This document shows positions 1-64,000 of a DNA stretch of 64,000 bases, one piece after another. Made by a program: the position numbers and the translations under genes. The notes beneath the pieces are model-generated. The model saw nothing but the letters and a program-made list of their open reading frames with translations, was not told the DNA's origin and did not search any database. This DNA is from Octopus sinensis (Eukaryota): the NCBI RefSeq assembly GCF_006345805.1, contig NC_043014.1, positions 15,934,001 through 15,998,000 of the forward strand, written 5' to 3'. Positions within the stretch are counted from its first letter, which is position 1, and the number at the start of each line of letters is the position of its first letter.

Positions 1-231
1 GTCATGAAGTTGTTTTTGAAAGGAAAGCGTTTCCCAGATGATGCAGCCTTGATTTCTGAAGTCACGTCGTGGTTGGAGGACCAGGCTGGGGTCTTCTAGA
101 AAAACGGTCTCCAGAGCTGCATCAAACGATGGGAGAAATGCGTAACTCTGGGTGGTTCCTATGTAGAAAAAGACTAATAACTGTGCTATTGGAAGTGAGT
201 AAGGGGCATTACTTATTGAACGCCCCTCGTA
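1..231 (+). mobile_element. 3' end of a Tc1/mariner DNA transposon (transposase C-terminus with premature stop, right TIR, TA target site)
   Basis: Frame 1 reads VMKLFLKGKRFPDDAALISEVTSWLEDQAGVF*KNGLQSCIKRWEKCVTLGGSYVEKD* (1-177, TAG at 97-99), matching the mariner C-terminal pattern GKRF...RWEKC...G.YVE. The terminal TTACTTATTGAACGCCCCTCG (to 229) plus TA (230-231) is a mariner-type TIR. Confidence 0.9.
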
Positions 232-382
232 TATGTAGAGCAGAGTGATACACACTGTGCGTATTCGCTTTATTCACAGTTCATATTGTTTACTAGATGC
301 GCTTTACAAAATAGTACTAATAATGGAGATGTATTCATATATATGTACACCTATACATACACATAGATATGAACATATAACA
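232..382 (-). repeat. Remnant of the Gypsy 3' LTR, cut by the mariner insertion
   Basis: Aligns to 4781-4902 plus 5464-5492 (shared tgtgcgtattcgctttattca...ggagatgtattcatatatatgtacacctat...catacacatagatatgaacat.taaca). Begins TGTTA on the - strand. Confidence 0.88.
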
Positions 383-392
383 TTCTTTCTTG
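383..392 (-). other. Polypurine tract candidate
   Basis: The - strand reads CAAGAAAGAA immediately before the TG start of the 3' LTR. Confidence 0.6.
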
Positions 393-714
393 AAAAAAAG
401 AACTTTTGGCAATGAAAAAAATAGAAGTAATCTCCCTTACACTAATGGATTGTCAGTGCGAGGGTGACAATCCTGCAACAGAAACTGAGATTATTCTGTC
501 TACGCACGTGTTTTTCTGCTTCCTAATCTAGCAGAACTAGTTATTATTTACTTTTTTTTCCTTTAAAGGTATCGGTGGTAAAATATTTGGTCTCCATCTG
601 GTGGATCTTATGCTCTGTACTGATGTCTGCGATGCGGATAATGTCGATGTGTTGTTGGGCTGCTGATTAGTGGTTGGTACCCGTTGGGGTGATGATTCTG
701 TGGAAGTACGGATT

Positions 715-1775
715 CTATGTGTGCCGTGATCTGCTGTGGGTGTTGTAGTCCTTGTTGGTGTTGTAACTGATGCTGCAGGTGTTGCGCATGTTATCCTCAA
801 TAGCTTTGGTGTTTGGGCCGATGTTGGCCATGTTTCGTCTCAGTTGCCTACCAGATTCAGTTTCTATAATATATGATCTTGGAGTTTCGGCTCTACTGAC
901 GACTGGGATCCATGTGTTAGTTATCTGATTTTTAGTATGCACATGTTGTCCTCCAAGTATCTCAGGTAAGTATTGTGCATGTTTGTTGTAATATTTCTGT
1001 GCTTGTTCTTGAGTGGCTGCTAGCTTTGCCCTTGTCTCTTCCTGGTCAATAGGAGGTTGGATCTTTGTTGGCAGGGTGGGTTTGTATTTCTTGCCATTCA
1101 GCATTTCTGCTGGGGACTTCATGTCAGCCCTCAGTGGTGTTGCTCGTAGGGACAGAAGTGCCAGGTGTGGGTCTTCCTTAGTTTCTCGGCATTTGATTAA
1201 TGTTCTCTTGACTATCTGCACCTGTCTTTCTATGAATCCATGACCTTTGGAGATGAGGTTATAATGTTGAACCCATACTCATTGGCTAGATTTTTGAATT
1301 CCTGAGATGTGAACTGGGTTCCATTGTCACATATGATCTGCTCTGGTATTCCTTGCTCTGTTAGAAGTCCTCGAGCCACTGTAGTTATTGTTTTGGCTCT
1401 CAGGTCTTTCACTTTTCTCCCACATGGGAATTTTGAGTAGTAGCAGACCATAATCAAGTACCATTCTTGGTTCTCTGTTAACAGATCTACTCCAATAGCT
1501 TGCCATGGCCTTCTAGGGATATCATTGGATATCATTTCCTCCTTTTGTTGTGAGTTTCTGTACTTTTGACAGATGTGGCATGTAGAAACCATCTTTTCTG
1601 TCTTTGTACATGCCAACCCAATATACAGCTCACTTGGCTCGGAGTTTGCATTTTTCCATTCCCAGATGCCCTTGGTGGATCTTGTCATGAATCTCTTTTT
1701 TCATTGATTTGGGTATGATTATTTGGAATCCAGGATTCCGTTCTCTATTGATATGTCCATGGATGGCCCCAATAT
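715..1775 (-). pseudogene. Gypsy integrase (HHCC zinc finger, DDE core, C-terminal part), disrupted
   Basis: HQGHLGMEKCKLRA...CHICQKY; PWQAIGVDL; IICDNGTQFTSQEF; DPHLALLSLRATPL...SPAEMLNG. Split by frameshifts and stops. Confidence 0.9.
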
Positions 1776-2402
1776 TCACGAATGCACCTGATGTCTCTTC
1801 TCTGGCCACCCCTGAATCACCATCTGAGTAAGGAGCTGGAGTTCTTCATCTCTGCTGGCCTCCTCTTTGATTTGTTCCAGCTTTGTATTTGTCCCATTTA
1901 CAATGTGGTGGACCTTTACACTGAGTCCTTCTATCTCCTGCTTATCATGTGATGATAGTCTGGAATGAGCATCCACCAATATCAGGTCCTTTCCTGGCTT
2001 GTACCTGATATTGTAGTCGTACTTTTGGAGCCTCAACAGTAACCTTTGCAGTCTGGCTGGTGCTTTTGTGGGGTATTTTCTGTCTATTTGTTCTAGAGGG
2101 CGATGGTCTGACTTTATATGGAAATGTCTGCCATACAGATATATATGAAACTTTTCACATCCATAGACTACTGTCAGGAGTTCCCTTTCAATATTTGCGT
2201 ACCTTGTCTCTGTGGTTGACAGAGCTCTCGGGGTATATGCAATAGGCTTACCTGCTTCTATCAATGCTGCGCCAACTCCTCTCTTAGAAGCATCGACTTT
2301 GAGTGTTACTGGTTTGCGTCTGTCATAGAACTGCAGAGTTGTCTCCCTGCTGATGAGCTTTTTGATTGTGTTGAAATCCTGTGTGTGAAGTACACCAGTC
2401 AA
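1776..2402 (-). pseudogene. Gypsy RNase H and linker
   Basis: TLKVDASKRGVGAAL, ETRYANIERELL, SDHRPLE, RLQRLLLRLQKYDY, VDAHSRL are Ty3/Gypsy RNase H motifs. Confidence 0.9.
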
Positions 2403-2427
2403 ACTCTATGTCATCTTTCATTAGCTC

Positions 2428-3283
2428 TCAGAGGTTTGCAGTGTGATAGGCCAGGTTGGGTATGAAGGCTCCCATATAGTGGATGAGTCCCAGGAAGCTT
2501 TTGAGTTCCTTCTTATCTTTGGATTCTTTGATGTCACTGATGGCTTCCACTTTAGCAAGGTCTGATTTCACTCTCTCTGCAGAGTATATCATTGCAAAGA
2601 ATTTACACTCTTTTGCTTTGATCACACATTTGTCTGTATTGAGTTTGATACCTGCTTGTTGGGTTTTCTCCATAGCTTCATGTAAATTGTAATTATGTGT
2701 GACCTCATCCTTGCCATACACTTGGATATAATCTGCTATCCCGATTGCTCCCTTGCAGCCTTGGTAGGTCTCATCTACTTTGCACTGGAAGACGTCTTGG
2801 CTCACCTTCAACCCAAATGGGAGTCCGTTAAATCTGTGTTTGCCAAACGATGTGTTGAAGGTAGTGACCATGGATGATTCTTTGTCTAGCTTTACAATCC
2901 AGTACCCATTACTGGCATCCAGTTTGCTAAATATCTTAGATCTAGCTAATGATGGTGTGATTTCTTCGAGAGTTGGAATTGGATAGTACTCTCGTTTTAA
3001 TGCCTTGTTCAGATCCTTGGGGTCGAGGCATATTTGTAGGGTACCATTGGGTCTTTCTTTAATTATAATTGAATTCACCCAGTCAGTTAGTCATGTCACT
3101 TTGGTGATTATTCAGTTGTTTTTCCATTTTGTCCAACTCTGCCTTCAGCTTCTCTCTTAATTCTAGCGGAACACGGCGAGGTGGGTAAACAACTGGTTTG
3201 GCATTGTGGTTGCCTCTTATATGGTATCGACATTTCTCAAAACACCCGACTGAATCGTCAAAACATTCTGGGTACATGCTCAT
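2428..3283 (-). pseudogene. Gypsy reverse transcriptase, inactivated
   Basis: PRRVPLELREKLKAEL, CLDPKDLNKAL, FSKLDASNGYW, LPFGL. The catalytic xADD motif reads IADY (2728-2736 for ADY). Stops and frameshifts present. Confidence 0.9.
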
Positions 3284-3401
3284 CAGTTCATCCTTATTTG
3301 TGATTGGTGGTCAGTCTTTGATAGGCATATCTCTGTCAATCCTGTTTGGAGCTGCCTTCACTTCACTGTTGATCGTCACAATGTTGAGCTTTTGACAGGT
3401 A

Positions 3402-3660
3402 TTAAGTCCGAGAATTGCGGGTCCTTCTGTTCTTGTGATGTAAAAAGAACGCTTGATTTTTCTTCCTTTGTGTCCTTGTACTAGTTGTTTTGCCCAGTTG
3501 TGGAATCCTAGTACCTCCGTACGCAGTTAGGATTCCTTCTTTGACTTTATCCTCTTGTGTCATGTATTCTGGGAACATCTTTTTGTAGAGGTCGACAGGC
3601 AAGATATCACTCTGGGCTCCAGTGTCAATCTTTAATCGTTTCTTGCCTGAATTCTTTTAG
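3402..3660 (-). pseudogene. Gypsy aspartic protease
   Basis: RLKIDTGAQSDILPVDLYKKMF, with the DTG active-site motif at 3618-3626. Confidence 0.85.
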
Positions 3661-3699
3661 ATTTGCATTGTTGTGTATGCCTCATTTTTTTTTCGGTTG

Positions 3700-4559
3700 T
3701 CATTTCCCATCTCATGTATATTTATTGTGCTGAGTGCCAAGAATTCCTCTTCTGAGGTGTTTTCTTCCTGTTGTTGAGCATGTACATCTCTTTTGCCTTC
3801 TCTTTCCACTCCTCTTTGAAAATTGGGGCTTGTATTTGTGAGATTTTGTTAGTCTACACATTTTTTCCAGTGGTTGGGCTTTCCGCAGGACATTTCTTCT
3901 GGTCATTGAACTCATACTCTGTACCACAGTACTGGCATGTTCTCTACTTGTGGATGCTTCATCCTATGTCTAGTTACAATATCTACACTGTTGCCTATTG
4001 TGTTTGTTTCTAAAGTAAGTGAGGCCATTTGTTTGGTAGTGGATTTGAATGCTCATGCAGTGTCTACTGCTTCTATCAACTGGAGAGCGTCCTTACCTAT
4101 GAAGGGTCTTTGGACTTCTTTATGAGAACACCACCACATGAGTTGATCAACAATCCTTTCGTCCTTGTCTTTGAATCTGCATTTCTCTGCAACATTCTTT
4201 AGTCTGGACAGGAAGTTGTCAATCGTTTCTTGTGGGTCTTGTTTCAGGCCCTGGAATTCGTACCTATGAATTCTGTGGTTTGATCTGGGCTCTAGGTGCC
4301 TTTCAAATTTCTCTAAAAGTGTGTCTGGATTACTGCAATCTGATTCTGAAATGTCCCAACTATTGAATAGGTCTAAGCCCTTCTCTCCCACCCATAAAAG
4401 GATGTAGCTTACCTTTTCATCGGCAGTTGTACCTTTCAGGAAGCTTTTGAAAGCCAACTGACTTTTATGTTTGAATTTCTTGAACGCTTCCACGATATCA
4501 TCAGCGTCCCAGTTCATCATCGGATGTAAATTCATCTGTATGGCGACGGGGGCCACCAT
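3700..4559 (-). pseudogene. Gypsy gag, disrupted
   Basis: MNWDADDIVEAFKKFK...KVSYILLWVGEKGL...YEFQGLKQDPQETIDNFLSRLKNVAEKCRF is a typical metazoan Gypsy gag N-terminus. Position is upstream of the protease. Confidence 0.8.
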
Positions 4560-4666
4560 TTCAGATCCTCATGTGTGTCCGAAGACAAAGTAATATTCAG
4601 TTTGTTAAATTCAGGCTTATTATGTTCCCATTTTGTTGTAATGGCATGGTTTTCGTTTAAGTATTT

Positions 4667-4679
4667 ATTGCTGCCATCA
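4667..4679 (-). other. Degenerate primer-binding site, possibly tRNA-Leu
   Basis: The - strand TGATGGCAGCAAT resembles TGGTGGCAGCGGT (complement of a tRNA-Leu 3' end) and directly follows the inferred LTR end. Confidence 0.45.
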
Positions 4680-4902
4680 AGTTATGTATTCTTTTGGTTC
4701 ATGTTGGGACAATAAACAACTCATTGAAGGCGTTATTATGATACCACGTGTTTATTTACTTGGCATGTTTACAAATTGTATATGTGGAACGGAGTGATAC
4801 AAAGTGTGCGTATTCGCTTTATTCATAGTTCATATTGTTTAGTAGATGCGCTTTACAAAATAGTTCTAATAGTGGAGATGTATTCATATATATGTACACC
4901 TA

Positions 4903-5461
4903 TGCGGCGATGTTTCGTTTGTTGTAGCACACGTTTCCGTCGATTTCCATAAAAAATGTAAACACTGAATCAGCCATACATACATACATACACACATAAA
5001 TACACACACACATACATACACACACACATACATGCAGACATACATATACACATACACCGAGTAAAAAATTACACTGAATCGGCCATACATACACACACAC
5101 ATACTTACACACACATACATACACACACACATACATAGATACATACACACACACACATACATATACACATACACCGAGTAAAAAATTTCAGTTATCTCTC
5201 TTTCACACATTACTCTCTCTGTCTCTTCGCACACACTAACAGAAGCACTTCACTTACACAACATACTGTCTGTCTCCCACACCCCATCAAACACACACAC
5301 GGGGACTTCAAAAAGAAATTCCCTCGTCATAAAATCGCTTCCTCTTAGTCTCTTTCGCTCTCATTACTTCAAATATTCCCGCAAAGCCATATGTAAAAAA
5401 ATAAAAGTTTTTTACGGAAATCGACGGAAACGTGTGCTACGACAACTGAAACTTCGCCACT
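4903..5461. mobile_element. Non-autonomous DNA transposon (MITE) with ~54-bp TIRs and TA duplication
   Basis: 4903-4956 tgcggcgatgtttcgtttgttgtagcacacgtttccgtcgatttccataaaaaa is the imperfect reverse complement of 5408-5461. TA at 4901-4902 and 5462-5463. The empty site is visible in the other LTR. No coding capacity. Confidence 0.85.
4975..5173. repeat. Compound (CA)n/(TACA)n microsatellite inside the MITE
   Basis: Directly visible catacatacacacac runs, with an internal duplication of acactgaatc.gccataca and ccgagtaaaaaatt. Confidence 0.95.
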
Positions 5462-5492
5462 TATGCATACACATAGATATGAACATGTAACA

Positions 5493-7900
5493 CTCGGATA
5501 CTCTATGCGCATCTCAGAAAAGCTTGTTTATAGAATATATCTAGAACCGTCACTGCACCCATCCCCTGTAGCACTACTAGGCCAGAGATTCTGGATGTTA
5601 TCCAGAACTCACCCGGTCCAGACACTGGTAGGATTGACAGATCGATAGCTCTTTCTCGATTCGGTGGGTGGTGGTGTATGGCCTTTCTTAGTTGGTGGAG
5701 TGATCCGTCTGGTTGATTCCGATAACGAACGAGACTCCGGCCTGCTAACTAGATGTTATCCATTGCTGAGCAGAGAGATTTCATGAATAGACCATCCGCC
5801 CTTCCTCATTACTTATAGAATTCAAGTGTGGAAATTGTGTCGGTTGCATTGCCAACTACTAAAGAGCAGTGAGCATCTAACTACGTTTCGGATATCAGAC
5901 ACCCAGGCTTGGTTTTTGTTTGAATCAGAACTGTAACTCCAACCAAAAGACGAACTGTGTAAAAACGTTCCTATCAAAGGACTATAACCACGCACTATAC
6001 CCACTCCAGGAACCTCTGCAGTCTCCACAATCCCACCATATTGAAGAGGGTGTTGGACATCACCTTTAGTAGACCGCCTAACCAGTGGAATGTGCTTCTT
6101 CCATAAGAAAAGAAAGAATAGACTCTCTCATTTGCTCAGGGAAAAACTGGGGTAGGGCACAACGAAAATATAATGAAATCGATGCATGTATTCACCATCT
6201 CTGCATGACCTTTCAAGGACAGCTTTACCTCAGCTCATTTCTGGATGAGGCTGTCACCATGTTTGTAACCTGCTCCCAGTTCCTATCCACCTGGAAGTCT
6301 AATCAGACTAGATCTTCTAAAGCAGTGAACTTGCCTCTCCAGCTGTAGTGCTGCAAGCTTACAGACTTGCCTAGATTAATCTTTTCTCCTGTCGCCATTT
6401 TGATCCCTTATGGCTCTGACAACCTCGACATTCGCAGTGCCCTACACATTTACAGTAACGTTGCCCAGCACTCCAGTTCAGACGAAATGCCCCTCAAATC
6501 CTCCAGTTTCTGCGGCAGTGGTTCAAGAATAATTACATACAGAAGGAATTACAGAGAATATTGTCGATGCGTTGAGCATCTGGTTCGAAACAATTACGAT
6601 AGCTAACAGTTTAGTCTGACAACCAAGATCCAACAACTGAAAACGGGACTGAAATTGACCATTTTGAAGACAACCGCATAGTAACGATGGCCGACAGTCG
6701 GTCCAAATTTATCAGAGCAATACTAAAACCGTATTTATCTCCCAACTCTACGATGTATCGCCTAAGGTGGAAGCTGTTGTAGATAAGTTTTTCCTGAGAT
6801 CACACAGGTCTTCGCTTTTCTGACAACGCTACGAATGACTAGCACCGATCTTGTCTAAGAGTACGTTAATCAAAATCTTAAAACTTTGGTTTCAGCACTA
6901 ACTTGTAGAAATTGCAGTTTTCCCATCTTTACCCCTTTCTCCTATCGGCAAGTCTTGCATAATCCTGACATTTGATTAAGGTATCAAATCAATTTTCCCT
7001 AGTACTTTAAGTGTGAGACATTGATGACCACTAGTCTGAAGGCACTGCTTTCATTACTGTTCACATTGATTTATCGCCCGTACTTCGAGATCCAAACCAT
7101 TACAAAATAATACTGCTACCCCACTTCTCTATCTGGAACGATATACGATGCGTAAACTCGTAATTGTTGAAGATGAGCGAGAGTGCGAGCCTTCTGGAAA
7201 TACTAGTGTCACTGATAACTGCTGTGTACATTTCTATATTCTTCCCCGAGTATAGTCATGTTGGTCCGAAAAATCAAAGAGATGTCGTTCACTTTTGCCT
7301 CAAAAGACTGGTAATCTGGACTTCTTGGTGGACAGGGGTTTCTTGAAAGGATCCTCCAAAAATGTCCTGGAACATTTCTACATTACCTACGAATATTCTT
7401 CTTAGATTGTTTTTTTGTTCTCAAGAAAACTTTTTCAGCTGCGGCCGGATTTTCTCAAAAAATTCCACCCTATGTAGTTTTGGTCTCCCCACCCCTGGAG
7501 CTTATGAACTTTTTTTTTTTTTATTTACAAGTGAAATCAATGAGGGATGGTTATTGAGTTTGGTTACTAGTATTCTTTCAGTGTTCACATATTGTTAATT
7601 TTGTGCTAATGGCTGATCGAGAGGCTTTGTTTCCTCATTGAACTAGAGTAGTCTTTCTCTCTCTTCCCAGAAAAGAAAAAAAAGGCAGTGTTCAACAGAT
7701 TAATCTCAATCTTGTTGCACGGCGAAATTTCGGAATCTGAAGAACAGTTATGTATACCGATGTGTTTTGCTTTCGGTCAACTTTTTGTGTTGAGGAGTGT
7801 AAATAATCCTTGTAGTTTGTAATTTTAATCTCTGCTATTGTTGATTTGAGGATCTCTACTGTTGTTGGCTTGTGAGGCTTTTCTGCTCACCAGCTCTTTA
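5493..7900 (-). mobile_element. Old, heavily decayed L1/Tx1-clade LINE (ORF2 EN, RT and C-terminal remnants; possible ORF1 remnant)
   Basis: Broken minus-strand translations: AFRLVVI (EN); SIALINLD...GHRY.AVVFK..F.PVFSCWI; LLYVIILEPL.QKLEDLRGI; TGEKINLGKS...WRGK; PLVRRS...QHPL..GG; DNIQ.SLA**CYRG. The later motifs match the younger copy at 28.6-30.0 kb. The boundary beyond ~7100 is uncertain. Confidence 0.75.
5605..5751 (+). pseudogene. 18S rRNA: 147-nt 18S rRNA fragment inserted with an 11-bp target-site duplication
   Basis: AACTCACCCGG.CC.GACAC...AGGATTGACAGAT.GATAGCTCTTTCTCGATTC.GTGGGTGGTGGTG.ATGGCC.TTCTTAGTTGGTGGAG...TTCCGATAACGAACGAGACTC is conserved eukaryotic SSU sequence. GATGTTATCCA flanks it at 5594-5604 and 5752-5762. 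Confidence 0.93.
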
Positions 7901-7949
7901 ACACCACATACCCAAAAGTAGCTATTCTCTTGATAAGAGCTCAGGGTAA

Positions 7950-9300
7950 CAATGGTTTTTAAGTGGTACAAGGCAACAAATTACAGGGAGATAGTTGTAG
8001 TTGATTATATCAATTCTCATTACTTAAACTTTAAACCAATAGAAGTTTATATATATTTCATAAAATCATATTCAATCTTAAGTGTTAGTTACATTAACTA
8101 TAATAAGGTTCTGCTAATTCAGTACCATGGGACTTAGTGCCAGTGAAATGAAACCCAAAAAAGAAAAATTTTATTTTAAAATCAAGTCATTGAATATGTA
8201 ACTAATTTTCAAGTAGCTTCATTATCTGGCAACATCTCTTTTACCAGCCTTTAGTTTACAAATGGCATGTATACAGCTTAGCATTTACAATGACCTAGGA
8301 AGTGATACATTCTTGGATAGTTTTCCACTCAGCACTAATTTTACTTTAACATTGGAAAATACTTTCATGATTGGATGGACAAAAGTAGACGAAGGCGTAA
8401 GTGCTGATCAAATTTCTTTACAGACTGAGTATTAACAATGATGTAATGAGGCCGCATCAGAAAAAAAAAATTGAAATGCAAAAGTATGACAGACTATTGG
8501 TTCTTTACAGTGGATTTTGTCACTGCAATACTCATATGATCAACAAAGAGTGGTTAATATGAGAAAGACTAATTGAATTTAGGTTTTCTTGTATTTCTAA
8601 AGTTTGATTTGTTATGATTAATTTGCAATGAGAAAACCCAGATACTGATTTTTATTACTACACTTAGTGAAAGCAAACATAAAAGAAAAACCCCTAGAAG
8701 TACATTAACTTTTCTATCCATGTTGAGGTGTAGATAAAATACATTGGAAAGTGAAACAGCTTTAGAAGAAACGAGATAAAAGCAATAATGTTACAAGTAA
8801 AACTTTATTCTTCATATATTAAAAAAAATGAAAGACAAGTAAAATATACAGTTAGAAATTTTAAATGTTTCTTTAGAATATTACTTACAAAAATCAATAT
8901 GCCACTGAAGTAAAATATTTATTTAGATAATGTAATTATTAGCTGACATAATGAAAAGGGAATTATTACACATTGCTACAATTACCTGTTATGGAGTATC
9001 ACCTATCCTAAGTAAAAGTCACTAGACAAAAGTATTTAACTGTAGGCTGCACTATGGAAAAGCTGACATAAAATGACAATAATGGAACTATATTTGACTT
9101 ATTGGGCCTATTTTCCATTGAATACTTAAATTTTGAAATTACTTAATATATTACAGTTTTTCATATTTAACAGGCAACTTACAACAAAAGTACAATGCAA
9201 AAAATAGTTTACTTGAAAAAATTACTCGATTTTATTTTTCTTCATTATTTACTTAATAAACTTAATTTAAATCAAACAATGTACCAAATTTATTATTCTA
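7950..9300. other. AT-rich non-repetitive spacer between the TE nest and the repeat locus
   Basis: Very low GC, no ORFs of note. Several minus-strand AATAAA (e.g. near 8804, 9099, 9231, 9289), which are not diagnostic at this composition. Confidence 0.6.
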
Positions 9301-12300
9301 CTTTCAATCTCCATCCATCTACTCTTTGCCAAGATATATGAATCATGGTTACTTGACTCCATCAACCTGTTGTCACCACATCCCATTCACTGATGCTTTT
9401 TGTGCTCTACATTCTTGTTGTTACCACATGCATCAATCACTCTTTACCACAAGTTCTGAGGTACAGTTGCCCCATTTCCATCTTCTTAACATGACACTTC
9501 AGTAAAAATTCTTCTGCTCCATATTCCAACCACAGTCACTCTCTCCCATGTACCAGTTGCCACCACATACCAACCACAATCATTCTCTTCCATGCTCTTC
9601 GGATCACATCCTAGTCACAGTTGTTCTCCAAATCTTCCTGTTGCCATTACATGCTTTGCAGTTGCTCCGTTGTCACTGCTGCTCCATGTTGTCTTGGTCA
9701 CAAAATCTGAAGTCAGTTTTCATATCTCACTTCCTGCTGTCACCATACTTCAGTTGAAGTTAGTTGCTCTATTTGATGTTCCACTCACAGTTGCTACACT
9801 ATCTTGCTGTTGTCACCATATTCTAGTTGCAATTGCTCTTCTGTTTGCTCCTGTTGTAAACACTTCTATGTCACAGCTACTCTTTCCAATGTCCCTGTTG
9901 CCCTGTTCCATGTTCTTGTAGTTTCCATATTCCAGTCATAGTTGCTCTCTCCCATATATCAGTTGTCACCTCATGCCAGTCACAGTTCTTCAAATCTTCT
10001 ATGCTGCTTTGATCACCACATCTTACTAACAGCTGTTCCCCAAATTTTATTGTTGCCACCACATACGTCACAGTTACTTTCTTCCTGCTGTCACCACTCT
10101 AAAGTTACCCTACTTCATGGTCCACATGTCACCACATTCTAGTCAGTTACTATTCTGTCTGTTAATATTGTCAACACATCTTAGAGCTGCTCTTCTCTGG
10201 TTGCCAACACAGTTGCTTTTCTTCATGTTCTAGTATCACCAAATCCAAGTCACACTCACTCAGCTTGATGTTCCTGTTGTCACAGTTGCTCTGCACCACG
10301 TTCCAGCATGTTTCCATATTCCAGTCATAGTTGCTCTCCCTATATACCAATTGCCACAAGTCACAGTTGTCCTGCTCCATGATTCTGCTACCACCAAATC
10401 TTGATTTACACTTCATTTTCTCCATCTTCATGTTTTACCACCTCTCTGTCAGCTGCTTTGCTTCACCTTCCAGCACCTCAACTCAGTTGCTCTCTACCAT
10501 GTTCTAGACTAAGTTGTTCTCTTCCATGCTGGTCCACTCTAATCTTCTTGTTACCACACTTCAGTTTAAGTTGCTCTGCTCCACGTTTTCCTTGTCACAG
10601 TTCTTCTTCAAATCTTCCTGTTGTCACCACATGTCACAGTTGCTCTGCTGCCACCACCTCTATTTTACCAGTTCTGTCATCTTGAGCTCACAAAACCTCA
10701 ATTCAGTTTCTAACTGCCATCTTCCTGCTGCCTCCATTCTCCAGTTAAAGTTGCTCTGTAGGATGTTCTACTCTGTTGCTCTGTAGGATGTTCTACTCAG
10801 TTGCTCTTCTCCATGTTCTTGTTGCCACCATATTCCAGTAAATGTTTATGCTAAGCTCTGCTTTATGTTCCTGCAGTTTCCATATTTCAATCAGAGTTGC
10901 TCTCTTCCATGTACCAGTTGTTACCACATGCCAGGCACAGTTGCTCTGCTTCATCCTCCTGTTATCACCACATTCCAGTTTAGGCGTTCCATTCTATGTC
11001 ACTGCTGCCACCAAATCTCAGTCAGTTGCTCTGCTCCATGTTTATGTTGCCACATCACCTTGATTACACTATTTTCTCCGTCTTCTCATTGCTGCTGCCA
11101 CCTCTAACAGCTGTTCTGCTTCACTTTCCTGCAGTCTCAGCATCTCAACTCACAGCTGCTCCACTCCAATCTTTTTGCTGCCATCGCATACATCGAGGTT
11201 GCTCAATTCCATTATTCTGCTATCACCACATTCTTGTCATAGTTGCTCCATTGCATCTAGCTGTTCTCATCACATTCAGGCCACAGATGTTCTACTCCAT
11301 GTTCCTGTCAGTCACTTTCTCACATGTACAAGTTGTTCTTCAAATCTTCGTCATCATAGATGTTACTGTTGCACTTCTGTCATCACTGTTCTATGTCATA
11401 CTGTGGTCATGACATCGCAATTCTCAGTCAATCACCTCCTTCTTCCTGCTGTCATCACCAGTTCAAGGTGCTCTGCTCCATGTTCCACTCTAACTTCTGC
11501 TCACTTTTTCTCTTCAGTTTATTCCTCTTGCCAACACATCCATCACAGTTGCTCTCCATCTTCCTTTTGACACCAAATCCAAGTCACATTTGCTCTGCTT
11601 TATGTTCCAGTAGCCTCCATATTCCAGTAAAGGTTGCTTTGCACCATGTTCCTGCAGTTTCCATATTTCTAACATTGTTGTTCTGCTCCATGTTTCATGT
11701 TCCCTTGGTCACAGTTTTTTACGTCTCTCTTCCTGCTGTCACTACACTCCAGTTAAAGTTGCTCTGCTTGATGTTCCATTCCATCTTGCTGTTGTCACCA
11801 TATTCTAGTCATAGTTCCTCTTCGGTTTGCTCCTGTTGTGAACACTTCTATGTCATAGCTACTCTTTTCAATGTTCCTGTTGCCATCACAGGTGCCCTGC
11901 TCCATGTTCTTGTAGTTTCCATATTCCAGTCAGTTGCTCTCTCCCATGTACCAGTTGTCACCTCATGCCAGTCAGTCATTCTTCTAATCTTCCTGTTGCC
12001 AATGCATCCATGACAGTAGCATTTTTTTATTTTCCTGTGGTCACCAAATTCAAGTCACATTTTGATTGTTCTGCTCCATGTTTCTGTATTTTCCAGTCAT
12101 AGTCACTCTCTCCCATGTACCAGTTGTTGCAGCTGTTCTCCAAACCTTGTTGCCATCACATACATCACAGTTCCTCTGCTTCATCTTCCTGCAATCTCAG
12201 CACCTCAACCCACACTTGCTATCATCCATCTTCCTATTGTCACATTCCTTTTATTATTGCTCTCTCCCATGATGCTCTGATCACCATATCCCAGTTGCTC

Positions 12301-15300
12301 TGCTCCAATCTTTTTGTTGTTATCACATACATCACAGTTGTTCACTTCCTTCTTTTTGCTGTCACCAATTTCATGTTGAAATTGCTCTGCTCCATTCCAT
12401 CTTGTTTTCATCACATTCAAGTCACAGCTGCTTCTCTGTCCATGTTGTCAACACCTCTATCTCACAGCTGCTCTTCATCTTCCTGATACAAAATCCAAGT
12501 TACACTTGGTTTGCTTCATGTTCCTGCAGTTTTCATATTCCATTCACGGTATAGCTGCTCTCTTCCATGTATTCGTTGTCACCATATACCAGATACAGTG
12601 GCTCTTTTCCATGCTGCCCTGATCACTACATCCTACAGTTGCTCTACTTCAATCTTTCTGTTGCCATCACATACGTCACTGTTGCTGCTGTCAAAACTTC
12701 TATTTCACCACTTTTTATGTCATCTTGTGATCACCCCACTACAATTCAGTTGCTCACTTTCATCTTCCTGCTGTCACCACATTCCAGTCGCAGCCGCTCT
12801 TCTGTTTGTCCCTGATGTCAACACATACATGTCACAGCTGCTCTTCCATGTTCTTGTTGCCAACACATCCATCATAGTTGTTCTTCTTCATCTTCCTGTT
12901 GTCACCAAATCCAAGCCACCATTGCTCTGCTCCATGTTCTCGTTACCACCACATCTTGATTACACCTCATTTTCTGCCATCTTCCTGCACTTTAACTCAT
13001 ACTTGCTCTCTTCCATGCTGTTTTGATGACCATAGCCCACAGTGGCTCTGCTCAAATATTTTTCTTGCCAAACATTCATTTCCATCTTCCTGCTCCCATC
13101 ATACACCAGTTAAAATTGCTCTGCTCCATATTCCACTCATCACCACATTCCCGTCAGAGATGCTGCACTCCATCTTGCTGTTTTTATTACATTCTGGTCA
13201 TAGTTGCTCTTTTGTTTCTTCCTTTTATCAGCACTTCTATGTCACAGCTGCTCCATGTCTGCATATTCCAGTCAGTCTCTACCATATACCAGTCGTCACA
13301 TGTCATTCAGTTACTCTTTAAATCTTCCTGTTGCCATTACAAACGTCATTGTTGCTTAGCTGTCACCACCTCTATGTCAAATTGGTCATGACACCTCAAT
13401 TCACAGTTGCTTTGCTCCCTCCCTCTGCTGTAACTACATTCCAGTTGAAGTTGCTCTGTTCTATGTTCCATTCATCATTTTGCTATTGTCACTACATTCT
13501 AGTCATAGTTGCTCTTCTGTTTGTTCCTGTTGTCAACAACTTTATCTCACAGTTGCCCCTCTGCATATTCCTGCCGTCATCATAACCACCACAGTTGCTC
13601 TGCTCCATGTTTCTCTTTTCAACAAATCCCAGCCATTGCTGCCCTGTTCCATGATGTCGTCATTACCAAATGCAGTTACCCTTTATCATCACCAGTTCTC
13701 AAGTAGAGTTGCACTTGTGTATCTTCATATCACTACATGCCAGTCACAGTTGCTCGTCCATCTTCCTGCTGTCCCTTGCTGCACATTCCTGTTGTTACCA
13801 CACTCCAGTCACTGTTACCCTGCTCCATGTTCCACTCATTTCCACAATTTAATCATAGGTGTTCTACTCCACCTTGCTGTTATCAACACATTCTACTCAC
13901 AGTTGCTCTTCTCAATGTTCTTGTTGCCATCACATGTCACAGTTGTTCTGCTCCACATTCTTGTTGAAACCAATTCTCAGTCAACTTGCTATACTCCATC
14001 TAGTCATCACCACCTGACGGCTGGTCCACTTTATCTTCCTTCTGTAGTATCACCTGAATTCAAAGCTCATCCATATTCCTATTGCCACCACAACCCAGTG
14101 ACATTTGCTTTGCTTCATGCTCCTGTTGTCAATAAATCCTAGTCACTTCTCTGTCAATGCTGTCACAGTTGCTCATTTTATTCTTCCTGTCACCAGACTC
14201 CAGTTGAAGTTGGTCTGCTCTATCTTGCTGTTGCCACCACATTCTGTTACACTTGCTCTTACTTTTGTTTCTACTGTTAAGACCTCTATACCACAGCTGC
14301 CCTTTTTCTGCATCAGTCTTCTTGTCACCAAATTGACTTCACAGCAGCTCTGCTCTATGCTTTGTAGTTTACAGATTCCTGTCATAATTGTTCTGCTCCA
14401 TATTCCTGTTGTCACCACATTCTGGTCATAGTTATCCTGTTCCACTTTGTTGTCATCACCTTCTGGTCGCAGTTGCTTTGCTCCATGTTCTTACTGCCAT
14501 CAAATCCCAGTCACAGTTGCTCTGCTCCTCTTTGATGTTGTCACCAGCTTCTTGTCATCAAAACCCACACCCAGTTGCTCTGCTAGAACTTGTAGTTGTC
14601 ACCACATGCTGCTTGCATTGCTCTGCTTCATGTTCAAGTCATAGTTGCTCTGCTCCATGTTCCTGCTGTCACCAAATCCCAGTCACAGTTGCTCTGCTCA
14701 TCCTCCTCCTTGCTGTTGTCACCACATTCCAATTACAGTTTCTGTGCTCCATGTTCTTGCTATCACCAATACCCCCGTCACAGTTGCTCTGCTCCAACTT
14801 GCTGCTGTCACAGGATTCTGGTTGCAGTTGCTCTGCTTCACACTCTTGTTGCCACCAAGTCTAAGTCATAGTTGCTCTGCTCCACTTTGATGTTGTCACC
14901 AGCTTCTTGTCATCAAAACCCACACACAGTTGCTCTGCTAGAACTTGTAGTTGTCACCACATTCCAGTCACAGTTTCTGTGCTCCATGTTCATGCTGTTA
15001 CCAAATCCCAGTCACAGTTGTTCTGCTCCACTTTGTTGTTATCACCATCTTCTGGTCACAGTTGCTTTGCTTCTTGTTCCTGCTGTTATCAAAACCCACA
15101 CAGTTGCTCTGCCCCAACTTGCTGTTGTCACCACATTCTGGTTGCAGTTGCTCTGCTCTACTTTTTTGGTGTCACCATATTCTGGTCACAGTTGTTTTGC
15201 TTCTTGTTCCTGCTGTCACAGAATCTAAGTCATAGTTGCTCTGCTTCATGCTCCTGCTGTTATCAAAACCCACACATAGTTGCTCTGCCCCAACTTGCTG

Positions 15301-18300
15301 TTGTCACCATATTCTGGTTGCAGTAGCTCTGCTCCACTTTTTTGGTGGCACCATATTCTGGTCACAGTTGTTTTGCTTCTTGTTCCTGCTGTCACAGAAT
15401 CTAAGTCATAGTTGCTCTGCTTCATGTTTCTGCTGTTATCAAAACCCACACAGTTGCTCTGCCCCAACTTGCTGTTGTCACCACATTCTGGTTGCAGTTG
15501 CTCTGCTCTACTTTTTTGGTGTCACCATATTCTGGTCACAGTTGTTTTGCTTCTTGTTCCTGCTGTCACAGAATCTAAGTCATAGTTGCTCTGCTTCATG
15601 TTCCTGCTGTTATCAAAACCCACACATAGTTGCTCTGCCCCAACTTGCTGTTGTCACCACATTCTGGTTGCAGTTGCTCTGCTCTACTTTTTTGGTGTCA
15701 CCATATTCTGGTCACAGTTGTTTTGCTTGCTGTTGTCACCATATTCTGGTTGCAGTAGCTCTGCTCCACTTTTTTGGTGCCACCATATTCTGGTCACAGT
15801 TGTTTTGCTTCTTGTTCCTGCTGTCACAGAATCTAAGTCATAGTTGCTCTGCTTCATGCTCCTGCTGTTATCAAAACCCACACGTAGTTGCTCTGCCCCA
15901 ACTTGCTGTTGTCACCATATTCTGGTTGCAGTAGCTCTGCTCCACTTTTTTGGTGTCACCATATTCTGGTCACAGTTGTTTTGCTTCTTGTTCCTGCTGT
16001 CACAGAATCTAAGTCATAGTTGCTCTGCTTCATGTTCCTGCTATTATCAAAACCCACACATAGTTGCTCTGCCCCAACTTGCTGTTGTCACCATATTCTG
16101 GTTGCAGTAGCTCTGCTCCACTTTTTTGGTGTCACCATATTCTGGTCACAGTTGCTCTGCTTCATGTTCCTGCTGTCACCAAATCTAAGTAAAAGTAGCT
16201 CTGCTCCGTGTTCCTGCTGTCATCAAATCCCAGTCACAGTTGTCCTGTTCCATCTTGCTGTTGTTACAGCATTCCAGTCACAGTTGCTCTGCTTCACACT
16301 CCTATTGCCACCAAGTCTAAGTCATAGTTTCTCTGCTCCACTTTGATGTTGTCACCAGCTTCTTGTCATCAAAACCCACACACAGTTGCTCTGCTAGAAC
16401 TTGTAGTTGTCACCCACATTCCAGTTATAGTTTCTGTGCTCCATGTTCATGCTGTTACCAAATCCCAGTCACAGTTGTTCTGCTCCACTTTGTTGTTGTC
16501 ACCATCTTCTGGTCACAGTTGCTTGGCTTCTTGTTCCTGCTGTCACAGAATCTAAGTCATAGTTGCTCTGCTTCATGTTCCTGCTGTTATCAAAACCCAC
16601 ACAGTTTCTCTGCCCCAACTTGCTGTTGTCACCACATTCTAGTTGCAGTTGCTCTGCTCTACTTTTTTGGTGTCACCATATTCTGGTCACAGTTGTTTTG
16701 CTTGCTGTTGTCACCATATTCTGGTTGCAGTAGCTCTGCTCCACCTTTTTGGTGTCACCATATTCTGGTCACAGTTGTTTTGCTTCTTGTTCCTGCTGTC
16801 ACAGAATCTAAGTCATAGTTGCTCTGCTTCATGTTCCTGCTGTTATCAAAACCCACACATAGTTGCTCTGCTCCAACTTGCTGTTGTCACCATATTCTGG
16901 TTGCAGTAGCTCTGCTCCACTTTTTTGGTGTCACCATATTCTGGTCACAGTTGCTCTGCTTCATGTTCCTGCTGTCACCAAATCTAAGTAAAACTAGCTC
17001 TGCTCCGTGTTCCTGCTGTCATCAAATCCCAGTCACAGTTGTCCTGTTCCATCTTGCTGTTGTTACAGCATTCCAGTCACAGTCGCTCTGCTTCACACTC
17101 CTATTGCCACCAAGTCTAAGTCATAGTTTCTCTGCTCCACTTTGATGTTGTCACCAGCTTCTTGTCATCAAAACCCACACACAGTTGCTCTGCTAGAACT
17201 TGTAGTTGTCACCCACATTCCAGTTATAGTTTCTGTGCTCCATGTTCATGCTGTTACCAAATCCCAGTCACAGTTGTTCTGCTCCACTTTGTTGTTGTCA
17301 CCATCTTCTGGTCACAGTTGCTTGGCTTCTTGTTCCTGCTGTTATCAAAACCCACACAGTTGCTCTGCCCCAACTTGCTGTTGTCACCACTTTTTTGGTG
17401 CCACCATATTCTGGTCACAGTTGTTTTGCTTCTTGTTCCTGCTGTCACAGAATCTAAGTCATAGTTGCTCTGCTTCATGTTCCTGCTGTTATCAAAACCC
17501 ACACATAGTTGCTCTGCCCCAACTTGCTGTTGTCACCACATTCTGGTTGCACTTGCTCTGCTCTACTTTTTTGGTGTCACCATATTCTGGTCACAGTTGT
17601 TTTGCTTGCTGTCGTCACCATATTCTGGTTGCAGTAGCTCTGCTCCACTTTTTTGGTGTCACCATATTCTGGTCACAGTTGTTTTGCTTCTTGTTCCTGC
17701 TGTCACAGAATCTAAGTCATAGTTGCTCTGCTTCTTGTTCCTGCTGTTATCAAAACCCACACATAGTTGCTCTGCCCCAACTTGCTGTTGTCACCATATT
17801 CTGTTTGCAGTAGCTCTGCTCCACTTTTTTCGTGTCACCATATTCTGGTCACAGTTGCTCTGCTTCATGTTCCTGCAGTCATCAAATCCCAGTCACAGTT
17901 GTCCTGTTCCATCTTGCTATTGTTACAGCATTCCAGTCACAGTTGCTCTGCTTCACACTCCTATTGCCACCAAGTCTAAGTCAAAGTTTCTCTGCTCCAC
18001 TTTGATGTTGTCACCAGCTTCTTGTCATCAAACCCCACACAAAGTTGCTCTGCTAGAACTTGTAGTTGTCACCACATGCTGCTTGCAGTTGCTCTGCTTC
18101 ATGTTGAAGTCATAGCTGCTCTGCTCCATGTTCCTGCTGTCACCAAATCTCAGTCATAGTTGCCCTGTTCCACCTTGCTGTTGTTACCACATTCCAGTCA
18201 CTGTTACTCTGCTTCATGTTCTTGTTGCCACCAAGTCTAAGCTATAGTTGCTCTGCTCCATGTTTCTGCTGTCAGCAAATCCCAGACAGTTGCTCTGCTC

Positions 18301-19800
18301 CATATTGCTGCTGTAACCACATTCAGATCACAGTTGCTTTTGTTTCTTGTTCCTGCTGTCACCAAATCTAATAGTTGCTCTGCTCTATGTTCCTGCTGTT
18401 ATCAAAACCCACACACAGTTGCTCCGCTTACAACTTGCTGTTGCTCTGCTCCAGGTTTCTGCTGCCACCAAATATAACAGTTGCTCTGCTCCACCTTGCC
18501 GTTGTCGCTACATTCTGTTCACAGTTGCTCTGCTCCACTTTGTTGTTGTCACCACCTTCTGGTCACCAAATCTAAGTCGTAGTTGCTCTGCTTCATGTTC
18601 CTACTTTCATTAAATCTAATAGTTGCTCTGTTCCATGTTCCTGCTGTCATCAGAATCCACACCCAGTTGCTCTGCTACAACTTGCAATTGTCACCACATT
18701 CTGGTTGCAACTTATTTGCTTCATGTTCATAGATGCTCTGCTTCATTTCCTGCTATCATTAAATCCCAATCACATTTGCTCTGCTCCAACTTGCTGTTGT
18801 CACCACATTCCAATTACAGTTGCTCTGCTTCATGTTCCTGTTGCCACCAAATCTAAGTCATAGTTGCTCTGCTCCACTTTGTCGTCACCACTTCTGGTCA
18901 CAGTTGCTCTGCTTCATGTTCCCACTGTCACCAAATCTAAGTCATAGTTTTTCTGCTCCGTTGTACATTTATCACACACTCTTGTTACCACATGCATTAG
19001 TCACTTTCTATCATCATCAGTTCTCAGCTACAGTTGCACTCACTTTTCTTTATATCACTATATTCTAGTCTCAGTTACTGAATTCCATATTCCTGCTGTC
19101 TCCACACTTCACTTGAAGTTGTTCTGCACCAAATTCCAGTTGCTACTACCACATCTTGTCTGCACTTTATCTTCTGCATCCTCCTGTTGTCATCCCCTCT
19201 GATAGTTGCTCTGCTTCACTTTCCTACACCGTCAGCTGCTCTCATCCACCTTCCTGTTGTCAGCACAGCAGAGTCACATTTGCTCTTTTTCATTTCATGC
19301 AGTCAAATTCTCTTCGCAGTTGCTTTTCCTGATGTACCAGTTGTTATCACACACCAGATGTGGGTGTTCTCTTCCATGAACCTCTGTCACTGCTATCACA
19401 GCTCCTCATTTCTATCTCCCTGTTGCCATCACACTCCAGTTATAGTTGCTCCACTACATCTTGAAGTTGTCCCTAGATTCTCGTCATAGATGCTCTTCTG
19501 GTTGCTCCTGTTGTCAACACTTCTATGTCACAATTGCTCGTCTCCATGTTTCTGTTGCCATCACATATGTCTTTGCTTCATGTTCCTCTTGTCACCAAAT
19601 CCAAGTCACAGTTCACATGCTCCATGTCCCTGTAGTCTCCATATACCAGTCACAGCTGCTCTTTCCCATGTACCAGTTGTCACATGTCAGTCACAGTTAC
19701 TCTCTTCCTCAGACGTATTGTGTTCCTATTGCCATCATGTCAAGTCACAGAACCTCAAGATTGACTTCAGGTCAAGCCACAGAACCTCGATTATGGATTC
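9300..19800. repeat. ~10.5 kb array of ~44-bp units (consensus GTCACAGTTGCTCTGCTCCATGTTCCTGCTGTCACCAAATCCCA), degenerate at both edges
   Basis: The motif cagttgctctgctccatgttcctg.tgtcacca recurs throughout. The 44-aa pseudo-periodicity in + strand ORFs reflects a 44-nt unit read through three frames. Confidence 0.9.
14420..18960. repeat. Homogenised core of the 44-bp array with 176-bp (4-mer), 258-bp and 799-bp higher-order repeats
   Basis: The same anchor recurs at 15236, 15412, 15586, 15844, 16020 (offsets 176/174/258/176). Near-identical blocks lie 799 bp apart (16020/16819, 16343/17142, 16363/17162). Confidence 0.88.
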
Positions 19801-22800
19801 TCAACTTCATCTTGTCTGTACATATCATTCTCAAGAAGATTTAACTCTTTCTAGTTGGTGGATGACTATGTAGTGTCTCTTTGGTATCATCATAACTCGA
19901 CTATCAAGACTGTTCCACTTCGTAACATCAACAAATAGAGTCAAAATATCTAATTGATTTGATGACAATTTCATAATTACATATTTAAACAGAGGTAACA
20001 ATAGTAGAAAAGTACCCCATGAAGTTGGCACTAATCAATAGATTACAGGATTCATCACAATTGTTTTCTACTGACCTCAGTTTACTGCTTAATGCTGCTT
20101 CTTACTGTAGCAAGTTGCAGGTTGAAGATATCATGAGGCTGACATGTTCCATCCAAACTGATGCTCTCTCTCTGGAACATTTCATAAGTCTTCACTCACA
20201 TATTCTCTATTGAAGTCATCACCAGTGTTTTGTAAAGGTTGTTCCAGCACACAATTACCAATCAATTTATAGATGTTTCATCAAGCAGATGCTATTAATT
20301 TCCACTAATGTTCTGTCATGTTATCAATTTCTAATGTATGCTCCATCATCTGTCAATTTCCATTTATGATTCGTAACTCACAAGTTTCCTGTAGATGATC
20401 TGTTACCAGCTTGCAATCAGATATGTACAAGCTTCATTTTACAATTGCCAAATGCATATATGCTGTTATTGTACATAACGCCAGTTGACTATTAAAATTA
20501 TCTTTGAGATTCCTATATAACTGAAAATCAATCAAGCAAAAACTGCTTCTGATTTATGAAAGATAGTACATCTTGTGCTGAACACTGAATGTCTTTATCT
20601 CCATTTCACTGTCTCTTATATTGGCCTTGCCTATGCAAGATCATTCAATGTAAACATTAAGAGTCATCATATAAATTCATGATACTACACACTTCCAGGG
20701 TTATGTAGAAGACACTGTTCTTACTTTACCACTGTCAAAAGAAGTTCAGAGATACTAATGAAATTGGAAATGAATGTCACCAGCTTCCATTAAACATTTT
20801 GTCATATTCATCACTAGCTTCTATTAAATGGTCCATCATAGTTGCCACCACTAGTTGTCATCAGCTTCTGTTTGCAGTATGATAGTTGTCTTGATTTTAT
20901 GCACAATTACAGTTCTCACCAACTTCAATCAGCTGCTTCACTAGTTTGTCCCCAGTTTCCAGTAGGTATTTCACAACACAGCCACCAATCTTGAGATGAT
21001 TCGCGAAGACACTTGCTACCAGTTTCTTGTCAACGATGTTCCACCACGTAGTTGTCACCAGCTGTGTCAATTATAGATATCCTCATAAATTCTCTTTCAC
21101 AATCCATGGATTTTTCTTTTCTTTTCACATCTGAAGTTCAGCAGTTGATAATCATTGTTGTAACACAGTAAACACCTGGTACCAGATACACAAGTTCCCA
21201 CACCAAGACATGGTATTTGCAAAAGAAAATATCTGAAAAGAAAAAAAAAACTCACCGCTTCTTTCAAGCTTACAAATCAGCACTGATGTGCCACAGTCTC
21301 TTTAACATATAAATCTCTCAGATGTTCAAAGCAATCATCAACAATCATTAGACATTGCCATTGTATGTAGAAATACTGTTTTACATATTACAAACTGATT
21401 GGCTAAGATCAGTCACATATAGAAAATCAAACAAAACCTACTTCCACTTCTTGTCCCTCAAGTCACCAATGGTAAGCAGCAACCTTAGATACCTCAGGAT
21501 AGTGTTATTTTCATCAGTTTTCACCAGCTTCCAAAAGATGGTCCACAGATGCCACCAACTTCTTTCATGTTCTGCCAGTTTCCTCAAGTTTCTTGTTAGT
21601 TACATACACATTCAATTTTGTAGATACCAATAGCCTGAAAATAAAGTAAAACAAACCTCCGCTTCTTTTTGCTTCACAAGTCACCACTCAGTCACAGGGC
21701 TATCATCAGATTCTGCTCTATGCTTCCATAGTCTTCATGCAGTCACAACTTCTCTGCTCCATATTCCATACTTATCTATAGTTGCACATGTTCCACCAAT
21801 TGAAATAAGCAGCCATTAGATGATATACTATTATCACCAGCCTCCTTGAATGTTCCATCAGTCATCTCTAGTTTGTTAGTCACATGACCAGTCACTTTTG
21901 TAAATTCATGGATGCTGAATATTGATCTGGTACCAATAGCATGAAAATGAAGTAAAACAAACTTCCACTTTCATCAGAAGCTCCATTGAGATTTGCTACC
22001 AGTTTCCATTACACAACTCACTAACCACCAGTACGTGGTCTGTTTCCCACCAAATGCACCACAATCTTTACTAACTTCCATCAGATGCTCCAATTGAGAT
22101 TTAGCAGCAGTTTCCATTTCGATTGTCAAAGACTACCAGTTTTCATCTAATATTTCACCACAAATTCTGCCGAGGTCGACTTTGCCGTTCATCTTTTTGG
22201 GGGTCGATAAATTAAGTACCAGTTGCATATTGGGGTTGATGTAATCGACTCCCCCACCAATTTTGGGGCTATGTGCCTAGAGCAGAAAATATTTCACCAC
22301 AATTTTTACCATCTTCTATCAAATGTTTTGTTGCAGTTGGCACTAGCTCTCATTAGACCAGTTGGATTGCTTCATCATATTGTCATCAGTATGAAGATGT
22401 TCCACTATTTAGTTTTAACCAATTTTTTGTTGATGTTCTACCACACAGTTGTCACCAGCTTTGTCAATTATTGATGTGACCCACATTTTCACTTTGACTA
22501 TCATTTCATTTTTTTTTTTCTTCATTTCATTTAGTTTCACCTCACGAGCTGTGGCTATGCTGGGGCACTGCCATATCAGTTGATCTTATTTTTCTATAAC
22601 TCTCCACATGCATAGTTCATCAGCTGACAGCCACTCTTGCTGCACACTAAACATTTGGTACCAAATACACAAGTTTCCACACAATAACAAGGTATTTATA
22701 AAAGTAAATACAAGCGAAAACCCCACCTCTTCTTCCAGTTTCACAAATCATCACCAGCTATCACATATGTTGGACACTTGACATCAGTAGTATGTGGAAA

Positions 22801-25800
22801 GTCTCTTGTTTTATATATCAATACTTGACTGCTAAGCATTATTCAAATGATAATAAACCTGAAAATGAAACAGAACATACCTCCACTTCTTGTTTCTCAG
22901 GTCATCATCAAGCTACAACTGTAGATACCTCAATGCAGGGCCATCATAAGGTTGGTATTCATTTTCAGATGCACATATTTCACCACAATTGTTACCATTT
23001 TCCATTTGGTGCATCACAGTCATTAGATGTTTTGTTCTCATCATCAGTTTCATTTGGCTGTTTCATCACAGTTAATTATTTCCAATCACTGTTGTTAATA
23101 TGTAGCTGCTAATGATCTGATACAAATAACCTGAAAATGAAGCAAAACAAGCCTCCACTTTTGTTTCACAGGTCATCACACAGCCTTAGATAGCACAGTT
23201 GTCACCAGCCTCTATCAGATGCTCCATCAGTATAGGACCATTATAAAGCTGGTATTAATCTTTAGTTGCACATATCCCATCCTGCTGAGATGTGTCAAAA
23301 TTAGATCCTCTATTGTTGTCATCAGCTTCCTTTGGATGTTTCATCAGTCATCTCCAGTTTCTTGTCGATTCCACATTCACTTTCTTTAATGTGTAGATAA
23401 CCTGAAAATGAAGCAAAAATGTACCTCCAATTGCTTCTGCTGCCAGCTTCCACTAGACATTCCAGCACAGTTCTCATTAGCTTCCATCAGATGTTTTATC
23501 TCAGTCAGTACACTGCTTCATCACAAAGTTGCCACCAGTTTTGTCAATTACTGAGATGCCAAAGAGGTCCTTCATGAGTGTAGTAAGTACCTTTCATCAT
23601 ATTCAATCACAATTGCCACCAGCTTCCAATTCCATGTTCAACAGCATCCATTATTTATCACAGGTCGTCCTTAGATTTTCCACCATACAACTGTCACCAG
23701 CTTCCATTGAATATACCACTTTGATCACCAGCATATAATAAGATATTCCAGCTCCTTCACACTATAATCAGTAACCAGATCTTCCTTCACAAAGTTGTCA
23801 CCAGCTTCATTAATTATGGATGTCAACACCTTCACTTTCACCATCTGTCAATTCTGCTGCACACCAAACACCTGGTACTAGACATTTGAGTACCATTCAA
23901 TGACAGGATAACTGCAACAGAAACTAGCTGAAAAGAAAATCTCACCACCTCTTTCAATCTCACAAATAAGCAATGATGTGCCAGTCTCTTCAATGCAAAA
24001 AGGTTGTCTCAAATGTTCAGATCACCAGCCAACATATATGATGTTGAACACTAGACATCACTCTGCTATAAGGAAATTCTTTTGTTTTACATATCTGTTG
24101 ACTGTCAAATCGTTGCATTACAATAATCCTGAAACTGCAACAAAAAAACCCCATTTCTTGTCTCTCAGGTCACCAGATAGTCGACTGTTATCACCAGATT
24201 CCATTAAACGTTCCACTGTTGTCACTGACATGTCATTTGCTTCCTTTGCATGTTGTAGTGTAGTTGTCAGTCACACACACATTCACTTCTGGTAAACAGG
24301 GGGATACCAGCAATTGATCAGATAATCTGTAAATGAAGCAAAACATACCTCCACTTTTTGTATCATAGGCCAATCTGTCAGACATCACTTTAAGATATTC
24401 CATGACGCTAGTTTCTATTAGATGCTCCATCACAGTTGTTCATAAGAATGTATCAACTTCCCTTGGATGTTCCATCAGTCATCACCAGTTCTGACATGCA
24501 TCTGTACATTCACTTTTGTTAATAAGAGGGTCCCATGATTGATAAGATGTCAACAACCTGAAAGTGATGCAAATAATACCTCCACATCCGTTTATTGCAC
24601 AGGCCAGTCTGTTAGACACAACTTTAAAATATTCCACGACACTTGCCACAAGTTTTCTGTAGATGCTCTTCTAAGATTTCACAAGGTTCCACTGGATGGC
24701 CTATCACAGTTGCTTTCATTAGATATTCTGTCAAATTAATCACCAGCTTACAATAGACATTCCATCTCAGTTGTCAAGACCTTCCAGATATCCTACCGCA
24801 ATGTCAACTTTCCAATACAGATGTCACCAGCTTCAATTGCACATTCTAGTAAAGTTCTCATTAGCTTTCATCAGATAATCTGCCATAGCTGTCACCAACT
24901 TTCATTCCATACTCCATCACAAGTATCCATTACTTATTGTGTTACACAACTGTCCTCAGAGATGTACATCACAGTTGTGGCCACTTTCCTTTCAGATATG
25001 TTCCATCAGTTTTCAATGGCTTCCATTAGGTATACCACCGCATTCATCACCAACTTCTAATAAATATTCTATCCCACTTTTCAACATAGTTGTCAGTTTT
25101 GTCAATTACAGATGTCATCCTCATATATTCACAATCAATCCTTTCTCTTTCTCTCACATGTATAGTTCAGCAGTTGACAACCGTTGTTACACAAACATCT
25201 GGCACCAGATACATGCAATGACAGGATATCTGCAAAAGAAAAATTCACTTCTTTGAAAATTCCAGGTTTTCCACAACTGTCATCAGCTTCCTTTGGACAT
25301 CTAATCCATTATTAGCAGTTCTTTTCAGTTGCATGCACATTCACTTTCACTAATATGTGATTGATCAGCTACCAATAACCTGAAGCTGAAGCAAATCATA
25401 CCTCCACTTCTTCCTCTCAGTCAATTACAACTTTTAGGATACTTAACACAAGTTTCCATTTTTTGTTTCACAAAGTCATCACGTTCATTAGACAGCCTGT
25501 TGCATTTGTCACTAGCAACGATTCCATGTCCTTCATATGGCAGTCATTATTTACCATGTAACACAGTTGTCGTCAATGTTCTAAAACAGAGCCATTACAT
25601 TTTCTTTTCAGATATGTTAAACCAGCTTCCTGTAGATTGCTTCATCATACTGTCATCAGTAGCCAGATATTTCACCAAAAACTGTCACCATTTTCCTTTG
25701 AAAGATGTTCCATGTGAATGTCAGTTTCTTCAATTATGTCACTATTAGAATTCCACTTTTCTCTTCTTCTCTCAAATGAATAGTCCAGCAGTTTATGTTT

Positions 25801-26413
25801 TATACAATACAATAACCACCTGGTACCAGATACAGTCACTGAATAGGAACTTTTGTATCTGTAATAAAAAACATCTAAAAACAAATCTCACTTCTTTCAA
25901 TCTCCCAAGCCAGTTTCCATTTCATGGTCATCACATTTGCAATCAACTTTCATCAGATGTCCAACCACTGCTGTCAGATCATCAGTTTCTATTAACTGTC
26001 CTGCCAGTTGCCACCAACTCTATACCAGATGACCTACCATAACTGTTACTAGTTTCCATTGCACTTATGGACAGACACATTAGATATCAAAGAGCCTAAA
26101 AATGAAGCAAAACAAACCACTTCATATCTCCCAGCTCAGCAGTCAGTCAACAACTGTGGATGTCTAAAGACAGAGTCATCATAACTTTGGTAATAATCAT
26201 CGGTTGCAACAAGCTTTCATTAAATGTTCCATCACACAGTTGTTATCAGTTAATAGTCAATGATAAATGTCATCCTCAGCAAGAAGAGAAAATACATAAA
26301 AAGAGCCTGCTAATCTCCAGATGTTCAATCACATTTCTCATCAGTCACCAGATGTTCCATCATGGCCACCATCAAGTCAAGAGATGTTCCATCAGTTGCC
26401 ACTATCAGTCACG

Positions 26414-26704
26414 AGATGTTCCATCACTGCCACCATCAGTGTCCAGATGTTCCACCACTGCCACCATCAGTGTCCAGATGTTCCACCACTGCCACCATCA
26501 GTGTCCAGATGTTCCACCACTGCCACCATCAGTGTCCAGATGTTCCACCACTGCCACCATCAGTGTCCAGATGTTCCACCACTGCCACCATCAGTGTCCA
26601 GATGTTCCACCACTGCCACCATCAGTGTCCAGATGTTCCACCACTGCCACCATCAGTGTCCAGATGTTCCATCACTGCCACCATCAGTGTCCAGATGTTC
26701 CATC
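26414..26704. repeat. 31-bp tandem array (CAGATGTTCCACCACTGCCACCATCAGTGTC), ~9 near-identical copies
   Basis: Directly visible. Confidence 0.95.
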
Positions 26705-26989
26705 AGTTGCCACCAGTCTCCTGATGCACCATCACAGTTGCCATATGTTTCATCACTATTGCATTCAGTCTCCAGATGCTGCATTGCAGTTGCCAGCCTC
26801 TAGATGCTCAATCATTGTTGGTGCCAGTCTCCAGATACACTACCAGTCTCTAGATGTACCATCACACATCACCAGTTGGTTGTCAATTATAGATGTCATC
26901 CTTATCTGCAAAAGAAAATATCTGAAAGCAAGACTCACCAGTTTCCATTAGATGTTTCAATGCTGTTGCCATCAGTCCCTAGATGAACC

Positions 26990-28135
26990 ATCATAGTTGC
27001 CACCAGTCTCCAGAAATTCCATCACAGTTGTCACCAATCTTCAGACATTCCATCAGTTGCCACCAGTCTCCAGATGTTCCTTCACAGTTGCCACCAGTCT
27101 TCAGACGTTCCATCACAGTTGTCACCAGTCTTCAGATGTTCCATCACAGTTGCCACCAGTCTCCAGATGTTCCATCACAGTTGTCACCAGTCTTCAGACG
27201 TTCCATCACAGTTGTCACCAGTCTTCAGACGTTCCATCACAGTTGTCACCAGTCTTCAGATGTTCCATTACAGTTGCCACCAGTCTTCAGACGTTCCATC
27301 ACAGTTGTCACCAGTCTTCAGACGTTCCATCACAGTTGTCACCAGTCTTCAGATGTTCCATTACAGTTGCCACCAGTCTTCAGACGTTCCATCACAGTTG
27401 TCACCAGTCTTCAGACGTTCCATCACAGTTGTCACCAGTCTTCAGATGTTCCATCACAGTTGCCACCAGTCTCCAGATGTTCCATCACAGTTGTCACCAG
27501 TCTTCAGATGTTCCATCACAGTTGCCACCAGTCTTCAGACGTTCCATCACAGTTGTCACCAGTCTTCAGATGTTTCATCACAGTTGTCACTAGTCTTCAG
27601 ACGTTCCATCACAGTTGTCACCAGTCTTCAGATGTTCCATCACAGTTGCACCAGTCTCCAGATGTTCCACCACAGTTGCCACCAGTCTCCAGATGTTCCA
27701 TCACAGTTCTCCCCAGTCTTCAGATGTTCCATCACATTTGCCACCAGTCTCCAGATGTTCCATCACAGTTGTCACCAGTCTTCAGATGTTCCATCACAGT
27801 TGCCACCAGTCTCCAGACGTTCCATCACAGTTGTCACCAGTCTCCAGATGTTCCATCACAGTTGCCACCAGTCTTCAGACATTCCATCAGTTGTCACCAG
27901 TCTCCAGATGTTCCATCACAGTTGCCACCAGTCTCCAGATGTTTCATCACAGTTGTCACCAGTCTTCAGACGTTCCATCACAGTTGTCACCAGTGTACAG
28001 ACGTTCCATCACAGTTGTCACCAGTCTTCAGACGTTCCATCACAGTTGTCACCAGTCTCCAGACATTCCATCACAGTTGCCACCCATTTCCAAACGTTCC
28101 ATCATGGTTGCCACCAGTCTCCAGATGATCCACAC
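26990..28135. repeat. 31-bp tandem array (CAGAYGTTCCATCACAGTTGYCACCAGTCTY), ~36 copies
   Basis: Directly visible; all three + frames are open with a 31-aa period. Confidence 0.95.
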
Positions 28136-28592
28136 AGTTGCTACTAGTTTCCTTTAGATATAAAAAAGCCTGAAAATGAAGCAAAATGAGCCTTGTCTTT
28201 CTTCTGAAGTGACCAGTCCTTTGGATGTTTACAACAGGTTAAATTTGTACCATTCTATCACAATTGCCAACAGTTTTCTTTAGATGTCCTGTCACACATT
28301 TTACCAATTTCCAGTCAATGTTCAGTCCACCAGAAGCAGTTTCCATTGTATATTCCATCAGAAAATCATCAAGGAGATTCTACCAAATAGTTATCACCAA
28401 CTTCTCAGGAATGTTCCATCACACAGGTGTCACCAGTCAATTGTAGATGTCATCCTCATCTGCAAATGAAGAACCTGAAAGAAAGACTTGCTAGTTCTCA
28501 TTAGATGTTCCATCACAGCTGCCACCAGTTTCCAGATGTTCCTTCACAACTTTCATTTAGCATTCCGGGGATGCCACCAGCTTCCATTGGAT

Positions 28593-29991
28593 CGGCTTGC
28601 AACTCGGCACCTAGAGGGGCAAGTCGATGCCTTCGGATAGCGTCATGGGATGTTGGACGGAGGGCCCGGTTAAGCTGCTAGGGGTTTGGTTTGACCTGCA
28701 TAGTCAAGAACTGGTCTTGGTGGTGGCTATCCTTGAAAGGGTGGGCGGAGGTGGCCAATGTGTTTATCGCATCGGTCATCATTTACTGCCTAACCGTCGT
28801 GCCCTGTCCCGCTTTGTGGTTGAGCAAGCTGGAGAGGCAGATCTTCCGCTTTTTGCGGAAGGGCACCACTGCTCTTGTGAGGCGTTCTATCTGCTGCCAG
28901 AAGCCGTTGAATGGAGGATTGGGGATGCCTTGGCCGTTGATGCGCAAACATGCACTGAGGTTCAGGCATCTCTGGCTACTCCTGAATGGTGAACAGGTGT
29001 GGTCTCCGTTCGTGAAATGGATGTTTCCCAGGTTCACTAGTTTTAGTGGACAAGAAAGCTGGTTCTTTCGTAGATCGAGGTTGGGTATATGGTTTACGGA
29101 GTGCCGTAAAGCACTCCTACAGTTCCATCACTCAGGTAATGCTAGCGGTTTTGGTACCACCACATTTTTCTATAGCAGGTTGGTAGAGGCTGGGAACAAC
29201 GATACTCTAGGTCTTGGAGATAACCAGTTAGACAGTCTGTTCCGAAGGACGTTCGGGCCAGGTTGTTTGGATAATTTCCCAAAATCCCTGGCCTGGCAAT
29301 GTTACCGAGGAGCCTTACCCATTCGGGATAAGCTCGCACGACATGGTCAAACTACCACTGCCGACTGTCCAAGATGCGGACGGGATAGGAAACTGTCCTG
29401 CATGCTATTGTTCAGTGTCCTGGAGTGTCTGAAGTGTGGGCTTATGCAGAACATGTCAGGTTTGGGAAGAGTACAGCTGTCGTCTGAGTCAATTGTAAAA
29501 ATTGACCTGCCAGATTTCCTCACGAAAGAAAGTAACCAATGTTTTCTCGCTGTAGTAGCAATAGCAAAAGAGGTGGTCTGGAAGTCACGAATGAAAGGTT
29601 TAGCGACAGGCAACCTCATCTCCGGTCTCGGGTTGGTGAGATATTTTATCTTCCACTTTAAAAGGAAGTTGAGGCTGGAGAGAAGATGCCATTCAAAGAA
29701 AATGTTCAAAGAAAGACGGTTGCATGTTGCGAGGGTGCTGGGAATGAAAGATTCCTCGTGAACATGTCATAAGTCTGCATACAAAAGTTTCAGTAGGAGA
29801 ATGGGGCTTGTAGGGTTGGAGCGTAAGCCATCTCTTTGCTTCATTTCATGTTTGTATTTCGTCCTTGTTGTATCTCATTCGATTTCATTATATTTTGTAA
29901 AATTTTAAAAGTCATATAATCATTGTGTGTCTGACCCCAATCAGGCTGTATTGTCCCCCTCTATGTTTGGGCCCTTGTGGCTAATAAAGAA
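28593..29991 (+). mobile_element. 5'-truncated L1/Tx1-clade LINE (ORF2 C-terminal part and 3' UTR) with 7-bp TSD
   Basis: GLQLGT*RGKSMPSD..GPVKLLGVWF; LVRRSICCQKPLNGGLGMP; SLAWQCYRGALPIRDKL; CPRCG zinc-knuckle region. AATAAA at 29983-29988. ATTGGAT duplicated at 28586-28592 and 29992-29998. GC and strand composition differ from the array. Confidence 0.92.
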
Positions 29992-32609
29992 ATTGGATGT
30001 TCTACCACAGTTGTCACAAGTCCTCATTTTATGTTTCAGGACAGCTACCACCAGTCCCCAATAGAAGTTTCATCACAGATGACATACACATGTGCAAAAA
30101 AAATATCTGAAAAGAATTCCTATTCTTTCAGTCTCACAAATTGGCAATGACATGCTAGTCTTTGATAAATGAATATCTTCCAAATGTCCAAATCAATAGT
30201 CATCACAATTCATATCACTGTGCTTTGTGGAGATTTTGTTAACAGCTTTCATCAGGTGTTCTACCACACTTTCAACCAGTCTTTGGTATGTGTTCCATCA
30301 CAATTGTCACCAGTCTCCAGATGATCCCTTAGTTGCCACCCATGTCTGATTCATTAGGTTATCAAAAAGCCTGAAAATGAAGCAGAATGAGTCACTTCTT
30401 TCATCCAATGTCATCAGTCCTGATGATATTTGTAGATGTTTAAGGTAGGTCCATTATAATCATTAGATGCATTCCACTGTAGTTGCATAAAACTTCCATT
30501 ATATGTCCTGACATCTATTTTTACCAATTTCCAGTAGATAATTTTCTATTAGCTAAGACCAGCTTTCACACTGTTTTCCACGGGACAATTTTCTTTAAGG
30601 AGACACAGTCACAATCTTTTCACAATACAATTATCACCAATTTGATGTCAATTATAGATATCATCCTCACCTATAAAAAAAGGACTCAAAGAAACAACTC
30701 GCCTCTGGTTTCATAAAATGACTATGATTTGCCACAATCGCTTCAATGTACATAGATCTGCCTGATATGTTGAGATCATCAGCAATCACGTTTTACAATA
30801 GACATTAATGTGCTGTGTGCAGATCCATTTGTTAGCAGTTTTTATTAGGCATTTCAGAGCCATCACAGCTGTCATTGTGTATTCAATCAGTTACCACCAA
30901 TCTCCATTGGAAGGTCCACCACCTGGTTGCTAATCTGCATTAGCTGTTGCCCTAGTTACCAATCTCCATCATAGTTGCCACCAGTCTCCAGATGTTCCAT
31001 CAAGTCTCTATCATCAATCTCCAAATGATATACCAGCTTCTTGTCAGATTCATTAGATATCTAAAGACCCGAAAATGAAGCAGAATGAGCTACTTTCTGA
31101 GTCACCAGTCCTGTCATATTTGCTGATATTTATGGCAAATCAATCATAACACTGGAAATATTCATTAGTTGTATTCCATCACAACTGCCAACAACTTTCA
31201 TTACATGTTATATCACCCATTTTATCAGTTACCAACAGATAATGTTCAATTAGTCAGCAGCAGCTTCCACATCACCATTACCCTCAGGGGGTTTCCCCAC
31301 ATATACTTGCCACCAATCTGTCAGAAATTTTCCATTACAGTTACCACCAGTTGGTCATCATTACAGATGTCACTTTCAACTGCAAAAGAAGCTACCTGTA
31401 AAAATAAATGCACCAGTCTCCATTAGATGCTCTATCACAATTGCCACCAGCCAACTGCTCCAATGACAACTTCCACCAGTCTCCAGATGCTCCACTACAG
31501 TTCATTAAGCATTTTAGAGACGTCACCAGCCTTCCTTATGTGTTCTATCAAAATTGACATCAGTCTCCATCTGTTCCATCGCAGTTGCCACCAGATTCCA
31601 TCAGATGTTGCATCGCAGTTGCCAGCAAATTCCATCAGATGTTGCATTGCAGTTTCAATCATATGTTGCATCACAGTTGCCACCAGTTACCTTCGGATGT
31701 TGCATCGCAGTTGCCACCGGCCTTCAGATGATACACCACAGGTGTCACCGGCCTTCAGATGATACACCACAGGTGTCACCAGTTTCATGTTGGACACATT
31801 ACAGATGTAAAAACAAAAGTCTGAAGATGAATCAACATGCACCATTTCTTTCCTTCTAAGCCACCAGTCTTGGTGACACTTGTAGATGTTCATGTCAGGG
31901 CAATCATAACTTTGGTAAGAATTAGTTGCATTCCATCTTAACTACCAACAGTTTTTATTAGATGTTCTGTTGGTCAGCACTAGCTTCCACCAATTTGTCA
32001 CAATTGCTTCCATCCAACAATTATCGCCTGTCGATTGTCAATTGCAGATGTCATCCCCATCTGCAAAAGAAAAACACTTCTTTCCACCTCACAAATAGCC
32101 AGTCTCTTCAATATATAAAGCTGTCTCAGATGTTCACAGATTATCATGTTTCACAATAAACATCACTATGCTTTGCTTTTCTAAGCAAATTACACTAGTC
32201 ATTTCAGTGCTGTCATCAGCTCCTATTAGATGTTCTACCAGTCTCCATCACAAGTGCCATTACATTTGGCATCAGTAACCAGATGTTCTATCATTTTGTT
32301 TCCACCATTTTCCAAATTTCCCATAAACGTAGACAATCCATAACACATGTCATTAGTCGCCATTAGAAGTTTCACCACACATATTATTCTCATAGGCAAA
32401 GGAAAGTACATAAAAAGAACTATTCTTTCAGTCACACAAATCAGCAATGACATGCCAGGCTTAACAAAATATAAAGCTGCCTCAGATGTTCAAATCATAG
32501 CAGTTATCACATTTCACAACAGATATTAGTGTGTTATGTGCAAATTCTTTTGATTGCAGCTATCATTAGGCTTTCCGGAGCTGTCACCAGGTTCATTAGA
32601 TGTCCCATC

Positions 32610-34440
32610 ATAGTCGCCACCAGTCTCCACAAGATGTACCATCATAGTTGCCACCAGCCTCCATTAGATGTTCCAACACAGTTGCCACAAGCCTCCATTA
32701 GATGTTCCAACACAGTTGCCACAAGCCTCCGTGAAATGTACCATCAGTTTCCACAAGATGTTCTATCACAGTTGTCACCAGTCTCCACAAGCTGTTCCAT
32801 CGCAGTTGCCAGCCTCCGTGAGATGTACCATCACAGCTGCTACCAGCCTCCATCAGATGTACTATCACCGTTGCTAACAGCCTCCATCATATGTAGCCTT
32901 ACGGTTGACACCAGTCTCAGTAAGATGTACCATCACAGTTGCCACCAGCCACTGTGAGATGTATCATCAGTTTCCACCAGCCTCCATCAGATGTACAATC
33001 AAAGTTGCCACCAGTCTCTGTGAGATGTACCATCATAGTTGCCACCAGCCTCCACAAGATGTTCTATCACAGTCGCCACCAGCCTCCACAAGATGTACCA
33101 TCACAGTTGCCACCATCCTCCGTGAGATGTACCATCAGTTTCCACCAGCCTCCATCAGATGTTTCATCACAGTAGCCACCAACCTCCGTGATATGTACCA
33201 TCAAAGTTGCCACCAGCCTCCACCAGATATTCCATCACACATTCCACCAGCCTCCATTAGATGTTCCAACACAATAGCCACCATCCTCCAGGAGATGTAC
33301 CATCATAGCTGCCATTAGTCTCCACAAGATGTTGCATCACAGTCATCACCAGTCTACATGAGCTGTTCCATCACAATCGCCACCAGCCTCAGTGAGATGT
33401 ACCATCAGTTACCACCATCCTTCATCAGATGTACCATCAAAGTTGATACAAACCTCTGGGAGATGTAACATCACAGTTGCCACCAGCCACTGTGAAATGT
33501 ACCATCACAGTTGCCACCAGCCTCTGTGAGATGTACCATCAGCTTCCGTCAGATGTACCATCACAGTTGCCACCAGCCTCTGTGAGATGTACATCACAGC
33601 TGCCACCAGCCTCCATCAGATGTTTCATCACAGTAGCCACCAACCTCCGTGAGATGTACCATCAGTTTCCACCAGCCTCCATTAGATGTTCCAACACAGA
33701 TGCCACCAGCCTACATCAGATGTACCATCAAAGTTGCTACCAGTCTCTGTGAAATGTACCATCACAGTCGCCACCAGCCTCCACCAGATGTTCTTTCACA
33801 CTTTCCACCAGCCTCCAACAGATGTACCATCAAAGTTGCCACCAGCCTCAATTAGATGTTCCAACACAGTTGCCACCATCCTCCGGGAGATGTACCATCA
33901 CAATTGCCACCAGCCTCCATCAGATGTACTATCACCGTTGCCAACAGCCCCCATCAGATGTACCATCACAGTTGCCACTAGTCTCCACAAGCTGTTCCAT
34001 CAGAGTCGACACCAGTCTGCACGAGCTGTTCCATCACAGTCGCCACCACCTCTGTGGGATGTACCATCACAGTTGCCACCAGCCTCCATCAGATGTACCA
34101 TCACAGTTGCCACCAGCCTCCATCAAATGTTCCAACACAGTTGCCACCATCCTCCGGGAGATATACCATCACAGTTGCCGCCAGTCTCCATGAGATGTTC
34201 CACGACACTTGCCACCAGTATCCACGAGATGTTGCATCAGTTGCCACCAGACTCTGCGAGATGTACCAACACAGTTGCCACCAGCGTCTGCAAGATGTAC
34301 CAACACAGTTGCCACCAGCCTCCATCAGATGTTCCAACTGTCGCCACCAATCCCCACAAGCTGTTTCCATCACAGTCGCCACCCGTTTCCATGAGATGTT
34401 TCATCACAGTTACCACTAGAGATTTTCCACCACAGTTGCC
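32610..34440. repeat. 34-bp (with 31-bp variants) tandem array (CAGATGTACCATCACAGTTGCCACCAGCCTCCAT)
   Basis: Directly visible; moderately diverged copies. Confidence 0.9.
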
Positions 34441-35379
34441 ACCAGTTTTCATTACATATATAAAAAAAGCCTGAAAATGAAGCAAAACATACCACTTCTT
34501 TTCTTTTAAGTCATCAGTCCTGTCAACATTTTTAGGGCAGGACAATTATAACTTTGGTAAGAATTAATTGCATTCCATCAGCATGGCTAGCAGCTTTCAT
34601 TCGGTGTTCTGTCACATTTTTTGCCAAACCTCCACCATATACCCACTGTCAATTTGTCACAATTCTTCCATCATACAGTTGTCACCAGTGTCATCTCATC
34701 TGCAAAAGAAAATATCTGGAGATACTCACCTCTTCTTTCAGTTTCACAAGTTGATAATGATCAGCCACTCTTTTTCAATATATAAATCTCAGAAGTTCAA
34801 ATTATCACCATCACTATGCTATACTGAGATTCTTTTGTAAGTGGCTTCCATTAAATGTTCTACCAGTTTTCACCAGCTTTCATCATGTCTATCATAGTTG
34901 ACACCAGTCTCCAGATGGCCTATGATGCTTGCCATATCTCCATCACAGTCCATCCCAGTTGTTAATCTACAGATGTTCCACCACACTTAATCTCATCTAC
35001 AAAGGAAAATAACTGAAAAGAATCCTTCACCTAGTCTCATAAATCAGTAACAATGTGCCACAGTCACTTCAGTTATGAAGCTGTTTCAAATGTTCAAATC
35101 ATCACCATTGATCTCATTTTACAATAGACACCACAGTTGCAAATCTCCATCAGAAGTTCCACAATTGCCAGTTTCCATCATCAGAAGTTCTATCAGAGTT
35201 GCCAGTCTTCATTATAAGTTCCACCACTGCTGTCATAAGTAACCAGATGTTCCATCAAATGTTGCTTTCTGTTAGTAGATGTTCTATAATTGTTGCTATC
35301 AGTTTTCAGATGTGCCAGAGTTGTCACCAGTCTCCAGATGCTCCATCATTGTTGCCAGATGTTCCATCAAAGTCGTCAT

Positions 35380-36050
35380 CACAGTAGCCACCAACCTCCG
35401 TGAGATGTACCATCAGTTTCTACCAGCCTCCATTAGATGTTCCAACACAGATGCCACCAGCCTACATCAGATGTACCATCAAAGTTGCCACCAGTCTCTG
35501 AGAAATGTACCATCACAGTCGCCACCAGCCTCCACCAGATGTTCTTTCACACTTTCCACCAGCCTCCAACAGATGTACCATCAAAGTTGCCACCAGCCTC
35601 AATTAGATGTTCCAACACAGTTGCCACCATCCTCCGGGAGATGTACCATCACAATTGCCACCAGCCTCCATCAGATGTACTATCACCGTTGCCAACAGCC
35701 TCCATCAGATGTACCATCACAGTTGCCACTAGTCTCCACAAGCTGTTCCATCACAGTCGTTAGTCTGCACGAGCTGTTCCATCACAGTCGCCACCACCTC
35801 TGTGGGATGTACCATCACAGTTGCCACCAGCCTCCATCAGATGTACCATCACAGTTGCCACCAGCCTTCATCAGATGTTCCATCAGTTGCCACCAGCCTC
35901 CATCAGATGTTCCAACTGTTGCCACCAATCCCCACAAGCTGTTTCCATCACAGTCGCCACCCGTTTCCACGAGATGTTTCATCACAGTTACCACTAGAGA
36001 TTTTCCACCTCAGTTGCCACCAGATGTTCTATCACAGTTACCACTAGCCT
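35380..36050. repeat. Duplicate of part of the 34-bp array (offset ~1750 bp from 33630-34440)
   Basis: Shared private variants (atgccaccagcctacatcag, tctttcacactttccacc, aatccccacaagctgtttcc). ORF-track offsets 33686/35437 and 34054/35802. Confidence 0.85.
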
Positions 36051-39000
36051 CCAGATGATCTGTCATAATTGCCACCAGTTTCTTGTCTGATTCATAAGAT
36101 ATTGAAAAACCTGAAAATGAAGCAGAATGAGCAACTTCTTCCCTCCTAAGTCACCAGTCCTATAAATATTTCTAGATGCTTGTGACAGGTCAATCACAAA
36201 TTTGGAAATATTCATTAGTCTCCAGCAGATGCTCCACAAGAGCTGCCACCAGTTTCCATTAGATGTTCCACCACTTAACCTCATCTACAAAGGAAAATAA
36301 CTGAAAAGAATCCTTCACCCAGTCTCATAAATCAGCAACAATGTGCCACATTCACTTCATTTATGAAGCTGTCTCAAATGTTCAAATTATCACCACTGAT
36401 CTCATTTTACAATAGACTTCAGTGCTTTGAGATTTTTTTGTTAGTAGTTTTCATTAGCAATTCCAGGGTTGTTGCCAGCTTCCATTAGATGTACTGCCAC
36501 AGTTGTCACCAGCCTCCTTCAGATGTTCAATCAGTTGCCACCAGTCTCTTGATGGATCTACCACAGTTGCTACAGCTTCCAGATAATCTACCACAGTTGT
36601 CACCAATCTCTTGTCTGAATCATTACATATCAAAAAAACCTGAAAATGAAAAGCCAGTTCTTTTTTCCTGAGATAACTAGCCCTTTCAAGACTTGATTAG
36701 GGCAGGTCCATCATAACTTTCGTAATAACAATGAGTTGCATTCCATTCTAACTGCCACCAGCTTTCATCAGATGTCTGGTCACCCGTTTTACCAATTTCC
36801 AATAGATAATGTTCATTGGTAGACACTATCTGCCACTGTTTTTTAACAGGCAATTATTCTCAAGGAGATTCCACAATTTGTTATACATCTACTAGAGTTG
36901 TCATTCACTGGTTGTCAATTATAAATGTCATCCTTATCTGCAAAAAAAAATACTCAGAAAGAAAACTCACCTCTTCTTTCAGTCTCACAAATCAGCAATG
37001 AGCCAGTTTTGACAATACATAAAACTTGTCTCAGAAGTTCACAAATAATCACATGTTTCACAACAGACAACACTACACTCTATGAATATTCTTTTGTAAG
37101 CAGCTTTCATCAGACATTTCAGCCATCTGCTTACATAATGTTTCATCGCAGTTGCCATCAGTCTCTAGATGTTCAATAGTAGTTGTCATCAGTCTCTAGA
37201 TGCTCAATCGCAGTTGCCATCAGTCTCTAGATGTTCAATAGTAGTTGTCATCAGTCTCCAGATACTCCATCACAGTTGCCAAGAATCTTCAGATGCTCCA
37301 CCAGTTACCACTAGTATCTTGTCTGATTCATAAAGATATCAAATGCCCAAAAATGAAGCAAAATGAACCACTTCTTTCCTCCTAAGTTACCAGTCCTCTC
37401 AACATTTGTAGATGATTAGGACAGGATAATCAACTTTGGTGAGAATCATTGTTGCATTCCATCACAATTGCCTTCAGCTTTCATTAAATGTTCCATTTGT
37501 CACAAACTTATCTCTTCTTTCAGCCTGAAAAATCAGTAACGACAAGCCAGTCTCTGATATATAAAGCTATCTCAGGTGTTCACAAATCATCACCAACCAT
37601 TACATTTCACAACAGACACGGCTATGATATGCAGATTCTTTTGTAAGCAGCTTTCATTGGACATTCAGAGCTGTCATCAGCTTCCACAAGTTGTTCTACC
37701 ACAGTTGTCACCAGTCTCCATCAGATGTTCCATCACAGTTGCCACGTCTCCATCCAGTGTTCAATTGCAGTTGTCACCTGTCTTCATCTGATGTTCCATC
37801 ACAGTTGCCACTCTCCAATAGATGTTTCACTACAGCTGTCAATTTCTAATCAGAATTATATACACAGCTGCCACCAGTTTCTTGTCTAATTCATTAGATA
37901 ATAAAAAGCCTGAAATGAAGCAAAATGAGCCAACTCTTTCTCCTAAAGTTACCACTCCTGTCAACATTTGAATGTTATCCTCATCTGCAAAGTAAAGAAA
38001 AAGTGACTTGTCTCTAGATATTTTTTCACAGTTGCCACCATTCTTCGTAAGATGTTCCATCACAGTTGCAACCAGCTTCCATCAGATGTACCATCAGAGT
38101 TGCTACCAGCCTTCATCAGATGTACCATCAGTTACCACCAGCCTCCATCAGATGAACTGTAACACTTCAAATATTCCATCATAGTTGGCACCAGTCTTCA
38201 TTAGATGTTCTACAGTTGCCTCCAGTTTCTTGTTTCACCAATTACACATACAAAAAAGCCTGAAAATAAAGGAAATCAAACCACTTTTTCTTCCCAAGAC
38301 ACCAGTTCGGTAAACATTTGCAGATTTTAAAAGTTCTATTAGTAGGCACCATCTTCCACTGCATTATCCATCAGAGGTTCCACCAAAGTCACAAATCTTC
38401 CATCATACAACGGTCTCCAGTTGGTTGTCAATTACAGATGTCATGCTTATCTTCAAAAGAAAAACTCACCCACAGCCTCTGCAATATACAAAGTTGTCTT
38501 AGACGTTCAAGTCACCACCAGCCATCAAATTTCATAGTAGACATCACCATTGTACTTGGAGACTTGTTTTATGTATCATCCATGCACTGCCTAAACAAGA
38601 TAAACCTGAAATCAAAAACAAAATGTACCTCCACTTCCATCATGAGCCTGGCAACATCACTATTCACATGTTCCATTACAGCTGTCCAATGTTCCAGTTG
38701 CCATCATTCTCCATTAGATGTTCCATCCCAGTCACCACCAGTTTCCAGTAGATGTTCCATCACAATTGTCACTAGTCTATTGTTTGATTACAGTTGCCAC
38801 TAGTCACCATTAGAAGTTTCTCTCTGTTGCTATCAGTAAACAGATGTCCAATCAGAGTTGCTAGCAGTCACCATTAGAAGTTCCAGCTTGCTTGCCATCA
38901 ATTGTCAGACGCTCCATCACACTTGCCATTAGTCTCCAGATGTTCCACTGTAATTGCCATTAGATGTTCTCCATTAGATGTTCCATTGCAGCTGCCACCA

Positions 39001-42000
39001 GTTCTCATTAGATGTTCCATCCAAGTTGTTGTTAGCCTCCATCAGGTGTACCATCATAATTCCAGCCAATTCTTCTTTTGATATACATTCATAGATGCCA
39101 ACAGCCTCCATCAGATCTTCCATCACAAATGTCTGTCCACAGTTTATCTCACCAATTTACATATACAAAAAAGCCTGAAAATCAAGAAAATCATAGCACT
39201 TCTTTTCCAAGTCACCAGTCCTGTTAAATTCATAGATGTTTAAAAGTAGGTCCATCATAACTTTGGTAGTAATCTAAACTTGCATCCCATGAAAATTGCC
39301 ATCACCCTTTTTACCAATTTCCAGTAAATAAATGTTCTATTAGAAGGCACCATCTTCCACTCTATTTTCCATCAGACAATTTTCCTCATGGAGATTCCAC
39401 CAATGTCATAAATCTTCCGTCATACAGCTGTCTTGGTTGGTCATAAATTACAGACGTCATACTCATCTACAAAAGAGAACTTTAAAAAGAAAAACTTACC
39501 TTTTCTTTCAGTATTGCAAATCAGCAATGATGAACCACAGCCTCTTCAATATACGAAGTTGCCTCAGATGTCCAAATTTTCACCAGCCATCAAGTTTTGT
39601 AGAAAATACCACCTTGGTACTTGGAGATTCTCTTGTTTTATTTATTGCCTGCCAGACAATGGTCACATAACAATAAACCTGAAATTAAAACAAATACCTC
39701 CACTTCCATCATGAGCTTGGTAAAAATCATTTTTCACATGTTCCGCAGGTGCCACCATTCTCCATTAGACATATCATCACAGCTGCTACACGTCCCCATT
39801 AGAAGTTCCATGACGGTTGCCATCATTTTCCAGATGTTCCATCACAGTTGTCACCAGTCTCTTAACCGAATCATTCCATGTCATAAAACCTGAAAATGAA
39901 CCTCTTCTTTCCTCTTAACTTGCCAGTTCTCTTGGAGTGAGACGTCATTCTCATCTGCTAAAGGCAATTCATGGAGAAAAGTCTCCAAGCATTTATTCAG
40001 TTGCCATCAATCATCAGATGTTTCATCGCAGTTGCCACCAGTCTTCATTAGTTGCTCCATCACAGTTGTTACCAGTCTCTATCAGATGTTCCATTACAAT
40101 TGCTAGTCTTAAATGTTCCATCACAGTTGCCTCCAGTTTCTTGTCTCACCAGTCACAGGGACGAAAAAGCCTGAAGATCAAGGCAATCAAACCACATTTT
40201 TCTTCCCAAGTCACCAGTCCTGTTAACATTTGCAGTTGTATATAAACAGGGCCATAACTTTGGTAGTAATCTAAATTTGTATTCTATGAAAACTGCCAAC
40301 AGCCTTTCTACCATTTTCCAGTGCATAAATGTTCTATTAGTAAGCACCATCTTCCACTGTATTATCCATCAGACAATTTTCCACAAAGAAATTCCAAACA
40401 GCTGTCACCAGTTGGTTGTCAATTACAGATGTTATTCTTATCTGCAAAAGAAAACATTTGAAAAGAAAAACTCACCTCTTCTTTTTGTGTCACAAATCAG
40501 CAATAATCTATAGTCTCTGCAATATACTAAGTTGTCTCAGATGTTCAAATCACCATCAATTCTCATTAGATGTTCCAGAGTCTCTACCATTTTTTGTTAG
40601 ACATTCAATCGCAGTTGCCACAAATTTCCATTAGCTGTTCCATTGCAGTTGTCACCACAGATTCAGATCTCCACTAGAAGCTCCAAAGTTGTCACAAGTT
40701 TCTTGTCTGACTTGTTAGATTCTAAAAAACCTGAAATTAAGCAAAACAAACCACTTCTTTCCTCCAAAGTCACCAGTCAACATTTGCAGATGTCCAAAGG
40801 CATGTCTACAGTAACTTCGATAATAATCACTAGTTGCATTCCATCACAACTGCCACCAACTTTCATTACATGGTCTGTCCGCGTTTTGCCAGTTTCCAGT
40901 AGACTGTTCTATCAGTAAGCATAAACTACTGTAGTACATCCTACCAGACAATAATCCTCAAGCAGATTCTACCATATAATCAATTTGTCACAAATATTCC
41001 ATTAGGGAGTTCTCACCAGCTGGTTGTTAATTACAGATGTTATCCTTATCTGTGGAAGAAAAACTCACCTCTTCTTTCAGTCTCACATGATGAACCACAT
41101 TCTCTTCAACATATAAAGCTGTCTCAGAAGTTCACAAATCCTCAACCATCTTGTTTCACAATAGACATCACTGTGCCATGTTGAGGTTCACTTGTAAGCA
41201 GCTTTCATTAAATATTTCAGAGCTGTCATCAGCTTCCATGAGATGTTCTACAACACTTGCCACTAGTCTTCATGTTCCATCACAGTTGCCAGTCACCATC
41301 AGCCTCCAGATGTTCAATAAGTTGGCATCAGTCTCCTGATAATCCACCATAGTCATCACTACTTCCTTGTCCAGTTCATTTGATACAAAAATGTCTTGCA
41401 GATGTGATCCTTATCTGCAACAGAAAATATCTCAAAAGCAAAACTAACCTCTTCTTTCAGTCTCACAAATTGGTAAAAGTGACCAGTCTCCAGACGTTTT
41501 TCAGTTGTCACTCGTTGTTCTGTTACCATTGCCATTAAAGTCCTCATACTCCATGACCATTGCCACAAGTCTCCATTAGAAGTTTCATGACAGTTGCCTT
41601 CAGAAACCAGATGACCCATTACAGTTGCCAGATGTTCTATAACAGCAGCCACCCACATCCATCAGACATTTCATCACTCTCCCAATAGCTTTCCACAGTT
41701 GCCATTAGTTGCTCTATCCTGTTGCCACCAGTCCCAATCAGATGCTTCTTCACTTGCCACCGATGTCCACATCTTCCATGACCATTGCCACCAGTTACCA
41801 TCAGAAACTAGATGTTCCATCAGTTGCCAGATGTTCTATCACAGTATGAACTTTAACCATCAGTTATTCATCACATGTTCTCCATCAGATGTTCCACCAC
41901 AGTTGTCTCCAGTTTCTTGTCTCACCAATCACATAGATGAAAAAGCCTGAAAATAAAGGGAAGCGAACTACTTCTTTCCTCCCAATCAGTTCTGTGAACA

Positions 42001-44364
42001 TTTGCAGATACTGGTCCATCATAACTCTGGTGGTAAGCTAATTTTCTGCAGATACATTTATTTGTACACACCATTATCCATCAGACGATTTTCCTCATGG
42101 GAGATTCCACAAAAGAGTCACCACCAACTTGGAAAAATCTTTCTATCATACAGATGTCATCATCTGCAAAACAAAAAACATCCACAAAGAAAATCTCACC
42201 TCTTTTTTCAGTCTTGCAAATTGGCAATATATGAAGTTTTCTCAGATGTTCAAATCATCACCAGCCATCAAGTTTCATAATAAACATTGTTGTAGTACTT
42301 GGAAATTTTCTTGTGTTACCATCACTTGTCAACTGCCAATTGGACGCACAAGAATAAGCCTGAAATTCAAAGTGTACCCTGCACATCTATCACAAGCTTG
42401 GTAACAGAACTATTCACATTCCCTTACAGCTGTCTTTAAATGTTCCAGTCTCCACCATTTTCTGTTAGATGTTCCATCATAGCTGCCACACAGGCCATTA
42501 GATGTTCCTATCACAGTTGATACAAGTGTCCATTGGATGGCCAAGAAGTTCCTAAGTTGTCACCAGTTTCTTCTTTGACTTAAGATAACAAAAATCCTGA
42601 AAATGAAGCCAAACAAAGCATTTCTTTCTTCTAAAGTCACCAGTCAACATTTGCAGATGTCCACATGCAAGTCCACCATAACTTCAATAATTAGTTGCAT
42701 TCTATCACAATTTCCAATAGATTATATTCCATTTGCAGGCATCAGCTTATATAATACATCCTACCAGACAATTATCTTCAAGATTCCATCATGTAGTTAC
42801 CATCAAATAGTCACAAATATTTCATCCAAAAATTACCACCAGTCCTTTGTCAATTACAGACATCATCTGCAGAAAAAAATACCAGAAGATAAACTCACCT
42901 CTTCTTTCAGTCTAACAATTTGGCAATGATGAACCAGTCTCTTCAACATATATAGCAGTCTTAGAAGTTTACACATCATCAACAACCATCAGGTTTCATA
43001 ATAGACATCACTATGTTGAGGTTCTTTTTCAAGTAGCTCTTATTAGATATTTCAGAGCTGGCACCAGCCTACATAAGATTTTCAACCACACTTGCCAGTC
43101 TTCATTGTATTGCCAATCTCCATCAGATGTTCTAAAGTTGCCATTGATCTCCAGATGTCCAACAAGACTTGCTATCAGTCTCCAAATGTTCAATCAGTCA
43201 ACACTACTCTCCAGATGATCCACCATAGTTACCACTAGTCCCTTGTCCAACTCCTCAAATATGAAAATGTCTGAAAACAAAGCAAAAGAAACCACTTCTT
43301 TCCTCCAAATTTACCAGTCTTGTTGACATTTGTAGATGATCAAGTCAGGGCAGTAATAACTTTGGTAAGAATTAGTTGCATTCCATCACAAGTGCAAACA
43401 GATTCCATTAGATATTCTACTAGTCAGCACTCGCTTCCTCCAATTCATCATGAATCTTCTATCACATAGTTATCACAAGTTGGTTGTCAATTGTAGATGT
43501 GATCCTTATCTGTAACAGAAAATATCTCAAAAGCAAAACTCACCTCCTCTTTCAATCTCACTAATTGGTGATGATGAACCAGTCTCTTCAATACATGAAG
43601 CTGTTTCAACGTCTTAAAGCAGACACCATTAAGGTATGCAGTGATTCTTTTCTAAGCAGCTCTCATTAGGCATTCAGACTTGTCATCAGCTTCCATTAGT
43701 AGTTCTGCCACATTTGTCACCAGTGTCATGCGTTCCATCACAGTGACATCCATTGTCTGTCAGCTCCTCTCCATTTCCACTGCAATTGCCAATATCTGTT
43801 AGACACTCCTTCACAGTTGCCATCAATTTCCAGATGCTCTATCACAGCAGCCATCACTCTTCTTCACAGATACCACCAGCTTCTTGTCTGATTCATTAGA
43901 TATTCATATGCCTGAAAGTGAAGTAAAATGAGCGACCTCTTTCTTCCTAAGTTATTGGTCTTGTCAACATTTGATGTCGTCTTTATTTGCAAACGAAAAT
44001 ACCTCCACTTCTATCATGAGCTTGGCAACATCACTATTTGCAAATTCCATTACAGCTGTCACTAAATGTTCCACAGTTTCTTCCATTTTCTGTTATGCTA
44101 TATCACAGCTACCATAGATTCCAGAAGATGTTCTGTCAGTTACCACAAGTGTCCATTGGATGCTCCACCAGATACCAGTCTACATTAGAAATTATCAGTC
44201 TCCAGACGTTACATCATGGTTGCTACAAGTCTGCATCGGACGATTACATTACAGTTGACACCAGTCACCATCAGATGTTCCATCAGTTGCCACCAGGCAC
44301 CCTCAGACGTTATATCACAGCTGCTACTAGTCTCCAGACATTACATCAAGGTTGTTGCCAGTCT

Positions 44365-44850
44365 CCATCAGATGTTCAATCACAGATGCCACCAGTCACC
44401 ATCAGATGTTCCATCACAGTTGCCAGTCACCCTCAGATGTTCCATCAGAGTTGCCAGTCACCATCAGATGTTCCATCAGAGTTGCCAGTCACCACCGGAT
44501 GTTCCATCAGAGTTGCCAGTCACCACCGGATGTTCCATCACAGTTGCCAGTCACCATCGGATGTTCCATCACAGTTGCCAGTCACCATCGGATGTTCCAT
44601 CACAGTTGCCAGTCACCATCGGATGTTCCATCACAGTTGCCAGTCACCATCGGATGTTCCATCACAGTTGCCAGTCACCATCGGATGTTCCATCACAGTT
44701 GCCAGTCATCATGGATGTTCCATCACAGTTGCCAGTCACCATTAGATGTTCTATCACAGTTGCCAGTCATCATCGGATATTCCATCACAGTTGCCAGTCA
44801 CCATCAGATGTTCCATCACAGTTGCTACCGGTCACCCACAGATGTTCCAT
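44365..44850. repeat. 31-bp tandem array (CRGATGTTCCATCACAGTTGCCAGTCACCAT), ~15 copies
   Basis: Directly visible. Confidence 0.93.
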
Positions 44851-47800
44851 CACATTCTATCAAAATTCTCCTCATGAAGATTCTACCTAAGAGTCAACAC
44901 CAATGTCACAAATCTTCTATCATACTGCTGTCTCCAATTAGTTGTCATCCTTTTCTGCAAAAGAAAACCTCAGAAAAGAAAAACTCACCTCATCATTCAG
45001 CCTCACAAATCAGCAATGACGAGCCATTGTCTCTGCAATATACAAAGTTGCCTCAGACGCTCGAATCATCAGACATCAAGTTTCATTGTAAGCATCATTG
45101 AGGTACATGGAGTTTCTCTTGTGTTACCATCACTTGTCAACTGTCAAATACTGGACAAAAGCGAATAGGCCTGAAATTCAAACAAAATGTACCTCCACTT
45201 CTATCATCAGCTTGGCAACATCACTATTTGCAAATTCCATTACAGCTGTCACTAAATGTTCCACAGCATCTTCCATTGGACGTTCTATGCAGCTACCAAA
45301 GATTCCAGATGTTCCGTCACAGTTATCACAAGTGTACATTGGATGCTACACCAGATACCAGTCTCCAGATGCTACACCATGGTTGCCACCAGTCTCCAGA
45401 TGTTACATCATGGTTGCTGACAGTTTCCATCACACTATTCATTCCATTACAGCTGTCACTAAATCTTCCACAGCATCTTCCATTGGACGTTCTATGCAGC
45501 TACCAAAGATTCCAGATGTTCCGTCACAGTTATCACAAGTGTACATTGGATGCTCCACCAGATACCAGTCTCCAGATGCTACACCATGGTTGCCACCAGT
45601 CTCCAGATGTTACATCATGGTTGCTGACAGTTTCCATCACACTATTCTATTGCAGTTGCCACCAGTCTATCAAATGTTCCATCACAGATGCCACCAGTCA
45701 CCATCAGATGTTCCATCACAGATGCCACCAGTCATCCTCAGATGTTCCAAAGTTGCCACCAGTCACCATCAGATGTTCCATTACATTCTATCAAAATTCT
45801 CTTCATGAAGATTCTACCTAAGAGTCACCACCGATATCACAAATCTTCTATCAAACTGCTGTCTCTAATTAGTTGTCAATTACAGATGTTATCCTTTTCT
45901 GCAAAAAACCTCAGAAAAGAAAAACTCACCTCATTCAGCCTCACAAATCAACAATGATGAACCATAGTCTCGACAATACACAAAGTTGCTTCAGACACTC
46001 AAATCATCATCCACCATCAAATTTCACTGTAAACATCGTTGAGGTACCAGGAGTTTCTGTTTCTTCCATTTTCCGTTAGACATTCTATCACAGCTACCAA
46101 AGATTCCAGTAGATGTTCCATCACAGTTGCATGCTCCACCAGATACCAGTCCCCATTAGAAGTTATGAAGTTGTCACAAGTTTCTTGTTTGATGTATCAG
46201 ATATACCAAAAAGCCTGAAAATAAAGCAAACAAAACACTTCTTTCCTCCAAAGTCGCCGATCAACATTTGCTAATGTCCAAACACATGTGCACAGTAACT
46301 ACGATAATAATTAGTTGAATTCTATCAAATATTTCGTCCAAAAGTTGCAACGAGTTGGTTATCGACTACAGATGTCATCCACATCTAGAGAAAAAAATAC
46401 TCAAAGAAAAGCTCACCTCTTCTTTCAATCTCACTAATTGGTGATGATGAGCCAGTCTCTTCGATACATGAAGCTGTTTCATTATGTCTTAAAGCAGACA
46501 CCACTAAGCTATGCAATGATTCTTTTCTAAGCAGCGCTTATTAGGAATTCAGACCTGTCACCATTTCCATTAGTAGTTCTGCCACATTTGTCACCAGTGT
46601 GTCATATGTTCCATCACAGTCGCATCCAGTCAGACAGTAATCATTTCCATTAATTGTTCCACTACAATTGCCAATATCTATTAGAAGCTCCTCCACAGAT
46701 GCCATTGGTAATGTGATGTTCCATCAGTTGCCATCAATTTGCAGATGCTCCATCACTCTTCTTCACAGATACCACCAGCTTCTTGTCTGATTCATTAGGT
46801 ATTGAAAAGCCTGAAAATGAAGTAAAATGACCGACCTCTCTCTTTCCAAGTTATTGGTCCTGTCAACACTTGATGTCATCCTCATTTGCAAACGAAAATA
46901 CTTGAAAAAAGAAAGTGATCAGTTTCCAGATGTTACATCACGGTTGGTACCCATCTCTAGACATTACATCATGGTTGCCACCAGTCTCCATAAGATTCTA
47001 TTACAATTGCCACCAGTGTCCATCAGATGATTCTATTACAGTTGCCACCAGTCACTATCACATGTTCATCTGTTGCTACCAGTCACCATCAGCTGCTCCA
47101 GCTTTTGCTACCAGTCACCATCAGCTGCTCCAGCTTTTGCTACCAGTCACCATCAGATGCTCCACCTGTTGCTACTAGTCACCATCAGATGCTCCATCTG
47201 TTGCTACCAGTCACCATCAGTTGCTCCATCTGTTGCTACCGCTCACCATCAGATGCTCCATCAGTTGCTACCAGTATTATCTCGAACTCCATGAAAATTG
47301 CTAACAGCCTTTTCTACCAATTTCCAGTAAACAAATGTTCTATTAGTAGGCACCATCTTCTACTGTATTATCCTTCAGACTATTTTCTTCATGAAGATTC
47401 AACCAAAGAGTCATCACCAATGTCACAAATCTTTTATCATAGAGCTGTCTCCAGTTAGTTGTCAATTATAGATGTCATCATTTTCTGCAAAAGAAAACCT
47501 CAGAGAAGAAAAACTCACCTCATCATTCAGCTTCACAAATCAGCATAGTCACTGCAATATACAAAAGTTGCCTCAGACACTCAAATCATCATCAGTCGTC
47601 AAGTTTCTTTGCAAGCATCATTGAGGTACTTGGAGTTTCTCTTGTGTTACCACCAGTCACCAACCGTCAAATACTGAACAAATGAGAATAGGCCTGAAAT
47701 TCAAGCAAAATCTACCTCCACTTCTATCATGAGCTTGGGATCATCACTATTTGCATGTTCCATAACAGCTGTCACTAGATGTTCAACAGCTTCTACCATT

Positions 47801-50800
47801 TTCTTTTAGATGGTCTATCGCAGCTACCAAAGATTCCAGTAGATGTTCTGTCAGTTGTTACAAGTGTCCATTAGATGCTCCACTAGATACCAGTCTCCAT
47901 TAGAAGTTATGAAGTCGTCGCAAGTCTCTTGTTTGATGTATTAGATACCAAAAAGCCTAGGAATAAAGCAAAACAAACCACTTCTTTCCTCAAAAGTTGC
48001 CAGTCAACATTTGCAGATGTCCAAACACATGTTCACAGTAGCTACCATAATAATCATCAGTTGAATTCCATCGCAAATATTCCATCCAAAAGTTGTCACC
48101 AGTTGGCTGTCAATTGCAGATGTCATCCACATCTGCAGAGAAAAAAGATACTCAAAGAAAAACTCACCCCTCTTTCAGCCTCATGATTCAACAATGATGA
48201 GCCACATTCTCTTCAACATATAAAGCTATCTCAAAGTTCACAAATCATCATGCTTCACAATGTCCTATCAAAGTTGCCAGTCTCCATCTGATGTGCTAAA
48301 GTTGCCATCCATCTCCAAATGTTCAAGACTTGCCATCAGTCTCCAAATGTTCAATCAGTCAACACTACTCTCCAAATGATCCACCATAGTTGACACTTCT
48401 TCCTTGTCCAACTTATTAATCATCATGAATCTTCTATCACATAGTTATAACAAGTTGGCTGTCAACTGCAGATGTGATCCTTATCTGCAACAGAAAATAT
48501 CTCGAAAGCAAATCTCACCTCTTCTTTCAATCTAATTGGTGATGAGCAAGTCTCTTCGATACATGAAGCTGTTGCAGAAGTCCAGATCCTTATGTCTCAC
48601 GGTAGTCACCTCTAAGCTATGCAGTTATTCTTTTATAAGCAGCTCTAATTAGGTATGCAAACCAGTCACCAGAATCCATTAGTTGCTCTGCCAGTTGATA
48701 CCAGTCTGTCATATGCTCCATCTCTGTTGTATCCAGTGTCCATCAGATGGTTTGTCACCATTTCCATTAATTGTTCCACTACAACTTCCGATATCCATTA
48801 GACACTCCTCCACAGATGCCATTGGTAATCTGATGTTCCATCACAGTTGCCATCAATTTGCAGATGCTCCATCACTCTTCTTCACAGATATCACCAGCTT
48901 CTTGCCAATTCATTAGGTATTGAAAAGCCTGAAAATGAAGTAAAATGAGCGACCACTTTCCTCTAATTTATTGGTTCTGTCAACATTTGATGTCATCCTC
49001 ATTTGCAAACGAAAATACTTGAAAAAAGAAAGTGATCAGTTTCCAGATGTTACATCACGGTTGGTACCCATCTCTAGACATTACATCATGGTGGCCACCA
49101 GTCTCCATAAGATTCTATTACAATTGCCACCAGTGCCCATCAGATGATTCTATTAGTTGCCACCAGTCACTATCATATGCTCCATCAGTTGCTACCAGTC
49201 ACCATCAGATGCTCCATCAGTTGCTACCAGTCACCATCAGCTGCTACATCTGTTGCTACCAGTCACCATCAGATGCTCCATCTGTTGCTACCAGTCACCA
49301 TCAGATGTTCCATCACAGTTGCTCCCCATCTCCATCAATTGTTCAAAAGATGCATCCAGTTTGTCTCACCAATTACGTAAACAAAATAGCATGAACACGA
49401 AAGTAAGCAAACCACTTCTTGCCACCAAACTCATCAGTTCTGGTTGTAATCCGGACTTGCATTCCATCAAAATTGCTAACAGCCTTCTCTACCAATTTCC
49501 AGTTAATAAATATTCTATTAGCATGTACCATCTTCTATTGTATTATCCATCAGACTATTTTCGTCATGAAGATTCCATCGGAGTCACCACCAATGTCACA
49601 AATCTTCCATCATACAGCTGTCTCCAGTTAGTTGTCAATTACAGTTGTTATCCTTTTCTGCAAAAGAAAACCTCAGAAAAGAAAAACTCACCTCATTCAG
49701 CCTCACAAATCAGCAATGATGAGCCATAGTTTCGACAATACACAAAGTTGCTTCAGACACTCAAATCATCATCCACCATCAAATTTCACTGTAAGCATCG
49801 GTGAGGTACTTGGGAGTTTCTCTTGTGTTACCATCACTCATCAACCGTCAAATACTGGACAAATGAAAATAGGCCTGAAATTCAAGCAAAATGTACCTCC
49901 ACTTCTATCATGAGCTTGGCAATATCACCGTTTGCACAATCCATTACAGCTGTCACTAATGTTCCACGATTTTCTGTTAGACATTCTATCGCAGCTTCCA
50001 AAGATTCCAGTAGATGTTCCGTCAGTTGCCAAAAGTTTCCATTAGATGCTCCACCAGATACCAGTTTTCACCTAGAAGTTATGAAGTCGTCGCAAGTCTC
50101 TTGTTTGATGTATTAGATACCAAAAAGCCTAGGAATGAAGCAAAACAAACCACTTCTTTCCTCCAAAGTTGCCAGTCAACATTTGCAGATGTTCAAACGC
50201 ATGTTCACAGTAGCTACCATAATAATCATCAGTTGAATTCCATCGCAAATATTCCATCCAAAGTTGTCACCAGTTGGCTGTCAATTGCAGATGTCATCCA
50301 CATCTACAGAGAAAAAAAATACACAAAGAAAAACTCACCCCTTCTTTCAGCCTCACGATTCAACAATGATGAGCCACATTCTCTTCAACATATAAAGCTA
50401 TCTCAAAGTTCACAAATCATCATGCTTCACAATGTCCTATCAAAGTTACCAGTCTCCATCAGATGTGCTAAAGTTGCGATCCATCTCCAAATGTTCAAGA
50501 CTTGCCATCAGTCTCCAAATGTTCAGTCAACACTACTCTCCAGATGATCCACCATAGTTGCCATTTCTTCCTTGTCCAACTTATTAAAGATGAAAATGTC
50601 TGAAAACAAAAGAAAAGAAACCACTTCTTTCTTCCTAATGTACCAGTCTTGTTGACATTTGTAGATGATCAAGTCAGGGCAGTAATAACTTTGGTAAGAA
50701 TTAGTTGCATTCCATCACAAGGGCAAGCAGATTTCATTAGATATTCTACTGGTCCACACTAGCTTCCTCCAATTCATCATGTATCTTCTATCACATAGTT

Positions 50801-53800
50801 ATCACAAGTTGGTTGTCAATTGTAGATGTGATCCTTATCTGCAACAGAAAATATCTCAAAAGCAAAACTCACCTCTTTTTTCAATCTAAGTAATTGGTGA
50901 TGAGGCAGTCTCTTCGATACATGAAGCTGTTCCAGAAGTCCAGATCATTTTGCCTCATGGTAGTCACCTCTAAGCTATGCAGTGATTCCTTTCTAAGCAG
51001 TTCTAGGCATTCAGACCTGTCACCAGAATCCATTAGTTGCTCTGCCAGCCGATACCAGTCTGTCATATGCTCCATCTCTGTTGCATCCAGTGTCCATCAG
51101 ATGGTTTGTCACCATTTCCATTACTTGTTCCACTACAACTTCCGATATCTATTAGACGCTCCACCACAAATCCCATTGGTAATCTTATGTTCCATCAATT
51201 TGCATATGCTCGATCACAGCAGCCATCACTCTTCTTCACAGATACCACCAGCTTCTTGTCTGATTCATTAGGTATTGAAAAGCCTGAAAATGAAGTAAAA
51301 TGAGCTACCTCTTTCCTCCTAAGTTATTGGTCCTTTCAAAATTTGATGTCATCTTGATTTGCAAACGAAAATACTTGAAAAGAGAAAGTTCAGTCTCCAG
51401 ATATTACATCACGGTTGGTACCCATCTCTAGACATTACATCATGGTTGCCACCAGTCTCCATAAGGTTCTATTACAATTGCCACCAGTGCCCATCAGATG
51501 ATTCTATTACAGTTGCCACCAGTCACTATCATATGCTCCATCAGTTGCTACCAGTCACCATTGGATGCTCCATCTGTTGCTACCAGTCACCATGAGATGC
51601 TCCATCTGTTGCTACCAGTCACCATGAGATGCTCCATCTGTTGCTACCAGTCACCATCAGATGCTCCATCTGTTGCTACCAGTCACCATCAGATGCTCCA
51701 TCTGTTGCTACCAGTCACCATCAGATGCTCCATCTGTTGCTACCAGTCACCATCAGATGTTCCATCACAGTTGCTCCCTATCTCCATCAAATGTTCAAAA
51801 GATGCATCCAGTTTGTCTCACCAATTACGTAAACAAAATAGCATGAACATGAAAGTAAGCGAACCACTTCTTGCCACCAAACTCATCAGTTCTGGTTGTA
51901 ATCTGGACTTGCATTCCATCAAAATTACTAACAGCCTTTTCTACCAATTTCCAGTAAATAAATATTCTATTAGCCGGTACCATCTTCTACTGTATTATCC
52001 ATCAGACTATTTTCTTCATGAAGATTCCATCTGAGTCACCACCAATGTCACAAATCTTCCATCATACAGCTGTCTCCAGTTAGTTGTCAATTACAGAAGT
52101 CATCCTTTTCTGCAAAAAAAAACCTCAGAAAAGAAAAACTCACCTCATCATTCAGCCTCACAAATCAGCAATGATGAACCATAGTCTCTGCAATATACAA
52201 AGTTGCCTCAGACGCTCGAATCATCGGCCATCAAGTTTCATTGTAAGCATCATTGAGGCACATGGAGTTTCTCTTGTGTTACCATCACTCGTCAACTGTC
52301 AAATACTGGACAAAGGCGAATAGGCCTGAAATTCAAACAAAATATACCTCCACTTCTACCATTAGCTTGGCAACATCACTATTTGTAAATTCCATTACAG
52401 CTGTCACTAAATGTTCCATAGCTTCTTCCATTTTCCGTTAGACGTTCTATCGCAGCTACCAAAGATTCCAGAAGAATGTTCCGTCACAGTGACCACAAGT
52501 GTACATTGGATGCTCCACCAGATACCAGTCTCCAGATGCTACATCATGGTTGCCACCAGTCTCCAGACATTACATCATGGTTGCTGACAGTTTCCATCAG
52601 ACTATTCTATTGCAGTTGCCACCAGTCTATCAAATGTTCCATCACAGAAGCCACCAGTCACCATCAGATGTTCTATCACAGATGCCACCAGTCACCATCA
52701 GATGTTCCATCACAGATGCCACCAGTCATCCTCAGATGTTCCAAAGTTGCCACCAGTCACCATCAGATGTTCCATTACATTCTATCAAAATTCTCTTCAT
52801 GAAGATTCAACCTAAGAGTCACCACCGATATCACAAATCTTCTATCAAACTGCTGTCTCCAATTAGTTGTCAATTACAGATGTTATCCTTTTCTGCAAAA
52901 AACCTCAGAAAAGAAAAACTCACCTCATTCAGCCTCACAAATCAACAATGATGAGCCATAGTCTCGACAATACACAAAGTTGCTTCAGACACTCAAATCA
53001 TCATCCACCATCAAATTTCACTGTAAACATCGTTGAGGTACCAGGAGTTTCTGTTTCTTCCATTTTCCGTTAGACATTCTATCACAGCTACCAAAGATTC
53101 CAGTAGATGTTCCGTCACAGTTGCATGCTCCACCAGATACTAGTCCCCATTAGAAGTTATGAAGTTGTCACAAGTTTCTTGTTTGATGTATCAGATATAC
53201 CAAAAAGCCTGAAAATAAAGCAAACAAAACACTTCTTTCCTCCAAAGTCGCCGATCAACATTTGCTAATGTCCAAACACATGTGCACAGTAACTACGATA
53301 ATAATTAGTTGAATTCTATCAAATATTTCGTCCAAAAGTTGCAACGAGTTGGTTATTAACTACAGATGTCATCCACATCTAGAGAAAAAAATACTCAAAG
53401 AAAAGCTCACCTCTTCTTTCAATCTCACTAATTGGTGATGATGAGCCAGTCTCTTCGATACATGAAGCTGTTTCATTATGTCTTAAAGCAGACACCACTA
53501 AGCTATGCAATGATTCTTTTCTAAGCAGCGCTTATTAGGAATTCAGACCTGTCACCATTTCCATTAGTAGTTCTGCCACATTTGTCACCAGTGTGTCATA
53601 TGTTCCATCACAGTCGCATCCAGTCAGACAGTAATCATTTCCATTAATTGTTCCACTACAATTGCCAATATCTATTAGAAGCTCCTCCACAGATGCCATT
53701 GGTAATGTGATGTTCCATCAGTTGCCATCAATTTGCAGATGCTCCATCACTCTTCTTCACAGATACCACCAGCTTCTTGTCTGATTCATTAGGTATTGAA

Positions 53801-56800
53801 AAGCCTGAAAATGAAGTAAAATGACCGACCTCTCTCTTTCCAAGTTATTGGTCCTGTCAACACTTGATGTCATCCTCATTTGCAAACGAAAATACTTGAA
53901 AAAAGAAAGTGATCAGTTTCCAGATGTTACATCACGGTTGGTACCCATCTCTAGACATTACATCATGGTTGCCACCAGTCTCCATAAGATTCTATTACAA
54001 TTGCCACCAGTGTCCATCAGATGATTCTATTACAGTTGCCACCAGTCACTATCACATGTTCATCTGTTGCTACCAGTCACCATCAGCTGCTCCAGCTTTT
54101 GCTACCAGTCACCATCAGATGCTCCACCTGTTGCTACTAGTCACCATCAGATGCTCCATCTGTTGCTACCAGTCACCATCGGTTGCTCCATCTGTTGCTA
54201 CCAGTCACCATCAGTTGCTCCATCTGTTGCTACCGCTCACCATCAGATGCTCCATCAGTTGCTACCAGTATTATCTCGAACTCCATGAAAATTGCTAACA
54301 GCCTTTTCTACCAATTTCCAGTAAACAAATGTTCTATTAGTAGGCACCATCTTCTACTGTATTATCCTTCAGACTATTTTCTTCATGAAGATTCAACCAA
54401 AGAGTCATCACCAATGTCACAAATCTTTTATCATAGAGCTGTCTCCAGTTAGTTGTCAATTATAGATGTCATCATTTTCTGCAAAAGAAAACCTCAGAGA
54501 AGAAAAACTCACCTCATCATTCAGCTTCACAAATCAGCATAGTCACTGCAATATACAAAGTTGCCTCAGACACTCAAATCATCATCAGTCGTCAAGTTTC
54601 TTTGCAAGCATCATTGAGGTACTTGGAGTTTCTCTTGTGTTACCACCAGTCACCAACCGTCAAATACTGGACAAATGAGAATAGGCCTGAAATTCAAGCA
54701 AAATCTACCTCCACTTCTATCATGAGCTTGGGATCATCACTATTTGCATGTTCCATAACAGCTGTCACTAGATGTTCAACAGCTTCTACCATTTTCTTTT
54801 AGATGGTCTATCGCAGCTACCAAAGAACCCAGTAGATGTTCTGTCAGTTGTTACAAGTGTCCATTAGATGCTCCACCAGATACCAGTCTCCATTAGAAGT
54901 TATGAAGTCGTCGCAAATCTCTTGTTTGATGTATTAAATACCAAAAAGGCTAGATATAAAGCAAAACAAACCACTTCTTTCCTCAAAAGTTGCCCAACAT
55001 TTGCAGATGTCCAAACGCATGTTCACAGTAGCTACCATAATAATCATCAGTTGAATTCCATCGCAAATATTCCATCCAAGGTTGTCACCAGTTGGCTGTC
55101 AATTGCAGATGTCATCCACATCTACAGAGAAAAAAAATACACAAAGAAAAACTCACCCCTTCTTTCAGCCTCACGATTCAACAATGATGAGCCACATTCT
55201 CTTCAACATATAAAGCTGTCTCGAAGTTCACAAATCATCATGCTTCACATTGTCCTATCAAAGTTGCCAGTCTCCATCAGATGTGCTAAAGTTGCAATCC
55301 ATCTCCAAATGTTCAAGACTTGCCATCAGTCTCCAAATGTTCAGTCAACAACTCTCCAGATGATCCACCATAGTTGCCATTTCTTCCTTGTCCAACTTAT
55401 TAAAGATGAAAATGTCTGAAAACAAAGCAAAAGAAACCACTTCTTTCCTCCAAATTTACCAGTCTTGTTGACATTTGTAGATGATCAAGTCAGGGCAGTA
55501 ATAACTTTGGTAAGAATTAGTTGCATTCCATCACAAGTGCAAACAGATTCCATTAGATATTCTACTGGTCCACACTAGCTTCCTCCAATTCATCATGAAT
55601 CTTCTATCACATAGTTATCACAAGTTGGTTGTCAATTGTAGATGTGATCCTTATCTGCAACAGAAAATATATCAAAAGCAAATCTCACTCTCTTCTTTCA
55701 ACCTAATTGGTGATGAGCAAGTCTCTTCGATACATGAAGCTGTTCCAGAAGTCCAGATCTTATGTCTCACAGTAGTCACCTCTAAGCTATGCAGTTATTC
55801 TTTTCTAAGCAGCTCTAATTAGGTATGCAAACCTGTCACCAGAATCCATTAGTTGCTCTGCCAGTTGATACCAGTCTGTCATATGCTCCATCTCTGTTGC
55901 ATCCAGTGTCCATCAGATGGTTTGTCACCATTTCCATTACTTGTTCCACTACAACTTCCGATATCTATTAGACGCTCCACCACAAATCCCATTGGTAATC
56001 TTATGTTCCATCAATTTGCATATGCTCGATCACAGCAGCCATCACTCTTCTTCACAGATACCACCAGCTTCTTGTCTGATTCATTAGGTATTGAAAAGCC
56101 TGAAAATGAAGTAAAATGAGCTACCTCTTTCCTCCTAAGTTATTGGTCCTTTCAAAATTTGATGTCATCTTGATTTGCAAACGAAAATACTTGAAAAAAG
56201 AAATTGATCAGTTTCCAGATGTTACATCACTCACGGTTGGTACCCATCTCTAGACATTACATCATGGTTGCCACCAGCCTCCATACAATTGCCACCAGTG
56301 CCCATCAGATGATTCTATTAGTTGCCACCAGTCACTATCATATGCTCCATCAGTTGCTACCAGTCACCATCAGCTGCTCCATCTGTTGCTACCAGTCACC
56401 ATCAGATGCTCCATCTGTTGCTACCAGTCACCATCAGATGTTCCATCACAGTTGCTCCCCATCTCCATCAAATGTTCAAAAGATGCATCCAGTTGTCTCA
56501 ACAATTACTAAACAAAATAGCATGAACATGAAAGTAAGCGAACCACTTCTTGCCACCAAACTCATCAGCTCTGGTTGTAATCTGGACTTGCATTCCATCA
56601 AAATTGCTAACAGCCTTTTCTACCAATTTCCAGTTAATAAATATTCTATTAGCATGTACCATCTTCTATTGTATTATCCATCAGACTATTTTCTTCATGA
56701 AGATTCCATCGGAGTCACCACCAATGTCACAAATCTTCCATCACACAGCTGTCTCCAGTTAGTTGTCAATTACAGATGTTATCCTTTTCTGCAAAAGAAA

Positions 56801-59800
56801 ACCTCAGAAAAGAAAAACTCACCTCATTCAGCCTCACAAATCAGCAATGATGAGCCATAGTCTCGACAATACACAAAGTTGCTTCAGACACTCAAATAAT
56901 CATCCACCATCAAATTTCACTGTAAGCATCGTTGAGGTACTTGGGAGTTTCTCTTGTGTTACCATCACTCATCAACCGTCAAATACTGGACAAATGAAAA
57001 TAGGCCTGAAATTCAAGCAAAATGTACCTCCACTTCTATCATGAGCTTGGCAATATCACCGTTTGCACATTCCATTACAGCTGTCACTAATGTTCCACGA
57101 TTTTCTGTTAGACATTCTATCGCAGCTTCCAAAGATTCCAGTAGATGTTCTGTCAGTTGTTACAAGTGTCCATTAGATGCTCCACCAGATACCAGTCTCC
57201 ATTAGAAGTTATGAAGTCGTCGCAAATCTCTTGTTTGATGTATTAGATACCAAAAAGGCTAGATATAAAGCAAAACAAACCACTTCTTTCCTCCAAAGTT
57301 GCCCAACATTTGCAGATGTCCAAACGCATGTCCACAGTAGCTACCATAATAATCATCAGTTGAATTCCATCGCAAATATTCCATCCAAAGTTGTCACCAG
57401 TTGGCTGTCAATTACAGATGTCATCCACATCTACAGAGAAAAAAAATACACTAAGAAAAACTCACCCCTTCTTTCAGCCTCACGATTCAACAATGATGAG
57501 CCACATTCTCTTCAACATATAAAGCTATCTCAAAGTTCACAAATCATCATGCTTCACAATGTCCTATCAAAGTTGCCAGTCTCCATCAGATGTGCTAAAG
57601 TTGCCATCCATCTCCAAATGTTCAAGACTTGCTATCAGTCTCCAAATGTTCAATCAGTCAACACCACTCTCCAGATGAAACACCATAGTTGCCATTTCTT
57701 CCTTGTCCAACTTATTAAATATGAAAATGTCTGAAAACAAAACAAAAGAAACCACTTCTTTCTTCCTAATTTACCAGTCTTGTTGACATTTGTAGATGAT
57801 CAAGTCAGGGCAGTAATAACTTTGGTAAGAATTAGTTGCATTCCATTAGATATTCTACTGGTCCACACTAGCTTCCTCCAATTCATCATGGATCTTCTAT
57901 CACATAGTTATCACAAGTTGGTTGTCAATTGTAGATGTGATCCTTATCTGCAACAGAAAATATCTCAAAAGCAAATCTCACCTCTTCTTTCAATCTAATT
58001 GGTGATGAGCAAGTCTCTTCGATACATGAAGCTGTTCCAGAAGTCCAGATCTTTATGTCTCACAGTAGTCACCTCTAAGCTATGCAGTTATTCTTTTCTA
58101 AGCAGCTCTAATTATGTATGCAAACCTGTCACCAGAATCCATTAGTTGCTCTGCCAGTTGATACCAGTCTGTCATATGCTCCATCTCTGTTGTATCCAGT
58201 GTCCGTCAGATGGTTTGTCACCATTTCCATTAATTGTTCCACTACAACTTCCGATATCTATTAGACGCTCCTCCACTGATGCCATTGGTAATCTGATGTT
58301 CCATCACAGTTGCCATCAATTTGCAGATGCTCCATCACTCTTCTTCACAGATACCACCAGCTTCTTGTCTGATTCATTAGGTATTGAAAAGCCTGAAAAT
58401 GAAGGAAAATAAGCGACCTCTTTCCTCCTAAGTTATTGGTCCTTTCAAAATTTGATGTCATCCTCATTTGCAAACAAAAATACTTGAAAAAAGAAAGTGA
58501 TCAGTTTCCAGATGTTACATCACGGTTGGTACCCATCTCTAGACATTACATCATGGTGGCCACCAGTCTCCATAAGATTCTATTACAATTGCCACCAGTG
58601 CCCATCAGATGATTCTATTAGTTGCCACCAGTCACTATCATATGCTCCATCAGTTGCTACCAGTCACCATCAGCTGCTCCATCAGTTGCTACCAGTCACC
58701 ATCAGATGCTCCATCTGTTGCTACCAGTCACCATCAGATGTTCCATCACAGTTGCTCCCCATCTCCATCAAATGTTCAAAAGATGCATCCAGTTTGTCTC
58801 ACCAATTACGTAAACAAAATAGCATGAACATGAAAGTAAGCGAACCACTTCTTGCCACCAAACTCATCAGCTCTGGTTGTAATCTGGACTTGCATTCCAT
58901 CAAAATTGCTAACAGCCTTTTCTACCAATTTCCAGTTAATAAATATTCTATTAGCATGTACCATCTTCTATTGTATTATCCATCAGACTATTTTCTTCAT
59001 GAAGATTCCATCGGAGTCACCACCAATGTCACAAATCTTCCATCATACAGCTGTCTCCAGTTAGTTGTCAATTACAGTTGTTATCCTTTTCTGCAAAAGA
59101 AAACCTCAGAAAAGAAAAACTCACCTCATTCAGCCTCACAAATCAGCAATGATGAGCCATAGTTTCGACAATACACAAAGTTGCTTCAGACACTCAAATC
59201 ATCATCCACCATCAAATTTCACTGTAAGCATCGTTGAGGTACTTGGGAGTTTCTCTTGTGTTACCATCACTCATCAACCGTCAAATACTGGACAAATGAA
59301 AATAGGCCTGAAATTCAAGCAAAATGTACCTCCACTTCTATCATGAGCTTGGCAATATCACCGTTTGCACAATCCATTACAGCTGTCACTAATGTTCCAC
59401 GATTTTCTGTTAGACATTCTATCGCAGCTTCCAAAGATTCCAGTAGATGTTCCGTCAGTTGCCACAAGTTTCCATTGGATGCTCCACCAGATACCAGTCT
59501 TCACCTAGAAGTTATGAAGTCGTCGCAAGTCTCTTGTTTGATGTATTAGATACCAAAAAGCCTAGGAATGAAGCAAAACAAACCACTTCTTTCCTCCAAA
59601 GTTGCCAGTCAACATTTGCAGATGTTCAAACGCATGTTCACAGTAGCTACCATAATAATCATCAGTTGAATTCCATCGCAAATATTCCATCCAAAGTTGT
59701 CACCAGTTGGCTGACAATTGCAGATGTCATCCACATCTACAGAGAAAAAAAATACACAAGAAAAAACTCACCCCTTCTTTCAGCCTCACGATTCAACAAT

Positions 59801-62800
59801 GATGAGCCACATTCTCTTCAACATATAAAGCTGTCTCGAAGTTCACAAATCATCATGCTTCACATTGTCCTATCAAAGTTGCCAGTCTCCATCAGATGTG
59901 CTAAAGTTGCCAACAGCCTCCAGATGTTTCACGACTTGCCATCAGTCCCCAAATGTTCAATCAGTCGACACTACTCTCCAGATGAAACACCATAGTTGCC
60001 ACTAGTCCCTTGTCCAACTACTTAAATATGAAAATGTCTGAAAACAAAGCAAAAGAAACCACTTCTTTCCTCCAAATTTACCAGTCTTGTTGACATTTGT
60101 AGATGATCAAGTCAGGGCAGTAATAACTTTGGTAAGAATTAGTTGCATTCCATCACAAGTGCAAAGAGATTCCATTAGATATTCTACTGGTCCACACTAG
60201 CTTCCTCCAATTCATCATGAATCTTCTATCACATAGTTATCACAAGTTGGTTGTCAATTGTAGATGTGATCCTTATCTGCAACAGAAAATATCTCAAAAG
60301 CAAATCTCACCTCTTCTTTCAATCTAATTGGTGATGAGCAAGTCTCTTCGATACATGAAGCTGTTCCAGAAGTCCAGATCTTTATGTCTCACAGTAGTCA
60401 CCTCTAAGCTATGCAGTTATTCTTTTCTAAGCAGCTCTAATTAGGTATGCAAACCTGTCACCAGAATCCATTAGTTGCTCTGCCAGTTGATACCAGTCTG
60501 TCATATGCTCCATCTCTGTTGCATCCAGTGTCCATCAGATGGTTTGTCACCATTTCCATTACTTGTTCCACTACAACTTCCGATATCTATATAGACGCTC
60601 CACCACAAATCCCATTGGTAATCTTATGTTCCATCAATTTGCATATGCTCGATCACAGCAGTCATCACTCTTCTTCACAGATACCACCAGCTTCTTGTCT
60701 GATTCATTAGGTATTGAAAAGCCTGAAAATGAAGTAAAATGAGCTACCTCTCCTCTTTCCTCCTAAGTTATTGGTCCTTTCAAAATTTGATGTCATCTTG
60801 ATTTGCAAACGAAAATACTTGAAAAAAGAAATTTATCAGTTTCCAGATGTTACATCACGGTTGGTACCCATCTCTAGACATCACATCATGGTTGCCACCA
60901 GCCTCCATACAATTGCCACCAGTGCCCATCAGATGATTCTATAGTTGCCACCAGTCACTATCATATGCTCCATCAGTTGCTACCAGTCACCATCAGATGC
61001 TCCATCTGTTGCTACCAGTCACCATTGGATGCTCCATCTGTTGCTACCAGTCACCATGAGATGCTCCATCTGTTGCTACCAGTCACCATGAGATGCTCCA
61101 TCTGTTGCTACCAGTCACCATCAGCTGCTCCATCTGTTGCTACCAGTCACCATCAGATGCTCCATCTGTTGCTACCAGTCACCATCAGATGTTCCATCAC
61201 AGTTGCTCCCCATCTCCATCAAATGTTCAAAAGATGCATCCAGTTTGTCTCACCAATTACGTAAACAAAATAGCATGAACATGAAAGTAAGCGAACCACT
61301 TCTTGCCACCAAACTCATCAGCTCTGGTTGTAATCTGGACTTGCATTCCATCAAAATTGCTAACAGCCTTCTCTACCAATTTCCACAGTTAATAAATATT
61401 CTATTAGCATGTACCATCTTCTATTGTATTATCCATCAGACTATTTTCTTCATGAAGATTCCATCGGAGTCACCACCATGTCACAATCTTCCATCATACA
61501 GCTGTCTCCAGTTAGTTGTCAATTACAGATGTTATCCTTTTCTGCAAAAGAAAACCTCAGAAAAGAAAAACTCACCTCATTCAGCCTCACAAATCAGCAA
61601 TGATGAGCCATAGTCTCGACAATACACAAAGTTGCTTCAGACACTCAAATCATCATCCACCATCAAATTTCACTGTAAACATCGTTGAGGTACTTGGGAG
61701 TTTCTCTTGTGTTACCATCACTCATCAACCGTCAAATACTGGACAAATGAAAATAGGCCTGAAATTCAAGCAAAATGTACCTCCACTTCTATCATGAGCT
61801 TGGCAATATCACCGTTTGCACATTCCATTACAGCTGTCACTAATGTTCCACGATTTTCTGTTAGACATTCTATCTATCGCAGCTTCCAAAGATTCCAGTA
61901 GATGTTCTGTCAGTTGTTACAAGTGTCCATTAGATGGCTCCACCAGATACCAGTCTCCATTAGAAGTTATGAAGTCGTCGCAAATCTCTTGTTTGATGTA
62001 TTAGATACCAAAAAGGCTAGATATAAAGCAAAACAAACCACTTCTTTCCTCCAAAGTTGCCCAACATTTGCAGATGTCCAAACGCATGTCCACAGTAGCT
62101 ACCATAATAATCATCAGTTGAATTCCATCGCAAATATTCCATCCAAGGTTGTCACCAGTTGGCTGTCAATTGCAGATGTCATCCACATCTACAGAGAAAA
62201 AAATACACAAAGAAAAACTCACCCCTTCTTTCAGCCTCACGATTCAACAATGATGAGCCACATTCTCTTCAACATATAAAGCTATCTCAAAGTTCACAAA
62301 TCATCATGCTTCACAATGTCCTATCAAAGTTGCCAGTCTCCATCAGATGTGCTAAAGTTGCCATCCATCTCCAAATGTTCAAGACTTGCTATCAGTCTCC
62401 AAATGTTCAATCAGTCAACACCACTCTCCAGATGAAACACCATAGTTGCCATTTCTTCCTTGTCCAACTTATTAAATATGAAAATGTCTGAAAACAAAAC
62501 AAAAGAAACCACTTCTTTCTTCCTAATTTACCAAGTCTTGTTGACATTTGTAGATGATCAAGTCAGGGCAGTAATAACTTTGGTAAGAATTAGTTGCATT
62601 CCATTAGATATTCTACTGGTCCACACTAGCTTCCTCCAATTCATCATGGATCTTCTATCACATAGTTATCACAAGTTGGTTGTCAATTGTAGATGTGATC
62701 CTTATCTGCAACAGAAAATATCTCAAAAGCAAATCTCACCTCTTCTTTCAATCTAATTGGTGATGAGCAAGTCTCTTCGATACATGAAGCTGTTCCAGAA

Positions 62801-64000
62801 GTCCAGATCTTTATGTCTCACAGTAGTCACCTCTAAGCTATGCAGTTATTCTTTTCTAAGCAGCTCTAATTAGGTATGCAAACCTGTCACCAGAATCCAT
62901 TAGTTGCTCTGCCAGTTGATACCAGTCTGTCATATGCTCCATCTCTGTTGTATCCAGTGTCCATCAGATGGTTTGTCACCATTTCCATTAATTGTTCCAC
63001 TACAACTTCCGATATCTATTAGACGCTCCTCCACTGATGCCATTGGTAATCTGATGTTCCATCACAGTTGCCATCAATTTGCAGATGCTCCATCACTCTT
63101 CTTCACAGATACCACCAGCTTCTTGTCTGATTCATTAGGTATTGAAAAGCCTGAAAATGAAGGAAAATAAGCGACCTCTTTCCTCCTAAGTTATTGGTCC
63201 TTTCAAAATTTGATGTCATCCTCATTTGCAAACGAAAATACTTGAAAAAAGAAAGTGATCAGTTTCCAGATGTTACATCACGGTTGGTACCCATCTCTAG
63301 ACATTACATCATGGTGGCCACCAGTCTCCATAAGATTCTATTACAATTGCCACCAGTGCCCATCAGATGATTCTATTAGTTGCCACCAGTCACTATCATA
63401 TGCTCCATCAGTTGCTACCAGTCACATCAGATGCTCCATCAGTTGCTACCAGTCACCATCAGCTGCTACATCTGTTGCTACCAGTCACCATCAGATGCTC
63501 CATCTGTTGCTACCATTCACCAGTCACCATCAGATGTTCCATCACAGTTGCTCCCCATCTCCATCAATTGTTCAAAAGATGCATCCAGTTTGTCTCACCA
63601 ATCTACGTAAACAAAATAGCATGAACACGAAAGTAAGCAAACCACTTCTTGCCACCAAACTCATCAGTTCTGGTTGTAATCCGGACTTGCATTCCATCAA
63701 AATTGCTAACAGCCTTCTCTACCAATTTCCAGTTAATAATATTCTATTAGCATGTACCATCTTCTATTGTATTATCCATCAGACTATTTTCGTCATGAAG
63801 ATTCCATCGGAGTCACCACCAATGTCACAAATCTTCCATCATACAGCTGTCTCCAGTTAGTTGTCAATTACAGTTGTTATCCTTTTCTGCAAAAGAAAAC
63901 CTCAGAAAAGAAAAACTCACTCATCATTCAGCCTCACAAATCAGCAATTGAGCCATAGTTTCGACAATACACAAAGTTGCTTCAGACACTCAAATCATCA
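44850..64000. repeat. Higher-order repeat of 2.2-2.5 kb units (8 units), with 4.75-kb and 6,994-bp super-periods
   Basis: The anchor ttttCTGCAAAAgaaaacctcag occurs at 44955, 47485, 49658, 52110, 54479, 56789, 59091, 61542, 63887. Pairs 45899/52893 and 47485/54479 are both 6994 apart. Pairs 56789/61542 and 58146/62904 are ~4755 apart. Confidence 0.9.
51535..51770. repeat. 32-bp tandem array (CAGATGCTCCATCTGTTGCTACCAGTCACCAT); copy-number-variable paralogs near 47065, 49170, 54060, 56345, 58640, 60965, 63405
   Basis: Directly visible; period 32 (51629, 51661, 51693). Confidence 0.92.

Follow-up and report, generated by a model that had tools for sequence, protein, structure and literature searches.

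A region of more than 54 kb in Octopus sinensis is a one-directional, non-protein-coding nest of tandem repeats. It lies on CM016876.1 at approximately 15.934–15.998 Mb, within a 64-kb stretch that was analyzed as a whole (the window, whose coordinates are used throughout), and it starts at 9.3 kb and is truncated by the window's right edge; the last copy of the splice-like cassette described below is at 63,822–63,979. From its sequence the locus looks like a giant repeat-built RNA gene. We favor with moderate confidence the explanation that minisatellites are nested here within a macrosatellite, forming a complex tandem repeat that is lineage-specific and does not encode protein, and we infer that it has no sequence-specific function. 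The six descriptive claims of the first-pass annotation, which had proposed a functional RNA, are all borne out.

All repeats rightward of 9.3 kb, up to the edge of the window, have the same orientation, with CAGTTGC occurring 177 times on the + strand and never on the minus strand, and the other core motifs being nearly one-stranded (GTCACC 226/2, CCACCAG 142/2 and CATCAGATG 80/2, + and minus strand respectively). None of the 1838 self-matches identified by self-BLAST is inverted, and chunk-wise BLAST likewise found no inverted match. The + strand was said to be C-rich and G-poor, and 2-kb bins between 10 and 64 kb indeed have a GC skew of −0.23 to −0.42, the one exception being 28–30 kb; in 300-bp windows the skew exceeds −0.05 only at 28,401–30,000, which is the site of a LINE insert, and C exceeds G elsewhere. 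CpG is very low (observed/expected 0.04–0.3).

The leftmost part of the locus (9,300–19,700) is a block of approximately 236 minisatellite units of 44 bp in a single orientation, with a mean mutual likeness of ~65% and a + strand rich in C and T. Younger higher-order repeats of 88, 174, 176, and 434 bp are present within it at 14.9–18.0 kb, and TRF reports 44-bp arrays, together with these higher-order periods, at 14.6–19.0 kb. The block had been described as lacking splice cassettes, and a position-weight-matrix (PWM) scan and a cassette search both found zero splice-like sites on either strand. To its right is a unique 1.3-kb junction segment (19,701–21,000) that retains the C>G skew, has no paralogue elsewhere in the locus and contains no recognizable feature. 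To its left it directly abuts an AT-rich flank (8,000–9,299; GC 0.32), in which the AATAAA signals noted earlier are present on the minus strand at 9,289, 9,231, 8,918, 8,804, 8,651, and 8,170. Their number is only about two to three times that expected by chance for such AT-rich DNA, and the flank would qualify as a candidate 3′ end only in the case of minus-strand transcription.

Beyond the junction are at least 63 cassette-bearing units of 0.3–0.65 kb, arranged head to tail in one orientation. The older, diverged array (21,028–44,900, minus strand) contains about 32 of these, several with decayed cassettes, and its copies (21–44 kb) agree with the unit consensus at about two-thirds of aligned positions. 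The younger part (44,900–64,000, minus strand, extending past the window) is organized in higher-order modules of ~2.3 kb, each composed of four diverged sub-units (A–D). Six full modules are 93–99% identical, and larger duplications, offset by 4.75 and 6.95 kb, are 96–98% identical. The periods form a hierarchy of 31–44 bp, ~0.3–0.65 kb, 2.3 kb, and 4.75–6.95 kb, with identity increasing rightward, and the 2.3-kb modules at 45–64 kb qualify as a macrosatellite. Substitution density is uneven along the 2.3-kb module (chi-square p = 2e-5, from only six related copies), which could reflect constraint or gene-conversion tracts and is a possible point against a macrosatellite reading.

Distinct repeat domains with common motifs had been reported, and TRF separates arrays of 44, 31, 34, and 32 bp. 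A ~31-nt box adjoining the cassette is the unit that is locally expanded to the 31/32/34-bp minisatellites. In the older part, 31-bp expansions are located at 26,339–26,715, 26,981–28,140, 37,144–37,281, and 44,354–44,854, and 34-bp expansions at 32,594–34,416 and 35,377–35,994; 32-bp arrays occur once per ~2.3-kb module, at 47,041–47,275, 49,124–49,315, 51,512–51,766, 54,035–54,269, 56,279–56,448, 58,589–58,748, 60,913–61,198, and 63,347–63,522. Mismatch-tolerant mapping places the 44-bp core (110 matches on the + strand, 0 on the minus) exclusively at 10.2–21.7 kb, the 31/34 core (155/0) at 20.8–63.3 kb and the 32 core (65/0) at 23–63.5 kb.

On the minus strand each unit carries a purine run followed by GGTGAGT, then a polypyrimidine tract and finally CAG. 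The strongest splice signals were thought to point this way, and a PWM scan of 20–64 kb, with minimum scores of 8 bits for donors and 12 bits for acceptors, finds 42 donors and 27 acceptors on the minus strand versus 4 and 4 on the plus. With up to three mismatches, GAAAGAAGAGGTGAGTTTTTC has 28 matches, all on the minus strand, where 0 are expected by chance. In an example cassette block of ~165 nt (56,724–56,881, minus strand), whose consensus contains TGAGACTGAAAGAAGAG, GTGAGTTTTTCTTTTCAGATATTTTCTTTTGCAG, and ATGAGGATGACATCTGTAATTGACAACCAACTGGTGACAACTG in succession, the GT...AG interval is 34 nt (+ strand 56,789–56,822) and is followed by the box ACTGGTGACAACTGTGATGGAACATCT, the unit of the 31/34-bp minisatellites. 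Across copies the GT...AG pair spans just 27–36 nt, which is probably less than a metazoan intron requires. Agreement with the consensus (fraction of cells) is 0.81 at splice-critical bases and 0.70 in neighboring columns; both GT and AG are retained in only four of ten older copies, and younger copies retain GT in 12/12 and AG in 11/12, with splice-critical bases at 0.89 and flanks at 0.73. The splice-like sites are in near-neutral decay, with conservation barely above that of the flanks. RNA folding gave no significant structure on either strand (z −1.5 to +2.4), and a search of Rfam returned zero family matches.

The identity pattern suggests how such a locus could have arisen. A founder unit of ~0.3–0.6 kb, bearing one exon/intron-junction-like cassette (purine run, GGTGAGT, U-rich tract, CAG) and the adjoining ~31-nt box, would have been amplified head to tail through unequal exchange and replication slippage. 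Older copies at 21–44 kb would have diverged by drift, with a four-unit 2.3-kb module recently re-amplified at 45–64 kb and beyond; the box would have undergone several separate local expansions to 31/32/34-bp arrays, and a related 44-bp variant would have given rise to the 10-kb block at 9.3–19.7 kb. With a single oriented founder and no inversion, the orientation, C>G skew, shared motifs, CpG poverty and one-way splice signals would be automatic, and because these gene-like features follow from the founder, neither transcription nor selection is required. The orientation, skew, motifs and splice signals, being copies by descent, thus amount to one observation and not 60. Against this macrosatellite reading, the older, non-homogenized half (21–44 kb) is still tandem and uninverted with one transposon insertion, despite its divergence, which hints at selection for integrity or a protected chromatin state. 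The retention of GT and AG above the flanks in younger copies also counts against it, as does the established U1-type context, since a purine run with a strong donor and a U-tract is optimal for U1 binding.

The functional repeat-built lncRNA proposed in the first-pass annotation, which would be transcribed from the minus strand, is possible but on balance doubtful. Such a transcript would start beyond 64 kb, pass through the cassette units and use the 10-kb block of 44-nt repeats as its terminal exon, with polyadenylation near 9.3–8 kb. U1 snRNP and polypyrimidine-binding proteins would attach to its more than sixty strong 5′ splice-site motifs and its U-tracts, tethering the transcript to chromatin or retaining it in a nuclear body, and the 31–44-nt repeats would serve as multivalent protein-binding platforms. 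The minus-strand bias of donors and acceptors and their absence from the 44-bp block favor this, as do retention of the cassette in 11 of the 12 non-redundant copies from the younger part, the slightly higher conservation of splice-critical bases than of their flanks, the noncoding nature of the locus, the predicted lack of structure in the repeat RNAs (as expected of protein-binding platforms), and a single transposon insertion in 54 kb. The sharp end of the repeat block beside AATAAA also favors it and speaks against a macrosatellite. However, every signal descends by copying from one founder site, the interval between GT and AG is probably below metazoan intron size, the splice sites of older copies decay at about the neutral rate, and an Rfam match is absent.

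Octopus does have long sex-specific lncRNAs, which lends the proposal some further support. Zmast and Zfest are Z-linked, lie on LG20 at loci of 18 kb and 13.8 kb, and are classed by a coding-potential tool as noncoding or weakly noncoding (bioRxiv 10.1101/2024.12.09.627507); in the O. sinensis annotation their copies are split among several LOC entries. By its description the repeat locus resembles them as a long noncoding locus in the same genus, and the paper describing them does not mention a tandem-repeat architecture (bioRxiv 10.1101/2024.12.09.627507). Unlike Zmast and Zfest, it is on CM016876.1, which accession arithmetic suggests is a linkage group later than LG20, the Z chromosome of O. 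sinensis in the literature. The locus is therefore probably not Z-linked, which weighs against the lncRNA proposal.

The locus is non-protein-coding. The long + strand ORFs (up to 381 codons), with all three frames open across the arrays, might suggest that the + strand encodes a repeat protein rich in His, Cys, Ser, and Pro. However, ORF lengths match those of dinucleotide shuffles, with longest + strand ORFs of 260 at 9.3–20 kb (shuffle mean 276) and 224 at 46–64 kb (shuffle maximum 220). Indels between modules are multiples of 3 in only 10 of 116 cases, substitutions by codon position (72/71/75) have no codon periodicity, and none of the array periods (31, 32, 34, and 44 bp) is divisible by 3. 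Pfam searches gave zero matches on both strands, + strand donors are nearly absent, and none of ten + strand ORFs tested is called as a gene in a public collection. The minus strand is closed, the unit consensus carrying stops in all three of its frames. In favor of a protein, a related module in O. bimaculoides, which diverged 13–34 Myr ago, is annotated as a gene, its product A0A0L8FND8 (UniProt) being 42% identical over 67% of one module ORF; there are no other homologues of the module ORFs among 1.84 billion representative proteins. The protein-coding explanation is already close to refuted. The persistence of this relative counts against a macrosatellite and for an lncRNA, but the O. bimaculoides gene model sits on the opposite, C-rich strand, contrary to the latter.

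The sole foreign insert across the 54-kb locus, outside the repeat family, is a 5′-truncated LINE (28,577–29,990, + strand); it retains the C-terminal part of an RT ORF (356 codons open), has AATAAA at the 3′ end and shows a target-site duplication of 7 bp (ATTGGAT). Amplification of a transposon-derived unit, for example a non-autonomous element with internal tandem repeats and copies dispersed genome-wide, would accord with the 0.3–0.65 kb unit, its internal minisatellite seed and a + strand A-rich tract typical of such elements. Helitron/Helentron- and MITE-associated satellites are known in molluscs, and SINEs and LINEs are abundant in octopus genomes. The units nevertheless abut head to tail without target-site duplications and have neither terminal inverted repeats nor any other inverted match; the 9-kb left flank has no copy, and just one module-like predicted protein occurs in public proteomes, so the module is seldom annotated elsewhere. 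We consider this origin improbable. We give similarly little credence to the locus being a passive part of a larger transcription unit, whether as the 3′ UTR or a long intron of some gene whose exons lie beyond the window, or through read-through or by-product transcription that itself serves no function. The array leaves the window at its right end, so the upstream context is unseen, and the CpG poverty is compatible with gene-body methylation. However, the CpG poverty carries no information because the founder unit is itself CpG-free; the LINE ORF is the only called gene in the 10 kb to each side of the LINE, and a 54-kb intron with a single transposon would be unusual. A one-strand, piRNA-type small-RNA source would suit a strictly one-directional locus of more than 54 kb, but such clusters are made of transposon sequence, which is almost absent here, making this very unlikely.

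The head-to-tail, noncoding arrays of kilobase-scale units with higher-order structure resemble the macrosatellite/lncRNA loci DXZ4 and D4Z4 (human) and Firre, the last with repeated 156-bp RRD units, and the repeated short modules would, by analogy, be potential multivalent binding sites. Their sequences are unrelated to the octopus locus, which also harbors several nested minisatellite families and, apart from these, a 10-kb block of 44-bp repeats; the known loci have documented transcription, binding of CTCF or hnRNP-U, and X-linkage. Like Xist, Rsx, and roX it is a long noncoding unit with several tandem-repeat domains, built of tens-of-nucleotide units in one orientation, but it lacks an Rfam match or a stable hairpin comparable to Xist repeat A, probably lacks sex-chromosome linkage, and is nearly all repeats, whereas theirs are islands in unique sequence. 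Drosophila hsr-omega (93D), human PNCTR, and the satellite III RNAs are tandem-repeat nuclear RNAs that sequester RNA-binding proteins. If transcribed, the octopus locus would share with them, by analogy of design only, a long unstructured array of short predicted protein-binding motifs, here 5′ splice-site-like motifs, U-rich tracts and 31–44-nt repeats. Transcription would then produce a minus-strand RNA with more than 60 U1-type 5′ splice-site motifs, each followed by a polypyrimidine tract, on an unstructured backbone.

The repeat region that runs in one direction from 9.3 kb to the right end of the window is best explained as a lineage-specific noncoding macrosatellite/minisatellite complex, a reading to which we give about an even chance. 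A single oriented founder unit would have expanded by unequal exchange and slippage, and such amplification would yield, by descent, the uniform orientation, the strand skew, the shared motifs, the CpG poverty and the one-way splice signals of the locus. The locus fits the definition of macrosatellite/minisatellite DNA, being composed of head-to-tail copies with higher-order periodicity (31-44 bp, ~0.6 kb and 2.3 kb).

The descriptive claims of the first-pass annotation were all borne out, and its guess of a coleoid cephalopod was also correct, the species being Octopus sinensis. The single orientation it had described holds across the locus, with the motifs CAGTTGC, GTCACC and CCACCAG present in 177, 226 and 142 copies on the plus strand and in 0, 2 and 2 copies on the minus strand; none of 1838 self-matches is inverted, and a second, chunk-wise self-comparison of the locus again recovered zero inverted copies. 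An amplified transposon-derived unit with internal tandem repeats is quite an unlikely origin, because inverted repeats are absent from the locus and the units abut one another directly. The plus strand is C-rich and G-poor, as had been noted, with a GC skew of -0.23 to -0.42 over the locus, and the sole departure at 300-bp resolution (28.4-30.0 kb) is accounted for by a LINE inserted on the plus strand at 28,577-29,990, which is 5'-truncated, has a 7-bp target-site duplication and contains an open ORF of 356 codons (P0002). The distinct repeat domains were resolved by TRF into a 44-bp family, with higher orders of 88, 174, 176 and 434 bp, and families of 31, 34 and 32 bp. In motif searches with mismatches allowed, the 44-bp core occurs only in 10.2-21.7 kb and on one strand (110/0), and the 31/34/32 cores are limited to 20.8-63.5 kb, also on one strand (155/0 and 65/0). 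At 10001-64000 the CpG observed/expected ratio is 0.04-0.34, lower than in the retrotransposon, left flank and LINE (0.35-0.74); since the consensus units of the repeats contain no CpG, this poverty may be a founder effect and not a sign of methylation.

A profile built on the splice-like cassette (a minus-strand purine run, GGTGAGT, a polypyrimidine tract and CAG) identifies 63 copies at 21.0-64.0 kb, all on the minus strand, and no copy in the 44-bp block at 9,300-19,700 or in the left flank. On the minus strand, 36 non-redundant copies give the consensus ...TGAGACTGAAAGAAGAG/GTGAGTTTTTCTTTTCAGATATTTTCTTTTGCAG/ATGAGGATGACATCTGTAATTGACAACCAACTGGTGACAACTGTTTGATGGAACATTTG..., with slashes at the boundaries. 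After the cassette comes a box (ACTGGTGACAACTGTGATGGAACATCT) that serves as the repeat unit in the 31/34-bp minisatellites, so these arrays arose by local expansion of one portion of the larger unit; the box also has GGTGACAAC and AACTGTGAC in common with the 44-bp unit. Each ~0.6-kb sub-unit contains a second, weaker cassette-like element with a purine run and U-tract, which suggests an older period of ~0.3 kb. Beyond ~45 kb the repeating module is 2.3 kb long and consists of four diverged sub-units (A-D); the six full modules are 93-99% identical, and self-BLAST reveals larger duplications at offsets of 4.75 and 6.95 kb with 96-98% identity. Divergence is far greater among copies at 21-38 kb, which agree with the consensus in 0.66 of cells. 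A unique 1.3-kb junction (19.7-21.0 kb) separates the 44-bp domain from the unit array, and the array extends beyond the right end of the window. Minisatellite units cross-align everywhere, which makes a pairwise BLAST conservation profile of whole units uninformative.

Within the module array, a 207-bp segment was locally duplicated in tandem very recently, its copies at 45234-45647 being 99% identical. When the six 2.3-kb modules are aligned (56817-59118), substitutions are unevenly spread along them (chi-square p = 2e-5), with a low density at 58.5-59.1 kb, where the sub-unit holding the 32-bp array lies, and a high one near 57.0 and 58.3 kb; either gene-conversion tracts or constraint could be responsible.

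The plus strand contains ORFs of up to 381 codons, but these are a compositional effect, as shuffled sequences give open frames of equal length. At 9.3-20 kb the longest open frame is 260 compared with a mean of 276 in dinucleotide-preserving shuffles, and at 46-64 kb it is 224 compared with a shuffle maximum of 220; in the latter region the same module ORFs recur and make up the long ones. On the minus strand, which is closed, the longest open frame in the modules has 71 codons. None of the array periods (31, 32, 34 and 44 bp) is divisible by three, and the same is true of all but 10 of the 116 indels among the six modules, some 1-bp indels possibly being errors of the PacBio CLR-based assembly, of which the periodicities and the consensus stops are independent. 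Variable sites in the module comparison are spread evenly over the codon positions (72/71/75), and ORFs of either strand match no Pfam family. An exact look-up of ten plus-strand ORFs in a protein collection found none of them, and the protein-based collections show, apart from the LINE ORF, no called gene in the locus.

A search with the module ORF matches one protein among 5.8 billion, the 177-residue 'uncharacterized' O. bimaculoides protein A0A0L8FND8 (P0001), with 42% identity over 67% of the query and with both the array (minisatellite-encoded) and unique parts aligned. The module family is therefore present in O. bimaculoides, a species with a divergence time of 13-34 Myr. This resemblance is one point for a plus-strand protein gene, which we rejected and consider extremely improbable given ORF lengths equal to those of shuffles, a frame that is not conserved and the lack of Pfam domains; the A0A0L8FND8 gene model itself is on the C-rich strand, and most likely it is a spurious model on the stop-poor strand of a homologous repeat. 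Strings such as NCDGTSDGDW and ICDG prompted us to consider decayed minus-strand exons from a Cys-rich repeat protein of LDLa- or EGF-like character, but these are ruled out by the unit consensus, in which every minus-strand frame meets a stop within 50 nt of the cassette on either side, by the Pfam-negative minus-strand ORFs and by the periods that are not multiples of three. The locus is thus noncoding, as repeat-built lncRNAs are. Further searches for relatives returned little: HMMER comparison of a B-type module ORF with 1.84 billion representatives gave only P0014, an unrelated repeat artefact, a protein search with an ORF from the 44-bp block gave zero matches, and a metagenome scan with a conserved 18-mer gave 102 single chance matches, none of which fits the cassette profile.

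The window contains several other elements. Relatives of the LINE ORF (P0003-P0013) have 46-53% identity, and one is from Argonauta hians; another, P0006, carries the label of a 'Herbaspirillum sp.' metagenome-assembled genome, and the presence of a eukaryotic LINE ORF suggests that this bacterial bin is contaminated. A degenerate Ty3/Gypsy-type LTR retrotransposon lies on the minus strand at ~229-4903, with ORFs split by frameshifts (gag 4053-4559, RT 2428-3078 and integrase 1230-1688) and 126-nt LTR remnants at 229-354 and 4778-4903 that are 93% identical. At 4947-5214 there is a ~200-bp microsatellite of compound (CATA)n/(CA)n type, with the arms of a 71-nt inverted repeat on either side (4886-4956 and 5408-5478; 83% complementary). 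A 244-nt plus-strand fragment of 18S rRNA (5619-5862; 18S positions 1225-1478, 105.6 bits, E = 1.9e-27) is the only Rfam 15 match, lying outside the locus. The sequence around it, between the retrotransposon and the repeat locus, is not rDNA, which marks this isolated piece as a fragment of rDNA or an insertion derived from rRNA.

The splice signals point in the minus direction, as the first-pass annotation had proposed: over 20-64 kb a PWM scan gives 42 donors and 27 acceptors there, compared with four of each on the plus strand. Almost no donors or acceptors occur in the 44-bp block, in which that annotation had seen no obvious splice cassettes. The cassette consensus GAG/GTGAGT...TTTTCTTTTGCAG/AT contains a donor, a polypyrimidine tract and an acceptor, all on the minus strand, and the 21-mer GAAAGAAGAGGTGAGTTTTTC has 28 occurrences with up to 3 mismatches, every one of them on the minus strand, where chance would give 0. 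These sites do not constitute independent evidence, because all of them descend from a single founder site. The GT...AG interval is 27-36 nt. Animal introns are usually longer than this, and splicing from cassette donors to more distant acceptors is possible. Across 22 non-redundant cassette-spanning copies, agreement with the consensus is 0.81 of cells at splice-critical bases and 0.70 in neighbouring columns, an excess that is weak and confounded by the kinship of the copies; GT and AG are both kept in 4 of 10 older copies and in 11 of 12 younger ones. RNA folding of four repeat types on both strands gave none that folds better than shuffles (no z below -1.6), and short arrays fold worse (z up to +2.4).

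A functional repeat-built lncRNA transcribed from the locus is, in our view, unlikely. In its favour, the diverged half is still in tandem with one transposon insertion only, the cassette provides an optimal U1 context and is kept whole by the younger copies, the repeat block ends sharply beside an AATAAA, and the module family is retained in O. bimaculoides. At Rfam 15 gathering thresholds no curated RNA family matches within the locus. Somewhat less likely still is a minus-strand gene for a giant (>54 kb) nuclear RNA, whose more than 60 U1-type 5' splice sites with U-tracts, together with the 44-nt repeats of a 10-kb 3' block, would trap splicing factors and hnRNPs multivalently or serve as their scaffold. 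We also doubt that the locus is carried passively within a larger transcription unit, and think it very improbable that it is a source of small RNAs.

The Z chromosome of O. sinensis is LG20, and two Z-linked sex-specific lncRNAs of octopus, Zmast and Zfest, have been described, the Zmast locus being 18 kb (bioRxiv 10.1101/2024.12.09.627507); the literature gives no linkage group for CM016876.1 (GCA_006345805.1, 55.35 Mb), the sequence containing the locus. A gene on that record is 100% identical to P0002; the stretch retrieved around it corresponds to 18,925-39,761 of the window, which would place the window at CM016876.1:15,934,001-15,998,000 if both run in the same orientation. Accession CM016889.1 is Aspergillus fumigatus SGAir0713. 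Were the 30 octopus accessions consecutive and numbered by linkage group, CM016876.1 would be at least LG18, and it would be LG26-30 if the eight fungal chromosomes also fill CM016881-88. A size argument (55 Mb, near LG18-20), which points the opposite way, was not used, since it assumes that linkage groups are numbered by size. From the order of accessions, Z-linkage of the locus seems quite doubtful, and a sex-linked regulatory RNA near the Zmast region, with CM016876.1 as the Z (LG20), is a smaller possibility within the giant-RNA reading.

In design the locus resembles the macrosatellite-associated lncRNA loci DXZ4 and Firre and the tandem-repeat nuclear RNAs hsr-omega, PNCTR and satellite III; were the giant-RNA reading true, the octopus RNA would be a cephalopod counterpart of hsr-omega, Firre or PNCTR. 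With Xist, Rsx and roX it shares internal tandem repeats of tens of nucleotides in one orientation and a noncoding character. We do not place it in their class, because the transcript that defines this class is here hypothetical and sex linkage is probably absent.

Even if the locus is a macrosatellite only, it illustrates how one oriented founder can yield a 54-kb mimic of a gene, with strand skew, one-way splice sites and long ORFs, and it provides a warning for annotators, as A0A0L8FND8 of O. bimaculoides is probably an artefact of such a repeat. Sex-specific lncRNAs and dosage compensation have been reported in cephalopods only very recently. If transcribed, the locus would give cephalopods their first described repeat-built architectural RNA and provide a testable case of U1 and polypyrimidine-motif multivalency beyond flies and mammals.

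Follow-up and report, generated by a model that had tools for sequence, protein, structure and literature searches.

The closely spaced donor- and acceptor-like splice signals on the minus strand of this stretch of Octopus sinensis DNA are probably inherited T-rich linkers within a large tandem repeat that is non-coding and runs in a single orientation. The stretch analyzed here (64,000 nucleotides; hereafter the window) lies on chromosome CM016876.1 (assembly GCA_006345805.1). A single strand-asymmetric, non-coding tandem-repeat domain of at least 54 kb occupies the window from ~9.3 kb onward and extends past its end. The cassette-bearing part of this domain (21211..64000, minus strand), defined by nhmmer matches with exact coordinates, order and spacing, holds 125 linker cassettes, most of them in B-A alternation, with purine-rich segments between them.

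The cassettes and the array that carries them

Iterated nhmmer profiles, seeded with cassettes quoted in an earlier, sequence-only reading of this DNA, returned 63 class-A-like and 62 class-B-like cassettes between 21,214 and 63,941, all on the minus strand. The same profiles gave no hit on the plus strand of the window, in the 44-nt repeat domain at 9.3-19.7 kb or in the 1-9.3 kb flank. The sequence-only reading had described micro-intron-like cassettes, more than 20 of each class and some of them degenerate. All 12 of the cassettes that it quoted are present on the minus strand with the coordinates, sequences and lengths it gave, the number per class is borne out by our counts, and copies of GC type or with a lost AG were recovered. 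Its spans of 22 nt and 30-34 nt hold well for class A, which is 22 nt long in 53 of 63 cases, but class B is looser, with 34 nt in 29 of 62 cases and a range of 14-45 nt (the donor-acceptor distance is 31-35 nt in most).

Searches with fixed motifs gave matches on the minus strand only: 35 for TTTGCTTCATTTTCAGG at two or fewer mismatches versus 0.02 in shuffles, 26 for a class B acceptor 25-mer versus 0 and nine for a class B donor 21-mer versus 0. The copies are related by descent. Clustering at 85% identity leaves about 33 independent class A lineages and about 32 class B lineages, and the cassettes beyond these are copies within a 2.3-2.45 kb higher-order repeat that are 93-99% identical.

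Individual minus-strand cassettes illustrate the range. The class A cassette at 22859..22880 (22 nt; GAG/GTATGT...TTTTCAG/G, slashes marking the cassette ends) has a good donor and is one of only two such copies. The form typical of the young repeat, at 59562..59583 (GTG/GTTTGTTTTGCTTCATTCCTAG/G), has a weak donor (5/9), and the GC type at 60723..60744 (GCTCATTTTACTTCATTTTCAG) is without a GT donor and keeps its acceptor-like end intact, a state common to nine paralogous copies. For class B, the cassette at 36938..36970 (33 nt) reads GAG/GTGAGT...TTTTTGCAG/AT at these coordinates. The 34-nt cassette at 61542..61575, of the kind that stands at the start of each young repeat unit, contains an internal 15-nt direct duplication (GAGTTTTTCTTTTCT / GAGGTTTTCTTTTGC). 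At 60803..60836 a degenerate class B cassette has lost both splice-like dinucleotides, and this AT...AA state is retained in eight paralogous copies.

The segments between cassettes have a median length of 249 nt (range 52-2051 nt; 87% are 500 nt or shorter). Tandem Repeats Finder resolved several of them into short monomers on the minus strand: 31-nt arrays at 26339..28140, where the monomers fill the segment, and at 44354-44854, a 34-nt array at 32594-34416 and a 32-nt array at 60913-61198. The 44-nt repeat domain at 9311..19700 (minus strand; higher orders of 174, 350 and 434 nt) has words in common with the 31-34-nt monomers and a similar strand asymmetry. The sense is minus for all 125 cassettes and for every array, that is, head-to-tail in one orientation. 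A LINE fragment has been inserted in the array in the opposite orientation (28400..30100, plus strand), with a 356-aa ORF at 28691-29761.

Self-BLAST and a MAFFT identity matrix define a young higher-order-repeat block at 45011..64000 (minus strand), which consists of eight units of 2.17-2.53 kb: 61595-63941, 59144-61594, 56842-59143 and 54535-56841, followed by 52166-54534, 49711-52165, 47541-49710 and 45011-47540. Six of the eight are type-I units with a mutual identity of 93-99%. Type II comprises the other two, 52166-54534 and 45011-47540, which share 97.5% identity and reach ~78% against type I. Within one higher-order unit the cassette lineages fall into separate clusters below 85% identity, as against the 93-99% of whole units. 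The array resembles a higher-order-repeat satellite or macrosatellite in having one orientation, units that are more alike than their monomers and no coding content. Its monomers had no match in public metagenome contigs, and we found nothing specific on octopus satellites or micro-introns in the literature.

The basic unit of this array is a purine-rich segment of ~100-400 nt, built of 31-34-nt monomers and followed by one linker. Two linker types alternate, A of 22 nt and B of 34 nt, with type B reading as an A-like 18 nt (GTGAGTTTTTCTTTTCAG) joined to a 16-nt T-rich extension ending in GCAG. The growth that we propose went from monomer to A/B dimer to the 2.3-2.45 kb higher-order repeat, presumably by unequal crossing-over and slippage, the usual mechanisms. 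The GT/AG ends and the polypyrimidine run would already have been present in the founding unit and then multiplied by copying. The founder could have been an exon whose duplication included several nucleotides of the introns on both sides or, alternatively, a T-rich spacer that looked splice-like by chance. In the event of minus-strand transcription, binding of U1 and U2AF would be possible at class B donors and at the acceptors of both classes. Should the linkers be no more than an inherited repeat, they call for caution: one founder splice-like motif, once amplified, mimics dozens of independent signals.

Quality and rate of change of the splice-like signals

GT...AG ends together with a pyrimidine run occur in 74 of the 125 cassettes. 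Strict GT...AG is found in 36 of 63 class A copies (19 of 33 lineages) and in 38 of 62 class B copies (15 of 32 lineages), and the remaining cassettes show various ends (5' end GC, GG, CT, AC, TT or AT; 3' end AT, GG or AA). The sequence-only reading had taken the cassettes for near-optimal U1 signals. This is right for class B, where 32 copies match CAG/GTRAGT at seven or more of nine positions, but not for class A, where two copies do so and the donors are mostly poor (commonly GTTTGT, GTTTCT, GTACAT, GCTCAT or GGTCAT). Strong donor 9-mers number 20 on the minus strand versus 21.8 in composition-matched shuffles; 19 of these 20 lie within class B cassettes, at homologous positions. Acceptor-like sites on the same strand are sevenfold over shuffles (68 versus 9.9), and GGTGAGT-type motifs occur 26 times on the minus strand and not once on the plus strand.

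The class B unit resembles a complete minimal intron that has the donor AG/GTGAGT, a candidate branch A, a polypyrimidine run and CAG; on its flanks are purine-rich sequence of the GAAGAAG type and segments of exon-like length. That such a combination arose by chance in a founder is unlikely, which counts against the inherited-linker reading. A donor-acceptor gap of 22-34 nt is too short for splicing by the animal spliceosome. A hairpin that would hide the donor (GAAAGAAGAG paired with the T-run) was not borne out as a general feature: it folds in some copies, and class B z-scores run from -0.57 to +1.09.

Changes were counted for each cassette column by Fitch's method on a neighbor-joining tree. 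In class A we observed 5.5 changes per column for GT and 2.0 for AG, compared with 4.5 for the whole cassette and 4.2-7.0 for the adjacent 10 nt. The corresponding class B values were 3.0 (GT), 5.0 (AG), 5.6 and 4.6-5.4. GT and AG therefore change roughly as often as neighboring columns, an outcome that the sequence-only reading had named, along with an absence of minus-strand transcription, as refuting its proposal. The young higher-order-repeat copies behave likewise, with 0.094 changes per column in cassettes versus 0.099 elsewhere and no depletion of changes in their 5' and 3' splice-site windows (P = 0.34-0.62). GT and AG in these copies had 0 changes in 20 columns versus 2 expected, which leans against the inherited-linker reading in a comparison of low power (P = 0.14). 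Ends of the GC, GG or AT...AA type are carried by entire paralogue groups that have persisted. Strand asymmetry among recent substitutions, as might be left by transcription-linked mutation, was not significant in the 164 substitutions tested. We saw no sign in the sequence of selection specific to GT or AG. Four options had been offered for the cassettes, and these rates make inherited sequence with no function the best supported of them.

Two places do change slowly: the class A acceptor region (TTTTCAGG), where the unit changes least (0-3 changes per column), and the +1 G of the class B donor, with a single change. Viewed post hoc, this pattern would fit splicing of each class B donor to the class A acceptor that follows it, and it counts against the inherited-linker reading. 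In a spliced non-coding gene of this kind, alternate segments would be exons, the in-between segment with both linkers (~150-350 nt) would be the intron, and the 22-34-nt spacing would block the nearest acceptor and so give combinatorial or alternate-exon products. We consider such a gene quite improbable. In its favor, the slowest splice positions are the class A AG (2 and 2 changes) and the class B GT (1 and 5), with the class A donor (4 and 7) and the class B acceptor (3 and 7) changing at the background rate; the weak class A donors fit disuse, and inter-cassette lengths are exon-like. However, this post hoc comparison concerns four columns only, and the class B donor from -3 to +6 changes at the background rate except at +1. 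GT is retained in just 19 of 32 class B lineages, and the cassettes were ascertained by similarity in a profile search, which inflates the conservation of the class A acceptor.

Introns, retroposon tails and retained RNA as alternatives

Were the cassettes genuine ultra-short spliceosomal introns, removed from a transcript, the GT...AG ends with a pyrimidine run in 74 of 125 and the constant 22 nt of 53 of 63 class A copies would be explained. We hold this to be extremely improbable. The host is an octopus, outside the short-intron lineages, and 22-34 nt is below the shortest intron length known for animal spliceosomes. TGA occurs ~45 times per 1000 codons (about 41-48) in each of the three minus frames, and the longest minus-strand ORFs within the array are ~100 aa. 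Inter-cassette lengths modulo 3 are evenly spread (41/43/39), and none of the repeat periods found by Tandem Repeats Finder (31, 32, 34 and 44 nt) is a multiple of three. Because TGA is dense in all minus frames and the segment lengths have no frame bias, the cassettes are not introns of a coding gene; with the 31-, 32- and 34-nt periods added, there is no open frame in the flanks for cassette removal to restore. Many non-GT and non-AG ends survive duplication. The real ultra-short introns that the sequence-only reading had listed among its options are thus not sustained, and the dense stops and periods that are not multiples of three rule out minus-strand coding.

Another proposal concerns origin only: the linker may be the antisense image of an A-rich segment, tail or linker, in a retroposon-like plus-strand unit that underwent tandem amplification, the polypyrimidine-plus-AG look arising as it does in antisense Alu elements. 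On the plus strand a cassette does read as an A-rich stretch (CTGCAAAAGAAAATATCTGAAAAGAAAAACTCAC), and A-tails in antisense are known to yield sequence that resembles 3' splice sites. We nevertheless find this origin very improbable, since the search for a tRNA-like or other SINE head was negative, neither the LINE nor the LTR element in the window shows similarity, target-site duplications were not seen and the GAG/GTGAGT donor would be left unexplained.

A reading that we think unlikely makes the array a long minus-strand non-coding transcription unit whose many U1 and U2AF sites are unpairable, so that the RNA would be retained at or near its locus and concentrate splicing factors, in the role of an architectural RNA or landing pad. 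The published precedent is the chicken LL2R tandem repeat, a single-locus array of ~160 kb with a 446-bp unit that is transcribed from one strand, has many donor sites and few poly(A) signals, and attracts snRNPs and SR proteins (bioRxiv 10.64898/2026.03.19.712899). A U1 motif is also described as driving chromatin retention of non-coding RNAs (bioRxiv 10.1101/310433). In the octopus array the splice-like signals are confined to one strand, acceptor-like sites are in excess and the strong donors sit at homologous class B positions. The array is low in CpG (observed/expected 0.06-0.27, compared with 0.55-0.65 for the flank and the LINE). Few poly(A) hexamers occur on its minus strand (ATTAAA 2 versus ~18 expected; AATAAA 15 versus ~22), and an AATAAA hexamer, a weak candidate for a poly(A) signal if the array is transcribed on the minus strand, lies at 9289..9294 (minus strand), ~15 nt past the abrupt end of the repeat domain and followed by AT-rich DNA. 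This scarcity and the hexamer at the array end are compatible with a long minus-strand transcription unit and count against the inherited-linker reading.

Against retention of such an RNA, transcription of the array is an assumption, donor density is no higher than composition predicts (20 versus 21.8), site-specific conservation is absent by Fitch counts and in the young copies, and recent substitutions are without strand asymmetry. The scarce poly(A) motifs and low CpG may both be inherited properties of the monomer. LL2R-type arrays combine dense splice-site motifs with a donor/acceptor imbalance, threefold toward donors in LL2R, whereas octopus donors are paired with acceptors in balanced numbers. 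We regard as distinctly unlikely a more specific form of this proposal, in which a minus-strand unit of more than 54 kb has more than 100 exon-definition units, each donor being too close to the next acceptor. Such an RNA might take up U1, U2AF and SR proteins without being spliced to completion, as a retained, condensate-forming architectural RNA of the LL2R type; or class B donors might be joined solely to the class A acceptors that follow them, which would give alternate-segment products. A transcribed array would be the invertebrate equivalent of tandem-repeat RNAs that gather splicing factors, and a natural test of a spliceosome facing strong sites too close to use.

Comparison with known systems and other candidate products

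The known systems nearest to the array include higher-order-repeat satellites and macrosatellites of the alpha-satellite type. The array shares with them a head-to-tail, one-orientation, non-coding structure, monomers that split into alternating types and were then amplified as a multi-monomer unit, and young units of 93-99% identity flanked by older diverged ones. Unlike those satellites, its monomers are uneven in length and contain nested 31-34-nt arrays, and its unit boundaries bear splice-site-like sequence. With LL2R, a "lumpy loop" architectural RNA, it has in common a single non-coding array, units of a few hundred bp, dimer organization and splice sites predicted for a single strand, which is also poor in poly(A) signals. 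It differs in that its balanced donors and acceptors are paired 22-34 nt apart at a donor density equal to the compositional expectation, where LL2R has a more than threefold donor excess. The 26 GGTGAGT-type motifs on one strand, repeated without a usable intron, also recall the U1-motif-dependent chromatin or nuclear retention of non-coding RNAs, and of mRNAs whose 5' splice-site motifs are unpaired, which was shown in mammalian cells for single or few motifs (bioRxiv 10.1101/310433; PMC9074902); duplication explains their number in the octopus. One-strand transcription and recruitment of snRNPs and SR proteins were demonstrated experimentally for LL2R, whereas both would be predictions for the octopus locus.

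Mutually exclusive exons that are kept apart by steric hindrance, such as exons 2 and 3 of alpha-tropomyosin, likewise have a donor and next acceptor closer than the animal-spliceosome minimum. The octopus distances (22 nt in class A, 31-35 nt in most of class B) are under the spliceable minimum as established, and therefore neighboring segments could not be joined to each other. Known cases have a pair or a small set of homologous coding exons, matched in length and reading frame and placed between constitutive ones, whereas the octopus has ~125 non-coding, frameless segments of 52-2051 nt and no constitutive exons visible in the window. The ultra-short introns of ciliates, chlorarachniophyte nucleomorphs and dicyemids are similar in length (~15-35 nt) and in their GT...AG ends. 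These introns interrupt ORFs and belong to intron populations that are short as a whole; the octopus locus is without a reading frame.

Several other products were considered and set aside. Plus-strand coding, with ORFs of up to 381 aa, is ruled out, as no homologue was found among 5.8 billion proteins, the protein databases contain no product of the array and no gene is called there; the long plus-strand ORFs exist because the composition is pyrimidine-rich, and the arrays are open in all three frames. TGATGA- and CTGA-like words had suggested a snoRNA host-gene cluster. Rfam scans by gathering threshold and by E-value returned neither this nor any other structured RNA in the array, and ARAGORN found no tRNA or SINE head there. 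No connection could be established with the octopus Z chromosome or with Zmast and Zfest, the lncRNAs that it carries: in O. sinensis the Z corresponds to LG20, and neighboring accession numbers weakly suggest that CM016876.1 is one of LG26-30. A microRNA sponge was also considered for CTGTGAT, a K-box/miR-2 seed match with 125 minus-strand occurrences and none on the opposite strand; its place is taken by CTGTGAC or CTGATGG in the array's other domains.

Cassettes as linkers of a tandem repeat

The sequence-only reading had described dozens of closely spaced GT...AG-like pairs on the minus strand, and this observation is confirmed: every cassette it quoted was found exactly as described. Iterated nhmmer profiles seeded with those examples recovered 63 copies of class A and 62 copies of class B (short T-rich linkers of ~22 nt and ~34 nt), all on the minus strand within 21,214-63,941. 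Consensus motifs scored 35, 26 and 9 against 0.02, 0 and 0 in dinucleotide-preserving shuffles. The two classes mostly follow each other in B-A alternation, and the purine-rich segments that they bound have a median length of 249 nt, with 87% at or below 500 nt. The cassettes link the segments of a tandem repeat that is hierarchical and non-coding.

This array has a C-rich plus strand from ~9,311 to the window end (GC skew -0.23 to -0.42), the exception being a LINE insertion at 28-30 kb. Tandem Repeats Finder gave periods of 44 nt at 9.3-19.7 kb and of 31, 32 and 34 nt at 21-64 kb, with higher orders too, and none of these four periods is divisible by three. The 44-nt and 31-34-nt monomers have words in common, for example GCAACTGTGA and TGGTGACAA in minus-strand sense. 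The 44-nt domain (9311-19700, minus strand; 10 kb) also forms higher orders of 174, 350 and 434 nt, whose identity reaches 96%. It has the strand bias in common too, contains no linker cassettes and, were a minus-strand transcript made, would supply its 3' portion. Throughout the array (9300-64000), the observed/expected ratio of CpG is 0.06-0.27, whereas the unique flank and the LINE insert have 0.55-0.65. A matching excess of TG+CA accompanies the low CpG, which is due either to germline methylation over a long time or to a founding monomer poor in CpG.

The array domain is non-coding. TGA occurs at 38-48 per 1000 codons in every minus-strand frame, the longest minus-strand ORFs inside the array reach only ~100 aa, and the segment lengths between cassettes show no preference for any residue modulo 3. 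No Rfam families or tRNAs were found within the array, and no genes are called in the 20 kb around the LINE ORF besides that ORF itself. Plus-strand ORFs, which reach 381 aa, were considered as genes and rejected: the pyrimidine-rich composition explains them, all three array frames being open, and searches of 5.8 billion proteins returned no homologues.

One heptamer, CTGTGAT (a K-box/miR-2-family seed match), occurs once per 31-34-nt monomer, mostly at 21200-46000 (minus strand), with 125 minus-strand and 0 plus-strand occurrences in 10,000-64,000. It is replaced by CTGTGAC in the 44-nt domain and by CTGATGG in the young repeat; thus, the motif is not kept array-wide.

Duplication history and splice-like signals

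Self-alignment revealed higher-order units of 2.3-2.45 kb from ~45 kb to the window end, each carrying about five A and about five B cassettes. The six units of the first kind (type I) are 93-99% identical to one another; the two of the second kind (type II) are 97.5% identical mutually and ~78% identical to type I. Cassette number reflects copying: when cassettes with 60-nt flanks were clustered at 85% identity, ~33 independent A and ~32 independent B lineages were left. By eye, the two classes also appear related to each other. Both are preceded by GAAAGAAG(T/A)G. The 22 nt of class A have their parallel in the opening 18 nt of class B (GTGAGTTTTTCTTTTCAG), after which class B adds a second T-rich piece ending in GCAG, the counterpart of GCTTTTTG 3' of class A. 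A 15-nt stretch is, in addition, duplicated within class B. Kinship of the classes, lineage counts and unit identities together suggest a history in which a monomer would have grown into an A/B dimer and then into the higher-order repeat. The array reads as older, diverged copies at 21-45 kb and young copies at 45-64 kb. Inside one repeat unit lies a 207-nt direct duplication (45234-45647, minus strand; 99% identical), which is much younger than the copies around it.

Both classes had been credited with near-optimal U1 and U2AF signals. This is only half right: 32 class B copies but only 2 class A copies match CAG/GTRAGT at 7 or more of 9 positions. Good class B donors read GAG/GTGAGT, while GTTTGT, GTTTCT, GTACAT, GCTCAT and GGTCAT are common in class A. 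Strict GT...AG ends are present in 36/63 class A and 38/62 class B copies, or 19/33 and 15/32 lineages, and the modal lengths are 22 nt (53/63) and 34 nt (29/62; range 14-45). The cassette domain has 20 strong donor-like 9-mers (at least 8/9) on its minus strand versus 21.8 ± 5.2 in composition-matched shuffles, and 19 of the 20 lie in class B cassettes; acceptor-like sites number 68 versus 9.9 expected.

Changes per column were counted by Fitch parsimony on a neighbour-joining tree. In class A, GT had 5.5 and AG 2.0, compared with 4.5 over the whole cassette, 4.2-7.0 in the adjacent 10 nt and 7.4 in distant flanks; the corresponding class B values were 3.0, 5.0, 5.6, 4.6-5.4 and 8.3. The cassette with ~10 nt on each side changed less than segment interiors, a difference favoured by two biases: (i) interiors consist of tandem monomers, which are hard to align and undergo slippage turnover, and (ii) copies were found by their similarity to the cassette. 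GT and AG do not stand out from the rest of this block. Comparison of the six young type-I units gave 0.094 changes per column in cassettes versus 0.099 elsewhere, and windows round the 5' and 3' splice-like sites showed no depletion of changes (P = 0.34-0.62). In these units, 0 changes fell in the 20 columns of GT and AG versus 2 expected, a comparison of little power (P = 0.14). GC, GG or AT...AA ends persist across whole paralogue groups. GT and AG thus mutate like their neighbours, the second of the two outcomes that together were to refute the sequence-only reading. In the available sequence, the splice dinucleotides show no constraint of their own.

Readings of the cassettes

The cassettes are almost certainly not introns of a gene. 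Real ultra-short introns, one option of the sequence-only reading, resemble them in length and, for part of the copies, in their ends, as known from ciliates, nucleomorphs and dicyemids. The cassettes differ from those introns in having no reading-frame context and another host, and octopus is not among the lineages known for short introns. With exons that are mutually exclusive by steric hindrance, the sole shared feature is the too-short spacing; coding exons of equal length, the defining trait of that system, are not what the octopus segments are. The architecture matches that of a higher-order-repeat satellite. The likeliest reading, which we hold to be probable, is that the cassettes are inherited linker sequence whose founder was exon-like by chance, or came from an exon that kept short ends of the introns on either side.

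Two readings would involve a transcribed RNA, which may recruit splicing factors or may be spliced at alternate segments; even taken together, we regard them as unlikely. In the latter case, splicing would run from a class B donor to the class A acceptor that follows, such that alternate segments are exons and the intervening ~150-350 nt an intron. The slowest positions are those expected from such splicing: in class A the acceptor region (TTTTCAGG, with 0-3 changes per column) and in class B the donor's +1 G (1 change). Donors of class A and acceptors of class B change at the background rate. This comparison is post hoc and covers few columns in ascertained copies, so we keep the B-to-A joining as a testable rival and not as a result.

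For factor recruitment, the closest functional precedent found, by analogy, is the chicken architectural RNA LL2R. It derives from a single-locus array of ~160 kb with 446-bp units in dimers, and its RNA has many predicted donor sites and few poly(A) signals, remains at its locus and attracts snRNPs and SR proteins (bioRxiv 10.64898/2026.03.19.712899). The octopus array is similar in its one-strand signal layout and its scarcity of poly(A) hexamers: its minus strand has 2 ATTAAA versus ~18 expected and 15 AATAAA versus ~22 expected, and the hexamers are not depleted on its plus strand. Unlike LL2R, it has donors and acceptors in balanced pairs, and its donors do not exceed the number expected from composition. 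The array stops abruptly at ~9,310, and ~15 nt on lies an AATAAA (9289-9294, minus strand), followed by AT-rich DNA. As hints of transcription, this AATAAA, the hexamer scarcity and the low CpG may each be no more than a trait of the monomer that was amplified. Strand asymmetry among 164 recent substitutions was not significant, predicted folds of cassettes with flanks did not exceed shuffles in stability, one class A copy excepted, and scanning public metagenome contigs gave no match to the monomers.

The octopus Z-linked lncRNAs Zmast and Zfest were considered as possibly related to the locus; the Z chromosome of O. sinensis is LG20. Neighbouring accession numbers weakly suggest that the present locus, on CM016876.1, lies away from LG20.

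Inserted and flanking elements

The LINE 3' part (28400-30100, plus strand) is inserted in the array in opposite orientation, and the GC skew flips locally. It contains an intact ORF of 356 aa (28691-29761, plus strand) whose homologues carry RVT_1 and zf-RVT domains; this ORF is 100% identical to a protein on CM016876.1 at ~15.95 Mb, and its nearest named relative is from the octopod Argonauta hians.

The left 9.3 kb contains a (CATA)n microsatellite and a degraded Ty3/gypsy-type LTR retroelement (715-4559, minus strand), which retains recognisable domains of gag, reverse transcriptase, RNase H and integrase but has its frames broken by stops and frameshifts, both inside the domains and between them. 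A 244-nt fragment of 18S rRNA (5619-5862, plus strand; Rfam RF01960, 105.6 bits) covers model positions 1225-1478 only. It is isolated in otherwise unique DNA, differs from the usual conserved core by CpG-to-TpG-type changes, and is probably an rRNA pseudogene fragment.
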